Below are positions 1 through 47,651 of a DNA stretch of 47,651 bases, in pieces. The DNA lies in assembly GCA_031406045.1 (NCBI GenBank), contig JANOGO010000312.1, forward strand, positions 1-47,651, in the 5' to 3' direction. The translations under genes were made by a program, and so were the position numbers. This stretch comes from Pseudomonadota bacterium. Its GTDB lineage: Bacteria > Pseudomonadota > Gammaproteobacteria > Burkholderiales > JALYOK01. Every line of letters starts with the position of its first letter. The first letter of the stretch is position 1. A model generated the notes under the pieces. The model saw only the letters and a list, made by a program, of their open reading frames with translations. It was not told where the DNA came from and ran no database searches.

Positions 1-6
1 AGCCAA

Positions 7-82
7 GCGGATCCACCGTGGCGAACATCGTTCGCCGATTTTTTTCGCCCATGGTGGATCCGCTGCGCTTGATCCACCCTAC
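7..82. repeat. REP-like palindromic element (GGTGGATCC type)
   Basis: 'gcggatccacc' (7-17) is mirrored by 'ggtggatccgc' (53-63) and followed by 'gatccaccctac' (71-82). An inner hairpin is 'ggcgaac atc gttcgcc'. Non-coding, at the window edge. Confidence 0.5.
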
Positions 83-105
83 CGTTGAAGGTCGGTTCAT
101 GGAAA

Positions 106-175
106 GCGTAGCGAAGCAATCTCGACTTTCATGGGCCGAGAAAAACGAGATTGCTTCGCTGCGCTCGCAATGACC
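106..175. repeat. Palindromic intergenic repeat, GCGAAGCAATCTCG family, copy 1
   Basis: 'gcgaagcaatctcg' (111-124) pairs with 'cgagattgcttcgc' (146-159). The tail 'ctcgcaatgacc' resembles 'ctcgcgatgac' in the second copy at 30124-30220. Confidence 0.55.
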
Positions 176-191
176 GCTTAAAAAAGACGCA

Positions 192-854
192 ATGAACGAA
201 CAACGCCTGCGCAAACGCATCATCGAAACCTGCTTAGCAATGAGCGCGAACGGCTTGAACAAGGGCACGGCGGGAAATTTGAGCGTACGGCATGGCGATG
301 GTTTTTTGATTACTCCTTCCGGTTTGCCATACGATGAAACTTACCCGGCCGACATCGTGTTCATGGATTTTTCCGGCGCGGCGGTTGGCAAACGCAAGCC
401 CTCGAGCGAGTGGCATTTTCATCGCGATATTCTCAAAGCGCGGCCCGAGGTGAATGTGGTGTTGCACGCCCACTCGCCGTTCGCAACGGCGCTGGCATGT
501 TTGCGCAAAGACATTCCGGCATTTCATTATATGATTGCCGTAACGGGCGCAAAGACGATTCGCTGTGCGCACTACGCGACCTTCGGCACGCAGGAATTAT
601 CGGAACACGCGGTCGGTGCGTTGCATGGTTCGAAGGCGTGCTTGCTCGCCAATCACGGCATGATCGTTTTGGCCGATGCCCTGAAAGGCGCTCTGCGATT
701 GGCTCTTGAGGTAGAAGGCCTGTGCGAGCAATACTGGCGGGCCTTGCAGGCCGGTGCCCCGGTGATTCTTGATGACGCGGAGATGGATCGTGTGTTGGAG
801 AAATTTAAAAGTTATGGTGCGAATGCGTTGTTGCAACCAAAAAGCGAAAGCTGA
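192..854 (+). CDS. Class II aldolase/adducin-family protein (fuculose-phosphate-aldolase-like)
   Basis: 220-aa ORF. 'GTAGNLSVR', 'LITPSG', 'SSEWHFH' and 'VLHAHSPFATAL' match the class II aldolase fold with its His metal ligands. Confidence 0.8.
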   Translation: MNEQRLRKRIIETCLAMSANGLNKGTAGNLSVRHGDGFLITPSGLPYDETYPADIVFMDFSGAAVGKRKPSSEWHFHRDILKARPEVNVVLHAHSPFATALACLRKDIPAFHYMIAVTGAKTIRCAHYATFGTQELSEHAVGALHGSKACLLANHGMIVLADALKGALRLALEVEGLCEQYWRALQAGAPVILDDAEMDRVLEKFKSYGANALLQPKSES

Positions 855-868
855 ATAGTCAAAGCGGT

Positions 869-920
869 ACCCTCACCGTGCGCCCTCACCCCACCGGGGA
901 GAGGGCGCAGGGTGAGGGGC
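869..920. repeat. GGGTGAGGG-type REP element, copy a
   Basis: 'gcgccctcacccc accgggga gagggcgcagggtgagggg' is a G/C-rich palindrome in the spacer after the aldolase gene. Its motifs recur at five other intergenic sites. Confidence 0.6.
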
Positions 921-994
921 CGCGTGAAATCGCAGCGATGTCGGGCATTCAAATACGACAATCCAAGTAAATTATTCTTAAAGAGGAGCAACCA

Positions 995-1318
995 ATGTCG
1001 TTTTTCGAATACCGACAATACCGCATCAAAGACGGCAAGCGCGATCGCTGGGTAAAATTTATGGAAGAGGAAATCATCCCGTTTCAAATTTCCAAAGGCA
1101 TGGTCATCGCCGGTAGCTGGGTTGACGAAAAAGAAGACGACCATTACATTTGGATGCGCCGCTTCGATAGCGAAGAGGAGCGCGTGCGCTTGTACAAATT
1201 GGTGTACGAAGATCCGCATTGGGCCAACGTGATCAAACCGCAGATCGATGAAATGCTTGATCGCTCGAAAATGATCGTCACGCGATTAGTCGCGACGCCG
1301 CATTCGGTTATACGTTAG
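995..1318 (+). CDS. NIPSNAP-family protein
   Basis: 107-aa ORF starting 'MSFFEYRQYRIKDGKRDRW', with a dimeric alpha-beta-barrel-like NIPSNAP pattern. RBS 'aagaggag' lies upstream. Confidence 0.6.
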   Translation: MSFFEYRQYRIKDGKRDRWVKFMEEEIIPFQISKGMVIAGSWVDEKEDDHYIWMRRFDSEEERVRLYKLVYEDPHWANVIKPQIDEMLDRSKMIVTRLVATPHSVIR

Positions 1319-1345
1319 CATTGCGAATCGCGGCCGCACGGAGAT

Positions 1346-1374
1346 TTGTGCGGCGCAGCATTTTCGCTTATAAT
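1346..1374 (+). promoter_or_regulatory. Candidate sigma70 promoter for the pnt operon
   Basis: TTGTGC (1346-1351), 17-nt spacer, TATAAT (1369-1374), about 55 nt upstream of the pntAA ATG. It is preceded by a 7-bp hairpin 'gccgcac...gtgcggc'. Pattern match only. Confidence 0.3.
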
Positions 1375-1427
1375 TTTTTGCTTCGCTTAATTAAAGCGAA
1401 CCTAATTCGTTTTTCAGGGGGTTTGAA

Positions 1428-2558
1428 ATGCCAGTCAAAATAGCCGTGCCGGCCGAGCGCCTGGCCGGTGAAACCCGTGTTGCCATGTCGCCGGAAGTCG
1501 CCAAGAAATTCAAAGCGCTCGGCGCTAATGTTTGCTTGGAATCCGGCGCGGGTACCAATAGTCACCATCCCGATTCGCAATTTGCCGATGCGTCATTCGC
1601 GAGTTCCGCCGATGACACCTATCGCGATGCGCAGATCGTTCTGCGCGTGCAACCGCCGAGCGCGGACGAAGCGAATCAGTTGCCGGCCAACGCCGTGCTG
1701 GTGAGTTATTTGTCGCCCGGCCGCAATGTCGAGTTGGCGAAGCAATTACGTGATCGCAATATCACCAGCATCGCGATGGAACTGATTCCGCGCATCACGC
1801 GCGCGCAAAGCATGGATTCGTTGTCCTCGCAGGCTTCCGTTTCCGGTTACCAAGCGGCGTTGATGGCGGCGCAATTGTCGCCGCGATTTTTCCCGATGTT
1901 GACCACTGCGGCGGGTACGATTCGCCCGGCGAAAGTATTGGTGATCGGCGCCGGTGTCGCGGGCTTGCAAGCGATCGCGACCGCGCGGCGCTTGGGCGCA
2001 ATGATCGATGCCTACGACGTGCGCGCGGCGGCAAAAGAGCAAGTGGAATCGCTTGGCGCAAAATTCGTGACCGCCGTCAGCGGCGCCGAAGGCTCGGGCG
2101 GCTACGCGCGCGAACTGACGGAAGAAGAGAAACAGCAGCAGCAAGAGATATTGGCGAAAGTGGTCGCGGCGGCCGACGCGGTGATTTGTACCGCGGCCAT
2201 TCCCGGACGCCCGGCGCCGAAAATCATCACGGCCGCGATGGTTGGGCGCATGAAACCCGGCGCGGTGATTGTCGATCTCGCTGCGGAAACCGGCGGCAAT
2301 TGCGAGCTGACCAAACCGGGCGAAACCATTCGCACCGGGAACGGCGTAATTATTCACGGGCCGCTCAACGTCCCGGCGACGATGCCGATTCACGCGTCGG
2401 AAATGTACGCAAAAAATCTATTGAATTTGCTTTCGCCGTTTATTAAGGATGGCAACTTCGCGCTCGATTTTGAAGACGACGTGATCAAAGGCTGTTTGTA
2501 TACGCACGCCGGAAAGATCGTTCACGAGGCAAGCCGTCAAGCGGTTGAAGGTAATTAA
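1428..2558 (+). CDS. pntAA: NAD(P) transhydrogenase subunit alpha part 1 (dI)
   Basis: 376 aa. Alanine-dehydrogenase/PNT-type N-terminus, the Rossmann motif 'VLVIGAGVAGLQAI', and 'RAQSMDSLSSQA'. Followed by the small alpha-2 and beta subunit genes. Confidence 0.93.
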   Translation: MPVKIAVPAERLAGETRVAMSPEVAKKFKALGANVCLESGAGTNSHHPDSQFADASFASSADDTYRDAQIVLRVQPPSADEANQLPANAVLVSYLSPGRNVELAKQLRDRNITSIAMELIPRITRAQSMDSLSSQASVSGYQAALMAAQLSPRFFPMLTTAAGTIRPAKVLVIGAGVAGLQAIATARRLGAMIDAYDVRAAAKEQVESLGAKFVTAVSGAEGSGGYARELTEEEKQQQQEILAKVVAAADAVICTAAIPGRPAPKIITAAMVGRMKPGAVIVDLAAETGGNCELTKPGETIRTGNGVIIHGPLNVPATMPIHASEMYAKNLLNLLSPFIKDGNFALDFEDDVIKGCLYTHAGKIVHEASRQAVEGN

Positions 2559-2610
2559 ATTTTTGATTGTCACTCCCGCGAAAGTGGGAATGACCGGAGA
2601 GGAAACAAAA

Positions 2611-2907
2611 ATGATCGAAGGTTTCACAGCACTTTATATTTTCATGCTCGCCGCGTTCACCGGCTACGAAGTCATCTCGCGTGTGCCGGTGATTTTGCAC
2701 ACGCCGCTGATGTCCGGCTCGAACTTTATTCACGGCATCGTGCTGGTCGGCGCGATGGTCGCGCTGGGTCGCGCCAATTCCGGTTTGGAACAAGCTATCG
2801 GCTTCTTCGGCGTGGCGCTCGCGGCGATGAACGCCGTCGGCGGTTACGTCGTCACGGAACGCATGCTCGGCATGTTCACCAAGAGTGGCAAAGGGAGCGC
2901 GAAATGA
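2611..2907 (+). CDS. pntAB: NAD(P) transhydrogenase subunit alpha part 2 (membrane dII-alpha)
   Basis: Start chosen at the internal ATG 2611 behind RBS 'ggagagg'. ~98-aa hydrophobic protein ('HTPLMSGSNFIHGIVLVGA'). Its 4-nt overlap with pntB suggests translational coupling. Confidence 0.85.
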   Translation: MIEGFTALYIFMLAAFTGYEVISRVPVILHTPLMSGSNFIHGIVLVGAMVALGRANSGLEQAIGFFGVALAAMNAVGGYVVTERMLGMFTKSGKGSAK

Positions 2908-4289
2908 GTTGGTTCGTTAACGCTAGTTATTTCGTCGCGGCGGTGTTGTTCATCCTCGGCTTGAAGGGAATGAGCTCGCCGCTATCGGCGCAGAAGGGCA
3001 TTATTTGGGCCGGTGTCGGCATGCTGCTCGCGACCTTGGTGACCTTCGTCCATCCGGAAATTCACGGCGCCAGCAATTACATTTTGATGATTATCGCGAT
3101 CGCCATCGGCGGCGGCATCGCCTGGGTGTCAGGCAAGCGCGTGGCGATGACCGACATGCCGCAAATGATCGCGATTTATAACGGCATGGGTGGCGGCGCG
3201 GCGGCGGCGATCGCGGCGGTGGAATTAGTGCGGATCGGCGGCACGCCGGTAGGCGAGCATCACTCGGCTATCACGATTACGTTAGCCGTGGTCGGCGCGC
3301 TGATCGGCGCCGTATCGTTCTCCGGCAGCGCGATCGCGTTCGCGAAACTGCAAGGTTGGATGAATAAGACTTATCAATTACCGATGCACCAAATCGTCAG
3401 CATCGGCAGCTTGGTTGCGGCCGTTATTCTGGGCATCGTCATCATCCTGAATCCGCATACCAGCGGCTTTGTAATCTTTTTATTCTTCGCGATCGCGCTG
3501 ATCTACGGCGTGTTGATGACCATTCCGATCGGTGGCGCCGACATGCCGGTGGTCATTTCATTGTTCAACGCGTTGACCGGTTTGGCCGTCGCGTTTGAAG
3601 GCTTCGTATTGCAAAACGCGGCGATGATTATCGCCGGCACCGTGGTCGGCGCGGCAGGAACGCTGCTGACGCAATTGATGGCGAAAGCGATGAACCGACC
3701 GATCAGCAAATTGCTTGCGCCGGGACCAGTGGTGGAATCGACCGGCGAAGTGCAAGGTACGCAAAAAGCCATCGAAGCGCAAGATGCGGCGATTCAAATG
3801 GCCTACGCCGCGAAGGTCGTGATCGTGCCGGGCTATGGCATGGCCGTCGCACAAGCACAGCATAAAGTGTGGGAAATGACACAGTTGCTGGAGCAAAAAG
3901 GCATCCAAGTGAAGTTCGCGATCCACCCCGTCGCGGGGCGCATGCCGGGCCACATGAACGTGCTGCTCGCCGAAGCCGGCGTGCCCTACGACAAAATTTT
4001 TGACCTGGATGAAATCAACGCCGAATTTCCGACCACCGATGTCGCGCTGATCATCGGTGCGAATGACGTGGTTAATCCGGTCGCGAGAACCGATCCCGGC
4101 TCACCGATTTACGGCATGCCGATTCTGAATGTCGATTACGCGAAAAACGTCATCGTCATCAAGCGCGGCAAGGGTGCGGGCTTCTCGGGCATCGAAAACG
4201 CGCTGTTCTATATGGAGAATACGCGAATGTATTACGGCGGCGCGCAGGAAGCGGTGAACCATTTGATCCAACAGCTTAAACAATTGTAA
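2904..4289 (+). CDS. pntB: NAD(P) transhydrogenase subunit beta
   Basis: 461 aa. Polytopic N-terminal half plus the dIII NADP(H) domain ('VPGYGMAVAQAQH', 'HPVAGRMPGHMNVLLAEA', 'GANDVVNP'). Confidence 0.95.
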   Translation: MSWFVNASYFVAAVLFILGLKGMSSPLSAQKGIIWAGVGMLLATLVTFVHPEIHGASNYILMIIAIAIGGGIAWVSGKRVAMTDMPQMIAIYNGMGGGAAAAIAAVELVRIGGTPVGEHHSAITITLAVVGALIGAVSFSGSAIAFAKLQGWMNKTYQLPMHQIVSIGSLVAAVILGIVIILNPHTSGFVIFLFFAIALIYGVLMTIPIGGADMPVVISLFNALTGLAVAFEGFVLQNAAMIIAGTVVGAAGTLLTQLMAKAMNRPISKLLAPGPVVESTGEVQGTQKAIEAQDAAIQMAYAAKVVIVPGYGMAVAQAQHKVWEMTQLLEQKGIQVKFAIHPVAGRMPGHMNVLLAEAGVPYDKIFDLDEINAEFPTTDVALIIGANDVVNPVARTDPGSPIYGMPILNVDYAKNVIVIKRGKGAGFSGIENALFYMENTRMYYGGAQEAVNHLIQQLKQL

Positions 4290-4296
4290 GTACTAG

Positions 4297-4373
4297 GGCC
4301 AGGAGGCCCGCCGCTATTGCCTCCTGGCCGCGCATGCTTGAAGAAGCGCATGAATAATCACTCTCAGGCCAGC
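4297..4373. repeat. Quasi-palindromic repeat, GAAGARGCGCATGRATA family, copy A
   Basis: Hairpin 'ggccaggagg...cctcctggcc' (4297-4329) followed by the core 'gaagaagcgcatgaata' (4340-4356). Related copies lie at 32401-32470, 43875-43956 and 47605-end. Confidence 0.55.
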
Positions 4374-4508
4374 AACAGGATAGTTTCATTTCTCATGAAA
4401 TTACGTAGCGAAATTTACGGATTTTCGCATTGCCCGGAAACGTCCTCGGGCGCAGAATTCACTCCGTAGCAACGAATTTCTACCTCCCAACTTTTAAGGA
4501 TGATGACC

Positions 4509-4580
4509 ATGTGGACCAAACCTGAATTTGCTGACCTGCGTTTCGGCTTTGAAGTAACGATGTATGTTGCCAATCGCTAA
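4509..4580 (+). CDS. pqqA: Pyrroloquinoline-quinone precursor peptide PqqA (absent from the ORF track)
   Basis: 'atg tgg acc aaa cct gaa ttt gct gac ctg cgt ttc ggc ttt gaa gta acg atg tat gtt gcc aat cgc taa' translates to [23 protein letters not shown]. It has the conserved E-x-x-x-Y cross-link pair (EVTMY) and the MW.KP...DLR.G.EVT.Y..NR pattern. RBS 'aagga' lies upstream and a strong terminator downstream. An in-frame ATG at 4503 is an alternative start. Confidence 0.9.
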
Positions 4581-4601
4581 GCGATAGCAACAAGCAAAAC
4601 G

Positions 4602-4628
4602 AAAAGGGCGCCTAGGCGCCCTTTTTTA
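4602..4628. terminator. Bidirectional rho-independent terminator
   Basis: 'aaaagggcgcc ta ggcgccctttttt' is a perfect 9-bp GC stem with an A-run on one side and a T-run on the other. It sits between the convergent pqqA (+) and lipoprotein gene (-). Confidence 0.85.
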
Positions 4629-4665
4629 TTTCTATTAAAGAACGTGAACGCGAGAACGCTCATTT

Positions 4666-4932
4666 TTAAGTTTCGTTCGGCGCTTTAGCCGGCAGCAATT
4701 TGCCGGACGTCCCGACGCTAATCGAAGCGCCGCCGGCGCCGATACCGATCGAACCGCCAAAGCGGCCATCGGAATTCAGGTTCACACCCACACTACCAAA
4801 CGGACCGATCGGAAGACTAATGCCAATGCCGCCGCCATGCGCGCAGCCGAACATCGCTAACCAAACACCCGCCAGCACGGCCCATTTTGCCAACTCCCAC
4901 CCGCGAGAGGTTGCTACAACCATTCGTTTCAC
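4666..4932 (-). CDS. Small glycine-rich lipoprotein (hypothetical)
   Basis: 88 aa. Signal peptide with lipobox 'LAMFGC', followed by Gly-rich repeats 'GGGIGISLPIGPFGSVGVNL...GGSIGIGAGGASISVG'. Confidence 0.55.
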   Translation of the reverse strand: MKRMVVATSRGWELAKWAVLAGVWLAMFGCAHGGGIGISLPIGPFGSVGVNLNSDGRFGGSIGIGAGGASISVGTSGKLLPAKAPNET

Positions 4933-5029
4933 GTTGCTGCCTCTTGCTTAATGATGGGAGCGGCGAAGTCTAACGAATTTGATGGTGCGGGATTGTAAAC
5001 GAATGTTACAAGTTCGAAAAAATGCTGAT

Positions 5030-6289
5030 CTACTTGCGATCGGCCACGACTTGTTCCAACAACGCGGCCAGTTCTTTAGTGCGCGAACGGCGCGAATGCC
5101 GATTCGCGATTTCCGCTCGAACGCCTTTGCCACTGCCATCGCGCAGCTTATCCAAAAAGCGCCGCAGCCCGGCGGCGATATCGTTTGCATCGGTGATGTT
5201 GACGATGTCCGTAACCTCGGCCGTGCGCAGCGAACTCGCGGTGTTGCCGATCGGATCGGTCAGCGTAAAAATCGGGCGGCCGGCGCGCAGGTATTCGTAC
5301 AGTTTCGCCGGGATTTGATGGTTGCACATGCTCGCTTGAAACAACAGCAAACCATCGGCAACCAACATCTCGCGCAACGCGTCACGGTAGTTGACGGTCG
5401 GCGCCAGTTTAACGATGTCCGTTAAACCCGATTCTTCCAACATCGGCCGATAGTGATGGTCGCTTCCGGTCGCGCGCAGCACCACTTGTAAGCGTTCTGC
5501 AGAAATATCACCGCGTTCTTTGAGCGCCTTCAATGCCGCGAAGAATGGCTTGGGATCTCGTTCTTGTGGATACAAAATACCGCTGTGGATCAGTGTAAGT
5601 TGGCCGGGCTGGCCTAAGGGTTTCGGATCGAAGCCCGCTTCGGCATCACGAAAATTTTCGTCATCAAAACCATTCTCGATGACCGACCAGTTGGAACTTG
5701 GTTTTTCCGGGTAGCGTTCGGCGTACATCTCCAGCGTACCTTGCGTAGTAAATACGGCGCGGGCGCAGCGATGAATAATCGCAGCTTCCAAACGCCGATG
5801 AATTTTCCAGGTCAGCGGATCGCGCGGGTAGCCGGGCTCCGTCATGGAATCGCGAAAATCTGCCAGCCACGGCAAGCCGCTAAGGCGCTGCAGACACAGC
5901 CCGATCAGATGCGCAGTCGCAATCGGATAAGTCGACATAATCGCCGCCGGGCGATGCTTGCGAATCATCGCCATGCCGCGCCACACCGCTCCCGGCAACC
6001 AACTCACCCAACGATCCGGCTGCGCCAGCCATCCCGGATAACGTTTGCCGATCGCTAAATGCCGCGAGGTATCCAAACCAAAAGCACGTTCGACCACCAT
6101 GCCTTCGGGAATCTCGGCCATCTGGTCATCGCTCGTTTGCTCGTACGCGCGCGGCGAAATCGTTAGAACCATCGGCTCCCAGCCATTTTCGCGAAGATAA
6201 GCTGAAAATTTCAGCGTGCGTTGAATGCCGCTACTGACCTTGACCGGCGGGTAGTGGTAAGCGATGAGCAGCACGCGACGATTGATCAT
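5030..6289 (-). CDS. Glycosyltransferase (GT-B/GT4-like), EPS-locus type
   Basis: 419 aa. The N-terminus 'RVLLIAYHYPPVKVSSGIQRTLKFSAYLRENGWEPMVLT' is typical of EPS sugar transferases, with a C-terminal Rossmann half. Last gene of the minus-strand locus. Confidence 0.6.
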   Translation of the reverse strand: MINRRVLLIAYHYPPVKVSSGIQRTLKFSAYLRENGWEPMVLTISPRAYEQTSDDQMAEIPEGMVVERAFGLDTSRHLAIGKRYPGWLAQPDRWVSWLPGAVWRGMAMIRKHRPAAIMSTYPIATAHLIGLCLQRLSGLPWLADFRDSMTEPGYPRDPLTWKIHRRLEAAIIHRCARAVFTTQGTLEMYAERYPEKPSSNWSVIENGFDDENFRDAEAGFDPKPLGQPGQLTLIHSGILYPQERDPKPFFAALKALKERGDISAERLQVVLRATGSDHHYRPMLEESGLTDIVKLAPTVNYRDALREMLVADGLLLFQASMCNHQIPAKLYEYLRAGRPIFTLTDPIGNTASSLRTAEVTDIVNITDANDIAAGLRRFLDKLRDGSGKGVRAEIANRHSRRSRTKELAALLEQVVADRK

Positions 6290-6302
6290 TGTTGTAAGCG
6301 CC

Positions 6303-7151
6303 TCAAAGATCGAGCGCCATGGTTTCGGAATAAAGATAGTCGATGTCGCTATCGGTCAACGTCGTACTCAGATAGACCTTCGCGTTAAAGCCGCTACGTA
6401 TTTTGGACGGCCACGGTTGCCGCGAAAGGAATCGGCACTCGACATGCGTGCTCGCGATGCCGCGCAAAATAAAATGCCGGGCCAAGCGCTGATTGTGTTG
6501 CTCGAAAATCGCCGGATCGCTCAAGTAATAAACATGCGCCGAGGAAAGCCCTTTGAAGCGCGCTAATTTGTAAATGATGTGGCACCATTTATCGTTCGCA
6601 CCAATCAGCACATGATGTAGCCACGGGAAAACCGCATGGTCGCGATAAACTTTTAACGCGTCGCCCTTAAGCGCTCGCTCAATATCATTGGGCTGAGATA
6701 ACAGTTTTGAAGCAAGTGCTGGCCACGGTAAATTAATCATGACGGCTTGACGCTCATCCAGCGGCTTGAACTTCAAAAACTGCAACACGCCACCGACAAC
6801 CTTAGTCGGCGAAAAATCGGTGAAATGAAAACCCTTTTGCCCAATCACCGCCATCGCCAGGCGCATACTTTGCTTGCGATACGCATCGAGCACGCACCAA
6901 CTGGTGATGTTGCAGGTGCGCTGCGGCTGGCCGTTTATGCTTCGCTCGGCATAATAGGCGCCGATTCCGCCGACAATTTTTCCGTCGTCGCGCAACACAA
7001 AGCCGTGATTGGGCGGCGCCATGCCCCAACTCTTTTGCAATCCTTCAACCCACGCGTGCGGCGAACGAGCGTTAGTCAAATTCGCGTGCAGAAACGCCGC
7101 GAATTCGGGCAGTGTTTCGCTGGTAATCGGCTCAATGATGGGTTGCGCCAT
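6303..7151 (-). CDS. GNAT-like acyltransferase (tentative)
   Basis: 282 aa. 'GFVLRDDGKIVGGIGAYYAE...ITSWCVLDAYRKQSMRLAMAVI' resembles a GNAT core (beta4-alpha3). The C-terminal half is unassigned. Confidence 0.4.
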   Translation of the reverse strand: MAQPIIEPITSETLPEFAAFLHANLTNARSPHAWVEGLQKSWGMAPPNHGFVLRDDGKIVGGIGAYYAERSINGQPQRTCNITSWCVLDAYRKQSMRLAMAVIGQKGFHFTDFSPTKVVGGVLQFLKFKPLDERQAVMINLPWPALASKLLSQPNDIERALKGDALKVYRDHAVFPWLHHVLIGANDKWCHIIYKLARFKGLSSAHVYYLSDPAIFEQHNQRLARHFILRGIASTHVECRFLSRQPWPSKIRSGFNAKVYLSTTLTDSDIDYLYSETMALDL

Positions 7152-7173
7152 ACCTAAGCCTCACCAAACGAAA

Positions 7174-8073
7174 TTACCATTGCCGCAACCACTGCAAACC
7201 CCAATTCACCACTTGATCGCGTTCCCCTGCGGACGAAAACGTATGGTCAGAATCGGTGAAATCATGGCGCGTCACCGATTTAATCTTGAGTTGTTGTTGC
7301 CAACCCGGCGATCCGCGTACCCATTCGTCGAATTCGCGTGCGATCAAATCGCGGCCGCTCATGACCAACATGATCGGCCCGTCAAAGCGCGTCAGCCCCG
7401 CGAGCATGCGATCGGGCAGCGCCAGATCGCGCGGCAATTCGCTCGCGAAAGAATCAACTTTGAGTTCTTTGCCCGATGACGATTGCGCTCGCGACTGGCC
7501 GATCAACTTTAGCGCCGATCCCAGTGACTTAAAAGGATTGAAGTGGCCGCTGAAAATTTTCTTCCAGAAACTCGGTTCCATGAAACGCTTGAGATAATAA
7601 TGACGCAAAATCGCTTTTGCTTGGCCCTCGGCCGTGCGCACCCATGGATTGAGCAGTACTAAGCCTTTCACCCGCGTGTCGCGATAGGCGTAAAACAAAA
7701 TCGCGGAAGCGGCATTGCACTCTCCCCACAACACGATCTCGTCCAATTCAGGCACTTCAGATTTAAAGCGTTCCATCGCCGCGCGGATGTCATCGTCGAC
7801 GACGTCGAAATCATGGAATTCACCATGGCTGTCACCCCAACCGCGGTAGTCGAAGCGGAATACTGGGTAGCCTTCCTCGGCCATACGCCGCGCCCACAAA
7901 ACCAATTGGCGATGACCGCCGACACGATACTGCGGCCCTCCTGCGACGGCGATTAAAATGCCGCGCTTAGCTTTCATTGCAGGGCGATGCAGAATGCCGA
8001 CGAGCGGATCGCCATTGCATTCGAAACGAATCGCCGACTCGTTCACGCGTTCGCCCACGTTTGTTTTGCCCAT
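7174..8073 (-). CDS. Alpha/beta hydrolase, exosortase-A-system-associated hydrolase 1 type
   Basis: 299 aa. 'GILIAVAGGPQYRVGGHRQ', 'FRFDYRGWGDS' and the elbow 'LWGECNAASA' resemble the TIGR03100-type family as I remember it. Immediately downstream of, and overlapping by 31 nt, the hydrolase-2-type gene. Confidence 0.65.
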   Translation of the reverse strand: MGKTNVGERVNESAIRFECNGDPLVGILHRPAMKAKRGILIAVAGGPQYRVGGHRQLVLWARRMAEEGYPVFRFDYRGWGDSHGEFHDFDVVDDDIRAAMERFKSEVPELDEIVLWGECNAASAILFYAYRDTRVKGLVLLNPWVRTAEGQAKAILRHYYLKRFMEPSFWKKIFSGHFNPFKSLGSALKLIGQSRAQSSSGKELKVDSFASELPRDLALPDRMLAGLTRFDGPIMLVMSGRDLIAREFDEWVRGSPGWQQQLKIKSVTRHDFTDSDHTFSSAGERDQVVNWGLQWLRQW

Positions 8074-8888
8074 GCCGTCGTCGCATCAATCGCGCTGGTA
8101 GAAATTGCGCGTTCCGCAACCTGCCAAAAATTCGGGCCCTCGAAAAATTTCACGTCGATTTTCGCGCCATTGGTGCGCCAGGCATTGATCACTTTTTGGC
8201 TGGCCGGGGCCGCCTCGGTTGCAGCCTGTGCCGCTTGTTCAAGCCACAGCGCCGGTGTGTTCGGCGGGGGGGCAAACGCATCCAATCGCGCCGCATCAAG
8301 CGCTGCCGCGAATTCCGGATGAATTTCGTAACCCGATACTTCTAAGGGTTTGCCCGCGGCCAATTGTTCACGCATGGAATGGGTTGTTTCCTTCGGCAAA
8401 TGCGGCTTTTCCATTTGTGCGGCGATGCGCATGCGCAAAAATTGTGTGAAGTGTTGTTTGCCATCGACCACCGGCTGCCATGCAATGAAAGCGGTATGAG
8501 TTAATGCGCTTGATTTCAGTGCTTCTGCCGCCAGAATGGCGCCTAGGCGAATTCCCCAAACACCGATACAACCGCCGGGCTGACCATTGAGCCATGCGAT
8601 CCCGGCGCGGATATTATCCAGCCAAATCGCCCAGCGCGCGTCGACATAGTTGCCGCCGCTGTCGCCGGTGCCGTGTAAATCAAGCAGCAACGTACCAATG
8701 CCCAACTGCGCGAACGCTTGTGCCTGTAGCGCAACCATGCTGCGACAGCGATTCATCTCTTCGTTAAATGGCGGCACACAGAGAACGTGACCGCGAACCG
8801 GGGTGCCATCGATAGGCCGATGATGAACAGCGAAAAGCCTTCCATTGGGCACATCGAGAAAAAAAGTATCAAGCGTAGCCACAGGCAT
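8043..8888 (-). CDS. Alpha/beta-fold protein, exosortase-A-system-associated hydrolase 2 type
   Basis: 281 aa. 'VLCVPPFNEEMNRCR', 'LLLDLHGTGDSGG' and the elbow 'VWGIRLGAILA'. Its pairing with the hydrolase-1-type gene is the hallmark of this family pair (TIGR03101-type, from memory). Confidence 0.6.
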   Translation of the reverse strand: MPVATLDTFFLDVPNGRLFAVHHRPIDGTPVRGHVLCVPPFNEEMNRCRSMVALQAQAFAQLGIGTLLLDLHGTGDSGGNYVDARWAIWLDNIRAGIAWLNGQPGGCIGVWGIRLGAILAAEALKSSALTHTAFIAWQPVVDGKQHFTQFLRMRIAAQMEKPHLPKETTHSMREQLAAGKPLEVSGYEIHPEFAAALDAARLDAFAPPPNTPALWLEQAAQAATEAAPASQKVINAWRTNGAKIDVKFFEGPNFWQVAERAISTSAIDATTAWAKQTWANA

Positions 8889-8927
8889 GTGCGCTCGCGG
8901 GTTTCGGATCGGGAAATGTAACGCTAA

Positions 8928-9197
8928 TTACGCCTGACCCTTGCGACGCAGCACAAAGTCAGCCATGGACGATAGCGTGCCCAGATTATCAATCGTGATT
9001 TCTTCTTGTGCGAGGCGGATCTGGAAATGATCTTCGTACCAAGCAATCAGCTCAAGCAGCCCGGCCGAATCGATCAGGCCGGTCGCCGGAATGATGTCTT
9101 CCGTTTGCAACTCGCTGGCATCGTCGCCCATGCGATCGGCGATTTCGACAACTTTATTTTTGATCGCAAGTTCAATTTCTTGCTTATTCAGGCTCAT
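8928..9197 (-). CDS. Acyl carrier protein (phosphopantetheine-binding)
   Basis: 89 aa, acidic. 'TGLIDSAGLLELIAWYEDHF' is a Ser attachment motif at the start of helix 2. 15 nt downstream of the E2 gene. Confidence 0.7.
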   Translation of the reverse strand: MSLNKQEIELAIKNKVVEIADRMGDDASELQTEDIIPATGLIDSAGLLELIAWYEDHFQIRLAQEEITIDNLGTLSSMADFVLRRKGQA

Positions 9198-9212
9198 CTC
9201 GATGGGTTCCGG

Positions 9213-10310
9213 TTAAACAGGATTACTGGGTTTAGAAAGTTTACGAAGCGCGGTAACAACATGAAAGCCATTCAACACGCGATGATCGTAGCTCGCGCCG
9301 AGCACCGAACGGCCATCCAGCGAAACCGCGTGAGCGATCATAATCGCGGTGCGCGGCGGCAGAATCGGAATATGGCGGCTCACCTTCCAACGCGCCATGC
9401 TGGAGAACGAAATCGTCGTTCCTTGAATTTCTTTCGGGCCGAGCTTATGGGTCGCGGCGCGGCGCTGCAAGTCGCCCATCGCGTTGACGAATCCGATTTC
9501 ATCCAGAGCCTGCGAATCGCGCGCAACGGTGAGATAAAGTGTATCGCCCGCTTGCACCGTGAATCCAAAATTCACGGACGAATATTCGTAACGCTGATTG
9601 CCAACAATGGTGGAATTCAGTTGCGGCGTTTCTTTCGCCAACTCCACCAGACGCCAACACATTAACGACAGCAGCGGGCTGAGCAATAATTTGTGGCGCT
9701 CACCGAAGGCTTTCGCATAGGCTTCCCATGGCGCGGGGTCGTATTCGAGTTCGATATAACCCGCCACAGCAACATCGCGATGCCAGGTCACCGTCGCAAT
9801 CATTCCGCGCTCTTCGCTGCGCAGATCGCGTAGCGCGCCGGCAATATCAGGCACAGCTTCCACCACGCGACTCGGCACCGGCGCCACAGCCGCTTTGCCG
9901 CGATTAGTCAGAAATTGTTCAATGTCCTCAACCGTTAACCGATCACCACTTGCAGGAACATCGTTCGCGTCCAAGCCGTGTTCGCGCAACAATTGGCGCG
10001 CCTTGGCGGTCGGTTGGCCGGTTGCGGCACTGCGCTGCGTCGATGCCGCAGCAATGGGCATCGCTTCGTCAGCACGCTCACCCATCCACAACAACACGCT
10101 GCCAACGGCGATCACGTCATCAACGTTGGCTAGAACGCCAAGCACAAAACCATCAGACGGCGCTTCGACTTCGACGACCGCCTTATCGGTTTCAACTTCG
10201 GCAACGAGTTGTCCACGAGCAATTTTTTCGCCGGCGGCAACGCGCAACGACACGAGCTTCACTTCGTCGTCATTATTGTTTACGCGCGGGACATGAATGG
10301 GGATGGCCAT
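9213..10310 (-). CDS. Lipoyl-domain 2-oxoacid dehydrogenase E2-like acyltransferase
   Basis: 365 aa. Lipoyl domain 'LVAEVETDKAVVEVEAPSDG'. E3/E1-binding-like segment 'AKARQLLREHGLDANDVPASGDRLTVEDIEQFL'. Compact catalytic domain ending in 'SYDHRVLNG' (DHRxxDG-type His motif). Confidence 0.8.
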   Translation of the reverse strand: MAIPIHVPRVNNNDDEVKLVSLRVAAGEKIARGQLVAEVETDKAVVEVEAPSDGFVLGVLANVDDVIAVGSVLLWMGERADEAMPIAAASTQRSAATGQPTAKARQLLREHGLDANDVPASGDRLTVEDIEQFLTNRGKAAVAPVPSRVVEAVPDIAGALRDLRSEERGMIATVTWHRDVAVAGYIELEYDPAPWEAYAKAFGERHKLLLSPLLSLMCWRLVELAKETPQLNSTIVGNQRYEYSSVNFGFTVQAGDTLYLTVARDSQALDEIGFVNAMGDLQRRAATHKLGPKEIQGTTISFSSMARWKVSRHIPILPPRTAIMIAHAVSLDGRSVLGASYDHRVLNGFHVVTALRKLSKPSNPV

Positions 10311-10330
10311 GGTGCTATTTCCTCAATTCG

Positions 10331-12319
10331 TCAGAGCATGTCCAGCACATGGCTGACAATGGTTTGTTCGTCCGGCAACTGATCACGCTCGAGGCTTCGC
10401 GCCGATGCAATCGGCGCCGGCGGCGTCCCGATGCGAATAATTTTGCCGCGATAACCTGCCTCCGCGAGGCTGGCGAGAATTTCTGCGCTGACGCCGAATT
10501 GGTGATGGGATTCCTCGACGACCGCGATATGCGAGCGTTGCAACAAGGCCGAGATCAAGGTCTGGCGCGGTAAAGGAGCCAACATCGCAAGCGCAATGAT
10601 TTCCACTTCAAGTTCTTCTTCGTCGCTCAAGCGCTTTGCCGCTCGCTCGACCACCGGCAACATGCCGCCAAAACTCACGAGCGTCACATCCGGCGCGTTG
10701 CTGCCGCGACGCAACGTCGGGAAAAGCTCAGCGCCTAAATCAGATGCGTTGGGCGGAATCACAGCGTAGTCGGCCGGATCCTGCGCCTCGCCGTAAAGCA
10801 ATTTGTGCTCTAGGAATATTGTCGGATTTGGCCAGCGGCGTGCGGTGTCGGCCAGCAATTGCCCGACATTATGGCGATGGCTGCCGTAAATCACCGTGAG
10901 CCCCGGCACCGATACGAACAGATTTTCGGGACTTTGGCTATGGGTCGGGCCGTAGCCACGACGCCCGCCGCAAGGGGTGCGAACCACCAGCGGCACGTCC
11001 ACTTCCGGGAACATGCCGGGAAATTTTACCGCGTGGTTGTAAATTTGGTCCATGCACAGTGACAAGAAATCGGCGAACATGATTTCGACGATCGGGCGCT
11101 TACCCGCCAACGCGAGGCCGATGCCACTGCCGGTAATGCCCGCTTCGCTGATCGGCGTGGAAATTACGCGTCCGGGGAATTCCGACGATAATCCCGCTGT
11201 TACTTTAAACGCCCCACCGTAAGGCTCGTGCAAATCTTCACCGAGGACGACGACGTTTTCGTCTTTGCTGAGCAAATCGCGCAGCGCCGCATTGATTGCG
11301 CCGCGAACGTTAGCGGCTTTTGCCGGTTGAACACCGGCGTTAGAAACTTGAACAGCGCGCAAGGAATGTTGCGGCACACTGGCAAATCTCGCCTCCGGCG
11401 AAGCCAACGCTTCGGCCTCAATGTCGCGCAGAAACGCGGCGTTTCGCGTCTCAATTGCTTCACGTTCACCAGACGGTAAACGCCGGCCAATGGCCAAAAG
11501 CGGATCGCGATCGGCAATGGCCTTGCGCTCGGCTTCGTCGCGTAAATCATCACCTTTGCTGTGGGGGCCGAGACGTTTGGTATCGATTACGAGCATGCCG
11601 GGGCGCCCGGCATTGCGCAATTCTTCAACGACGTTCGCGACCGATTGCGCAAAATCTTTCGCGCTATCGTCGAGCCGCCAAGTCCGCAAACCAAACGCTT
11701 GGCCGCGCCCTTCAATGGTACCGCCGATGGTGTCGTGGGTGTAGGTGGTTTGCGCGATACCGTTGTTTTCCACGACGAACAAAACCGGCGCTTTCCAAAT
11801 AGAGGCGAGATTCATGCTCTCGTATAACAGGCCTTCACCTAATGTACCGTCGCCGATCATCGTCGCGACAATCGCGCGGCTCTTCGACATTTTTCGCGCC
11901 AGCGCCAGGCCGGTGCCAATGCCGGTCATACCGGCTTGCACCCCATTGCTGTGAAAATGGCGAAACGCCATATGTTGGCTGCCGCCGTAACCGCTGCACA
12001 CGCCAGCTTCGCGGCCCATAATCTCGGCGACCAACCCGGTGAAATGTCCGGAATAGGTCATAAAGTGGCCGTGATTGCGGTGATTCGACAGTACGACGTC
12101 ATCGGGATCGTTTAAGGCTCGAACCACCGACATCTGGCACAATTCTTGGCCCAAGCAAGTGTGCGTCGTGCCGGACAACAAACCACGACTAAACAAATCG
12201 AGGATCAATTCCTCGGTGCGGCGAATCAAATGACCGTAGGCGTACAGGCTGGCGTCGTCCAGACCGATGAGCGGCTTGCCGAATGCATCGCGCTGAAAGC
12301 CTGGTATGTCTCTTATCAT
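10331..12319 (-). CDS. Thiamine-diphosphate-dependent dehydrogenase E1, fused alpha/beta subunits
   Basis: 662 aa in one polypeptide. The N-terminal half carries the TPP motif 'IGDGTLGEGLLYESMNLASIWKAPVLFVVENNG'. The C-terminal half is transketolase-like ('VVVLGEDL..PYGGAFKVT', 'TPISEAGITG'). Confidence 0.85.
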   Translation of the reverse strand: MIRDIPGFQRDAFGKPLIGLDDASLYAYGHLIRRTEELILDLFSRGLLSGTTHTCLGQELCQMSVVRALNDPDDVVLSNHRNHGHFMTYSGHFTGLVAEIMGREAGVCSGYGGSQHMAFRHFHSNGVQAGMTGIGTGLALARKMSKSRAIVATMIGDGTLGEGLLYESMNLASIWKAPVLFVVENNGIAQTTYTHDTIGGTIEGRGQAFGLRTWRLDDSAKDFAQSVANVVEELRNAGRPGMLVIDTKRLGPHSKGDDLRDEAERKAIADRDPLLAIGRRLPSGEREAIETRNAAFLRDIEAEALASPEARFASVPQHSLRAVQVSNAGVQPAKAANVRGAINAALRDLLSKDENVVVLGEDLHEPYGGAFKVTAGLSSEFPGRVISTPISEAGITGSGIGLALAGKRPIVEIMFADFLSLCMDQIYNHAVKFPGMFPEVDVPLVVRTPCGGRRGYGPTHSQSPENLFVSVPGLTVIYGSHRHNVGQLLADTARRWPNPTIFLEHKLLYGEAQDPADYAVIPPNASDLGAELFPTLRRGSNAPDVTLVSFGGMLPVVERAAKRLSDEEELEVEIIALAMLAPLPRQTLISALLQRSHIAVVEESHHQFGVSAEILASLAEAGYRGKIIRIGTPPAPIASARSLERDQLPDEQTIVSHVLDML

Positions 12320-12452
12320 TGAGTCGTCGCTTGGCTAAACGCCGACCGGGTTACGGGCAGCGGGTGTAACAAATTGATATTATGGAATTTTTGATCTTGG
12401 CCGGGTCGAAAAACAAACGCCGACTGTGGCCGTATTGCCGGTACGCTACCGG

Positions 12453-12704
12453 CTAACTATCTAACTTGCTCTTGACGAAGCCAACTAAGCTGCCCAGTGT
12501 CGCGAAAGTATCAGCGCTGATCTCATCGTCCTCAACGCTGATACCGAATCGATCTTCCATCGCGGTAATAACATTGACCACCGCCATGGAATCCAACTCG
12601 GGAATGCTGCCGAGCAACGGTGTCGATTCGTTCAATTGCGATTTGCGCGCGCCCAAGCTCAGCACATCGGCGAGCATGGTCTTGATGTCTTCTGCAACGT
12701 TCAT
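12453..12704 (-). CDS. Acyl carrier protein (second copy in the locus)
   Basis: Start trimmed to the internal ATG 12704 (MNVAEDIKTML...), giving ~83 aa. 'IPELDSMAVVNVITAMEDRFG' is a canonical DSx attachment motif. First gene of the minus-strand locus. Confidence 0.75.
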   Translation of the reverse strand: MNVAEDIKTMLADVLSLGARKSQLNESTPLLGSIPELDSMAVVNVITAMEDRFGISVEDDEISADTFATLGSLVGFVKSKLDS

Positions 12705-12859
12705 GGTTAAGTTATTGATTACGAATATGAGGTTTATAGCATATCTTTTTCCGAGCGTTCGCGTTTTGGGTTGGAAAATGCGCTGTCGCACTCTAGAATT
12801 CGTAAAACCAATGAGTTAGTCGGCCCGCACGGGCAAACGCCTAAAACGAATAAATCCCC

Positions 12860-14839
12860 ATGTCCAGCGCTGCACCCGAACTGAATTACCGGCCCGATAT
12901 CGACGGGCTGCGCGCCATTGCCGTGCTGTCGGTCATTTTGTTTCATATTAACAAGGCCTTGATTCCCGGCGGTTTTGTCGGCGTCGATATATTTTTTGTG
13001 ATATCGGGCTTTCTGATCTCGCTCAATATTCTCAAAGATTTGGAACTCGGGCGCTTCTCGCTCGCCGACTTTTACCGCCGCCGCATCAAGCGCATCGCCC
13101 CGCCGATGCTGATTGTGGTTGGATTAACGCTTATCGCGGCGCAATTTGTATTGCTACCGGAAGACGCCGAAAAAACCGCGCAATCGGGGCTTTGGTCGCT
13201 GCTATCCCTGGCAAACGTCTATTTTTGGCTGTATCAGGACACCAGCTACTTTGCCGCCGCGAGTAGCGAAATCCCGCTGCTTCACCTTTGGTCGCTCGGC
13301 ATCGAGGAGCAGTTTTACATTTTCTGGCCACTGATTCTGATGGCGTTGTATCGTCCATCTCGGTCGAAACTATTTTTCGGCATCGCCGCGCTCATCGGCT
13401 TGGGGTCATTTGTACTGGGCGAAATCCTATTCGAGCGCGCGCCTTCCTTTGTTTATTACATGTTGCCGACGCGCGCCGGCGAATTGTTAATCGGTGGCTT
13501 GGTCGCGTTTTTTGTTCTGCGCAATGTCGGCGCCAAGGTTCCGGGAAAACTCGTCACGCCGATGGCCGTTGTCGGCATCCTGCTGCTAGTACTTTCCTTT
13601 TTCACGCTCTCCGAAGGGCAAGTGTTTCCCGGCTTGCGCGCGATTCCACCGACGCTCGGCGCCGCTCTGTTGATTTTTGCCGGACATTGCAATAACAACA
13701 TCGTCTCGCGCCTGCTCGCGCTGCGGCCGATGGTTTGGATCGGGCTGATTTCCTATTCTGCGTATTTGTGGCATTGGCCGCTGCTGGCATTTTATCGCTA
13801 TGGGCATCGCGAAGTTGGGCCGCTCGCGGGCATTGTTATTTTTGTGCTGACGCTGTTTTTTGCCTGGCTGACCTATCGATTCGTCGAAGGCCCGTCACGC
13901 CGCTCGAACGCGTCGACTCTGCAAATATTTTTACGGCAATTCGTAGTTCCGGCCGGCGCGCTGGCGATTTTCTCGCTCGCCGCGATGAAACTGGATGGCT
14001 ATGGTCTACGCTGGTTTTCGCCGGACTATAAGAAGCAAGCGACGGCGCTGCGGCAAGAAACGCTGCCAGCCTATTCTTATAAATATGTTTGCCAGCGGCA
14101 AAAACTCACTGTAGCCGACGCCAACGATCCCAATTGCATTGTCGGTGCCGACTCGAACGCCGCGCCAGTAGCCATTATATGGGGCGATTCGAATGCGGCG
14201 CATTACATCGGCATGGTCGGCGCCTTCGCGAAAAAAGACGGTTTTCGCGTTCGTAACATCGCCGTCGGCGCGTGCCCGCCGCTGTTTGGCGATCCCAAGG
14301 CGTTCGTCGCCGCGACGCGGCTTACCGATTGTCGCGACTCCGCGGCAACGGTAAAGCAAGCAATCGGCCCGTTCAAAACGATCGTGATTTCCGCCGACTG
14401 GCTGATGTATCAAGGACGTTCCGCGCAATTTCTCGATGCATTTTTTGAGACCGTTAGCTCGCTTGAAAAAGACGGCAAGCACATTATTCTAATCGGCAAA
14501 GCCCCGGTTTTTCCGAACTATGATCGGCGCTGTGAAGAAAAAGCGCTGAGCTATCCAGGGCTGGATTGTCCGCCATTCACCGCCGCGCTCGGCACTGATG
14601 TGGCGCAGGTGAACGACCAGCTCAAGGCCTTCGCGGCGCGCAGCGCCAACGTCAAATTCTTCGATACTGCACATTACCTTTGTCCAAAGAACGCCTGCTC
14701 CGCGTTCGATTCGAACGGGCGGCCGGGCTACTATGATGCGAGCCATCTTTCCATGCCGGCCTCGTGGAAGTTGGGTGAGGATATTCTGCAATTTGGCGGC
14801 GTGCCAGCGCCCTTTAATTCAATCGCATCCGCCCAGTAA
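12860..14839 (+). CDS. Acyltransferase-3 family O-acyltransferase with C-terminal SGNH domain (OafA/YrhL-like)
   Basis: 659 aa. The N-terminus has ~10 TM segments with 'DGLRAIAVLSVILFH' and 'HLWSLGIEEQFYIFWP'. The C-terminal soluble domain carries 'IIWGDSNAAHY'. Divergent from the ACP/E1/E2 locus. Confidence 0.85.
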   Translation: MSSAAPELNYRPDIDGLRAIAVLSVILFHINKALIPGGFVGVDIFFVISGFLISLNILKDLELGRFSLADFYRRRIKRIAPPMLIVVGLTLIAAQFVLLPEDAEKTAQSGLWSLLSLANVYFWLYQDTSYFAAASSEIPLLHLWSLGIEEQFYIFWPLILMALYRPSRSKLFFGIAALIGLGSFVLGEILFERAPSFVYYMLPTRAGELLIGGLVAFFVLRNVGAKVPGKLVTPMAVVGILLLVLSFFTLSEGQVFPGLRAIPPTLGAALLIFAGHCNNNIVSRLLALRPMVWIGLISYSAYLWHWPLLAFYRYGHREVGPLAGIVIFVLTLFFAWLTYRFVEGPSRRSNASTLQIFLRQFVVPAGALAIFSLAAMKLDGYGLRWFSPDYKKQATALRQETLPAYSYKYVCQRQKLTVADANDPNCIVGADSNAAPVAIIWGDSNAAHYIGMVGAFAKKDGFRVRNIAVGACPPLFGDPKAFVAATRLTDCRDSAATVKQAIGPFKTIVISADWLMYQGRSAQFLDAFFETVSSLEKDGKHIILIGKAPVFPNYDRRCEEKALSYPGLDCPPFTAALGTDVAQVNDQLKAFAARSANVKFFDTAHYLCPKNACSAFDSNGRPGYYDASHLSMPASWKLGEDILQFGGVPAPFNSIASAQ

Positions 14840-15008
14840 TCGCCCTGGGAGGCAGTAGCGATGCGGCTCTTCAGGCATGCCTTGCCGGGAGGCAAATGGG
14901 ACGCACCTCCTGGCAAGGCGTTAATTCAGAGGTTCCATACTCAAAGCTTTGATATACTTATCTCCTTTGGCGGCAATCAATCGATTGGCCGCCGATTTGC
15001 TTTTGGGG

Positions 15009-16184
15009 ATGACGATGTCGTATGTGATGAATACCTATGCGCGCCAGCCGATTGGTTTTGTCAAAGGCGAAGGCTCGTGGCTGATTGACGATCAAGGCAA
15101 ACGCTATTTGGATGCCGTGTCCGGCGTCGCCGTGACGAGCGTCGGCCATGCTCATCCGAAGGTCGTCGCGGCGATTTGTGAGCAGGCGAAAAGTATCATT
15201 CATACGTCGAATCTCTATCAAATTTTCCGCCAGGAAGAATTAGCCGAACGCATCGCCAAACTTTCCGGTATGGACGAAGTATTCTTCTGCAATTCCGGCG
15301 CGGAGGCCAATGAAGCTGCGATCAAAGTCGCGCGGCTTTACGGCCACAAAAACGGCGTAGAAAATCCACATATTATCGTGATGGAAAAAGCCTGGCACGG
15401 CCGTACCTTGGCCACGCTTGCCGCGACCGGTAGCCGCAAAGCGCAAGCGGGTTTCGAGCCGCTGATGGATGGCTTCGTGCGGGTTCCTTATAACGACGCG
15501 ATCGCCGTGCAACAAATCGCGAAAAACCAAACGAATATCGTCGCCGTGTTGGTGGAAGTGGTGCAAGGCGAAGCGGGTGTGAACATGGCGGATCTGGAAT
15601 ATATCCGCACGCTGCGCACCATTTGCGATAAACAAGAATGGTTGTTCATGATCGACGAAGTGCAATGCGGCATCGGCCGCACCGGCAAATGGTTCGGCTT
15701 TCAACATGCCGATGTGATGCCCGACGTGATTACGTTGGCAAAAGGTTTGGGCTCCGGCGTGCCGATCGGCGCGTGCGTCGCGGCGGGTAAGGCCACAGGC
15801 GTATTCGGTCCCGGCAATCACGGCTCAACATTCGGCGGCGGGCCGTTGGTTTGCGCCGCATCGCTGGCGACGTTGCAGGCGATTGAAGAAGAAGGCTTGC
15901 TGGAAAAATCGACGCAAACCGGCGAATGGATTCGCGCCCAATTGCGCGAGCGGCTCGCGGGTGTCGTGGGCGTAACAGAAATTCGCGGGCGCGGCATGAT
16001 GATGGGTATCGAGCTGGATCGTCCGTGCACGGACATCGTTCGGCGCGCGCGCGAGCAAGGTTTGTTGGTGAACGTCACCGCCGATAAAGTCGTGCGACTG
16101 TTGCCGCCATTGAATTTTTCCCAGGCAGAGGCTGAGCAACTGGTCAGCACGCTCGCGCCGATCATCAAGGATTTTCTTGCGTGA
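15009..16184 (+). CDS. argD: Acetylornithine aminotransferase (class III PLP aminotransferase)
   Basis: 'NTYARQPIGFVKGEGSWLIDDQGKRYLD', 'FFCNSGAEANEAAIK', 'DEVQCGIGRTGK' and 'TLAKGLGSGVPIG' (PLP Lys). Start placed at ATG 15009, but 15015 or 15027 are equally possible. The stop overlaps the argF GTG start. Confidence 0.9.
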   Translation: MTMSYVMNTYARQPIGFVKGEGSWLIDDQGKRYLDAVSGVAVTSVGHAHPKVVAAICEQAKSIIHTSNLYQIFRQEELAERIAKLSGMDEVFFCNSGAEANEAAIKVARLYGHKNGVENPHIIVMEKAWHGRTLATLAATGSRKAQAGFEPLMDGFVRVPYNDAIAVQQIAKNQTNIVAVLVEVVQGEAGVNMADLEYIRTLRTICDKQEWLFMIDEVQCGIGRTGKWFGFQHADVMPDVITLAKGLGSGVPIGACVAAGKATGVFGPGNHGSTFGGGPLVCAASLATLQAIEEEGLLEKSTQTGEWIRAQLRERLAGVVGVTEIRGRGMMMGIELDRPCTDIVRRAREQGLLVNVTADKVVRLLPPLNFSQAEAEQLVSTLAPIIKDFLA

Positions 16185-17104
16185 CGTTGCGGCATTTTTT
16201 GCAGCTTAAGGATTTAAATCGCGAAGAGATCGAGCATCTGTTCGCGCGCTCGACTTGGATCAAGCGCCAGTTTAAAGAATATAAGCCCTATCATCCGCTA
16301 ACCGATCGCACGCTGGCGATGGTGTTCGAGAAAAGCTCGACGCGAACCCGAGTGTCGTTCGAAGCGGGCATGTATCAAATGGGCGGCTCGGTGATTACGC
16401 TAAATCGCCAAGATTCGCAGCTTGGCCGCGGCGAGCCGATCGAAGATGTGGCGCGCGTGATATCGCGCATGGTCGATATCGTTATGATCCGCACCTTCGA
16501 GCAGAGCATTATCGAACGCTTCGCCGAATATTCGCGCGTGCCGGTGATCAACGGCCTTACTAACGAATATCATCCGTGCCAAATTCTCGCCGATATTTTT
16601 ACCTTCATCGAGCATCGCGGCTCGATCAAAGGCAAGACCGTCGCGTGGATCGGCGATTCGAATAACATGTGCAACACCTGGCTGCAAGCGGCGGCGATGT
16701 TGGACTTCAACGTGAACGTCGCCACGCCAAAGGGCTACGAAATTAAACCGGCAGAAGCGGGCCTATTCAACGCCGATCACTACCGTGAATTTACCGATCC
16801 GAATGAAGCGGCCGAGGGCGCACATCTGGTAACGACCGATGTGTGGACCAGCATGGGCTTCGAAGCCGAGACCGAAGAGCGCAAAAAAGATTTCGCCGAT
16901 TTTTGTGTCGACCAAGACATGATGGCGCACGCCGCGCCAGACGCGTTGTTCATGCATTGCCTGCCGGCCCATCGCGGTGAAGAAGTTTCTGCCGATGTGC
17001 TTGAGGGAAAACAGAGCGTGGTCTGGGATGAGGCTGAGAATAGAATGCACGTGCAGAAAGCGTTAATGGAATATTTGTTGTTGGGGAAAGTAACGGCGAA
17101 CTGA
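16181..17104 (+). CDS. argF: Ornithine carbamoyltransferase
   Basis: 307 aa. 'STRTRVSFE', 'HPCQILAD' and 'HCLPAHRGEE'. GTG start in a GTGA overlap with the argD stop. Confidence 0.93.
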   Translation: MTLRHFLQLKDLNREEIEHLFARSTWIKRQFKEYKPYHPLTDRTLAMVFEKSSTRTRVSFEAGMYQMGGSVITLNRQDSQLGRGEPIEDVARVISRMVDIVMIRTFEQSIIERFAEYSRVPVINGLTNEYHPCQILADIFTFIEHRGSIKGKTVAWIGDSNNMCNTWLQAAAMLDFNVNVATPKGYEIKPAEAGLFNADHYREFTDPNEAAEGAHLVTTDVWTSMGFEAETEERKKDFADFCVDQDMMAHAAPDALFMHCLPAHRGEEVSADVLEGKQSVVWDEAENRMHVQKALMEYLLLGKVTAN

Positions 17105-17154
17105 ATTTATTGGTGTGATGACTGTCTAGCCTATTGCTGCAAAATTAATGCAAC

Positions 17155-17275
17155 TTCCCTCCCCTTCAAGGGGAGGGTGAGGGTGGGGATGGGGCAGTAT
17201 TAGCGCATGCAATAAACCCATCCCCATGGCCCGAGGCCATCCCGTCCCAGCCTTCCCCTTGAAGGGGAAGGGATT
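17155..17275. repeat. GGGTGAGGG-type REP element, copy b (double hairpin)
   Basis: 'ccctccccttcaaggggaggg tgagggtggggatgggg ... cccatcccc ... ccttccccttgaaggggaagg'. Two perfect hairpins in inverted arrangement, in the spacer after argF. Confidence 0.65.
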
Positions 17276-17365
17276 TTCAGCAGTATTAAAAGAACCAAAT
17301 CGCATCGCTCGTCGCATAACCGCATACAATCGCAACAAATCGTTCGATTGAAACAAGGAGAACCT

Positions 17366-17863
17366 ATGAAATTCCTGTCTATTTTTTCAGCCTCATTAAT
17401 CGCCGTGATTCTGAGTTTGATCGCATTTCCCGTTTTCGCCGAAGACGGTGAATGGATTAAAGACCAAAAAGATTGCAAACATTTCAATCCGCACCCGCAG
17501 CCGGAGGAAAAATTAAACTGGTCCGGCGAATGTAAAGACGGCTACGCCGAAGGCAAAGGCCAAATAAAATGGGATGTGAAAGGCAAGCTTGCAGAAGAAT
17601 ACGACGGCGATTACGTTCGCGGCCGCCCACACGGAAAAGGCTCGATGAAATCTCACGAAAACGGCCAGGTCTACACCGGTGATTGGGTCGACGGCGTCCC
17701 AACGGGCGACGGCAAATTGGTGATGCCGGACGGCACAACGTATGTCGGCCAATTTTTGAATTGGCGTTTTGAAGGCATCGGCGAGCTGACCAGTCCGGAC
17801 GGGCGCACGGTTTATGGCGAATGGGTCAACGGCGAACTCGTTACCAAGCTCGAAAGAAACTAA
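17366..17863 (+). CDS. Secreted MORN-repeat protein
   Basis: Start at ATG 17366 behind RBS 'aaggag'. Signal peptide 'MKFLSIFSASLIAVILSLIAFPVFA'. Repeated 'Y.G....G...G.G' units ('YDGDYVRGRPHGKGSM', 'YTGDWVDGVPTGDGKL', 'YVGQFLNWRFEGIGEL', 'YGEWVNGEL'). Confidence 0.7.
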   Translation: MKFLSIFSASLIAVILSLIAFPVFAEDGEWIKDQKDCKHFNPHPQPEEKLNWSGECKDGYAEGKGQIKWDVKGKLAEEYDGDYVRGRPHGKGSMKSHENGQVYTGDWVDGVPTGDGKLVMPDGTTYVGQFLNWRFEGIGELTSPDGRTVYGEWVNGELVTKLERN

Positions 17864-17905
17864 AGGTGTTACTTTTGCCACGTTCGATAAAGCTAACGCA
17901 AGTTT

Positions 17906-18004
17906 ATCCCCTCCCTTGCGCAGCGGGGGAGGGCTAGGGTGGGGGCAATGTTTAGATTTCGCTTGCCCCCATCCCAACCTTCCCCCGCTTCGCAGGGAAA
18001 GGAG
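17906..18004. repeat. GGGTGAGGG-type REP element, copy c
   Basis: 'cccctcccttgcgcagcgggggaggg ctagggtggggg ... cccccatcccaac cttcccccgcttcgcagggaaagg'. Same architecture as copy b, in the spacer before argG. Confidence 0.6.
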
Positions 18005-18067
18005 CCTTGCTTTTTGGCGCCAGCGCCGGCCTTGAAGATGTTCAACTTCTCAATTCTTTAATCTCCT

Positions 18068-19288
18068 ATGCCATCAATCAAAAAAGTAGTCCTAGCCTAT
18101 TCTGGTGGTCTCGATACCTCGGTCATTTTGAAATGGCTGCAAGACGTTTATCACTGTGAAGTCGTCACCTTCACCGCCGACATCGGCCAGGGTGAAGAGC
18201 TTGAGCCGGCGCGGCAGAAGGCGAAAAAATTCGGCATCAAAGAAATTTTCGTCGATGATTTGCGCGAGGAATTCGTCCGCGATTTTGTGTTCCCGATGTT
18301 TCGCGCCAACGCCGTATACGAAGGTGAATATCTGCTCGGCACCTCGATCGCGCGGCCGCTGATCGCCAAACGCCAAGTCGAAATCGCGCGCAAAGTAAAA
18401 GCGGATGCGGTCTCCCACGGCGCAACCGGCAAGGGCAACGATCAAGTGCGCTTCGAGTTAGGCTACTACGCGCTGGAACCGAGTATTCACGTCATCGCGC
18501 CGTGGCGCGAATGGGATCTGACCTCGCGCGAAAAATTATTGAAGTACGCCGAGAAAGCCGGCATTGCCGTCGATTACAAAAAGAAAAAAGGCGGCGGCGC
18601 GCCCTATTCGATGGATGCGAACTTGCTGCATATTTCCTACGAAGGCGGCGTGCTAGAAGATCCGAATTTCGAGCCGGAAGATTCCATGTGGCGCATCACC
18701 GTGTCGCCGGAAAAAGCGCCGGCAAAACCGGAATACGTCGAGCTCGAATACAAGCAAGGCGATATCGTCGCGATCAGCGGCAGGAAAATGACGCCGGCGC
18801 AAGTGCTCACGGAGCTCAATCGCCTCGGCGGCAAACACGGTGTGGGTCGTTTAGATGTCGTGGAAAATCGCTACGTCGGCATGAAATCCCGCGGCTGCTA
18901 CGAAACCCCCGGCGGCACGATCATGCTACGCGCCCATCGCGCGATGGAATCGATTACGCTGGATCGAGAAGTCCTCGCACTCAAAGACGATCTCATGCCA
19001 CGCTACGCGCGCATGGTCTACAACGGTTATTGGTGGAGCCCGGAACGCAAACTGCTGCAAAGCATGATCGATCTCTCGCAAGCGCCGGTGAACGGCACAG
19101 TGCGCGTGAAGCTGTACAAAGGAACGGTCACCACCGTCGGCCGCTCGTCGAAAAAAGATTCGCTGTTCGATCCGGCGATCTCGACGTTCGAAGAAGATAA
19201 GGGCGCGTACAACCAAGCGGATGCGGCGGGATTTATTAAGCTGAATGCGTTGCGGATGCGGATTGCGGCGAAGCTAAACCGAAAATAG
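18068..19288 (+). CDS. argG: Argininosuccinate synthase
   Basis: 406 aa. '[13 protein letters not shown]', '[17 protein letters not shown]' and '[15 protein letters not shown]'. Confidence 0.96.
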
Positions 19289-19472
19289 AAACAGGGGTTA
19301 AATCCAAAACATCGAGCCAAGAGCTTTATGGATGGGACCTGGGCTCGGTCCACTGGCTCTCAGGCCATGCCCACTAAAAACCGGTAGCCTGGCTGGAGCA
19401 TCGCGCAATCCAGGACTGTCTTTCTCCGGATTTCATTTCATGCCATTGCACTTTCTTAAGTGGGGGATCGAT

Positions 19473-20405
19473 CTATAAAACCGCACCGAACTCCGCTTGA
19501 AATTTCCGCGCGATATCGGCGCGCGTGAGCGCATGATTTTGCCCGCCGCGGTTGGCGATTTTGATCGATCCCATCAGCGACGCGAGGCGCCCGGTTTTTT
19601 CCCACTCCCAACCCGACTGAATGCCGTACAGTAGGCCGGCACGATAGGCGTCGCCGCAACCCGTTGGGTCAACTAACGCTTCCGCTTTCACGCACGGAAT
19701 ATCGTAGCGTTTCCCACCGGCGTAAATCTGCGAACCCTGCGCGCCTAAAGTGACGATCGCCGCCTTCACATTGCGCGCCAATTGCGCCATCGTCTCACCG
19801 GTTTTTTCCTGCATCATCTGCGCTTCATAATCGTTACACGCCAGATAATCCGCTTGGCGCAAAAACGCGCGGATATCATCGCCGCCGAACATCGGCAATC
19901 CCTGACCCGGATCGAAAATAAACGGAATGCCTGCCTCCTCAAATTCTTTCGCGTGCTGAATCATGCCATCGCGGCCATCGGGGGCGATGATGCCGAGCGC
20001 TATATCTTTCGCATCGGCAATGTGATTTTGATGGGAGAAATTCATCGCGCCGGGGTGAAACGCAGTGATCTGATTATCGTCGAGATCGGTGGTGATGAAG
20101 GCTTGCGCCGTGAATGTTTCCGGCACATGGCGAATATGATTTTGCGCGATGCCAAGCTTTTCCAGGCGTTCGCGATAGGGCTGAAAATCGTCGCCGACGC
20201 TCGCCATGATCAGCGGCTTGCCGCCGAGCATCTGCAAGTTGTACGCGATGTTGCCCGCACAACCGCCGAATTCACGCCGCATGTCCGGCACCAAGAACGC
20301 CACATTCAACATGTGAATCTTGTCCGGCAAAATATGATTTTTGAATTGATCTTTAAACACCATGATGGTGTCGAAGGCCATTGAACCGCAAATCAGCGCA
20401 TGCAT
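19473..20405 (-). CDS. PfkB-family carbohydrate/nucleoside kinase
   Basis: 310 aa. 'GGCAGNIAYNL' (GG motif) and 'DPTGCGDAYRAG' (the DTxGAGD-type anion hole). Confidence 0.8.
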   Translation of the reverse strand: MHALICGSMAFDTIMVFKDQFKNHILPDKIHMLNVAFLVPDMRREFGGCAGNIAYNLQMLGGKPLIMASVGDDFQPYRERLEKLGIAQNHIRHVPETFTAQAFITTDLDDNQITAFHPGAMNFSHQNHIADAKDIALGIIAPDGRDGMIQHAKEFEEAGIPFIFDPGQGLPMFGGDDIRAFLRQADYLACNDYEAQMMQEKTGETMAQLARNVKAAIVTLGAQGSQIYAGGKRYDIPCVKAEALVDPTGCGDAYRAGLLYGIQSGWEWEKTGRLASLMGSIKIANRGGQNHALTRADIARKFQAEFGAVL

Positions 20406-20467
20406 ATTATTTCCGTCTTGAGGGAGTTGCCGCGATTATAGCAACTCGATTGTAAGCAGCCGGCCAG

Positions 20468-21286
20468 CTATTTTTGCTGCCGGCCTGCCGCTTGTTTTGC
20501 TTCGCTCGATCGCATGAATTTGATATCGCCGAAAAAGCCTTCCGATTTTGTTTCGGTCGCATCGGAATCACAGTGGATGCCAATCGACACCATTCGCCCC
20601 GGCTCTTCGCCAAACACGCGACGAAAATCCTCGACGATGTTGCGATTCTCCATCACCCATTCGCCGAGACGCTCGGGACCGCTTTGCGCCAACAACAAAC
20701 GAATGCGCGGATTCCAGCCATTGTTAATCACGCTTTCTTTCGCTGCGCCGTCGCCCCAAGTGTATTCAAGCGTGGCATAGGGTGGATCGGTGCCTAACAA
20801 TGCGCGCGATTCGGCAAAAGTCATTTGATCGCTAAACGATAATTTGTCTTTATCGCCTTCGAACGCGATGATAATCCGTACCGGCGTGTCCTCGGATTTA
20901 CGGCTGGTTGAGTTTGCGCCCGGCACCAAACGCGGCGCTTTCCAACGCCAGCTTAAAATCGGAAACTCGTTCGGATCGATATCGATATTTTCCAGCATTA
21001 CCGACGACGAATTTTCCGATATCGCATGGGCGACCGTCGTTCCATCGTCATCGACTAATTCGAATTTCGTCGGCGCGCGAAACCTCGAAAAACTCAGTTC
21101 TTGCCAACCGCCGGGAAACGCGCCGCCAGGCTTCGCGACAGAAAATGGAGTGACTTGCTTAGACGCAATTTTTCCGCCGGCGGGGGGCGAGTGGGCGCAA
21201 CCGCTTTGCAATACGGCCAGCGCGACGACCGCCAGAACGACCGTGTGTGACGTTCGGATCGATCGAATAAATTCAGTGAAAATCAT
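20468..21286 (-). CDS. DUF3047-like secreted protein
   Basis: 272 aa with an N-terminal signal/anchor. 'ILSWRWKAPRLVPGANSTSRKSEDTPVRIIIAFEGD' and 'TLEYTWGDG' resemble the DUF3047 family as I remember it. Confidence 0.55.
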   Translation of the reverse strand: MIFTEFIRSIRTSHTVVLAVVALAVLQSGCAHSPPAGGKIASKQVTPFSVAKPGGAFPGGWQELSFSRFRAPTKFELVDDDGTTVAHAISENSSSVMLENIDIDPNEFPILSWRWKAPRLVPGANSTSRKSEDTPVRIIIAFEGDKDKLSFSDQMTFAESRALLGTDPPYATLEYTWGDGAAKESVINNGWNPRIRLLLAQSGPERLGEWVMENRNIVEDFRRVFGEEPGRMVSIGIHCDSDATETKSEGFFGDIKFMRSSEAKQAAGRQQK

Positions 21287-21427
21287 GCTATTCCCTATTT
21301 TGCATTTTCGCCATCAATGGCTACCGCAAACCGTTATCATACCTGCAATGCCAGTAACCGCACCACGCTTGCCTTTCCATTGCATCTGGCCTGTGAGCCA
21401 TTATCCACGCGCCTCTTGGAGCACGGC

Positions 21428-22162
21428 TTATTTAAACATTTCACTGCGATCGAGAAATTGTTGCCATAATCGTAACCACGTGCGCCAATCGTGACCGCCC
21501 GGAATCACCGCCACCTGCGCGGCCGGCAAGCGCGTCGCATACCAGCCAAGCGGCTTGGCAAACCGATCGCTCGCGCCATAACTCAAATGAAATTTCAGCG
21601 GCGATTCCCTTTGTTTAAAATCCCGCAGCCACGCGATGACCAAACGCTGATCGTCCCACGGATCGGAGAGATCGGGGCGCCACGCGTCCAGACCACCGGC
21701 TTTGATCACTTCATCGAATATTTTTTTCTCGCCAAGAAACGGCGCGAGCAACAACATCCCTTCTACTTCGTTTGCGTTCCGCCGCACATACTGCAACGAT
21801 CCCCAACCGCCCAGTGAAATGCCGACAAACCAAATACGGCGATAGCCTTTCGCGCGCGCCGGCACGATCACATCTTGATGCAATCGTTCGACGACGATGT
21901 GTTTTTCGTAATAGCCCCAATGCGCTCGCACTGCGACAAGATCCGCGTCGATATTGCGTTCGCGCACGGCCTGAACGAATCCCTCATTCAGAAACGTCTC
22001 CGGCGCATCGGCGATGCCAGGCAACAATACAATTAAGTTTTGGCTCGGATTCACGCCGCTGGGAAAATAAAGTTGATCGATCGGCGTCGTGACCGGCAAA
22101 GGTTTTGTCGCGCAACCCACAAGCGTGATCAATAAAATGAATAGGTAACGACGATAAATCAT
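21428..22162 (-). CDS. Alpha/beta-hydrolase lipoprotein (esterase)
   Basis: Start trimmed to ATG 22162 (MIYRRYLFILLITLVGC, lipobox LVGC), which forms an ATGA overlap with the MMPL gene stop. Nucleophile elbow 'FVGISLGGWG'. Confidence 0.65.
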   Translation of the reverse strand: MIYRRYLFILLITLVGCATKPLPVTTPIDQLYFPSGVNPSQNLIVLLPGIADAPETFLNEGFVQAVRERNIDADLVAVRAHWGYYEKHIVVERLHQDVIVPARAKGYRRIWFVGISLGGWGSLQYVRRNANEVEGMLLLAPFLGEKKIFDEVIKAGGLDAWRPDLSDPWDDQRLVIAWLRDFKQRESPLKFHLSYGASDRFAKPLGWYATRLPAAQVAVIPGGHDWRTWLRLWQQFLDRSEMFK

Positions 22163-24531
22163 ATTGTCGAAACCGAGCGGTCGGGCGTTAATACCGCAGC
22201 AAAAATCAAGCTCAGCACCGCGCCGCACGCAACGGTCGCGCCGATCGCCGCGAGCACCGGCGTTTGGCACAGGCCAAGCAAGCCGAATCCGATGATCGTG
22301 GAAATGTTGCATAACACCAGTGAGGCCAGCGTCCGCTCCGGCGCGGCCCGCGCGAAATTTTCGTTATCGAAAAACAACGAATAATTCGAACCGACGCCGA
22401 TCACCAACAGCAAACCGACGAGGTGAAAAATACTCAGCGCATGCCCGGCGATCAAGGTCAGCGCCGTCGTCACAATCACCGCTGCTACGAGCGGCGCAAG
22501 CACTCGATAAGTCCGCGCAACACTGCGCAAACTCACCAGCAGCAGCGCGGTAATTGCCAGGGCGCCGAGCAACGCGTTGATCAGCGCTTGGTGACGATAA
22601 CGGCTGAACAATTGGTCTGATTCTGTTTTCAGATTAATCAGTGAAACGCTGCTGTCGTTCAATGCGGAAATCGCTTGGCGCAAACGCGCTTCGTCTTTCA
22701 AGCCACGAATCGGCATTAGCCCTACGGTGGCGCCGCGCTTGGTCACGAGCAAACCGTCGACTTTGAGCTGGAACGCGGTGCCGGCCAAGTTTTCGCGCGT
22801 GAGTAACGGCGCAGATTTAGTTTTTGCAACATCATTCAAGAACGGTTGAAACAACCCATTTTGAAACGGCATGCCTTGCACAGCCGCATCCAGATTGCCT
22901 CGCAGCACCGATGCCTCGGGGAGCGAAGCGCGGCGCGCCTCCTGGCTTGCCTTGCTTGGTAGATAAAGTGATGGCGCATCGAAACCGCTCATCACGCTCT
23001 GTTCGATCAGCTGTCGTAATACGCGCGACAGTTCCTCGGATTTTTGTAACGCCGCTTCTTCATCTTTACCTTTGACCGTGAGCAACACGCCGACTTCCGG
23101 CGCGCCGATATCGCCGCGCAACGACTCGTCGAGTTTTTTGTCGGCGATCGGCATCGGGCTCAAGCTGCCGAGATCATCGTTCCACAAACGGTCGCGATGA
23201 GAAAAAACAATCGCAACACCGAGCGCGGCAAGTGCCCAGACGAGCATTTTCAACTTGGGAGCAAACGCCGCCAAGCTCAGCAACCGCTGCCGTAAACCCC
23301 AACCGATAGGGGCGCTGAAGCCCGCTGGCATAAAATGCGGCAGAACCCAACGGGTAACCAACAACGCTGTGACAATGCCAGCGATGGAAAACAAACCTAA
23401 CTGCCCTAGTCCCGGAAAACCGGAAAAAAACATCGCGCTGAATCCCGCCACGGAAGTCAGCACGCCGAGGCGCAGCGTGGGCCAAATTTGGTTCAGCGAT
23501 TCACTCGCTTTGCGTTCACGCGTTTGTTGCGTGAAAAGATAAATCGCATAATCGACCGCTTCGCCGATCAGGGTCACGCCGAAGCCGAGCGTGATGCCGT
23601 GCACCGACCCGTAGGCCACGCTGACGGCGCTGATGCCCGCCAAGACACCGGTGCCGACGGGCAACAAACCGAGCAGCAGAATTCGCGGCGAGCGATAAAA
23701 CCACAGGATCAACACGGCGACCAAAACGGTGGCGATGGTGGAGTTTTTTGTTGCGTCGGAACGGATCGCTTCGCGCGTGTTAATCGCAAACACACCGGGG
23801 CCAATGGCGAGCAACTTTAATTGTTTATCGCCGGCAATTTTTCCGAAACGCTCACGCAACTCTTTTTGAATCACCTCTTGCGCGTCGAGATCGAACCCCG
23901 GCGCCTTGGTTTGCACGACTAGTAACGCTCGTTTGCCGTCGCGCGAAAACCACACACCGTCGCGCTGCGCCGGGCGGGTTTCACCTTCGAATTGCTCGAT
24001 CAGATGAATGAATTCGCCGCTCGGATCCTCCGGCAAAATTCGCTTCACCAACATGCCGAGCGGTGAGCCAAGTAGATCGAGATTGTTCTCAAGAGACGCG
24101 CGTAATCCATCGGTGGAAAATCGTTGCGGCGTGACAGCATCGCTGAGCAAATATCGATTCTTCAACAAATAATCGCGCTCGGGACCCATGCGCGTTTCAT
24201 CGCCGTTTTGCACGTAAGCCAAACTGGGCATCGCGATCAACTGTTCGAGAAATGTTTTACTCGCTGCGGCGCGCTGCGCCTCGTCACCGCCTTCGATAGC
24301 CAATAACAAAATGCGCGAGACGACGCCGTCTTGCAATTGATCGACCAAAATCTGCTGCGCTTCGCTCGGCTTGCTCGGCAGAAACGCACTGATGTCGCCA
24401 GTGATCGTCGTGTTATGAATGATCCACGCGCACGCGAATACTACCAACAACCAAATGATGGCGGCGCGCAACGCAGCGGATTTCAAAAGGCACTCGCGCC
24501 GGCAGGCAATAGGGACGGGCTGGCCAGGCAA
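22159..24531 (-). CDS. MMPL/RND-superfamily exporter (aryl-polyene cluster type)
   Basis: 790 aa with two bundles of ~6 TM helices separated by large soluble loops. Located where the MMPL exporter sits in aryl-polyene/xanthomonadin clusters. Confidence 0.8.
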   Translation of the reverse strand: MPGQPVPIACRRECLLKSAALRAAIIWLLVVFACAWIIHNTTITGDISAFLPSKPSEAQQILVDQLQDGVVSRILLLAIEGGDEAQRAAASKTFLEQLIAMPSLAYVQNGDETRMGPERDYLLKNRYLLSDAVTPQRFSTDGLRASLENNLDLLGSPLGMLVKRILPEDPSGEFIHLIEQFEGETRPAQRDGVWFSRDGKRALLVVQTKAPGFDLDAQEVIQKELRERFGKIAGDKQLKLLAIGPGVFAINTREAIRSDATKNSTIATVLVAVLILWFYRSPRILLLGLLPVGTGVLAGISAVSVAYGSVHGITLGFGVTLIGEAVDYAIYLFTQQTRERKASESLNQIWPTLRLGVLTSVAGFSAMFFSGFPGLGQLGLFSIAGIVTALLVTRWVLPHFMPAGFSAPIGWGLRQRLLSLAAFAPKLKMLVWALAALGVAIVFSHRDRLWNDDLGSLSPMPIADKKLDESLRGDIGAPEVGVLLTVKGKDEEAALQKSEELSRVLRQLIEQSVMSGFDAPSLYLPSKASQEARRASLPEASVLRGNLDAAVQGMPFQNGLFQPFLNDVAKTKSAPLLTRENLAGTAFQLKVDGLLVTKRGATVGLMPIRGLKDEARLRQAISALNDSSVSLINLKTESDQLFSRYRHQALINALLGALAITALLLVSLRSVARTYRVLAPLVAAVIVTTALTLIAGHALSIFHLVGLLLVIGVGSNYSLFFDNENFARAAPERTLASLVLCNISTIIGFGLLGLCQTPVLAAIGATVACGAVLSLIFAAVLTPDRSVSTI

Positions 24532-24538
24532 GGCATGG

Positions 24539-25165
24539 CTAAGAGGTAGTATCGATAAGGGTCCTAGCGATGCCTGTTGTTTCAGGAGCAGCGCTGCTGA
24601 TGGCTTCTTCGGTCACCGTCATCTCCGAATGATCACCATCGGCCTCGGTAATTTCGATCACATTCATGCGATCTTTACTGCCGCGAATGACGATCGATTG
24701 AATCAATGCCGTCATTTTTTTCTCGGTCGGTTGTAATTGCAATTGCCATGCTTGGCGCGAGCCCTCGAGCTTTACTTTGTAGAATTGCCGCAGCGCCGAC
24801 AGATCGCCCTTGAGCGTGCCGCGCATGCTTTCGACGAATGCCCACAACACCGGATAATCTTGAATTTGCAGTGAACGCTTGCGGCCGCGCATCTCGATCG
24901 TCAACGTATCTTGATCGACCACCATGCTTTCCGGCTTGGGCGCGAGCGTGAGTTTTTCCAATCGATGCGGCGCGGTATAGATTAAACGGCCCGACGATTC
25001 CAGCGGCGCATTAAGCAGCTTCAAATATTTTTTCTCGACGAATGTGCCTTTCGCTTGCTTGACGCGGCCGAGTTCGATCATCAATTCCGATAGGCCCCAC
25101 GCGGAATCTGCCGCGTGAGCAGGCAGCGACAGCGCAAGCAGCAACAACAACAAATATTTAAGCAT
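24539..25165 (-). CDS. LolA-like outer-membrane lipoprotein carrier protein
   Basis: The probable start MLKYLLLLLLALSLPAHA (ATG 25165) overlaps the upstream gene by 8 nt. ~208 aa, secreted, LolA-like size and pattern. Canonical partner of the MMPL gene in these clusters. Confidence 0.6.
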   Translation of the reverse strand: MLKYLLLLLLALSLPAHAADSAWGLSELMIELGRVKQAKGTFVEKKYLKLLNAPLESSGRLIYTAPHRLEKLTLAPKPESMVVDQDTLTIEMRGRKRSLQIQDYPVLWAFVESMRGTLKGDLSALRQFYKVKLEGSRQAWQLQLQPTEKKMTALIQSIVIRGSKDRMNVIEITEADGDHSEMTVTEEAISSAAPETTGIARTLIDTTS

Positions 25166-26066
25166 CGGTTTTGTTTTCGCCATTCCAAAAATCATAAAAA
25201 TTAAACCAGTTGTAGGGCGCTAATCGGCAATAATGTTCGAGGCGTTCGACATAACGCCGCTGCCACGATTGAATAACGCGCTCGCGATTGATACGGTCGA
25301 CGGCGCCACCCTCAACGAGTTGCTCGAAGTATAAATCATAGCGATTGCCGCCTTGATACAAACCGACCATCATAATTACCGGGCATTTCAGCATCGCGGC
25401 CAAGCGAAATGGCGCGTCGGGAAATTCGGCATCCTGGCCAAAAAAATTAACCTTCACTTGGCCGGTCTCGCTGATCGCACGATCGCCGAGCATGCCGACC
25501 AATTCGCCCGCATCCAAATGCTCGCCGATTTTCAACATCGAATCGAGCTTACCCAATCCGATAATATTCATTTTGAAATTGGGATTAACTGCATGCAATA
25601 CGGCATTGAGCTTGCGCGCAATATCTTCAAACATCAACATGCGCACCGTCACACCGCGGCGTTTCTCGCCGATCGCCCGTAGCATTTCGAAGCTGCCGGC
25701 GTGGGCACCGAGCAACAAGGCACCGCGCCCGTTATCGACTAAATTGAGCAATGGTTCGTGGCCAAAACTTCGAATGTCGAATAGATCGAAACGATCACTC
25801 AGCAAAAACACTCGATCGAGCGCAACTGTGGCGAAGGTCAAGTAGTGTCGATAAACATCGCGCAATGTCGCCGGCCGGCCTAACGCCCTCGCGAGATATT
25901 GCTTCGATCCATCGCGCGCCTTGACGGAAAACAAAATGAAATAGAGGCAGATCGGATATAGCAGCCATTGCCCGACGCGCCGCCCCAGAACGCTCGTGAT
26001 CCACACCAGCGTTCGCAGCGCAAAAATATTGCTGCGCTCGGCTTGCGCGAGCCATTGCGGATTCAT
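25158..26066 (-). CDS. Lysophospholipid/lipid A (LpxL-HtrB-like) acyltransferase
   Basis: 302 aa. N-terminal TM segment, 'GALLLGAHAGSFEMLR' (HX4-type motif region). ATGA overlap with the upstream dehydratase gene. Confidence 0.65.
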   Translation of the reverse strand: MNPQWLAQAERSNIFALRTLVWITSVLGRRVGQWLLYPICLYFILFSVKARDGSKQYLARALGRPATLRDVYRHYLTFATVALDRVFLLSDRFDLFDIRSFGHEPLLNLVDNGRGALLLGAHAGSFEMLRAIGEKRRGVTVRMLMFEDIARKLNAVLHAVNPNFKMNIIGLGKLDSMLKIGEHLDAGELVGMLGDRAISETGQVKVNFFGQDAEFPDAPFRLAAMLKCPVIMMVGLYQGGNRYDLYFEQLVEGGAVDRINRERVIQSWQRRYVERLEHYCRLAPYNWFNFYDFWNGENKTDA

Positions 26067-26380
26067 GAATTCACTCGCGCGACGGAATATTCGAAATTAC
26101 CGGACAACACCAAAGTTGCCAAGACGCTGCATTGGAATTTTACTTGTGTCGGCGTGACGGTTTCAAACTGAATGGTGACGGTATTGCCGGGTCGCGTTGG
26201 ACTCAAAAACTTTGCCACTTTGATGGTGATTTTTTCCAGCGGCGCGACAATTATTTTTTCCCAAGCACGTATCACTTCACTGAGCAGCAATGCGCCTGGG
26301 ACGATTGGATTTCCGGGAAAATGGCCCGCGGCCGAGGGGTGATCCCGCGGGATTACAATGTCGACTTGAGTCATTGGCAA
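26063..26380 (-). CDS. Hotdog-fold 3-hydroxyacyl-ACP dehydratase (FabA/FabZ-like)
   Basis: 105 aa. 'HPSAAGHFPGNPIVPGALLLSEVI' is the FabZ-type catalytic His motif. Confidence 0.7.
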   Translation of the reverse strand: MPMTQVDIVIPRDHPSAAGHFPGNPIVPGALLLSEVIRAWEKIIVAPLEKITIKVAKFLSPTRPGNTVTIQFETVTPTQVKFQCSVLATLVLSGNFEYSVARVNS

Positions 26381-26405
26381 AACGAGCGCAGCGTCGCGGT
26401 AAAAT

Positions 26406-27734
26406 TTAACCGCGCAATGTTAGCACGAGGGCAGCGATCGCTTCGCGCGGCAACTTGCCGGTGCTGTTGCGCGGCAATGCATCGACGAAATGAATCGGCC
26501 TCGGCAAAAATGCCGCGTCGATGCGCGTGCGCAGCGCCGTGATAATTTGCGCGGACGTTAAGCCCGGCGCGACCACCAGCGCGGTTAAACGCGTGATGTT
26601 GTGATCTTGTTCGTCCGGCATGAAGAACACGCCGTCGGTGACGCCCATAATCGCATTGAGATGAAAGTTTAGATTTGCCAGCGAAGTACGTTTTCCCGCG
26701 ATGTTGATGACGTCCGCGGCGCGGCCGTGCAACAGAAAATGTTCATGGTCGATCACATCGATGACATCGAGTAGCTTGGCTTCCACTTCGACCGAACCAC
26801 CGTGGGTGAACACCTCGTCGCCGCGCGCATAAACGCGGATGTCGCGATAGGTTTTCCAAGTTGGATTGACGACGGTACGCCGTGTCGCGACTTGTCCCGC
26901 CTCGGTGCAGCCGTAAACCTCGTACAACGGCACAGACAGTTTTGTTTCGGCCAACTGCGCCAAATCCAACGGCAGCGGCGCGGTGGCGCTAACCAGGCAC
27001 GCGAGTTGCGGCACGTGCTCTTCGTCACTGAGCAATGCGCGCAAATGAAACGGCGTCGTCACCAGCACGCGCGCGCCGGAAATCTGCGATAGCGCGGCGC
27101 GAATATCAGCCGGATAAAACGGATGGCCACCGAAAAACGAAATGCCGGTTTGCAATGCCAAAATCAAACTCGATTCCAGGCCATACATATGTTGCGGCGG
27201 GACAGTGGCGACCAACGTCGTTTCAGAGCCCGGTGATAATGCAAATCGCTCCGCTTGCGCGATGGCGCCACGCGCAACGCCGCCCCAGGTTTTCACATGG
27301 GCAGTCGGGCGGCCGGTGGAACCCGACGTAAATACGTACGCGGCGATTTGCTGTGCGGGAATTTTCGGAACGACAAATGCGCCGGAAATCGACGGCGCTA
27401 GCTCGGGAAAATCAAAGCGCTCAAGCACAATTTCGGTGAGCGGACTATCGGCGAGCGCATACAACCCAGGATGATCTTCAAGCAACGACGCAACAAACGC
27501 CGGCGTGTAGTTGGGTGGCAACAAACTGATTTGGCCGCGAACGAGCGCTGCACAAAGGCCGACCGCGAAGCGATAACGATCGCTGCATAAGTTGATGACG
27601 TAGCGCCGCTCGGGAAGCTGCGCGGCGAGGGATTGCACATCGCCGATAAACTGCACTGCGGAGATCGCGGCCCGCTTGTGGAAGGCGACCGGCTGCTGCG
27701 CGCTCTGATGTTGAATTAACGGAATTGAAATCAC
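26406..27734 (-). CDS. AMP-dependent synthetase/ligase (aryl-acid:ACP ligase candidate)
   Basis: 'YVFTSGSTGRPTAHVKTW' (A3 core), 'YGCTEAG' and 'GKLPR'. The ORF-track start at 27785 lies inside REP copy d, so I trimmed it to the GTG at 27734. The start is uncertain. Confidence 0.75.
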   Translation of the reverse strand: MISIPLIQHQSAQQPVAFHKRAAISAVQFIGDVQSLAAQLPERRYVINLCSDRYRFAVGLCAALVRGQISLLPPNYTPAFVASLLEDHPGLYALADSPLTEIVLERFDFPELAPSISGAFVVPKIPAQQIAAYVFTSGSTGRPTAHVKTWGGVARGAIAQAERFALSPGSETTLVATVPPQHMYGLESSLILALQTGISFFGGHPFYPADIRAALSQISGARVLVTTPFHLRALLSDEEHVPQLACLVSATAPLPLDLAQLAETKLSVPLYEVYGCTEAGQVATRRTVVNPTWKTYRDIRVYARGDEVFTHGGSVEVEAKLLDVIDVIDHEHFLLHGRAADVINIAGKRTSLANLNFHLNAIMGVTDGVFFMPDEQDHNITRLTALVVAPGLTSAQIITALRTRIDAAFLPRPIHFVDALPRNSTGKLPREAIAALVLTLRG

Positions 27735-27768
27735 ATTAAAATTGCGGGCGCGTGTTCGAATAGGCGCC

Positions 27769-27853
27769 AACCCCTCACCCTGCACCGTCTCCCCATAGGG
27801 GAGAGGGGATTCGGCTCCCTCTCCCGCTTGGGGGTGAGGGTTGGGGTGAGGGC
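27769..27853. repeat. GGGTGAGGG-type REP element, copy d
   Basis: 'cccctcaccctgcaccg tctccccataggggagagg ggattcgg ctccctctcccgcttgggggtgagggttggggtgaggg'. Inserted between two genes of the minus-strand aryl-polyene operon. Confidence 0.65.
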
Positions 27854-27896
27854 CGGCACATATTTCACAAAGATCGTCGATCCAATTTGCAAAAGC

Positions 27897-28550
27897 CTAA
27901 CGCCGCTGACTTTTTTCATCCGTATGCTCAGCCATCGCTTGCATGCCCTTGAAAATCGACACGTGCGGAAAATTCGGAATGGTCTTGATGCGGTAAAGAT
28001 ACTCACCGACGAACAGCAATACCGCCAGGGGAATGCCGAGCACGTTAGCGAAAAACGACCAAACCGTTAGCGGCGCGAAAAAATAAAGCAGCAACGAGAT
28101 AGTGATAGTCGCCGCAAAATAAAACGTCCAAACCCACGTAACTTTAACCGTATATTCAGCGATTTCCTTTGGAAGCGAGCCATGTACGCGGCGCGCCAAA
28201 CTGGAAATTAACGGCTCCCGACCTTGGATCAAGCTGCTGCCAAACAAAATCATCAACAATGAATTGAACAACAAATGCTCGACAAAATACGACGCGGAAA
28301 AATCGATTAACTTCGCCGACCATGCCAAGCCCAACAACAGCGCGCCGACTGCGAGCATCAGCGCAATTCGCATCGGATGTTTTGTTTTGCGCATCAACCA
28401 CAGCACATAGGCGCCAATCGGCAACAGAGCAAGGCCGATTCCCGACGGGCCGGTTGCATTTTTCACGATGAAGAAATGCAACAAAAATGGATAAGCCACC
28501 ACGGCGGCCACGGTAACAACCTTAACCAGCCAGCCGGCGCTAACCGTCAT
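27897..28550 (-). CDS. Polytopic membrane protein of unknown function (cluster-associated)
   Basis: 217 aa with ~6 predicted TM helices and no recognisable motif. Only 5 nt separate it from the upstream ACP gene. Confidence 0.5.
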   Translation of the reverse strand: MTVSAGWLVKVVTVAAVVAYPFLLHFFIVKNATGPSGIGLALLPIGAYVLWLMRKTKHPMRIALMLAVGALLLGLAWSAKLIDFSASYFVEHLLFNSLLMILFGSSLIQGREPLISSLARRVHGSLPKEIAEYTVKVTWVWTFYFAATITISLLLYFFAPLTVWSFFANVLGIPLAVLLFVGEYLYRIKTIPNFPHVSIFKGMQAMAEHTDEKSQRR

Positions 28551-28555
28551 GCGGA

Positions 28556-28831
28556 TTACTTGGTTCGATTCGCTTCGATATGTTGATTGAGGCTGCGCAG
28601 CGAGGTGAAGATGCGGACATTGTCGCTATCGTCGGACTTGATTTGAAATCCATAGGTCTTGGAAACCGCTAACGCTAATTCGAGGATGTCGATCGAATCA
28701 AGCCCAAGCCCTTCTTTATAGAGCAGCGCCTCCGGCTCGATTTGCTCAGGCGCGACTTCTAAATTCAGCGTCGATACGATCAATGATGCCAGCGTTTGCT
28801 CTTGGCTGGTCAATGCTTGAATGTTGCTCAT
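28556..28831 (-). CDS. Acyl carrier protein (aryl-polyene ACP)
   Basis: 91 aa. 'GLGLDSIDILELALAVSKTYG' is a canonical attachment Ser. First gene of the minus-strand operon, divergent from the KS gene. Confidence 0.8.
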   Translation of the reverse strand: MSNIQALTSQEQTLASLIVSTLNLEVAPEQIEPEALLYKEGLGLDSIDILELALAVSKTYGFQIKSDDSDNVRIFTSLRSLNQHIEANRTK

Positions 28832-28919
28832 AATTCCGGCTAAAGTGCCTTGCAGTCGCGAGAATTGATATTATACGGGTAAGGTTTCAATCGCCAAAAC
28901 TCATGCAAGCATAAACCGT

Positions 28920-30113
28920 ATGCAACCACTGGTCATTCAATGTTATACCGCCGCTAACTGCGTCGGCATTGGCCGCAGCGCGTTGTACGACGCATTGCGC
29001 GAGCGTCGCTCGGGGCTGACCCATTGCGCATTTGAAACCGTCGACCTCGACACCTACGTCGGCCAAGTACCGGACGCCGAGCTCGCACCGCTGCGCGAGG
29101 ATCTCAACGATTTCGAATGCCGCAATAATCGCCTGGCGCAGTTGGGCATGCGGCAAGATGGCTTCGAGCAAGCGGTGGCGCGGCTGTGCGAGCGATATGG
29201 CGCTTCGCGCATCGGCGTGTTTATAGGCACCAGCACGGCGGGCATTTTGCAAACCGAGCTCGCTTATCGGCGGCGCGACCCCAACAGCGGCGCATTGCCC
29301 GCTGACTTTCGCTACGAACATACGCACAACACATTTTCGCCGGCGAGTTTTGTACAGCGTTATTTAGGTCTGACGGGTCCGGCCGTCGCGGTGTCATCGG
29401 CGTGCTCGTCGAGCGCAAAAGTATTCGGCAACGCGCAGCGCATGATCGCGGCGGGAGTATGCGATGCGGCAATTGTCGGCGGCGTCGATAGCTTGTGCTT
29501 GACCACGCTGTACGGTTTCAACTCACTGCAATTGGTGTCGAAAAATCCGTGCAAACCATTCGACGCCGAGCGCGACGGCATTTCCATCGGCGAGGCGGCA
29601 GGATTTGCATTGTTGGAAAAAGCCGATGGGCCAATCGGCAATGATCGGCTAGCGTTGCTCGGCGTCGGTGAAAGTTGCGATGCTTATCACATGTCGACGC
29701 CGCATCCGGAAGGGTTAGGCGCGCGCATGGCAATGCAGGGCGCGCTGACGCAATCGGGACTTGGCGTTGCGGACATCGACTACATCAACTTGCACGGTAC
29801 CGCGACGCGCAGCAATGATGCGACCGAAGCGTTGGCGGTGAACATGATTTTCGGCAATAGCGTTGCCGCCAGTTCCACCAAAGGTTGGACCGGCCACACG
29901 CTCGGCGCCGCGGGAATTATTGAAGCGATTATTTCGTTCATCGCCATCGAAGAAAATTTTATGCCCGGCAGTTTGCATACGAACACGATCGATCCCGGTG
30001 TGTCGATTCGATATTTGAAAGATAACCGGCAAGGGCAAGTTAAACGCGTGCTGAGCAACTCATTCGGCTTCGGCGGCACGAACTGCAGCCTTGTGGTTGG
30101 GCGCGTTTCATGA
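28920..30113 (+). CDS. Beta-ketoacyl-ACP synthase (KS, FabB/F-like)
   Basis: 397 aa. Active-site Cys in 'AVSSACSSSAKVF', with 'NLHGTATRSND' and 'GHTLGAAG' completing the Cys-His-His triad. Confidence 0.9.
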   Translation: MQPLVIQCYTAANCVGIGRSALYDALRERRSGLTHCAFETVDLDTYVGQVPDAELAPLREDLNDFECRNNRLAQLGMRQDGFEQAVARLCERYGASRIGVFIGTSTAGILQTELAYRRRDPNSGALPADFRYEHTHNTFSPASFVQRYLGLTGPAVAVSSACSSSAKVFGNAQRMIAAGVCDAAIVGGVDSLCLTTLYGFNSLQLVSKNPCKPFDAERDGISIGEAAGFALLEKADGPIGNDRLALLGVGESCDAYHMSTPHPEGLGARMAMQGALTQSGLGVADIDYINLHGTATRSNDATEALAVNMIFGNSVAASSTKGWTGHTLGAAGIIEAIISFIAIEENFMPGSLHTNTIDPGVSIRYLKDNRQGQVKRVLSNSFGFGGTNCSLVVGRVS

Positions 30114-30123
30114 ACCCTATGCA

Positions 30124-30220
30124 GGTCATCGCGAGCGAACGCGAAGCAATCTCGCGCGCAGCGCGCTTCGGCGGCTTCAAATCGAGATCGCCACGTCGCC
30201 CTTCAGGCGCCTCGCGATGA
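30124..30220. repeat. Palindromic intergenic repeat, GCGAAGCAATCTCG family, copy 2
   Basis: 'gtcatcgcgag' (30124-30134) pairs with 'ctcgcgatgac' (30210-30220), and the core 'cgaagcaatctcg' is at 30141-30153. Lies in the 337-nt KS-CLF spacer. Confidence 0.6.
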
Positions 30221-30450
30221 CAAGATTGGACGGCGTTCCCGGTCGCAATCCGCCATGCCATTTAGTGACCACGTTCCATGAACCGGATTTGACGGATGAT
30301 TGTTTTGAGGACGGCTTGCCCCTCATAGCCCAAGGCTACGCTACCGCACTTGGTCGCGCTCCACCGCAGACATTTAAGCGTCTATTTTCCAGTGTTATCC
30401 GATCTATGGTACTTGAGCAGTATCGGCAGCGCCGAATAAGGTAGTTCACA

Positions 30451-31248
30451 ATGATGCGTGTTTTTGTCGATGGCATTGGGCTGATCGCGCCGGGATTGAA
30501 CGGCTGGGCGGCAAGTGCGCCGATTCTCGCGGGGAGCACAAGCTACGCCGCCGAACCACTAACGATACCTGTGCTGGAAATTTTGCCGCCGGCCGAGCGG
30601 CGGCGCACACCGATGGTGGTGAAACTAGCGATCGCTGCCGGTTGCGAAGCGCTCGCGAATGCCAATCAACCCGCTGCCGAAACGGCATCGGTGTTCACAT
30701 CGTCTGGCGGCGATGGTGACGTGATTCATCAAATTTGCGATACGCTCACTCAGCCCGAGCGCGAAGTTTCGCCGACGCGTTTCCATAACTCGGTGCACAA
30801 CGCGCCCGCCGGCTATTGGGGCATCGCCACCGGCGCGCGCGAGCCATCGACGAGCTTGTGCGCATTCGACGCGAGCTTCGCCGCCGGGCTCATCGAAGCG
30901 GCGACGCAAGTCAGTGTCGACGGCCGCAAAGTATTGCTGGTCGCCTACGATGCGCCCTACCCTGAACCGATCAACGGCGTGCGTCGCATCGGCGCTGGGT
31001 TCGGCATCGCGATGTTGTTGTCGCCGCAGCAAACGGATCGAAGTTTGAGCGCGTTAGATATTTCGCTCACATCGAATGCGGCGCTCGTGACAAAATTAGC
31101 GCAACCGGAATTGGAAACTTTTCGCGCGAATGTGCCCGCTGCTCGCGCGCTGCCGCTTCTGACAAGCATCGCCAAGCGCGAATCCACAACCGTGATCACC
31201 GCTTATCTCGGCGAAAATTCTTTGCAAACGGTCGTCACACCATGCTAA
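30451..31248 (+). CDS. KS-like chain-length-factor subunit (beta-ketoacyl synthase N-terminal-like)
   Basis: 265 aa, truncated KS-like fold ('RRRTPMVVKLAIAAGCEAL', 'FHNSVHNAPAGYWGIA'). Lacks the His-His motifs. Position and size match the CLF partner in aryl-polyene clusters. Confidence 0.7.
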   Translation: MMRVFVDGIGLIAPGLNGWAASAPILAGSTSYAAEPLTIPVLEILPPAERRRTPMVVKLAIAAGCEALANANQPAAETASVFTSSGGDGDVIHQICDTLTQPEREVSPTRFHNSVHNAPAGYWGIATGAREPSTSLCAFDASFAAGLIEAATQVSVDGRKVLLVAYDAPYPEPINGVRRIGAGFGIAMLLSPQQTDRSLSALDISLTSNAALVTKLAQPELETFRANVPAARALPLLTSIAKRESTTVITAYLGENSLQTVVTPC

Positions 31249-31685
31249 TCGACAAAGCGGAAATTGAGCGGCGTATTCCCCACGCGGGGTCAATGAATTT
31301 ACTCGACGGCGTGATCGAATGGAATGCGGAAACGATCCGCTGCCGCGCGACGAGCCATCGCGATCCGGCCAATCCGCTACGTGTCGCCGGTAAACTTTAC
31401 GCCATCAGCGGAGTGGAATATGCCTCGCAAGCGATGGCGATCCACGGCGCATTGTCCGGCACGGTTGCCGGACGACCGCGCGCGGGCTACCTCGCCAGCT
31501 TGCGCGATGTGGTTTGCCATCGCGCGACGCTCGATGGCACGCACGACGAACTCACGGTCTATGCAGAATGTTTGATGGGCGATGACACCCGCATGATGTA
31601 TGCATTCACGGTCAGCGATGGCGCTGAAGAAATCATCACCGGCCGCGCCACCGTAGTGTTAGACATCAGCAATCTCATGACATGA
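31242..31685 (+). CDS. Hotdog-fold dehydratase (ApeI-like)
   Basis: 147 aa. 'IPHAGSMNLLDGVIEW' and 'GVEYASQAMAIHGAL'. Overlaps the CLF gene by 7 nt and the fabG-like gene by 4 nt. Confidence 0.65.
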   Translation: MLIDKAEIERRIPHAGSMNLLDGVIEWNAETIRCRATSHRDPANPLRVAGKLYAISGVEYASQAMAIHGALSGTVAGRPRAGYLASLRDVVCHRATLDGTHDELTVYAECLMGDDTRMMYAFTVSDGAEEIITGRATVVLDISNLMT

Positions 31686-32401
31686 AACGCGCGCTCATCA
31701 CAGGCGGCAGCGGCGCTCTGGGCGCGGCGATTGCGAAAACGCTAGCGGCGCACGGCATGGAAGTTTTGGTTCATGCCAATAGCAATATCGCCGGCGCCCA
31801 GGCCGTCGTCGCCGATATCAAAGCGCATGGCGGCGCTGCGAGCGCAATCGTGTTTGACGTGACCAACGCCGAACAATGCAAGCAAGTGTTGGAGCCGATT
31901 CTGGCCGAGGGCGCGATCCAAATCGTCGTCAACAATGCCGGCATTCACGATGACGCGGTCATGCCCGCTATGTCTGCGAAGCAATGGTCGCGCGTCATCG
32001 ACGTGTCACTGAACGGATTTTTCAACGTCACGCAACCACTGCTGATGCCGATGATCCGTACACGATGGGGCCGCATCATCAGCGTCTCGTCCATCGCCGC
32101 GCAAGTCGGCAATCACGGCCAAACTAACTACGCTGCCGCGAAAGCAGGCTTGCACGGCGCATCAAAATCCCTCGCGCTCGAACTCGCCAGCCGCGGCATC
32201 ACCGTCAACGTCGTCGCGCCGGGCATCATCGCATCCCCAATGGCAGACAACGTGTTCAGTAAAGACCTGATCGATCAAATGGTGCCGATGAAACGCGCCG
32301 GCCGGCCCGATGAAGTCGCAGCGTTGGTGAATTTTTTAGCGTCGGACCAAGCGGGCTATATTTCCGGGCAAGTGATTTCGATTAACGGCGGGATGGCATA
32401 G
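31682..32401 (+). CDS. fabG: 3-oxoacyl-ACP reductase (SDR)
   Basis: 239 aa. 'ITGGSGALGAAI', 'NNAGI' and 'YAAAKAG' (YxxxK), ending 'GQVISINGGM'. Confidence 0.9.
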   Translation: MKRALITGGSGALGAAIAKTLAAHGMEVLVHANSNIAGAQAVVADIKAHGGAASAIVFDVTNAEQCKQVLEPILAEGAIQIVVNNAGIHDDAVMPAMSAKQWSRVIDVSLNGFFNVTQPLLMPMIRTRWGRIISVSSIAAQVGNHGQTNYAAAKAGLHGASKSLALELASRGITVNVVAPGIIASPMADNVFSKDLIDQMVPMKRAGRPDEVAALVNFLASDQAGYISGQVISINGGMA

Positions 32402-32470
32402 CCAGGAGACGCGTCCTTATTGCCTCGTGGCGTGACATGCTCTATGAGCCAGTATCCATGCACCTCTTGG
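32401..32470. repeat. Quasi-palindromic repeat, GAAGARGCGCATGRATA family, copy D
   Basis: 'gccaggagacgcgtccttattgcctcgtggcgtgacatgct...' aligns base-by-base (about two thirds identical by eye) with copy A at 4299-4368. The reverse complement of its 3' end 'ccaagaggtgcatggatactggct' matches copy C. Confidence 0.55.
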
Positions 32471-32481
32471 CGATGCCTAAA

Positions 32482-33258
32482 TGTAGGCTGGGGTGAGGCA
32501 CGAACCCCAACACAACTGCCCACGCGACCCTGACACGCTATGCAATACCGTCGAGCAAATATCCCAGGCGCAACCTACTTCTTCACCGTAAATCTCGCGG
32601 ATAGGAAAGAATCTCTTCTTGTCGAAAACATCACCGGGTTAAAGGAATCAATCCGTACCGTTAACGCGGCCCACCCGTTCGAGATCGTAGCGTTCGTTGT
32701 GTTACCCGATCATCTGCACGCATTTTGGACATTGCCTCCAAACGACTCGGACTTCGCAACCCGTTGGGCGCTGATCAAAGCCGGCTTTTCTCGCCGTTTA
32801 CCAAGGAACGAGCGCATCTCAAAAAGCCGCCAATCCAAAGGCGAGCGCGGCATTTGGCAACGCAGGTTTTGGGAGCACGTGATCCGCGACGACAATGATT
32901 TGGCGCGCCATATCGATTACATTCATTACAATCCGGTGAAACACGGCTACGTCGACCGCGCTTCCGATTGGCCGCATTCAAGCATTCATCGCTTTATCTG
33001 TGAGGGTGTTGTCCCCTCGGATTGGGGAAGCAACGGAAATTCAATCGAAGGTGATTGGGGTGAACGCGGTTGATGTTGGGGTTCGTGCCTCACCCCAGCC
33101 TACATCTCCTTAATTTGGTAGGTTGGCGGTGAGGTACGAACCCCAACAAACCACATTTTTATCAACCACGGATATCGATTTCGGCGGCAACTTGTTTTTT
33201 GAACAGAGTTACATCCGCGGTCGTCGATGTTGGGGTTCGCTCCTCACCCGAACCTACC
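32482..33258. mobile_element. RAYT gene with flanking REP/REPIN sequences
   Basis: REP1 'tgtaggctggggtgaggcacgaaccccaaca' is at 32482-32513. Its inverted copy REP2 (33075-33104) starts one base after the RAYT stop. REP3 (33118-33148, direct) forms a REPIN hairpin with REP2. REP4 (33226-33258) is inverted. Confidence 0.85.
32540..33073 (+). CDS. REP-associated tyrosine transposase (RAYT, IS200/IS605 Y1 family)
   Basis: 177 aa. HUH motif 'VLPDHLHAFW' and catalytic Tyr motif 'DYIHYNPVKHGY', with 'GIWQRRFWEH'. Flanked by inverted REPs. Confidence 0.88.
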   Translation: MQYRRANIPGATYFFTVNLADRKESLLVENITGLKESIRTVNAAHPFEIVAFVVLPDHLHAFWTLPPNDSDFATRWALIKAGFSRRLPRNERISKSRQSKGERGIWQRRFWEHVIRDDNDLARHIDYIHYNPVKHGYVDRASDWPHSSIHRFICEGVVPSDWGSNGNSIEGDWGERG

Positions 33259-33327
33259 CGCTGACGCGCGCGATACGTCATCGCCCTGAGAATGTTAAAA
33301 TATTTCGAGATTAAAATTTGATGCGCT

Positions 33328-34941
33328 ATGACATCCACTAAACAACACGACATCGTTATTCTAGGCGGCGGCCTCGCGGGTTTGACGCTTTCGCTGCAAC
33401 TGAAACAACGCATGCCCGATCTTGACATTGCGGTTATCGAGCGGCGTCGCCATCCGGTTCCGGAAGCGGCGCACAAGGTCGGCGAATCGTCGGTGGAAAT
33501 CGGCGCGCATTATTTTGCGAATGTGCTTGGGCTTAAAGAATACCTGCAAAAACATCAGCTCAAAAAATTTGGTTTTCGATTTTTCTTTTCCGATGGCGAG
33601 CGCGACATCACGCGCGTGACGGAGTTGGGCGCGAGTACGTTTTTGTCGACGCCGGCTTATCAAATCGATCGCGGCTTATTTGAGAACGCGCTTGCCGGTT
33701 TTGCGCTGGAACGTGGTATTCGATTTATCGATGGCGCGATGGTGCGCAAATTTGCGTTGAGCGACGGTGATTCGCCACACAACTTAAGCTACGAAAAAGA
33801 CGGCGTCACCCAGGAGATCCAAGCGCGCTGGTTGCTGGACGCATCGGGCCGCGCCGGCATGATTAAGCGCCATCTCGATCTCGCCGAATTGAACGATCAC
33901 GATGCCAACGCGATTTGGTTTCGCATTTCCGAGCGCATCGACATCAACGATTGGTCGGATGATCGCGCTTGGCTGAATCGCTGCAACCCGCCCAATCGCT
34001 GGCTCTCGACCAATCATTTGATGGGCGAAGGCTATTGGGCTTGGTTGATTCCCCTGGCTTCGGGGTCCCATTCCGTCGGCATTGTCGCCGATGCGAAATT
34101 GCATCCGATCGACACGATGAACACGTTTGACAAGGCGATGACCTGGTTTGAAAAGCATCAGCCGCGACTGTTCGATGCGCTAGATAGTAAACGAGAAAAG
34201 TTACAAGATTTTGCTTTCTTCAAGCGTTTTTCCTACGGCTGCAAACAAGTCTTTTCCGGCAGGCAACGTTGGGCGCTCACCGGTGAAGCAGGCGTTTTTC
34301 TTGATCCGTTTTATTCGCCCGGCAGCGATTTCATCGCGATCGGTAATACCTTTATCACCGAGCTTGTCGCGCAAGACCGCGCCGGTGGGCCGGTAGAACT
34401 GTACGCCAACATTTATCAGCAAATTTATTTTTCGCTGTATCAAAACATGATGCCGCTTTACACCGGGCAGTACAAATTATTCGGCGATGCGGAAGTAATG
34501 CCGGTGAAAGTGATTTGGGATTACACCTATTACTGGGGTGTGATGTGTCAGTTGTTTTTCCAGAATCGGCTGACCGATGTCGTGGCGATGGGCCGTATGC
34601 AAAAGACCTTGGCGAATGTGCAGCAACTGAATATCGCGATGCAAAACTTTCTGCTCGAATGGCATGGCGTGAGCAAGCAACACAATCCGCCGCAAATGCT
34701 CGATCAATCGCGGCTGGATTGGTTTGCGGAAATGAATCGTGGTTTGACCGACTCGCTTGATGATGCGGGATTTAAGCAGCGCATGGATGAGATGCTCACA
34801 CAGCTTGATGTGCTGGCGAAAGAAATTGTCGTTCGCGCGACGATGGCTTATACAACACTGGACGGCAGCAAGGTGTTAGGGTTTACCGATCGCGAGGCGA
34901 GCGAACGCGCGCCGTCAATGTTGTTTGCGCAAGCGGCTTGA
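33328..34941 (+). CDS. Flavin-dependent halogenase
   Basis: 537 aa. FAD fold 'DIVILGGGLAGL', 'AAHKVGESS' (Lys/Glu region), the diagnostic 'GYWAWLIPL' (WxWxIP), and 'FLDPFYSPGSDF' (Fx.Px.Sx.G). Confidence 0.8.
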   Translation: MTSTKQHDIVILGGGLAGLTLSLQLKQRMPDLDIAVIERRRHPVPEAAHKVGESSVEIGAHYFANVLGLKEYLQKHQLKKFGFRFFFSDGERDITRVTELGASTFLSTPAYQIDRGLFENALAGFALERGIRFIDGAMVRKFALSDGDSPHNLSYEKDGVTQEIQARWLLDASGRAGMIKRHLDLAELNDHDANAIWFRISERIDINDWSDDRAWLNRCNPPNRWLSTNHLMGEGYWAWLIPLASGSHSVGIVADAKLHPIDTMNTFDKAMTWFEKHQPRLFDALDSKREKLQDFAFFKRFSYGCKQVFSGRQRWALTGEAGVFLDPFYSPGSDFIAIGNTFITELVAQDRAGGPVELYANIYQQIYFSLYQNMMPLYTGQYKLFGDAEVMPVKVIWDYTYYWGVMCQLFFQNRLTDVVAMGRMQKTLANVQQLNIAMQNFLLEWHGVSKQHNPPQMLDQSRLDWFAEMNRGLTDSLDDAGFKQRMDEMLTQLDVLAKEIVVRATMAYTTLDGSKVLGFTDREASERAPSMLFAQAA

Positions 34942-35697
34942 CGCTGTTCTTCGCAGCCAAAGCAGCCACGGCAACCGCACGATAAATCCGCAAAACAAAC
35001 GCGTGTGCATCCAGGTTAGCAGCGCATTGTCGCGCACGTAGTTGAAATGCGACACGCCGCCCTCGTCGGCATTAAAATATTTCACCGGCGCAGCGAGGTT
35101 AATCGGCGGAACGCCGCGCCAGACAAGGCGCACAGCGGCTTCAACATCGAAATCGAAGCGCCGCATCCACCGATTCGCCTGCATAATTTCGAGCAGCGGT
35201 TTGATCGGATACACGCGAAATCCAAACAGCGAATCGCCGATACCTTGCCAACAGGTTTCTAAATTCGCCCACCAGTTTGAAACCTTGCGGCCGCGCACGC
35301 GCAGGCTCGGCGCGCTGGTATCGAACTGCGGCAAACCGAGTATCAATGCGTTCGAATTAGCCATCGATTTCGCCATGAATTCGGCAATTTTTTCCGCCGG
35401 GTGCTGCCCGTCGGCATCCATCGTCAACGCGTGGGTGAAGTATTCTTTCGCGGCGATTTCTAACCCATGCAACACCGCCGCGCCCTTACCGCGATTCTCC
35501 GGCAATATGAAAACACGAAGGCCGGTATCTTCAGCAGCGATCGCCTGGAGTTGCTCCGCCGTGCCGTCGTTGCTGCCGTCGACAACCACCCAAACCGGCG
35601 CCCAATGGCTGCGCGCGTTGCGAACCGTTTCTAAGACTTTCGCGCCGGTGTTATAGCTCGGAATGATGACGACGTGCGTCGTCGAAGCAGCCATCAT
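34915..35697 (-). CDS. Family 2 glycosyltransferase
   Basis: 260 aa. 'VVIIPSYNTGAKV', 'VVVDGSNDGT' and 'LTMDADGQH' (DxD). 4-nt overlap with the upstream acyltransferase gene. Confidence 0.85.
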   Translation of the reverse strand: MMAASTTHVVIIPSYNTGAKVLETVRNARSHWAPVWVVVDGSNDGTAEQLQAIAAEDTGLRVFILPENRGKGAAVLHGLEIAAKEYFTHALTMDADGQHPAEKIAEFMAKSMANSNALILGLPQFDTSAPSLRVRGRKVSNWWANLETCWQGIGDSLFGFRVYPIKPLLEIMQANRWMRRFDFDVEAAVRLVWRGVPPINLAAPVKYFNADEGGVSHFNYVRDNALLTWMHTRLFCGFIVRLPWLLWLRRTASSRLRKQH

Positions 35698-36491
35698 TTT
35701 ACCGCTGGTAGTTCACTGCGAAAGTAGTCTTCGAGTTCGGCGACGAAGGTTTGCACGTCGCCATTTACCTCAAAGCGCTTGCCCAGACGCACCTGAAAAG
35801 TCACCGGCATGATGGGCTTTTTCGAAAATGGCCAACCTTTGCTCAGGCAGGGATTGTCGGTTTCGATAAATACGGTTTGTATCGGCACGCGCGCGCGTTT
35901 TGCAATCAACGCGAAGCCGCCCTTAAAATCGTTGATCGGTTTTTTCCGCGTGCGCGTGCCTTCGGGAAACACCAGCAATTGTTGGCCGCGCTGCAATTCG
36001 TCGGCGGCAAGACGAATCATATTGACCGGCGTGTCGTTGCGAATATAACCCGCCAGCCGCGAGCCGCCGCCGAGAAAAATATTGTCCCAAATCTCCGCCT
36101 TCATAATACAAACCACGCGCGGCAAGCGCGAAATGACTAACACCGCATCGAGCAGACCAGGATGGTTTGCCGCGATGATCAGTCCCGGCTCGTCGCGCAA
36201 CGTGTCGAGCGCGCCTAAGTCCGCTTTGAAGGTGCCGAGCTTGGTGACGAGCCATAAATAAATGCGGAACATTCGCGCCATCATCGCCCGGCCGAATCGT
36301 GCACCGGCTGCGCGCGGCAACAGCGGATAGAGAATCGCACTAGCCAGCGTAAACAAAATTCCGCCGCCGCCAAACAACACGAAGGCGCCATAAATTTGAA
36401 AATACTCGACCGGCAACATGAGCCAGCGTTTAATAATTCGAAGCGGACCGGGGACCATGCTTTTGGTCTGGTTAGGGACGCTGTTTTCCAT
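35694..36491 (-). CDS. 1-acyl-sn-glycerol-3-phosphate (PlsC-like) acyltransferase
   Basis: 'IIAANHPGLLDAVLV' (HX4D) and 'VFPEGTRT'. Start trimmed to ATG 36491 to remove a 68-nt overlap with the MipA gene. 36458 or 36581 are also possible. Confidence 0.78.
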   Translation of the reverse strand: MENSVPNQTKSMVPGPLRIIKRWLMLPVEYFQIYGAFVLFGGGGILFTLASAILYPLLPRAAGARFGRAMMARMFRIYLWLVTKLGTFKADLGALDTLRDEPGLIIAANHPGLLDAVLVISRLPRVVCIMKAEIWDNIFLGGGSRLAGYIRNDTPVNMIRLAADELQRGQQLLVFPEGTRTRKKPINDFKGGFALIAKRARVPIQTVFIETDNPCLSKGWPFSKKPIMPVTFQVRLGKRFEVNGDVQTFVAELEDYFRSELPAVK

Positions 36492-36513
36492 GGTCGATCC
36501 GCTTACGGCTTCC

Positions 36514-37356
36514 CTAGTCTTTCGACTCGACCAACTGTTTGGATTCCTTAAATATCCAAGAAATCGCAACGCCGGCGGCAAAACTATTTTTGGTTTTTAC
36601 CAGCGGGCTATCTTCGTAGGCGGCACCGCTCAGATTGGTTAACGAGGCAAATCCGCCGACCCAAAATTTCGGATAACGCTTGCTGACAGCCGCGAGAAAT
36701 TGCATGCCGGCATAACCGCCTTTGGCGTCATAGGCGGAACGCTGCGGTGTCGCAAACGCGCTGTCGACACCATAAAAATATTGATGATTCTTGCGTGTGG
36801 CGAACATCGGCCCAGTGGCCAATCCGATATTCCAGCCGGGCCCGAGAAAATTGTTGCGTATATCAAGATTCAGCCGCGGCTCAAACACCCAGCCGGTTTG
36901 GCGCACGTAGGTCAGGTCGGTCGCGAATACCGTTCGCAGCGGCAAACGCAAATCGAGTTCGGTATGTTGGCCTTTGCTTTTGTGCAAATGGATATTGAAG
37001 GTTGGACCAAATTCGAGCGTTGGGTCCAGATCGTTCATGCCTCGCCGCGCTTCGTTCTCCGAGCTTTTTACCGGCACCGAACCGCTAAAGCTCAGGTCAA
37101 GCTCAGCCCAATCTCGCTTGAAAAACAAACCGCGAATTTTTTGCCGATCGACTTTGAGAAAATCGCCGCGGTAAACAAAGTAAGGAATGGGCAGCGCAAA
37201 GAATATTGTTTCATCGGAACCGCGGTAGTGCGGAAACTGAATGAGGGATACGCCCGCGCCGGCTTCCCACAACGGCAGTTGATCGGCGGCGGCGGGCACT
37301 GCGAAGGTCGCGCAAAGCGGAAGTATCCACGCGCTTGATGTTAGTTTTTCGAGCAT
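36514..37356 (-). CDS. MipA/OmpV-family outer-membrane protein
   Basis: 280 aa. Signal peptide 'ILPLCATFAVPAAA', alternating beta-strand pattern, and a C-terminal aromatic region. MipA-like by recognition only. Confidence 0.55.
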   Translation of the reverse strand: MLEKLTSSAWILPLCATFAVPAAADQLPLWEAGAGVSLIQFPHYRGSDETIFFALPIPYFVYRGDFLKVDRQKIRGLFFKRDWAELDLSFSGSVPVKSSENEARRGMNDLDPTLEFGPTFNIHLHKSKGQHTELDLRLPLRTVFATDLTYVRQTGWVFEPRLNLDIRNNFLGPGWNIGLATGPMFATRKNHQYFYGVDSAFATPQRSAYDAKGGYAGMQFLAAVSKRYPKFWVGGFASLTNLSGAAYEDSPLVKTKNSFAAGVAISWIFKESKQLVESKD

Positions 37357-37498
37357 ATTGAGGTCGTTAATTTATCGCTTATTGTAACCGAGCTTTGCAG
37401 CCCGCGCCGGCACTTCGCCAGAAGCCAATCAGGACGCGGCACTACGAGCATGCCATGCCACGAGGCAAGCAGGGCGCGGCTCGTAGCATGGGTAACTT

Positions 37499-37873
37499 TT
37501 AAGTTGTTACCAGTACAACGAACCAAACCACGACCACGTTGACCAAGGACAAAAACACCGCAGCACTGCCCATGTCCTTCGCGCGCTTGGCTAACTGATG
37601 ATTTTCCAGCGAGATACGATCGACGACGGCCTCGATGGCCGAATTGAGTAACTCGACAATCAAGACTAACAAGACACACGCGATCATCAGCGCCTTGGCA
37701 GATCCGGGCACATGGCAAAACCACGCGATCGGCACCAAAATCACGGCGAGAATGAGTTCCTGGCGAAACGCATCCTCGTTTTTCAACGCTGCGCCTAGGC
37801 CTTCGGCCGAGTAACCGCACGCCCGCCACAGACGCGTCAGCCCGACTTTACCCTTGTGCGGACTCTCGTCCAT
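37499..37873 (-). CDS. dgkA: Diacylglycerol kinase
   Basis: 124 aa. 'AFRQELILAVILVPIA', 'VELLNSAIEAVVDRIS' and 'AKDMGSAAV'. Confidence 0.9.
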   Translation of the reverse strand: MDESPHKGKVGLTRLWRACGYSAEGLGAALKNEDAFRQELILAVILVPIAWFCHVPGSAKALMIACVLLVLIVELLNSAIEAVVDRISLENHQLAKRAKDMGSAAVFLSLVNVVVVWFVVLVTT

Positions 37874-37882
37874 GCCGACCGA

Positions 37883-38380
37883 TTACAGTGCCGCGAGCGC
37901 GGCGTCATAGTTCGGCTCTTGCGCGATTTCCGTCACCAGCTCCGAGTGTTTCACTTTATTGTTCTCATCCAGCACCACAACGCCGCGCGCGGTTAAACCG
38001 CGCAACGGGCCATCGGCGATATCTACGCCATATTTAGAATGAAATTCTTTGGCGCGGAAGGTCGACAACGTGACCACGTTTTTCAAACCCTCGGCACCGC
38101 AAAAGCGGCTCATCGCGAACGGCAAATCGGCAGCGATCACCAACACGACGGTGTTATTCATGCTGCTGGCTTTTTCATTGAAGACACGCGTCGATTGCGC
38201 GCAGGTCGGCGTATCCAAGCTCGGCACGATGTTCAGCACCTTACGTTTACCGGCGTAGCTGGCGAGATTGACATCACTCAGATCACCGGCGGTTAAAGTG
38301 AAATCCGGTGCATTGTCGCCGGCTTTAGGAAAGTTGCCGCCGACATTGACGGGATTGCCTCTGAGGGTAACGGTTGCCAT
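37883..38380 (-). CDS. tpx: Thiol peroxidase
   Basis: The start [15 protein letters not shown] is placed 14 codons inside the ORF-track ORF, whose first codon is TTG. '[10 protein letters not shown]' (peroxidatic Cys) and '[15 protein letters not shown]' (resolving Cys). Confidence 0.9.
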
Positions 38381-38435
38381 ACTGAACTCCTTATATAAAC
38401 GGGCAGAAAAACAAAATTTCAAATTAAAGCGAAGG

Positions 38436-38585
38436 CGTTAAGGAAGCTCTGATTTATTTCGAGTTCTAAGCAAGACAAGGCGCGAAGGAAAAATTGTGAC
38501 GCAGCATATGTTGATATGTGAGGAACAATTTTTCCTTCGTAACACAGGATTGCGACGAAATCGGAATAAATCAGAGCTTCCTTAA
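38436..38585. repeat. ~150-nt imperfect palindrome between gcvH and tpx
   Basis: The outer arms 'ttaaggaagctctgatttatt' (left) and 'aataaatcagagcttccttaa' (right) are perfect 21-mers. The inner arms 'cgaaggaaaaattgt' / 'acaatttttccttcg' are perfect 15-mers. The central 'catatg ttga tatg' completes it. The right arm includes the gcvH stop codon. Confidence 0.7.
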
Positions 38586-38974
38586 TTTGATTGCTCGACC
38601 GTTAGCGCTTCATAGGCATCGGCGTTAAGCAATGAATCGATTTCTTTCGAATCGCGAAGCTTGATCTTAAATAACCAGGCATCATAGGGCGATTGGTTGA
38701 TTCTTTCAAACGAAGATTCTAGCGCCAAGTTGCATTCGATAATCGTTCCGGACAACGGCGCGAACACATCGCTGGCCGATTTAACCGATTCGACAACGGC
38801 GCACGCTTCGTCTTTGCCGACGGTTTTATCGAGCGCGGGAAATTCAACGAACACGACATCGCCCAGTGCTTCTTGGGCAAAATCAGTGATGCCAACCGCG
38901 GCTACACCGTCAGATTCGACGGCGACCCATTGATGGCTCGCGGAGTAAAACAAATGCGTTGGCGTTTGCGACAA
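38582..38974 (-). CDS. gcvH: Glycine cleavage system H protein (lipoyl carrier)
   Basis: 130 aa. 'VVESVKSASDVFAPLSG' (lipoyl-Lys) and 'PYDAWLFKI'. Confidence 0.9.
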   Translation of the reverse strand: MSQTPTHLFYSASHQWVAVESDGVAAVGITDFAQEALGDVVFVEFPALDKTVGKDEACAVVESVKSASDVFAPLSGTIIECNLALESSFERINQSPYDAWLFKIKLRDSKEIDSLLNADAYEALTVEQSN

Positions 38975-39002
38975 GACGGTTCTCTAAAAAATGGTTGCCG
39001 AG

Positions 39003-39785
39003 CTAAGGATAGTAAACGTACAACCGATACCCGACGGCCGCTAAGTCTATCAATTCCACACGCAGGCGTACATTCGCCTCTTGTAACGGTGCGATGCCCT
39101 GGCCGGTTTTGGCTTTAGTCTGCAGGTAATCGGCGGGATGAAACGTCTTTTTTATCACCGCTTGGTCGGTCGCGTCGGTCAACGTTAACTCTAACGATGG
39201 AAACGCTTGTTCATAATTTGCACGATTTCGCAGCAACGCGGTCAACAAAATTTCCTTCGGCCGATCGGGAAATTGTTTCAGGTCGGACGATTCGATCGTA
39301 ATGGCCTCGGCGTTGCGCGGCAACGCGATTTCGCAACCGACGATGTTGCAATAGGTCACCAGAATAGGTTTCATCGACGGCATATCGCGGGCTAAGGAAT
39401 GGCGAAAATATGTCATGCCCTGCAATAATAACAACAAAGCCATCACCGCGGAGCCGGTTAGCCAAAGCGTACGATTCTGCGTGGCCGGTGGCGTGAAATC
39501 GGGGCGATAGAGAATCGGTGCGTCCGATTCATCGAACGCCGGTGCTGCCGCGACTTCTCGTGCTTCGTCAATTTTTCCGACAATATTTTCTGCGGCCGAG
39601 GCGCTTGTTTCAACATCATTGGCGCTTGTTTTCGACACCGGATCGGCCATCGCCAACGTGACCAAGCCGTTGAACAACGTATTGCAGTGGCCGCAGCGCA
39701 CCTGGCCCTGCCGCGCTGCCAACTGCTGTGGCGTGACGCGAAAGCTAGTGCCACATGACGGGCAGGTGGTGGTGACTTTTTTCAC
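39003..39785 (-). CDS. Zinc-ribbon (MJ0042-type) / DUF3426 membrane protein
   Basis: GTG start at 39785 in a GTGA overlap with the prmA stop. 'CPSCGTSFRVTPQQLAARQGQVRCGHCNTLFNG' is the zinc ribbon, followed by one TM segment and then a DUF3426-like C-terminus. Confidence 0.7.
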   Translation of the reverse strand: MKKVTTTCPSCGTSFRVTPQQLAARQGQVRCGHCNTLFNGLVTLAMADPVSKTSANDVETSASAAENIVGKIDEAREVAAAPAFDESDAPILYRPDFTPPATQNRTLWLTGSAVMALLLLLQGMTYFRHSLARDMPSMKPILVTYCNIVGCEIALPRNAEAITIESSDLKQFPDRPKEILLTALLRNRANYEQAFPSLELTLTDATDQAVIKKTFHPADYLQTKAKTGQGIAPLQEANVRLRVELIDLAAVGYRLYVYYP

Positions 39786-40672
39786 TGAAATTTCCGGCCA
39801 GCAAGGCAAACCCAGTCGGATTCTTCGCCGGCGATTTTGAGATCGACGGCGTCGCGGTAATGATTGATCACGCCGATCGCCTGATTCTTCAGAATGCCGG
39901 ATAACACAATCCATCCGCCCGGCCGGGTTTTGCCGATGATGATGTCGGCCAGCATTTGCAGCGGATTAGCGAGGATATTCGCGACGGTTACGTCGGCAAG
40001 AACGCTCGGCACCTGGTCCGGCAATTGAAAATCGGCGCTGATATCATTGTCGGCGGCGTTAAGCCGTGCAACGTCAACAGAAACGGGGTCGATGTCGGTG
40101 CCGATCACTCGAGCGGCGCCGAGTTTCGCCGCTGCTATCGCTAAGATTCCGGAACCGCAGCCATAATCGAGCACCGTTTCGCCGCCTTGAATATGTTGAT
40201 CGAGCCAGCGCAAACATAATAGCGTAGTGGGATGGCTACCGGTGCCGAACGCGCGGCCGGGATCGAGTCGTAAATTGATCGCTGTCGCATCTGGCGCTTG
40301 ATGCCAAGTCGGCACGATCCACAAACGCGACGACACTTCGATCGGCTCAAATTGACTTTGCGTCAGGCGCACCCAATCTTGCTCGTCGACTTTTGAGGTG
40401 GTGAACGGTGGCACGGTTTTTATATCTAGGGTGATGTAGGCTTGTTCCACCGCGTCGGCGACATTCGCGCTGGATTCAAACAATGCGGTCACCACACATT
40501 CGTTCCAATAACCGACAAACTCGCCAGGCTCCCCAAAAATGGGTTGTTCCTGAAACGCGCCATCGGCGGCATCAGTAACGGTTACGGATAACGCACCCTC
40601 AGCGATCAACGCGTCGCTTAATGATTCGGCAGTCTCAGCGGTAGTATGAAGCGCGACGGAAAGCCAGCTCAA
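39782..40672 (-). CDS. prmA: Ribosomal protein L11 methyltransferase
   Basis: 296 aa. 'AFGTGSHPTT' and 'VLDYGCGSGILAIAAAKLGA'. Confidence 0.92.
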   Translation of the reverse strand: MSWLSVALHTTAETAESLSDALIAEGALSVTVTDAADGAFQEQPIFGEPGEFVGYWNECVVTALFESSANVADAVEQAYITLDIKTVPPFTTSKVDEQDWVRLTQSQFEPIEVSSRLWIVPTWHQAPDATAINLRLDPGRAFGTGSHPTTLLCLRWLDQHIQGGETVLDYGCGSGILAIAAAKLGAARVIGTDIDPVSVDVARLNAADNDISADFQLPDQVPSVLADVTVANILANPLQMLADIIIGKTRPGGWIVLSGILKNQAIGVINHYRDAVDLKIAGEESDWVCLAGRKFQ

Positions 40673-40717
40673 AATGGGCGACCCGAAATAGTAATGCTTA
40701 CAGGCAATTCAATGCTG

Positions 40718-40808
40718 CTCCCCTCACCCTGACCCTCTCCCCATAAATGGGGCGAGGGGACGATACTCCCTCTCCCACTTTGCGGGAGGGTTAGCGTGAG
40801 GGTTAGGC
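40718..40808. repeat. GGGTGAGGG-type REP element, copy e
   Basis: 'cccctcaccctgaccctctccccataaatggggcgagggg...ctccctctcccactttgcgggagggttagcgtgagggttagg', in the accC-prmA spacer. Confidence 0.6.
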
Positions 40809-40864
40809 GGATCACCGATAGTAAACGTCAAAAATTTTTGTCCGGCAAGGTTGGAGCTGGAATT

Positions 40865-42223
40865 TTAGCCCTTCTTGCTCTTGCGCAGCGCGAGCTTTTC
40901 TTCGAGGTAATGAATGCTGGTGCCACCTTTGATGAACGCGCTATCGAGCAGTAATTCTTGATGCAACGGAATATTGGTCTTGATGCCTTCGACGATCATT
41001 TCCGATAAAGCAATGCGCATGCGCGCGATCGCTTGATCGCGTGTATCGCCATGCGCAATAACTTTTCCGATCAATGAATCGTAATACGGCGGCACGACGT
41101 AATTATGATAAATGTGCGAATCGACGCGAATACCGGGGCCACCCGGCACGTGATATTGATTGATGCGGCCGGGCGAAGGCACGAAAGTATAAGGATCTTC
41201 GGCATTGATCCGGCACTCGATGGAATGGCCGCGATAAACGACGTCACGTTGCCGCAAGCGCAGCTTTTCTCCCGCCGCGACGCGAATCTGCTCCTGCACA
41301 ATATCCACGCCGGTGATCAATTCCGTCACCGGATGCTCGACCTGAACACGGGTATTCATTTCGATGAAATAAAACTCATCGTTTTCGTACAAGAACTCGA
41401 ATGTTCCGGCGCCACGATAACCAATGCGTCGGCATGCGTCGGCACAACGAGCACCGATGCGGTCCTTCAGGCGGTCTTTGATGCCCGGCGCGGGCGCTTC
41501 CTCGATGATTTTTTGATGGCGGCGCTGCATCGATCAATCGCTGTCGCACAATTAAATCTCATTATTATGTTGGTCGGAGAGTTTTTGGATTTCAACATGG
41601 CGCGGATTTTCCAAAAATTTTTCCATGTACACCATGGGATTGCCGAAAGCGTTCTGCGCTTCGGTGCGTGTCATTTGTACGGCGTTGACCAGCGCGGCTT
41701 CGGTATGCACCACGCGCATGCCGCGGCCGCCGCCGCCGCCCGAAGCCTTAATAATCACCGGATAGCCGACCTGGGCGGCGATGCGCTTCAATTCTTTCGG
41801 ATCATCCGGCAACGCGCCTTCGGAGCCGGGTACCACCGGCACACCGGCTTTTCGCATTGCGTCCTTGGCGCTGACTTTATCGCCCATCAAGCGAATGGTG
41901 TCGGCACGCGGCCCGATGAAGACGAAACCGGAATTTTCCACCCGCTCGGCAAAGTCGGCGTTTTCCGACAAAAATCCGTAGCCGGGATGTATCGCCTCGG
42001 CGTCGGTCACCTCTGCGGCACTAATGATCGCCGGGACATTTAAATAACTCAGGCTAGACGGCGGCGGGCCGATACACACCGACTCGTCCGCGAGCATAAC
42101 GTATTTTGCATCCGCGTCCGCTTCGGAATGGACGGCGACCGTCTTAATGCCCAATTCCCGGCACGCACGCTGGATTCTCAGCGCGATTTCACCGCGATTG
42201 GCGATTAGGATTTTTTCAAACAT
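40865..42223 (-). pseudogene. accC: Biotin carboxylase interrupted by two in-frame stop codons
   Basis: ORFs 42223-41552 (N-terminal half, '[12 protein letters not shown]', 'GGGGRGMR') and 41530-40865 (C-terminal half, '[16 protein letters not shown]', '[16 protein letters not shown]') are in the same frame and colinear with full-length AccC. They are separated by TAA (41554-41552) and TGA (41536-41534), which fall where AccC normally has Tyr and Cys of the 'YL.ERDCS' motif. Confidence 0.85.
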
Positions 42224-42227
42224 GGTT

Positions 42228-42350
42228 TGAGGGTGAGGTGTTAGGCGTTAGGGGTGAGGTGAGAAAATTTAGGGAGTGGTAAATGTTACGGCTGTGAATT
42301 CCCGTCGCGCCGAATTCACACCTCACTCCTCCCGCCTCAGACCTCACTGC
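42228..42350. repeat. Long palindromic GGTGAGG-type element in the accB-accC spacer (copy f)
   Basis: 'gagggtgaggtg...ggggtgaggtgag' is mirrored by 'cacctcactcctc...ctcagacctcac', around a central 'gtgaattc ccgtcgcgcc gaattcac'. Confidence 0.6.
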
Positions 42351-42352
42351 AA

Positions 42353-42796
42353 TTAGCCTATTACAAACAAAGGCTGCCCATATTCCACCGGCTGGCCACT
42401 TTCAACCAAAATCTTCTTTACCACGCCGGCGGCATCGGATTCGATCTCATTTAGAAGTTTCATCGCTTCGATAATGCACAGCGTTTGGCCATCGCTGACG
42501 GTTTGGCCAACCTCAATAAACGCTGGCGAGCCCGGTGACGGCGAACGATAAAACGTCCCGACCATCGGCGATTTGACGATATGCCCCTCTTCAACGACCT
42601 CGGCGACGACCGACGCGGCTGTCGCGGGCGCCATGGCCGCCATTGGTTGTTGCGGCTGCATCACCATACCGGGTCCCGCGATCGGCACGCCGGTGCGATT
42701 AATTCGCACGCGCTCCTCTCCTTCGGTGATTTCCAGTTCAGAGATGCCGGACGACTGCACTAATTCAATCAATGCTTTGAGCTTGCGCAAGTCCAT
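42353..42796 (-). CDS. accB: Biotin carboxyl carrier protein
   Basis: 147 aa. '[14 protein letters not shown]' (biotinyl-Lys) with a Pro/Ala-rich linker. Confidence 0.94.
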
Positions 42797-42809
42797 AGGA
42801 ACTCCTTAA

Positions 42810-43241
42810 TTACTGTTTCAGCGCGTAGTCGAGGGCAAGTTCATAGCCCGCGACACCCAACCCCGCGATCACGCCGGCCGCGAGTGGGGAAAGATAAGAA
42901 TGGTGGCGAAACGGTTCGCGGGCATACACGTTGGAAACGTGAACTTCTATGAACGGGATCGCAACGGCAGCGAACGCATCGCGAAGTGCAATGCTGGTAT
43001 GGGTAAAGCCGCCGGGATTGATGATGATAAACCCTATACCGTCGGTACGCGCGGCCTGCACCCGATCCACCAACGCACCTTCCCAATTACTTTGGAAAGT
43101 ATCCAGTTCGACTTGGGATTTTTGAGCGATTTGTTTCAGACGCTCATTCACATCGTCTAACGATGCACGACCGTAGACGTCCGGCTCCCTCGTGCCGAGC
43201 AGGTTTAGATTGGGGCCATGCAGCACCAAAACCTTCTTCAT
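42810..43241 (-). CDS. aroQ: Type II 3-dehydroquinate dehydratase
   Basis: 143 aa. '[17 protein letters not shown]', 'FQSNWEG' and '[17 protein letters not shown]'. Confidence 0.94.
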
Positions 43242-43532
43242 GGCGCGAAGTGTGCCTAAATGCAGCGATCTTGTCTAGTATTTCGCGATTAGGTTTGAGA
43301 GCGTCCACTCCAATACGATATCAAAATCGCGTCAGAGGCAAAGCCATCGGGAGCGCGACAAGACATTCTTGCCAAACAGAATCCTGATAAATCGGAGAAA
43401 TTAAGAGGTTTTAGAAGATTTTACGGAAAAATAACAAAACATCTATCGATTAACTTATGTTGTACTTCGCGGTGGCTGTTGTGGCATGATCATCGGGTCT
43501 GAACTCAGGTAAATCCTATGGTGGAGGAAATT

Positions 43533-43859
43533 ATGGCGATCTACGAACTGCGTACTTACTCACTCTACGTCGGCAAAATGGGCGAAGCGGTAAAGCTTTA
43601 CACCGAACTCGGTTTTCCGGCGCTGCAAAAAGGCGGCTTCGATAAAAACTTGGTCGGCTATTTTCAATCGGACACAGGGCAGATCAATCAGCTCGTTCAC
43701 CTGTGGAAATTCGCTGACGACACCGCGCGGCGCGCCCATTGGGCTTCGCTTTACGCCAACCAAGATTTCATCGAAGGCTTTGCCGTAAAGTTTCGGCCGC
43801 TGGTGATGACGCAGGAAGTAAAATTACTTACCGCCGCGCCGTGGGGGCCGCATCCGTAG
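43533..43859 (+). CDS. NIPSNAP-family protein
   Basis: Start at ATG 43533 behind RBS 'ggagga'. 'MAIYELRTYSLYVGKMGEAVKLY' and 'LVHLWKFADDTARRAHW'. Confidence 0.7.
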   Translation: MAIYELRTYSLYVGKMGEAVKLYTELGFPALQKGGFDKNLVGYFQSDTGQINQLVHLWKFADDTARRAHWASLYANQDFIEGFAVKFRPLVMTQEVKLLTAAPWGPHP

Positions 43860-43874
43860 TTTTTGTTTAGGTAA

Positions 43875-43956
43875 TTGCCTGAAGAGGCGCATGAATAGTA
43901 GCTCCCGGCGATGCATAGCCGGAGCACCGCATCCCGATTGGCTCCTGGCATGCATC
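43875..43956. repeat. Quasi-palindromic repeat, GAAGARGCGCATGRATA family, copy B
   Basis: The core 'gaagaggcgcatgaata' (43881-43897) is followed by the hairpin 'gctcccggc gatgcata gccggagc' and by 'ggctcctggcatgcat'. Confidence 0.5.
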
Positions 43957-43999
43957 GTTTTTGCGCTTTTAACTAAGCCCGCTGGGTTAAAATCCGGTC

Positions 44000-45064
44000 A
44001 TGACACCGATACTCAAGAACGATAATTTTCTGCGTGCGCTCCGTCGCGAGCCCACACCCTACACGCCGATCTGGATCATGCGCCAAGCCGGTCGCTACTT
44101 GCCGGAATACAACGCGACTCGCAAGCGCGCCGGTAATTTTTTGACCCTATGCAAAACACCGGAGCTGGCGACGGAAGTGACACTTCAACCGCTGGAACGC
44201 TTCCCACTGGATGCCGCGATTATTTTTTCCGACATTTTGACCATTCCCGACGCGATGGGCTTGGGCCTGTATTTCGCCGAGGGCGAGGGACCGAAGTTCG
44301 AGCGGCCGTTACGCGACGAGGCTGCGATCAAGGCGCTGCAAGTGCCGAATCCCGATGAAAAGCTCGGCTATGTCATGAACGCAATCCGTATGACTGTCGG
44401 CGCGCTCGATGGCCGCGTGCCGCTGATCGGTTTTTCCGGTAGCCCGTATACGCTGGCTTGCTACATGATCGAGGGCGGCGGCTCGGACGATTTTCGCTTG
44501 ATCAAAACCATGCTGTACGATCGCCCTGATTTACTCAAACATATTCTCGCGATCAACGCGGCCGCGGTCACGGCTTACCTCAAAGCGCAAGTCAGCGCCG
44601 GCGCACAAGCGTTGATGATTTTCGATACCTGGGGCGGCAACCTCGCGCACGGCGCGTATCTTGAGTTTTCGTTGCCTTACATGCAGGAAATTGTCACGGC
44701 GCTAAAAAGCGACGCGGCGACCAAAAACGTGCCGGTGATTTTGTTCACCAAGGGCGGTGGCCTGTGGTTGGAAAGCATGGCCGCAACCGGCTGCGATGGC
44801 CTCGGATTGGATTGGACGCAAGATTTATCCCGGGCGCGAAAACGCGTCGGCGATCGCGTCGCATTGCAAGGCAATATAGATCCGATGAGTTTATTTGCTG
44901 CGCCGCAACAAGTACGCGATGGCGCGGCCGAGGCGCTGGCCGCGTTCGGCAAAGGGAACGGCCATGTATTCAACCTGGGGCACGGCATTTCACAGCATAC
45001 CCCGCCGGATCGAGTGGCGGCGCTGGTCGCAGCGGTACATGAGCTGAGCGCACCGTATCACTAG
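44000..45064 (+). CDS. hemE: Uroporphyrinogen decarboxylase
   Basis: 354 aa. '[15 protein letters not shown]' and '[17 protein letters not shown]'. Confidence 0.96.
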
Positions 45065-45167
45065 CGATTCCAGGGGGCCGGAATGCGTGCTTATGCACAA
45101 TCGTCATCATTGTGTCAAGAATGTAACGTGGCCGTCAGACAATCCACCCAACAACCCTAACTAATTG

Positions 45168-45340
45168 ATTTAATTTATTTTTTATTTTGCCTGATTTTTG
45201 GGCAGATTAGCCTAAGTCACGGTTTTAAAGGGATGTTGGGGCAGTTGCTGAAGGTTATGTACACAGTTATCCACAGATAATGTGGGTGGTAATAGATTTC
45301 GCCTTTTCTCAACACTGATTGACCCAAAATTTAATTTATT
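45168..45340. repeat. Exact 12-nt AT-only direct repeat flanking a DnaA box
   Basis: 'atttaatttatt' occurs at 45168-45179 and again at 45329-45340, in an AT-rich hemE-priA spacer. Confidence 0.7.
45267..45275 (+). promoter_or_regulatory. Perfect consensus DnaA box TTATCCACA
   Basis: 'agTTATCCACAga' matches the consensus exactly. A 2-mismatch box TTATGTACA lies 12 nt upstream (45255-45263), and 'ccaca gataa tgtgg' forms a small palindrome. Confidence 0.55.
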
Positions 45341-45401
45341 ACTTTAAGTTTCAAGCGTAACTATCCGCTAACAAATCCATGAAAAATTTTCAACTGGTTC
45401 G

Positions 45402-47588
45402 ATGACATTTGCACGAGTCGCACTGGATTTGCCCTTGGCGACAGTGTTTGACTACTTCGCGCCAACGCTAGATTCGGCGGGCATCGGGCGGCGCGTGATT
45501 GTGCCGTTCGGCAAAGCACAGCGGGTCGGAATCATCTTGAGCCTGTCACAAACAACCAAACTTGCTGCAAAGCAAGTTAAGTCAATCATCTCAGTCGACT
45601 ACGCCTCGCCTCGCCTCAATGCCCAGGATTTAGCGTTGCTGCGCTTCGCGTCGGATTACTATCACCACCCGATCGGACAAACGATTTTTAGCGCATTGCC
45701 GCCCGCGTTTAAGTTAATCAATCCGCCCAACCCACGCGCCGCGCCGCAACACTATCGGCTGACGCCCGAAGGCGTGAAACACGCACATGAAACTATCCCA
45801 AAACGCGGGGTAGCGCAGCAAAAATTGCTCGCCGCGCTGAATCAGGAACACCCGACTTCCCTTGAGGCGCTTCGCGCGGTCAACCGCGCCGCGCCGCGTT
45901 TGCTGCGAGAGTGGCTGGCGCTGGGTTGGGTTGAGGCCAACGAAAGTGCCCTTCAAGAGACTTCCACGCCGCGAAGCGATAACCTCAATCTCAATGTGCA
46001 GCAACGCGCTGCCGTCAATGCGATCAGCGCCACGCTCGGCGCGTTTCAATGCCATGTGTTGCACGGCATTACCGGCAGCGGCAAAACCGAGGTCTATCTA
46101 CAAGTGGTTGAACGCGTATTGGCGCGCGGCGAGCAAGCGCTTATTTTGGTGCCGGAGATCAGCCTCACGCCGCAATTGGAAGCGAGATTTCGCGCGCGAT
46201 TTCCCGCCGTTGCGCAGGTCAGCCTGCATAGCGCGTTAGGCGATAGCGCCCGTTACGCCGCGTGGCGCGCCGCTGCGCAGGGCAACGCACAAATTGTGCT
46301 CGGCACGCGGCTGGCGGTATTTACACCGCTGCCCAAACTCGGCTTCATCGTCGTCGACGAAGAACACGACGCCTCGTTCAAGCAGCAGGAAGGCTTGCGC
46401 TATTCGGCACGCGATCTGGCGGTTTATCGCGCCAACGCCGCAAAAATTCCCATCGTGCTCGGTTCCGCGACGCCGTCGCTGGAAAGCTGGGCGCATGCGC
46501 AGCGCGGCCACTACAAGTTGCTCGGGTTGAGCCAACGCGCACACCAACAGGCGACGCTCGCGACCGTTAAACTGATTGATACCCGAGTCAACAAAACGAT
46601 CGACGGACTGACGGACAATTTAACCAAAGCCATCGCGCAACGTTTATTGCGCGGCGAGCAGAGCTTGATTTTCATCAACCGCCGCGGCTACGCGCCGGTG
46701 ATTCATTGCCGCGGTTGCGGCTGGATGGCGGGCTGTCCGCGCTGCTCGACGCGCCTCGTTTTTCATCTGAAAAAGCGCCCGCTGCGTTGCCATTTGTGCG
46801 GGCACATCGAAGCCGCGCCGGAACATTGCCCGCAATGCGGCAACGTCGATTTGCGCCCGGTCGGCGAAGGCACGCAACGCGTCGAGACAGTATTGAGTCA
46901 ACACTTTCCCGAGGCGCGAATTCTGCGCTTGGATCGCGACAGCGTCGCCAATAAAGACGCGTGGCAACAGCACCTCGCCACCATCGCGAGCGGCGCCGCC
47001 GACATTTTGGTCGGCACGCAAATGCTCGCCAAAGGCCACGATTTTCCCAAGCTTACGCTGGTCGGCATGGTCAACGTCGACAGCGGCCTTTATAGCACCG
47101 ACTACCGCGCCGCCGAGCGAACGTTTGCGATGGTGATGCAAGTCGCCGGCCGCGCCGGCCGCGCCGAGCATCCAGGCGAGGTGCTGATCCAAACCGAATT
47201 CCCTGATCATCCGTTATTCCGCGCCGCCGTCAAACAGGATTTTGCCGGCTACGCGGAAATTTTGCTGTGCGAACGCCGCGCCGCCGTATTCCCGCCGTTC
47301 ATTTATCAAGCGCTCTTGCGCATGGAAGCAATACAAGTTGATGCCGTCGCCGGTTTTTCTAAACGCGCAAAATATATCGCCGACAAATTAAGTTCGAGTG
47401 TGACCGTGTATCAGCCGGTCGAAGCAAACATCCAGCGCATCGCCGGAAAAACCCGCTACCAAATCGTCGTGCAATCGGAAAGCCGTGGCGCGTTGCAAAA
47501 TTTTTTGCGCGATTGGCGCGAGAAACTTGGCGAAATTACCGAACGCAAGGTGCGCTGGTCGATCGACGTCGACCCGATTGAGGTTTAG
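45402..47588 (+). CDS. priA: Primosomal protein N' (replication restart helicase)
   Basis: 728 aa. Walker A 'GITGSGKTEVY', 'VVDEEHD', and the Cys-rich insertion 'CRGCGWMAGCPRCSTRLVFHLKKRPLRCHLCGH...CPQCG'. Confidence 0.96.
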   Translation: MTFARVALDLPLATVFDYFAPTLDSAGIGRRVIVPFGKAQRVGIILSLSQTTKLAAKQVKSIISVDYASPRLNAQDLALLRFASDYYHHPIGQTIFSALPPAFKLINPPNPRAAPQHYRLTPEGVKHAHETIPKRGVAQQKLLAALNQEHPTSLEALRAVNRAAPRLLREWLALGWVEANESALQETSTPRSDNLNLNVQQRAAVNAISATLGAFQCHVLHGITGSGKTEVYLQVVERVLARGEQALILVPEISLTPQLEARFRARFPAVAQVSLHSALGDSARYAAWRAAAQGNAQIVLGTRLAVFTPLPKLGFIVVDEEHDASFKQQEGLRYSARDLAVYRANAAKIPIVLGSATPSLESWAHAQRGHYKLLGLSQRAHQQATLATVKLIDTRVNKTIDGLTDNLTKAIAQRLLRGEQSLIFINRRGYAPVIHCRGCGWMAGCPRCSTRLVFHLKKRPLRCHLCGHIEAAPEHCPQCGNVDLRPVGEGTQRVETVLSQHFPEARILRLDRDSVANKDAWQQHLATIASGAADILVGTQMLAKGHDFPKLTLVGMVNVDSGLYSTDYRAAERTFAMVMQVAGRAGRAEHPGEVLIQTEFPDHPLFRAAVKQDFAGYAEILLCERRAAVFPPFIYQALLRMEAIQVDAVAGFSKRAKYIADKLSSSVTVYQPVEANIQRIAGKTRYQIVVQSESRGALQNFLRDWREKLGEITERKVRWSIDVDPIEV

Positions 47589-47604
47589 TTTTCGCTGCAA
47601 ACAA

Positions 47605-47651
47605 TGCCTAGAGAAGCGCATGGATACTGGCTACCAGGGGATATTACTTAG
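47605..47651. repeat. Quasi-palindromic repeat, GAAGARGCGCATGRATA family, copy C (truncated by the window end)
   Basis: 'gcctagagaagcgcatggatactggctaccagg' matches the reverse complement of the 3' end of copy D almost base for base. Confidence 0.5.

Follow-up and report, generated by a model that had tools for sequence, protein, structure and literature searches.

We have identified a conserved gene module, designated module A, in which an E1 and a lipoyl-E2 of the 2-oxoacid dehydrogenase type are encoded beside their own carrier protein (ACP2), usually together with an uncharacterized 282-aa protein (p282). It occurs in the window, a 47,651-nucleotide stretch of DNA from a Pseudomonadota bacterium (GCA_031406045.1, JANOGO010000312.1:1-47651), among genes of a second module (module B), which is the known exosortase-A-associated set of ligase (TIGR03098), decarboxylase, ACP1, hydrolase 2, hydrolase 1 and GT4-like protein. 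We propose that E1 would acylate the lipoyl arm of E2, that the acyl group would pass to holo-ACP2, and that p282 would place it on an amine of a polymer or polymer precursor, a pathway to which we give slightly better than even chances. No curated family or searchable paper was found for an E1/E2/ACP2/p282 module. The presence of such an E1/E2 pair beside its own carrier in exopolysaccharide (EPS) clusters of many environmental bacteria suggests an undescribed acyl-making route for a surface polymer.

The cassette is encoded on the minus strand in the order ACP1, fused E1 alpha/beta, lipoyl-E2, ACP2, hydrolase 2, hydrolase 1, p282 and GT4-like protein. An earlier note on this DNA had placed four open reading frames, ACP1 to ACP2, at positions 8928-12704, with gaps of only 20 nt between E1 and E2 and 15 nt between E2 and ACP2; all four are present there and both gaps were borne out, the ACP1-E1 gap being 133 nt. 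The operon runs past this range to position 5030, taking in hydrolase 2, hydrolase 1, p282 and the GT4-like gene, and is flanked in the window by pntAB on one side and argD/argF/argG on the other. No exosortase or other EPS machinery is encoded in the window, the cassette here lying outside an EPS locus. The exosortase-type locus suggested earlier is thus not found in the window itself, and the exosortase link rests instead on TIGR03100/TIGR03101 membership and on orthologous loci, in which the neighbors are XrtA/PEP-CTERM EPS genes (TIGR03013, TIGR03088 and a TIGR03108-like amidotransferase); one locus (L003) has a long TPR-repeat protein upstream. The ligase and decarboxylase genes of module B are absent from this contig. 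The position they hold in relatives is taken by a lineage-specific neighbor, a divergently transcribed AT3 + SGNH membrane acyltransferase gene (12860-14839, plus strand; Acyl_transf_3 1e-35, SGNH 7.9e-39), which has an orthologue (~80% identity) in the closest relatives alone (L006, L007 and L011); in L008 and L009 the ligase and decarboxylase take that place.

E1 (10331-12319, minus strand; 662 aa) is a single-chain alpha/beta fusion of a ThDP-dependent 2-oxoacid dehydrogenase E1. The GDG-X-NN motif and transketolase-like beta half read from it earlier were confirmed by Pfam domain matches (E1_dh 1.4e-34, Transket_pyr 2.4e-32 and Transketolase_C 7.9e-18) and by the ThDP motif GDG-X26-NN, which is accompanied by a catalytic His-Ser loop and the beta-half Glu of PISEAG. 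The Transketolase_N match is sub-threshold (0.0089). E1 falls under all NCBIfam equivalog cut-offs, its best score being 182 bits for PDH E1 beta (cut-off 321), with 175 bits for the y-type E1 alpha (cut-off 394). The protein closest to its alpha half is human PDHA1 (1e-29), with the GQE, GGS-H, GDG..ENN and H-S loop elements aligned. More than 5000 homologs were found, the best 120 of which are all fused and share at least 71% identity. A rough NJ tree divides E1 into three groups, namely Acidobacteriota with the triad (E1, E2 and ACP2) only, mixed Proteobacteria with the triad and p282, and Burkholderiales/Rhodocyclales with the fused cassette.

E2 (9213-10310, minus strand; 365 aa) matches Biotin_lipoyl (4.8e-14) and 2-oxoacid_dh (1.6e-14), and E3_binding weakly (18.3 bits; cut-off 23.7). 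It consists of a lipoyl domain with Lys43 in ETDKA, a two-helix subunit-binding-like segment at ~100-136 and a CAT-fold catalytic domain at ~165-358 with catalytic residues Ser304 and His343, the latter in the YDHR of YDHRVLNG. The earlier reading of these domains (ETDKA, subunit-binding-like segment, DHRVLNG end) stands except for the description of the catalytic domain as short. The AlphaFold model (pLDDT 90.8; Foldseek E values down to 1e-27 against E2 proteins) aligns with solved E2 cores over 208-238 columns at a target-normalised TM of 0.7-0.82, so the catalytic domain is complete and truncation is ruled out. The family carries the N-terminal signature PR[VI]NNNDD; among orthologues, no variation was seen in Lys43 (64/64), DHR (62/62) or the NNNDD and FSSM-RW signatures. 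The clade lies well apart from canonical E2s, which score at most 112 bits compared with 200-415 bits within the clade, and E2, like E1, reaches no curated PDH, OGDH or acetoin cut-off. By sequence, its active site (DHR, Ser) is the same as that of CoA-using E2s. As noted earlier, no lipoamide dehydrogenase (Lpd, E3) gene is present: none occurs among annotated ORFs of at least 150 aa in the window, and a six-frame search of the window and 85 related loci found no Lpd redox motif (CxNxGCxP[ST]K). The missing E3 carries little weight as evidence, because none of the family's loci encodes one, E2 keeps its conserved two-helix subunit-binding-like segment, and a housekeeping Lpd is commonly shared among complexes.

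Counts were taken on evaluable loci (68 for E1, 75 for ACP2 and 51 fully evaluable E2 loci) from a scan of 185,579 species genomes that found 134 loci. E2 is immediately preceded by E1 in 66/68 loci and immediately followed by ACP2 in 70/75, in several phyla; triad hosts include Beta- and Gammaproteobacteria, Acidobacteriota, one Gemmataceae (planctomycete) and one alphaproteobacterium. A dedicated E1/lipoyl-E2 pair with a carrier protein, the core of the earlier note's claim, is therefore the most conserved feature of the locus, and the co-occurrence with an ACP extends to relatives. The same note had named the hydrolases as users of the acyl donor. This is no general rule, since hydrolases 1 and 2 are missing from 27 of the 51 fully evaluable E2 loci and E1/E2/ACP2 from 19 of 32 hydrolase 1 loci. 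Within 10 kb, none of the 27 hydrolase-less loci has ACP1, the GT4-like gene or an adenylating ligase able to load ACP2, and thus no other recognizable ACP-loading enzyme is nearby. Module A is accordingly E1-E2-ACP2, usually with p282, and ACP1, hydrolase 2, hydrolase 1 and the GT4-like gene often form a unit without E1/E2 as well. In the window's Burkholderiales/Rhodocyclales clade, module A sits between ACP1 and hydrolase 2, where it was inserted, and the resulting tight order ACP1-E1-E2-ACP2-hydrolase 2-hydrolase 1-p282-GT4 recurs in ~24 species loci and 13 metagenome loci. From the two-module split and this insertion it follows that ACP2 alone is dedicated to E1/E2 and that the hydrolases are not constant partners.

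The two carrier proteins share 33% identity. ACP1 (12453-12704, minus strand; 83 aa) matches PP-binding at 29.7 bits (cut-off 20.8) and has its attachment site, Asp38-Ser39-Met40, in ELDSMA. ACP2 (8928-9197, minus strand; 89 aa) is DltC-like, with Asp43-Ser44 in LIDSAG, and falls just short of the same cut-off at 20.4 bits; its best NCBIfam matches, ornithine-lipid ACP and DltC, are both sub-threshold, and its JGI name is DltC. The best 120 of 390 ACP2 homologs are all stand-alone proteins of 87-95 aa, with no fusion (e.g. to E2) among them. Loss of the attachment serine in orthologues, listed in the earlier note as evidence against its proposal, was not seen in ACP2, whose Asp-Ser is invariant in 52/52 orthologues; DSM of ACP1 is kept in 21/21 orthologues and 48/52 metagenome loci. 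ACP1 accompanies E1/E2 in 22 loci with hydrolases and in none without them, and lies directly upstream of hydrolase 2 in 18 of 19 loci without any E1/E2; ACP1 therefore belongs to the ligase/decarboxylase/hydrolase module. Hence, of the two dedicated ACPs described as bracketing E1/E2, ACP2 keeps that role and is the proposed acyl acceptor, and ACP1 is the module B carrier.

Both hydrolases are exosortase A system-associated proteins of module B. Hydrolase 2 (TIGR03101; 8043-8888, minus strand; 269.5 bits, cut-off 202.75) has an alpha/beta-hydrolase fold with an invariant Arg in place of the nucleophile (G-I-R-L-G), the GxRxG elbow being kept in ~100 loci. Hydrolase 1 (TIGR03100; 7174-8073, minus strand; 311.1 bits, cut-off 168.45) is an alpha/beta hydrolase with the invariant triad Cys119-Asp242-His277 and a G-E-C-N-A elbow (Cys in 118/118 loci, Asp and His in 116/116). 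The last gene of the operon encodes the GT4-like protein (5030-6289, minus strand; 419 aa; Glyco_transf_4 and Glyco_trans_4_4 ~4e-7), also of module B, which lies directly downstream of hydrolase 1 in module-B-only loci.

The constant partner of the triad is p282 (6303-7151, minus strand), which is present in 44/51 E2 loci and in 13/13 hydrolase 1 loci with the triad, as opposed to 0/19 without it. It has no NCBIfam match and weak Pfam GNAT matches (Acetyltransf_1, 22.2 bits, marginally over the 20.7 cut-off; E 1.8e-4), and the best 120 of its 840 homologs are all named "hypothetical protein". From its AlphaFold model (pLDDT 90.4) and Foldseek matches to Eis/2ozg/NMT-type double GNATs (E 4e-10, TM ~0.6), p282 is confidently predicted as a tandem-GNAT acyltransferase, and together with its co-variation with the triad this fold leads us to propose a transferase that uses acyl-ACP2. 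GNATs normally take acyl-CoA, and the donor for p282 could be acyl-CoA. In the Acidobacteriota clade p282 was not detected by tblastn, and a 365-aa protein there gave a non-significant hhalign probability of 4.7% against the p282 profile.

The proposed pathway builds on the observed domain content, intact catalytic and attachment residues, gene order, two-module split and fold predictions. Module A would be a self-contained, CoA-independent maker and user of acyl-ACP. E1 with ThDP would decarboxylate a small 2-oxoacid and reductively acylate lipoyl-Lys43 of E2, and the E2 catalytic domain (His343/Ser304) would transfer the acyl group with the phosphopantetheine thiol of holo-ACP2, not CoA, as recipient, a step that we infer from gene context. 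The cell's housekeeping E3 would re-oxidise the dihydrolipoyl arm, and p282 would move the acyl group, probably short and not plain acetyl, from ACP2 to the putative acceptor, an amine of a sugar precursor or polymer. Module B, the older set linked to exosortase A, has a decarboxylase of the Orn/DAP type (TIGR03099), with ACP1 as its carrier and the Cys-nucleophile hydrolase 1 as its likely acyl-transfer enzyme. Both modules would modify an exopolysaccharide of the XrtA/PEP-CTERM type, or else a component linked to it.

A more conventional arrangement, in which E1/E2 makes acyl-CoA for p282 and ACP2 serves another step, loaded by an enzyme elsewhere or by an unrecognized one such as the 355-aa or 310-aa neighbors in other clades, would agree with the canonical catalytic residues of E2, with a fold that fits CoA-using E2 cores, with the acyl-CoA use of GNAT-fold enzymes such as Eis, and with the conserved unknown proteins beside the triad in hydrolase-less loci. 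We consider it unlikely, however, as ACP2 stays within tens of bases of E2 across phyla while all other neighbors vary, an adenylating ligase is found near none of the hydrolase-less loci, and primary metabolism would already supply a common acyl-CoA, making a dedicated E1/E2 for it redundant. Were E1 instead to act as a transketolase-like enzyme on a ketose phosphate or hydroxypyruvate, a glycolyl unit (C2 hydroxyacyl) would reach ACP2 through lipoyl-E2 and give an N-glycolyl-type decoration. The domain set and gene logic match those of QncN/QncL/QncM and SclQ1-4 (PMC6335953), and a non-acetyl unit would explain a dedicated CoA-independent route, but E1 is of the E1_dh/PDH type, with Transketolase_N sub-threshold and an alpha half that aligns best with PDH E1 alpha, which makes this distinctly unlikely.

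It is quite improbable that in the fused clade both ACPs serve one product, as the earlier note implied, with the ligase loading an amino acid on ACP1, decarboxylation following, p282 N-acylating it from ACP2, and hydrolase 1 delivering it to the polymer with the nucleophile-less hydrolase 2 as its partner. The tight order of that clade fits such a pathway, as does a parallel with butirosin biosynthesis, where BtrI, BtrJ and BtrK carry out ACP-tethered amino-acid decarboxylation. Yet many genomes have one module and not the other (A alone in 27 loci, B alone in 19), so neither depends on its counterpart, and the window lacks a ligase and decarboxylase. An ordinary primary-metabolism PDH, BCKDH or acetoin dehydrogenase paralogue, beside carrier genes by chance, would suit the name given to E1 by JGI pipelines, "2-oxoisovalerate dehydrogenase E1 component"; scores far under all curated equivalog cut-offs, clade signatures and ACP2 adjacency conserved across phyla, a context of EPS biosynthesis rather than catabolism, and E3 in 0/85 loci leave it hardly any probability, and the census effectively refutes it.

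Several known systems resemble parts of the proposed pathway. The predicted double-GNAT fold of p282 recalls the Eis and 2ozg-type N-acyltransferases (Foldseek E ~4e-10), although identity is only 9-15% and the C-terminal third domain of Eis is missing (282 aa vs ~400). In DltA/DltC teichoic acid D-alanylation, as proposed here, a small dedicated carrier bears an acyl group for a cell-surface polymer; DltC is loaded by the adenylating ligase DltA, whereas the proposed loader of ACP2 is a lipoyl-E2, and the window has no DltB or DltD homologues. The XrtA cassette (TIGR03098/TIGR03099/TIGR03100/TIGR03101), a set of bioinformatic families of unknown function, is shared through hydrolases 1 and 2, both above cut-off, with ACP1 and the GT4-like gene traveling along, and the ligase of orthologous loci scores 789 bits on TIGR03098; the window differs in lacking the ligase and decarboxylase and in the insertion of module A, and no E1/E2/ACP2/p282 module within this cassette was found in the libraries and papers searched. 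With the PDH, branched-chain and 2-oxoglutarate dehydrogenase complexes, module A shares the ThDP motif, catalytic His loop, lipoyl-Lys in ETDKA, PSBD-like segment and CAT-fold E2 core with Ser and DHR His. It differs in its fused E1 alpha/beta, single lipoyl domain, PR[VI]NNNDD signature, sub-cut-off scores, adjacent ACP, lack of an E3 gene and EPS rather than catabolic context.

Module A also resembles QncN/QncL/QncM (quinocarcin), NapB/NapD (naphthyridinomycin) and SclQ1-4 (scleric acid), in which a ThDP enzyme, lipoyl-E2 and dedicated ACP give glycolyl-ACP. The precedent named in the earlier note, a lipoyl-E2 loading an ACP, does exist: QncN/QncL/QncM and SclQ1-4 share the six-domain content of module A, and the flow proposed here follows theirs, with the acyl unit going from ThDP adduct through acyl-lipoyl to acyl-S-ACP (PMC6335953). 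They come from actinobacteria and supply NRPS assembly lines; module A belongs to Proteobacteria and Acidobacteriota, in XrtA/PEP-CTERM exopolysaccharide loci. Their E1 is split, is described as transketolase-like and takes C2 units from ketose phosphates, and QncL fuses an E1 beta-like part to E2, whereas in module A a PDH-type alpha and beta are joined in one E1 chain, apart from E2. The partner of module A is a predicted tandem GNAT instead of an NRPS. By described domain content, the logic of module A matches that of QncN/QncL/QncM, and its context, E1 type and partner appear to be new.

The lipoyl-dependent E1/E2 pair, together with a carrier protein of its own, constitutes a separate conserved module in XrtA/PEP-CTERM loci, and it is ACP1, rather than ACP2, that goes with the hydrolase set. 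Module A consists of E1 (a fused alpha/beta, 2-oxoacid dehydrogenase-like protein), E2 (a lipoyl acyltransferase-like protein) and the carrier protein ACP2, usually with p282, a predicted tandem-GNAT protein. Module B consists of a TIGR03098 ligase, an Orn/DAP-type decarboxylase, the carrier protein ACP1, hydrolase 2, hydrolase 1 and a GT4-like protein. This split follows from two censuses, one anchored on E2 and the other on hydrolase 1, and it replaces one opaque eight-gene cluster with two testable units of defined components.

In the window, eight closely packed genes run on the minus strand from 12704 to 5030: ACP1 (12453-12704; 83 aa), E1 (10331-12319; 662 aa), E2 (9213-10310; 365 aa), ACP2 (8928-9197; 89 aa), hydrolase 2 (8043-8888; 281 aa), hydrolase 1 (7174-8073; 299 aa), the unnamed protein p282 (6303-7151; 282 aa) and the GT4-like protein (5030-6289; 419 aa). 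ACP1 and E1 are separated by 133 nt, E1 and E2 by 20 nt, E2 and ACP2 by 15 nt, and ACP2 and hydrolase 2 by 39 nt; the two hydrolase genes overlap by 31 nt, and gaps of 22 nt and 13 nt precede p282 and the GT4-like gene, respectively. The cassette is flanked by pntAB and argD/argF/argG, and the MAGs closest to the window (L006, L007) belong to Burkholderiales or Pseudomonadota. Between pntB and the end of the minus-strand operon, at 4601-4626, lies a terminator-like hairpin, strong and bidirectional, with an 11-bp GC-rich stem and T-runs on both sides. Counts from a promoter and terminator scan of 4600-13000 equaled the shuffle expectation and were uninformative.

A membrane acyltransferase with AT3 and SGNH domains (12860-14839) is encoded divergently from ACP1 in the window and, elsewhere, solely in its closest relatives (L006, L007, L011); it takes the slot upstream of ACP1 that in two other loci (L008, L009) holds the decarboxylase and the TIGR03098 ligase. 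Orthologues of the ligase and the decarboxylase are absent from the 47,651-bp contig, all of which the window covers. The region had been called an exopolysaccharide/exosortase-type locus, but no exosortase or exopolysaccharide (EPS) machinery lies within the window. The full exosortase A cassette context, comprising the TIGR03098 ligase, the TIGR03099 decarboxylase and XrtA/PEP-CTERM EPS genes, is lacking on the contig and present in orthologous loci. Related loci are surrounded by the XrtA/PEP-CTERM EPS genes TIGR03013, TIGR03088 and an asparagine-synthase-like amidotransferase; the ligase in L001 scores 789 bits on TIGR03098, and L003 has a long TPR-repeat protein upstream. A further cluster, of lipid or aryl-polyene-like type and unrelated to the first, spans approximately 20468-37400 and encodes DUF3047, an MMPL/RND transporter, LolA-like, LpxL-like acyltransferase, AMP-ligase, ketosynthase, FabG/FlxB-like reductase, flavin halogenase-like, GT2 and PlsC-like acyltransferase proteins. 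Inside it, at 32540-33073, is a REP-associated tyrosine transposase (RAYT; NF047646, 200.7 bits).

An E2 alignment was used to scan one genome per species across 185,579 species, giving 134 loci, 80 of which were retrieved with 10-kb flanks. The window's proteins were located in the retrieved loci by tblastn, and all counts rest on tblastn matches; ORF calling was noisy on the GC-rich loci, where shadow ORFs occur, and was not the basis of the counts. E2 loci occur in Burkholderiales, Rhodocyclales, Nitrosomonas, Thiobacillus, Hydrogenophilales and Gallionellaceae, and they are also found in Chromatiaceae, Ectothiorhodospiraceae, Methylococcaceae, Acidobacteriota, one member of the Gemmataceae and one alphaproteobacterium. 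E1 immediately precedes E2 in 66 of 68 evaluable loci, and ACP2 immediately follows E2 in 70 of 75. Fully evaluable E2 loci, flanked by 5 kb or more on either side, numbered 51. Both hydrolases are present together in 24 of these; ACP1 is present in 22, every one with hydrolases and none without; p282 is present in 44, 20 of which belong to the 27 loci without hydrolases. Across those 27 loci together, no ligase, ACP1 or GT4-like gene and a single decarboxylase homologue were found.

The converse scan, of metagenomes with a hydrolase 1 alignment, yielded 32 loci with enough flank. Hydrolase 2 accompanies hydrolase 1 in all 32 and ACP1 in 31, while E1, E2 and ACP2 occur in 13, each of which also carries p282 (13/13). 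The remaining 19 loci lack E1, E2, ACP2 and p282 altogether, and in 18 of them ACP1 is immediately upstream of hydrolase 2, with hydrolase 1 and the GT4-like gene usually coming next and the ligase and decarboxylase in the vicinity. The observation made in the earlier note is borne out, and its interpretation partly so. The note had proposed that E1/E2, bracketed by two dedicated ACPs, pass an acyl group to an ACP, and had named a biosynthetic precedent. That idea and its precedent stand for ACP2, given its adjacency in 70 of 75 loci, and fall for ACP1, which keeps company with the hydrolases (22 versus 0 E2 loci) and is not a dedicated E1/E2 partner. Nor are the hydrolases constant consumers of the product, as had been suggested, being absent from 27 of 51 E2 loci.

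Pfam and NCBIfam agree with the domain calls previously made for E1, E2 and the ACPs. E1 matches E1_dh (1.4e-34), Transket_pyr (2.4e-32) and Transketolase_C (7.9e-18), and the thiamin diphosphate (ThDP) motif GDG-X26-NN is readable in the sequence as GDGTLGEG...VVENN. Its alpha half aligns with human PDHA1 (6cer_A, 8.6e-30), with the GQE, GGS-H, GDG...ENN and His-Ser loop elements matched. E1 therefore has the ThDP fold, the Pyr and transketolase-C domains and the catalytic His loop of an alpha2beta2-class 2-oxoacid dehydrogenase E1. The Transketolase_N match is sub-threshold (0.0089), and E1 is of the E1_dh (PDH) type, not the transketolase type. A rough neighbor-joining tree of E1 contains three groups: Acidobacteriota with the E1-E2-ACP2 triad alone; mixed Proteobacteria with the triad and p282, often divergent with a 355-aa gene of unassigned function; and Burkholderiales/Rhodocyclales, including the window, in which module A lies between ACP1 and hydrolase 2. 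One gene call of 860 aa (P0040; L005:10001-12583) combines part of an Orn/DAP decarboxylase with E1, close to a ligase shortened to 239 aa. The locus, on one metagenome contig, gives the impression of a module B in decay or of a frameshift; the fusion, in which decarboxylase sequence continues into E1 on that single contig, was rejected as a functional clue for ACP2.

The E2 lipoyl domain (Biotin_lipoyl, 4.8e-14; ETDKA) is modeled as a beta-barrel at residues 3-77, and its Lys43 is invariant in 64/64 orthologues. The catalytic domain (2-oxoacid_dh, 1.6e-14) carries YDHRVLNG, with D342-H343-R344 present in 62/62 orthologues and Ser304 in 63/64. It had been described as short; the AlphaFold model (pLDDT 90.8) and Foldseek alignment to solved E2 cores (target-normalised TM 0.7-0.82 over 208-238 columns) indicate a complete domain. 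The E3_binding match reaches 18.3 bits (cut-off 23.7), and the segment is conserved and modeled as helices at 102-110 and 127-136. In a scan of 1.84 billion representative proteins, members of the E2 clade reached 200-415 bits and canonical multi-lipoyl E2s at most 112 bits. The clade has two signatures of its own, FSSM-RW and, opening the lipoyl domain, PR[VI]NNNDD. At residues 8-15, the invariant PR[VI]NNNDD replaces the canonical P-x-L-G-E-S-x-x-E-G stretch, and it may be a recognition mark for the clade's E1 or for a lipoylating enzyme. A more distant E2-like protein (P0295) lies on contigs too short to show gene context.

ACP1 scores 29.7 bits on PP-binding, above the 20.8 cut-off, and ACP2 marginally below it at 20.4 bits. 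The Asp-Ser attachment site is invariant in both, in 21/21 ACP1 orthologues (Asp-Ser-Met) and 52/52 ACP2 orthologues (Asp43-Ser44), so that each combines a PP-binding domain with a conserved Asp-Ser, as expected of a carrier protein. The two share 33% identity, and in the tblastn census neither query found the other's orthologues. No ACP2 fusion of the Rosetta-stone type was found among its 120 best homologues, all of which are 87-95 aa.

The adjacent hydrolases score well above the cut-offs of their families (hydrolase 1, TIGR03100, 311.1 bits against 168.45; hydrolase 2, TIGR03101, 269.5 bits against 202.75) and, on these scores, are bona fide exosortase A-associated family members. Hydrolase 1 has an invariant Cys in a GxCxA elbow (118/118 loci) with invariant Asp242 and His277; in hydrolase 2, the nucleophile position of the alpha/beta-hydrolase elbow (GxRxG) is taken by an Arg that does not vary (approximately 100 loci). 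In the window as in L006-L165, the pair looks like a thioester-forming enzyme with a nucleophile-less partner. From the Cys triad of the one and the Arg of the other, we infer that module B probably acts via a thioester on hydrolase 1, with hydrolase 2 as a non-catalytic or non-canonical partner.

For p282, the Pfam matches are weak GNAT ones, the best being Acetyltransf_1 (E = 1.8e-4; 22.2 bits, cut-off 20.7), and no NCBIfam match was obtained. It has 840 homologues, the best 120 of which are all named "hypothetical protein". The AlphaFold model (pLDDT 90.4, pTM 0.86) has a double-GNAT acyltransferase fold and matches 2ozg, Eis and N-myristoyltransferase (E ~4e-10, TM ~0.6). p282 is the best candidate for an enzyme that would consume acyl-ACP2. 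In hydrolase-less proteobacterial loci, a 355-aa family (A4) with an invariant HTEEEFDW adjoins p282, divergent from E1-E2-ACP2 (L034, L039, L044-L048, L052, L054, L061, L063, L069, L080 and L084; for example, L061:5611-6678). Its sole match is Polysacc_deac_1 (E 0.05), and the PDB yielded none. Were A4 a de-N-acetylase, the A4/p282 pair would suggest a possible "deacetylate, then re-acylate" logic. The Acidobacteriota triad is followed by two unassigned families of 310 aa (A5) and ~365 aa (A6, ending ITRGDGDGR..L) in L073-L076, L078 and L081-L083 (for example, L078:8663-9595 and L081:12420-13517), neither with a Pfam, NCBIfam or PDB match. A relationship of A4 to A5 was rejected (hhalign probability 0.3%), and comparison of A6 with the first GNAT half of p282 was non-significant (hhalign probability 4.7%).

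The best-supported reading of module A is a four-step scheme. E1 would convert a small 2-oxoacid to an acyl-ThDP-derived intermediate and reductively acylate lipoyl-E2; E2 would pass the acyl group on to holo-ACP2; the lipoyl arm would be recycled by a housekeeping E3; and p282 would hand the acyl moiety on to an amine that serves as acceptor in EPS biosynthesis. As noted earlier, the locus supplies no E3 of its own, there being none among the annotated ORFs of the window and no Lpd disulfide motif in all six frames of the window and 85 related loci; this absence is unremarkable. Transfer from E2 to ACP2 is proposed because their adjacency is near-universal across phyla, because module-A-only loci contain no recognisable ACP-loading enzyme, and because QncN/QncL/QncM and SclQ1-4, with the same domain set, offer biochemical precedent for lipoyl-E2-to-ACP transfer (PMC6335953).

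Membership in an ordinary 2-oxoacid dehydrogenase complex was weighed against this scheme. The best curated scores fall far below their cut-offs for both E1 (181.9 bits against 321; 175.5 bits against 393.85) and E2 (84.8 bits against 722; 78.2 bits against 449; AcoC 54.1 bits against 307). By these thresholds, E1 and E2 do not belong to a PDH, OGDH or acetoin complex, in a comparison that took in those three types and had no branched-chain 2-oxoacid dehydrogenase model among the matches. As to the acceptor, gene context argues for ACP2, not CoA, as the likely partner of E2. A PDH-type E1 would favor a short 2-oxoacid over a ketose as donor, and the existence of a dedicated route makes plain acetyl a less likely acyl group.

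Beyond the four steps, we tentatively propose, as a possibility we rate somewhat below even, that the triad and the tandem GNAT form a widespread CoA-independent route by which a 2-oxoacid or ketose directly becomes a carrier-bound non-acetyl acyl group (for example, glycolyl, propionyl or a hydroxyacyl) for the amino sugars of XrtA/PEP-CTERM-type exopolysaccharides. If true, polysaccharide tailoring would gain a new class of machinery, and lipoyl-E2-to-ACP chemistry its first use beyond the secondary metabolism of actinobacteria. More remotely, modules A and B might together build the moiety that receives PEP-CTERM proteins from exosortase.

Floc and biofilm formation by bacteria of activated sludge and soil, among them Zoogloea, Dechloromonas, Accumulibacter, Thiobacillus and Acidobacteriota, is driven by XrtA/PEP-CTERM exopolysaccharide loci. 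The accessory genes TIGR03098 to TIGR03101 of these loci have no assigned function in the searched family libraries and papers, in which E1, E2, ACP2 and p282 are likewise not part of the exosortase A-associated families. The cassette genes are not mentioned by Haft 2006 or described in the Dechloromonas, Rubrivivax and epsSMASH papers, and no paper combining exosortase, ACP and pyruvate dehydrogenase was found. Should E2 acylate ACP2, lipoyl-to-ACP transfer, so far a matter of two or three antibiotic pathways, would gain a broad environmental role in polymer tailoring, and an unusual acyl substituent would be predicted on these polymers.

The match to the Qnc/Nap/Scl glycolyl-ACP systems is one of pathway logic and domain content, set by description and not by sequence. 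As in Qnc, ThDP, Pyr, TK_C, lipoyl and E2 catalytic domains and a dedicated ACP are encoded together, with no E3 (PMC6335953). Unlike Qnc, neither the window nor the related loci contain an NRPS, and the window's E1 is of the E1_dh type, whereas that of Qnc is transketolase-type. We regard module A as a putative case of lipoyl-E2-to-ACP chemistry that is new in its widespread clade, in its partner and in its biological context.

Follow-up and report, generated by a model that had tools for sequence, protein, structure and literature searches.

The window, the whole stretch of 47,651 nucleotides analysed here, is one entire contig of the MAG of an uncultured betaproteobacterium (genome of 3.48 Mb, 87% complete). 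In Pfam, NCBIfam and PDB searches, the genes that an earlier note had listed in a cluster at positions 21428 to 37356 proved to be real, with coordinates and families as named there or very near. The following features were assigned.

21428–22162, minus strand: alpha/beta-hydrolase lipoprotein in the ArcO position (weak Abhydrolase matches, lipobox, GISLG elbow)
22159–24531, minus strand: MMPL/RND-type exporter, ArcP/XCC4005 equivalent (PF03176, HpnN-like matches; conserved in related loci)
24539–25195, minus strand: LolA-like periplasmic lipid carrier, ArcQ (PF19574 LolA_3)
25158–26066, minus strand: LpxL-like lysophospholipid acyltransferase, ArcR (PF03279; conserved in related loci)
26063–26380, minus strand: small hotdog dehydratase (DH) subunit, ApeI/ArcS type (FabZ/MaoC matches, PDB 6QSR_A)
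26406–27785, minus strand: aryl-acid:ACP AMP-ligase, XanA2/ArcT type (PF00501 and PF13193)
27897–28550, minus strand: conserved integral membrane protein in the ArcU position (weak DUF3159 match)
28556–28831, minus strand: dedicated ACP, XanC/ArcV type (NF006617)
28832–28919, no strand: divergent intergenic (promoter) region between the ACP and KS genes
28920–30113, plus strand: KS of the APE type, ApeO/ArcK/XCC3998 (NF006618, PDB matches, Cys-His-His)
30114–30450, no strand: 337-nt spacer of dispersed short repeats between KS and CLF (repeat recurrence, spacing in relatives)
30451–31248, plus strand: half-size chain-length factor (CLF), ApeC/ArcJ/XCC3999 (PF13723, Ketoacyl-synt_2)
31242–31685, plus strand: hotdog dehydratase subunit, ApeP/ArcI type (family profile against 6QSR_B)
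31682–32401, plus strand: ketoreductase (KR), FabG3/XanH/ArcH/ApeQ type (adh_short, FabG models)
32481–33257, plus strand: mobile insertion of a RAYT gene (32540–33073) with flanking REP copies, between the KR and halogenase genes
33328–34941, plus strand: flavin-dependent halogenase, carrier-protein-substrate type (PF04820, 537 aa)
34915–35697, minus strand: GT2 glycosyltransferase, ArcE/XCC4000 (PF00535)
35694–36581, minus strand: PlsC-type acyltransferase, ArcD (PF01553)
36514–37356, minus strand: MipA-family outer-membrane protein, ArcC (PF06629, E 7e-41)

The overlapping or nearly abutting gene junctions fit the three transcription units proposed in the earlier note, and synteny was preserved in the 80 related loci retrieved. 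The best σ70-like match in the divergent intergenic region was found at 28897–28870 on the minus strand (10/12); the total number of promoter matches there was no higher than expected by chance. A 162-aa ORF at 37341–37829 was rejected as a spurious frame, the true gene at this site being dgkA (37499–37873). The DUF3047 gene, previously suggested as a possible cluster member, was also rejected, being present only in the window and its close relative L024; L002 is without it, and pfkB directly adjoins the hydrolase gene there. The accC gene on the same contig has two in-frame stops.

The KS scored 545 bits against NF006618 (cut-off, 407) and 232 bits against the FabF model, under the cut-off of that model. 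Its best PDB matches were 7F28_B (251 bits) and 6QSP_A (246 bits), followed by a chain at 177 bits, with FabF structures at 170 bits or less. The predicted Cys-His-His triad was found in the motifs SACSS, AYHMS and LHGTAT. The CLF consists of a single thiolase half, and its PDB matches were limited to the ApeC chains 7F28_A and 6QSP_B. The dehydratase at 31242–31685 had no Pfam match; however, its family profile matched 6QSR_B over almost the full length (E 1.3e-9), and His14 and Glu59 are invariant. The top PDB match of the dehydratase at 26063–26380 was 6QSR_A (E 2e-4). These two small hotdog proteins match the ApeI/ApeP dehydratase pair. The ketoreductase scored 261 bits against the FlxB model. 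The ACP scored 126 bits against NF006617 (cut-off, 70) and has no paralogue elsewhere in the genome, being its sole ACP of the XanC/ArcV type. The FabF, FabZ and FabG models also match significantly, as would be expected if the KS/CLF, DH, KR and ACP were paralogues from ordinary fatty-acid synthesis and took no part in polyene formation. These matches stay below threshold, however, whereas the KS clears the APE-type model and the CLF resembles only ApeC. In addition, housekeeping KS genes are located on contigs C45 and C391, with 36% identity to the cluster KS, and the gene order is kept with experimentally validated pigment clusters. We consider the fatty-acid reading hardly credible; sequence comparison places the KS and CLF in the aryl-polyene type rather than with housekeeping FabF/FabB.

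The top PDB matches of the halogenase were Bmp2, PltA, CmlS and CndH, and the motifs GGGLAG, KKFG, YWAWLIPL and FLDPFYSPGSDF were present. The protein is 85% identical to the L002 copy and 39–45% identical to the halogenase adjoining KS-CLF in gammaproteobacterial loci, but only 23–26% identical to ArcA-type proteins. From synteny in the gammaproteobacterial loci, we infer orthology to XCC4001 of Xanthomonas, and the enzyme is probably of the Xanthomonas type. Halogenase presence tracks bromination when Xanthomonas is compared with Lysobacter (PMC3691225). Homologues of ArcM and ArcN, a methyltransferase and a deacetylase-like gene, are carried by contig C254, and this methyltransferase is homologous to the ArcM encoded within the clusters of relatives.

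Among the genes for lipid anchoring, transfer and export, the true start of the hydrolase is most likely M51 at 22162, which leaves a lipobox (LVGC) and the elbow GISLG; its place directly after the MMPL exporter is conserved in most related loci. The LolA-like carrier scored 76 bits against NF053544 (flexirubin LolA2), under the cut-off. The place of the membrane protein between ACP and ligase is conserved across related loci, in which the GT2 is 60–79% identical. The position of the MipA gene is the same in the Azoarcus, Dechloromonas and Sideroxydans clusters. In Xenorhabdus, APE lipids have a sugar-phosphate-glycerol anchor (bioRxiv 10.1101/2020.12.19.423268).

The only real gap concerns how the aromatic starter acid is made: none of the known enzymes for this step was found genome-wide. 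The earlier note had reported no starter-unit gene in the cluster and proposed a genome search for xanB2/chorismatase and TAL/PAL. The absence of XanB2 from the cluster holds, and searches of the genome (87% complete) recovered no PAL/TAL and no member of the three known families that make hydroxybenzoate from chorismate (XanB2 chorismatase, UbiC and the Rv2949c-like lyase). XanB2 and UbiC were likewise not found in four same-genus genomes (90–99% complete), nor was the Rv2949c-like lyase in the four searched for it, nor UbiC in any of the family's 14 genomes. The ArcA-type flavoprotein, the companion of XanB2 in most betaproteobacterial clusters, was also not found. XanB2 is missing from about half of the related clusters (29 of 55 genomes), and the XanB2-less clades in the KS tree are several and old.

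The lack of these chorismate enzymes and of PAL/TAL, together with an R221H change that the window's clade shows at a position kept by the ligases of XanB2-positive clusters, would fit a polyene lipid primed by benzoate, aminobenzoate or some acid without an aromatic ring; such a product would be a new lipid of APE-like kind instead of an analogue of xanthomonadin. On the other hand, the ligase retains 101 of the 107 positions conserved among ligases of XanB2-positive clusters, and its other five changes are conservative. Since UbiA is present despite the absence of UbiC, hydroxybenzoate is needed in any case, and 4-hydroxybenzoate must be obtained somehow. Retention of the ArcM-type O-methyltransferase implies a ring hydroxyl. 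E. coli-type APE clusters are likewise not known to have a dedicated starter enzyme. Priming by another acid is therefore unlikely. The starter acid would come from outside the cluster, most likely from the hydroxybenzoate source that the family must also use for ubiquinone.

Mobile DNA was found at two sites in the plus-strand operon. The RAYT scored 200 bits against NF047646 (cut-off, 80) and had no match in any related locus. A perfect 32-nt inverted pair of REPs (32481–32512 and 33074–33105) flanks it, with two further copies, and the genome contains 31 REP matches on 22 contigs. The gap between KS and CLF is 3 nt in L002 and L024, about 150 nt in L001 and 337 nt in the window. Segments of this spacer recur on many contigs, including an element of about 105 nt that is 88–93% identical on nine others. 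The RAYT/REP unit and the spacer are recent insertions. The spacer would undo the close coupling of KS and CLF that L002 and L024 show, and hairpins of the RAYT/REP unit could reduce transcription running on into the halogenase gene.

A decaying cluster, whose pathway had lost XanB2 and the ArcA-type gene, been invaded by RAYT, REP and repeat DNA and ceased to yield a product, would account for both missing genes and for the mobile DNA, and the interrupted accC lies on the same contig. Every cluster ORF is nevertheless full length with intact catalytic motifs, and the age of the XanB2-less clades in the KS tree also argues against decay. The cluster genes are under purifying selection: dN/dS was 0.03–0.23 where computable against three relatives also without XanB2 (0.09 for the hydrolase against L024), values that are rough because dS has reached saturation (about 1 or more). 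It follows that the cluster has persisted without XanB2 over a dS of about 1. Decay is thus very improbable, and the selfish-DNA insertions appear not to have inactivated the cluster.

The reading of the locus as a xanthomonadin-like aryl-polyene cluster is borne out by its APE-type core enzymes and its colinearity with the Azoarcus arc loci, whereas the claim of unusual gene content is not. In the xanthomonadin/arcuflavin subtype it is normal to find one ACP, a single KS paired with a half-size CLF, and two hotdog DHs, without a thioesterase; the arc loci of Azoarcus (PMC3949708 Table 1) and ORF1-17 of Lysobacter (PMC3691225) are built in this way. It is the E. coli/Xenorhabdus subtype that has a thioesterase, ACPs in tandem and an additional KS, ApeR (PMC8358021). 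The single ACP and the lack of a second stand-alone KS and of a thioesterase were thus correctly noted but are not non-standard. The cluster indeed has no methyltransferase, but the ArcM homologue is displaced to C254. The halogenase, esterase and MipA, present but regarded as extras, are conserved members of the subtype, the esterase being the post-exporter hydrolase.

By orthology with characterised systems, the AMP-ligase would adenylate a hydroxybenzoate-type acid and load it onto the single ACP. The KS/half-size-CLF heterodimer would then add malonyl units iteratively, and the FabG-type KR and heteromeric hotdog DH pair would convert each beta-keto group to a conjugated double bond. The ACP-bound intermediate would be halogenated by the flavin-dependent halogenase, with ring O-methylation probably by the ArcM-type methyltransferase from C254. 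The GT2 and the two acyltransferases (LpxL-like and PlsC-like) would join the polyene acid to its anchor, a glycolipid or phospholipid, and transport of the product to the outer membrane would rely on the MMPL pump, the LolA-like carrier, MipA and the lipoprotein hydrolase. The halogenated, lipid-anchored aryl polyene with an external starter suggested in the earlier note is plausible. Region 21428–37356 is, with high probability, a functional xanthomonadin/arcuflavin-type APE lipid cluster, and as such would belong to an already well-known kind, that of yellow, membrane-bound aryl-polyene pigment lipids.

The closest known systems are the arcuflavin (arc) clusters of Azoarcus sp. BH72, with related clusters in Dechloromonas aromatica, Variovorax paradoxus and Sideroxydans lithotrophicus (Schoner et al. 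2014, PMC3949708); Azoarcus insertion mutants in arcK or arcT are colourless. The blocks arcV-U-T-S-R-Q-P-O, arcK-J-I-H and arcE-D-C are colinear with the cluster (PMC3949708 Table 1), corresponding to ACP, membrane protein, AMP-ligase, DH, LpxL-like acyltransferase, LolA, exporter and hypothetical protein, to KS-CLF-DH-KR and to GT-PlsC-MipA. Both systems have one ACP and one KS with CLF, lack a thioesterase and split the pathway among unlinked loci, here with the ArcN/ArcM pair on C254. Unlike in Azoarcus, ArcB (XanB2 chorismatase) and the ArcA-type flavoprotein are absent, with the 537-aa halogenase present instead; the two arc blocks are fused as a single divergent locus, and the RAYT/REP unit and repeat-built spacer are present.

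The pig/xan cluster of Xanthomonas campestris (XCC3998–XCC4015; xanA2, xanB2, xanC, xanH) and ORF1-17 of Lysobacter enzymogenes (PMC6859482, PMC3691225) differ in having XanB2, another gene order and no MipA gene. They share the type II PKS with a KS and truncated partner, one ACP, two FabA/Z-like DHs, a dedicated FabG, an aryl-acid:ACP ligase, a GT2 and an exporter, and Xanthomonas also has a halogenase, probably of the same type.

Compared with the APE systems of E. coli CFT073, Xenorhabdus doucetiae and Acinetobacter baumannii (apeA-R; structures 6QSP, 6QSR and 7F28), the cluster has neither the additional KS (ApeR) nor the tandem ACPs or the thioesterase (ApeK), has its methyltransferase outside and contains a halogenase and MipA. 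As in those systems, no dedicated starter enzyme lies in the cluster. ApeO/ApeC and ApeI/ApeP are the best structural matches of the KS/CLF and the DH pair, and a ligase-primed ACP, acyltransferases, a GT, LolA and MMPL export are common to both.

Every gene that the earlier note had listed was recovered by ORF calls and by Pfam and NCBIfam searches. The window is contig C260 in full, and the uncultured MAG to which it belongs comprises 3.48 Mb in 425 contigs (87% complete, 2.2% contaminated), and the GC content is even over the whole cluster. The genes fall into three units, annotated with Pfam and NCBIfam:

Minus-strand unit: ACP (28556-28831), conserved membrane protein, AMP-ligase, 105-aa hotdog protein (26063-26380), LpxL-like acyltransferase, LolA-like protein, MMPL exporter and alpha/beta-hydrolase.
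Plus-strand unit: ketosynthase (KS), 265-aa Ketoacyl-synt_2 chain-length factor (CLF), 147-aa protein without a Pfam match (31242-31685), FabG, RAYT and 537-aa flavin-dependent halogenase.
Convergent minus-strand unit: MipA, PlsC-like acyltransferase and GT2.

The junctions between the cluster genes overlap or come close to abutting, save at two insertions, the KS-CLF spacer and the RAYT with its REPs. The genes for lipid attachment and export (LPLAT-type acyltransferases, GT2, LolA-like and MMPL) were identified with Pfam and NCBIfam and were conserved over the related loci by tblastn. A ketoreductase (KR) of the FabG type and an AMP-ligase (PF00501/PF13193), the substrate of which is predicted to be an aryl acid, were also present. 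When translated from Met51, the alpha/beta-hydrolase has the lipobox LVGC; it carries a GISLG elbow as well, and its true start is most likely Met51 (22162). A promoter and terminator scan of the cluster gave match counts not above chance and lent weak support to a divergent promoter.

The core enzymes were of the aryl polyene (APE) type. The KS, for which the earlier note had called for a comparison with ordinary FabF and FabB, scored above the cut-off of the NCBIfam model NF006618 (545 bits vs 407) and below that of the FabF model (232 bits vs 494). Among all PDB sequences, its best matches were 7F28_B (251 bits) and 6QSP_A (246 bits), and FabF chains reached 170 bits or less. 7F28 is the ApeO-ApeC heterodimer of Acinetobacter baumannii, and 6QSP is that of Xenorhabdus doucetiae (PMC8358021). 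The Cys-His-His triad of the KS is present (SACSS, AYHMS and LHGTAT). The CLF is half-size (265 aa, one thiolase half, PF13723 alone), and its only matches in the whole PDB were the ApeC chains 7F28_A and 6QSP_B. The best PDB match of the 105-aa hotdog dehydratase (DH) was ApeI (6QSR_A), and a profile of the 147-aa protein with ten orthologues matched ApeP (6QSR_B) over almost the full length (E 1.3e-9); a His and a Glu are invariant in this second DH family. The ACP passed NF006617 at 126 bits. The sole KS paralogues in the genome were housekeeping genes on contigs C45 and C391, 36% identical to the cluster KS. No second KS, CLF or ACP of the APE type was found in the window or the genome, and no thioesterase family was matched in the cluster by Pfam. 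The profile and PDB scores thus place the KS with the APE enzymes and not with FabF/FabB.

A search with the KS fetched 80 loci, the source genomes of which were nearly all uncultured Betaproteobacteria/Burkholderiales, and tblastn maps revealed the same gene set in most of the betaproteobacterial loci. The closest loci by KS identity, L001, L020 and L024 (90-92%) and L002 (77%), lie in genomes of the same genus that are 93, 99, 90 and 96% complete, respectively. The cluster occurs in six of the ten genomes of the window's genus and in 15 of 41 in a wider sample, and is therefore a patchy accessory trait. The dN/dS values of the cluster genes against L001, L024 and L002, wherever computable, were 0.03-0.23, which are rough because dS is near saturation. 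One clade of loci without the chorismatase XanB2 (L021, L023, L029, L044 and L045) gave poor matches or none to the two dehydratases: DH2 was absent from all five, and DH_s was absent or only ~31-33% identical. This clade also has a different LpxL-like gene (26% identical) and ~3 kb of clade-specific genes.

The RAYT (NF047646, 200 bits) has perfect 32-nt inverted REPs on both sides and two further REP copies downstream, and the REP recurs 31 times over 22 contigs of the genome. L002, which lies on a 450-kb contig, has no RAYT; exactly in its position, between fabG and the halogenase gene, lie two unrelated genes, judged by eye to encode a repeat protein (189 aa) and a HAD-like hydrolase (L002 13324-14593). 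Since L002 and the window carry different inserts there, the fabG-halogenase junction is a variable insertion site. The KS-CLF gap is 337 nt in the window vs 3 nt in L002 and L024, owing to inserted repeats: the spacer (30114-30450) is a mosaic pieced together from short dispersed repeats of at least three kinds, none of them related to the REP that accompanies the RAYT. One spacer element of ~105 nt recurs at 88-93% identity on nine further contigs, frequently where a contig ends, and thus probably fragments the assembly.

The boundaries of the cluster in L002 are those of the window, with pfkB on one side and dgkA-tpx on the other. The DUF3047 gene, which had been put forward as a possible cluster member, recurs in just one of the related loci and has a 32% paralogue elsewhere in the genome; because it is missing from L002, it is not a cluster gene. 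A 162-aa ORF beside MipA (37341-37829) was considered as a XanB2 remnant and rejected as a spurious frame over dgkA (37499-37873). Its 43% tblastn match in L002 results from its overlap with the conserved dgkA in another frame, which is a caution on ORF-based gene lists for this genome. Farther along the window, accC (biotin carboxylase; 40865-42223, minus strand) contains two in-frame stops (TAA and TGA) within ~8 codons, around 41530-41556, where a locally AT-rich stretch has diverged although the rest of the gene is well conserved. This is the sole true accC of the assembly, the further matches being 45-47% paralogues on contigs C414, C14 and C385, and the stops may reflect either a real lesion or an error of assembly or consensus.

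Downstream of the hydrolase gene, many relatives carry genes for a polysaccharide-deacetylase-like protein and a SAM methyltransferase, which match ArcN and ArcM of the arcuflavin (arc) genes of Azoarcus sp. BH72. The pair was absent from the window, and tblastn located an adjacent ArcN/ArcM-like pair on another contig of the genome, C254 (L100; 6557-8090). Its products belong to Polysacc_deac_1 (ArcN-like) and Methyltransf_23 (ArcM-like) in Pfam and are 46-55% and 38-46% identical, respectively, to those of the in-cluster genes of six related loci (L004, L016, L017, L037, L048 and L049). The earlier statement that there is no methyltransferase is accordingly true of the window and false for the genome. 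The presence of this pair on C254 means that the pathway is split over two loci, as is also the case for Azoarcus arc. The pair is flanked by genes for a 399-aa lipoprotein-like protein without a Pfam match (8165-9364) and a GlcD-like FAD-linked oxidase (4962-6356); both were rejected as cluster parts, no homologue of either being found in any related APE locus.

The absence of a starter-unit gene (XanB2, TAL or PAL), previously noted for the window, extended to the genome when chorismatases and ammonia-lyases were searched for. XanB2 gives 3-/4-hydroxybenzoate; neither PF21168 (the chorismatase N-terminal domain) nor TIGR04444 was matched anywhere in the genome, and six XanB2 proteins of related clusters, run against the genome with tblastn, gave no match. 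As a positive control, the same probe matched 26 of 55 related genomes (E <1e-16), nearly always in the cluster beside MipA. XanB2 was also absent from the four same-genus relatives (90-99% complete), all of which, like the window's genome, have the cluster. In view of the completeness of these genomes, the probability of chance loss from the bins across all five is negligible. In the KS tree, XanB2 absence was clustered (9 changes vs ~18 in shuffles), with three well-supported XanB2-less groups. The XanB2-less form is not an oddity: it is present in about half of the related genomes, recurs, is clustered in the phylogeny and is maintained by selection; cluster-mining rules should not demand a chorismatase.

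UbiC (PF04345), an Rv2949c-like lyase (PF01947) and aromatic ammonia-lyases (PF00221) were likewise not found in the genome. The Rv2949c-like lyase was absent from the four covered of the five same-genus cluster-bearing genomes, and UbiC from all 14 sampled genomes of the window's family; UbiC was present in five of the nine genomes that represent other families of the order. Several 100%-complete genomes from other families of the order also have no UbiC. UbiA is present in the genome, where ubiA directly follows recG (C159:17279-18106, L093); in relatives the order is recG-ubiC-ubiA. A divergent UbiC encoded beside ubiA was considered, and no candidate was obtained, recG abutting ubiA both in this genome and in a further locus, L094. 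Over 56 genomes, XanB2 and UbiC were both present in 20, both absent in 26, and found singly in six (XanB2) and four (UbiC). This co-occurrence is mostly a taxonomic signal, because few independent lineages are involved.

A replacement starter gene common to the XanB2-less clusters was sought by all-against-all clustering of all ORFs of 56 loci, a screen made noisy by high-GC spurious ORFs, and no enriched family emerged beyond clade-specific genes. Of the 107 positions with conservation of 90% or more among ligases of XanB2-positive clusters, the ligase keeps 101, a pattern that gives no sign of a switch in its predicted substrate. On the most economical reading, the cluster taps the hydroxybenzoate supply that serves the family for ubiquinone. 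E. coli-type APE clusters likewise draw on UbiC. It is conceivable, though we regard it as rather unlikely, that the family makes hydroxybenzoate for both ubiquinone and the APE starter by an enzyme that has no relationship to any of the three known families converting chorismate to hydroxybenzoate (UbiC, Rv2949c-like and FkbO/Hyg5/XanB2). The points in favor of such an enzyme are the absences of UbiC, XanB2 and the Rv2949c-like lyase, the recG-ubiA junction, and the retention of UbiA and of a conserved aryl-acid ligase; if it exists, the pigment cluster would be a handy reporter for finding it. The puzzle of the hydroxybenzoate source is a property of the lineage, not of the cluster. In this family no known chorismate-to-hydroxybenzoate enzyme was found, yet UbiA is present, which suggests a gap in knowledge of how the ring precursor of ubiquinone and polyene is supplied; the source used by the family is the remaining lead.

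The halogenase (PF04820) has the motifs GxGxxG (GGGLAG), WxWxIP (YWAWLIPL) and FxxPxxSxG (FLDPFYSPGSDF). Its best solved relatives in the PDB were Bmp2, PltA, CmlS and CndH, which we take to be halogenases acting on carrier-protein-bound or small phenolic substrates. Its Lys-Lys (KKFG) aligns with FPKKFG of PltA, presumably at the catalytic Lys site of this halogenase class. The protein shares only 23-26% identity with the ArcA-type proteins that most betaproteobacterial clusters encode, and 39-45% with the halogenase encoded after KS-CLF in gammaproteobacterial loci, an arrangement that Xanthomonas XCC3998-4001 resembles. This identity and arrangement point to XCC4001 as its putative orthologue. 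L002 has, between MipA and dgkA, an extra ArcA-type flavoprotein gene (L002 19150-20511, WFWFIPL motif) besides the halogenase gene, and thus two halogenase-like genes.

In the proposed pathway, all chemical steps of which we infer, orthology suggests that the ligase would load hydroxybenzoate on the ACP and that the conjugated polyene would arise through KS/CLF, the KR and the DH pair. The halogenase and the C254 methyltransferase may decorate the polyene, and the two acyltransferases and GT2 may attach it to a lipid anchor. In Xenorhabdus, APE lipids bear a galactosamine-phosphate-glycerol moiety (bioRxiv 10.1101/2020.12.19.423268). Delivery to the outer membrane would fall to MMPL, LolA, the lipoprotein hydrolase and MipA, the predicted product being a yellow, membrane-bound APE pigment.

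The subtype of the cluster was determined by comparison with PMC3949708 (Table 1 and Tables S1, S3 and S4) and with locus maps. The E. coli/Xenorhabdus/Acinetobacter subtype is marked by tandem ACPs and a second KS (ApeR), and even there ApeO-ApeC alone yields the full-length polyene in vitro (PMC8358021). In contrast to that apeA-R subtype, ApeR, tandem ACPs and the thioesterase ApeK are all absent from the window cluster. Its gene content and order are colinear with the validated arc/pig clusters of the xanthomonadin/arcuflavin subtype: a single ACP, no ApeR, no thioesterase and a MipA-PlsC-GT block. A flavin-dependent halogenase gene is a further subtype feature, and halogenating activity is predicted for its product here; a halogenase gene tracks bromination when Xanthomonas is compared with Lysobacter (PMC3691225). 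In Lysobacter the cluster comprises a single ACP, a KS with its truncated partner, one KR and a pair of FabA/Z-like DHs (PMC3691225), and the window shares this make-up.

In Azoarcus sp. BH72, locus 1 comprises arcV (ACP), arcU (hypothetical), arcT (AMP-ligase), arcS (dehydratase), arcR (acyltransferase), arcQ (LolA), arcP (exporter), arcO (hypothetical), arcN (deacetylase) and arcM (methyltransferase), and the unlinked locus 2 comprises arcK (KS), arcJ (N-terminal KS domain), arcI (dehydratase), arcH (reductase), arcE (GT), arcD (acyltransferase), arcC (MipA), arcB (XanB2 chorismatase) and arcA (halogenase-like) (PMC3949708). Insertion mutants of arcK and arcT are colorless. The window is colinear with both arc blocks, which are joined head to head in it. 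Given this colinearity and the Lysobacter make-up, most of what the earlier note had called not standard is standard here, namely the one ACP, the lack of a second KS and of a thioesterase, and the supposedly extra halogenase, MipA and post-exporter hydrolase. Its identification of an APE cluster was right, and its claim of unusual gene content mostly was not. Few biosynthetic clusters of Gram-negative bacteria are as common as APE clusters, and one more betaproteobacterial case adds little; the cluster is a well-preserved example of a known, very widespread family.
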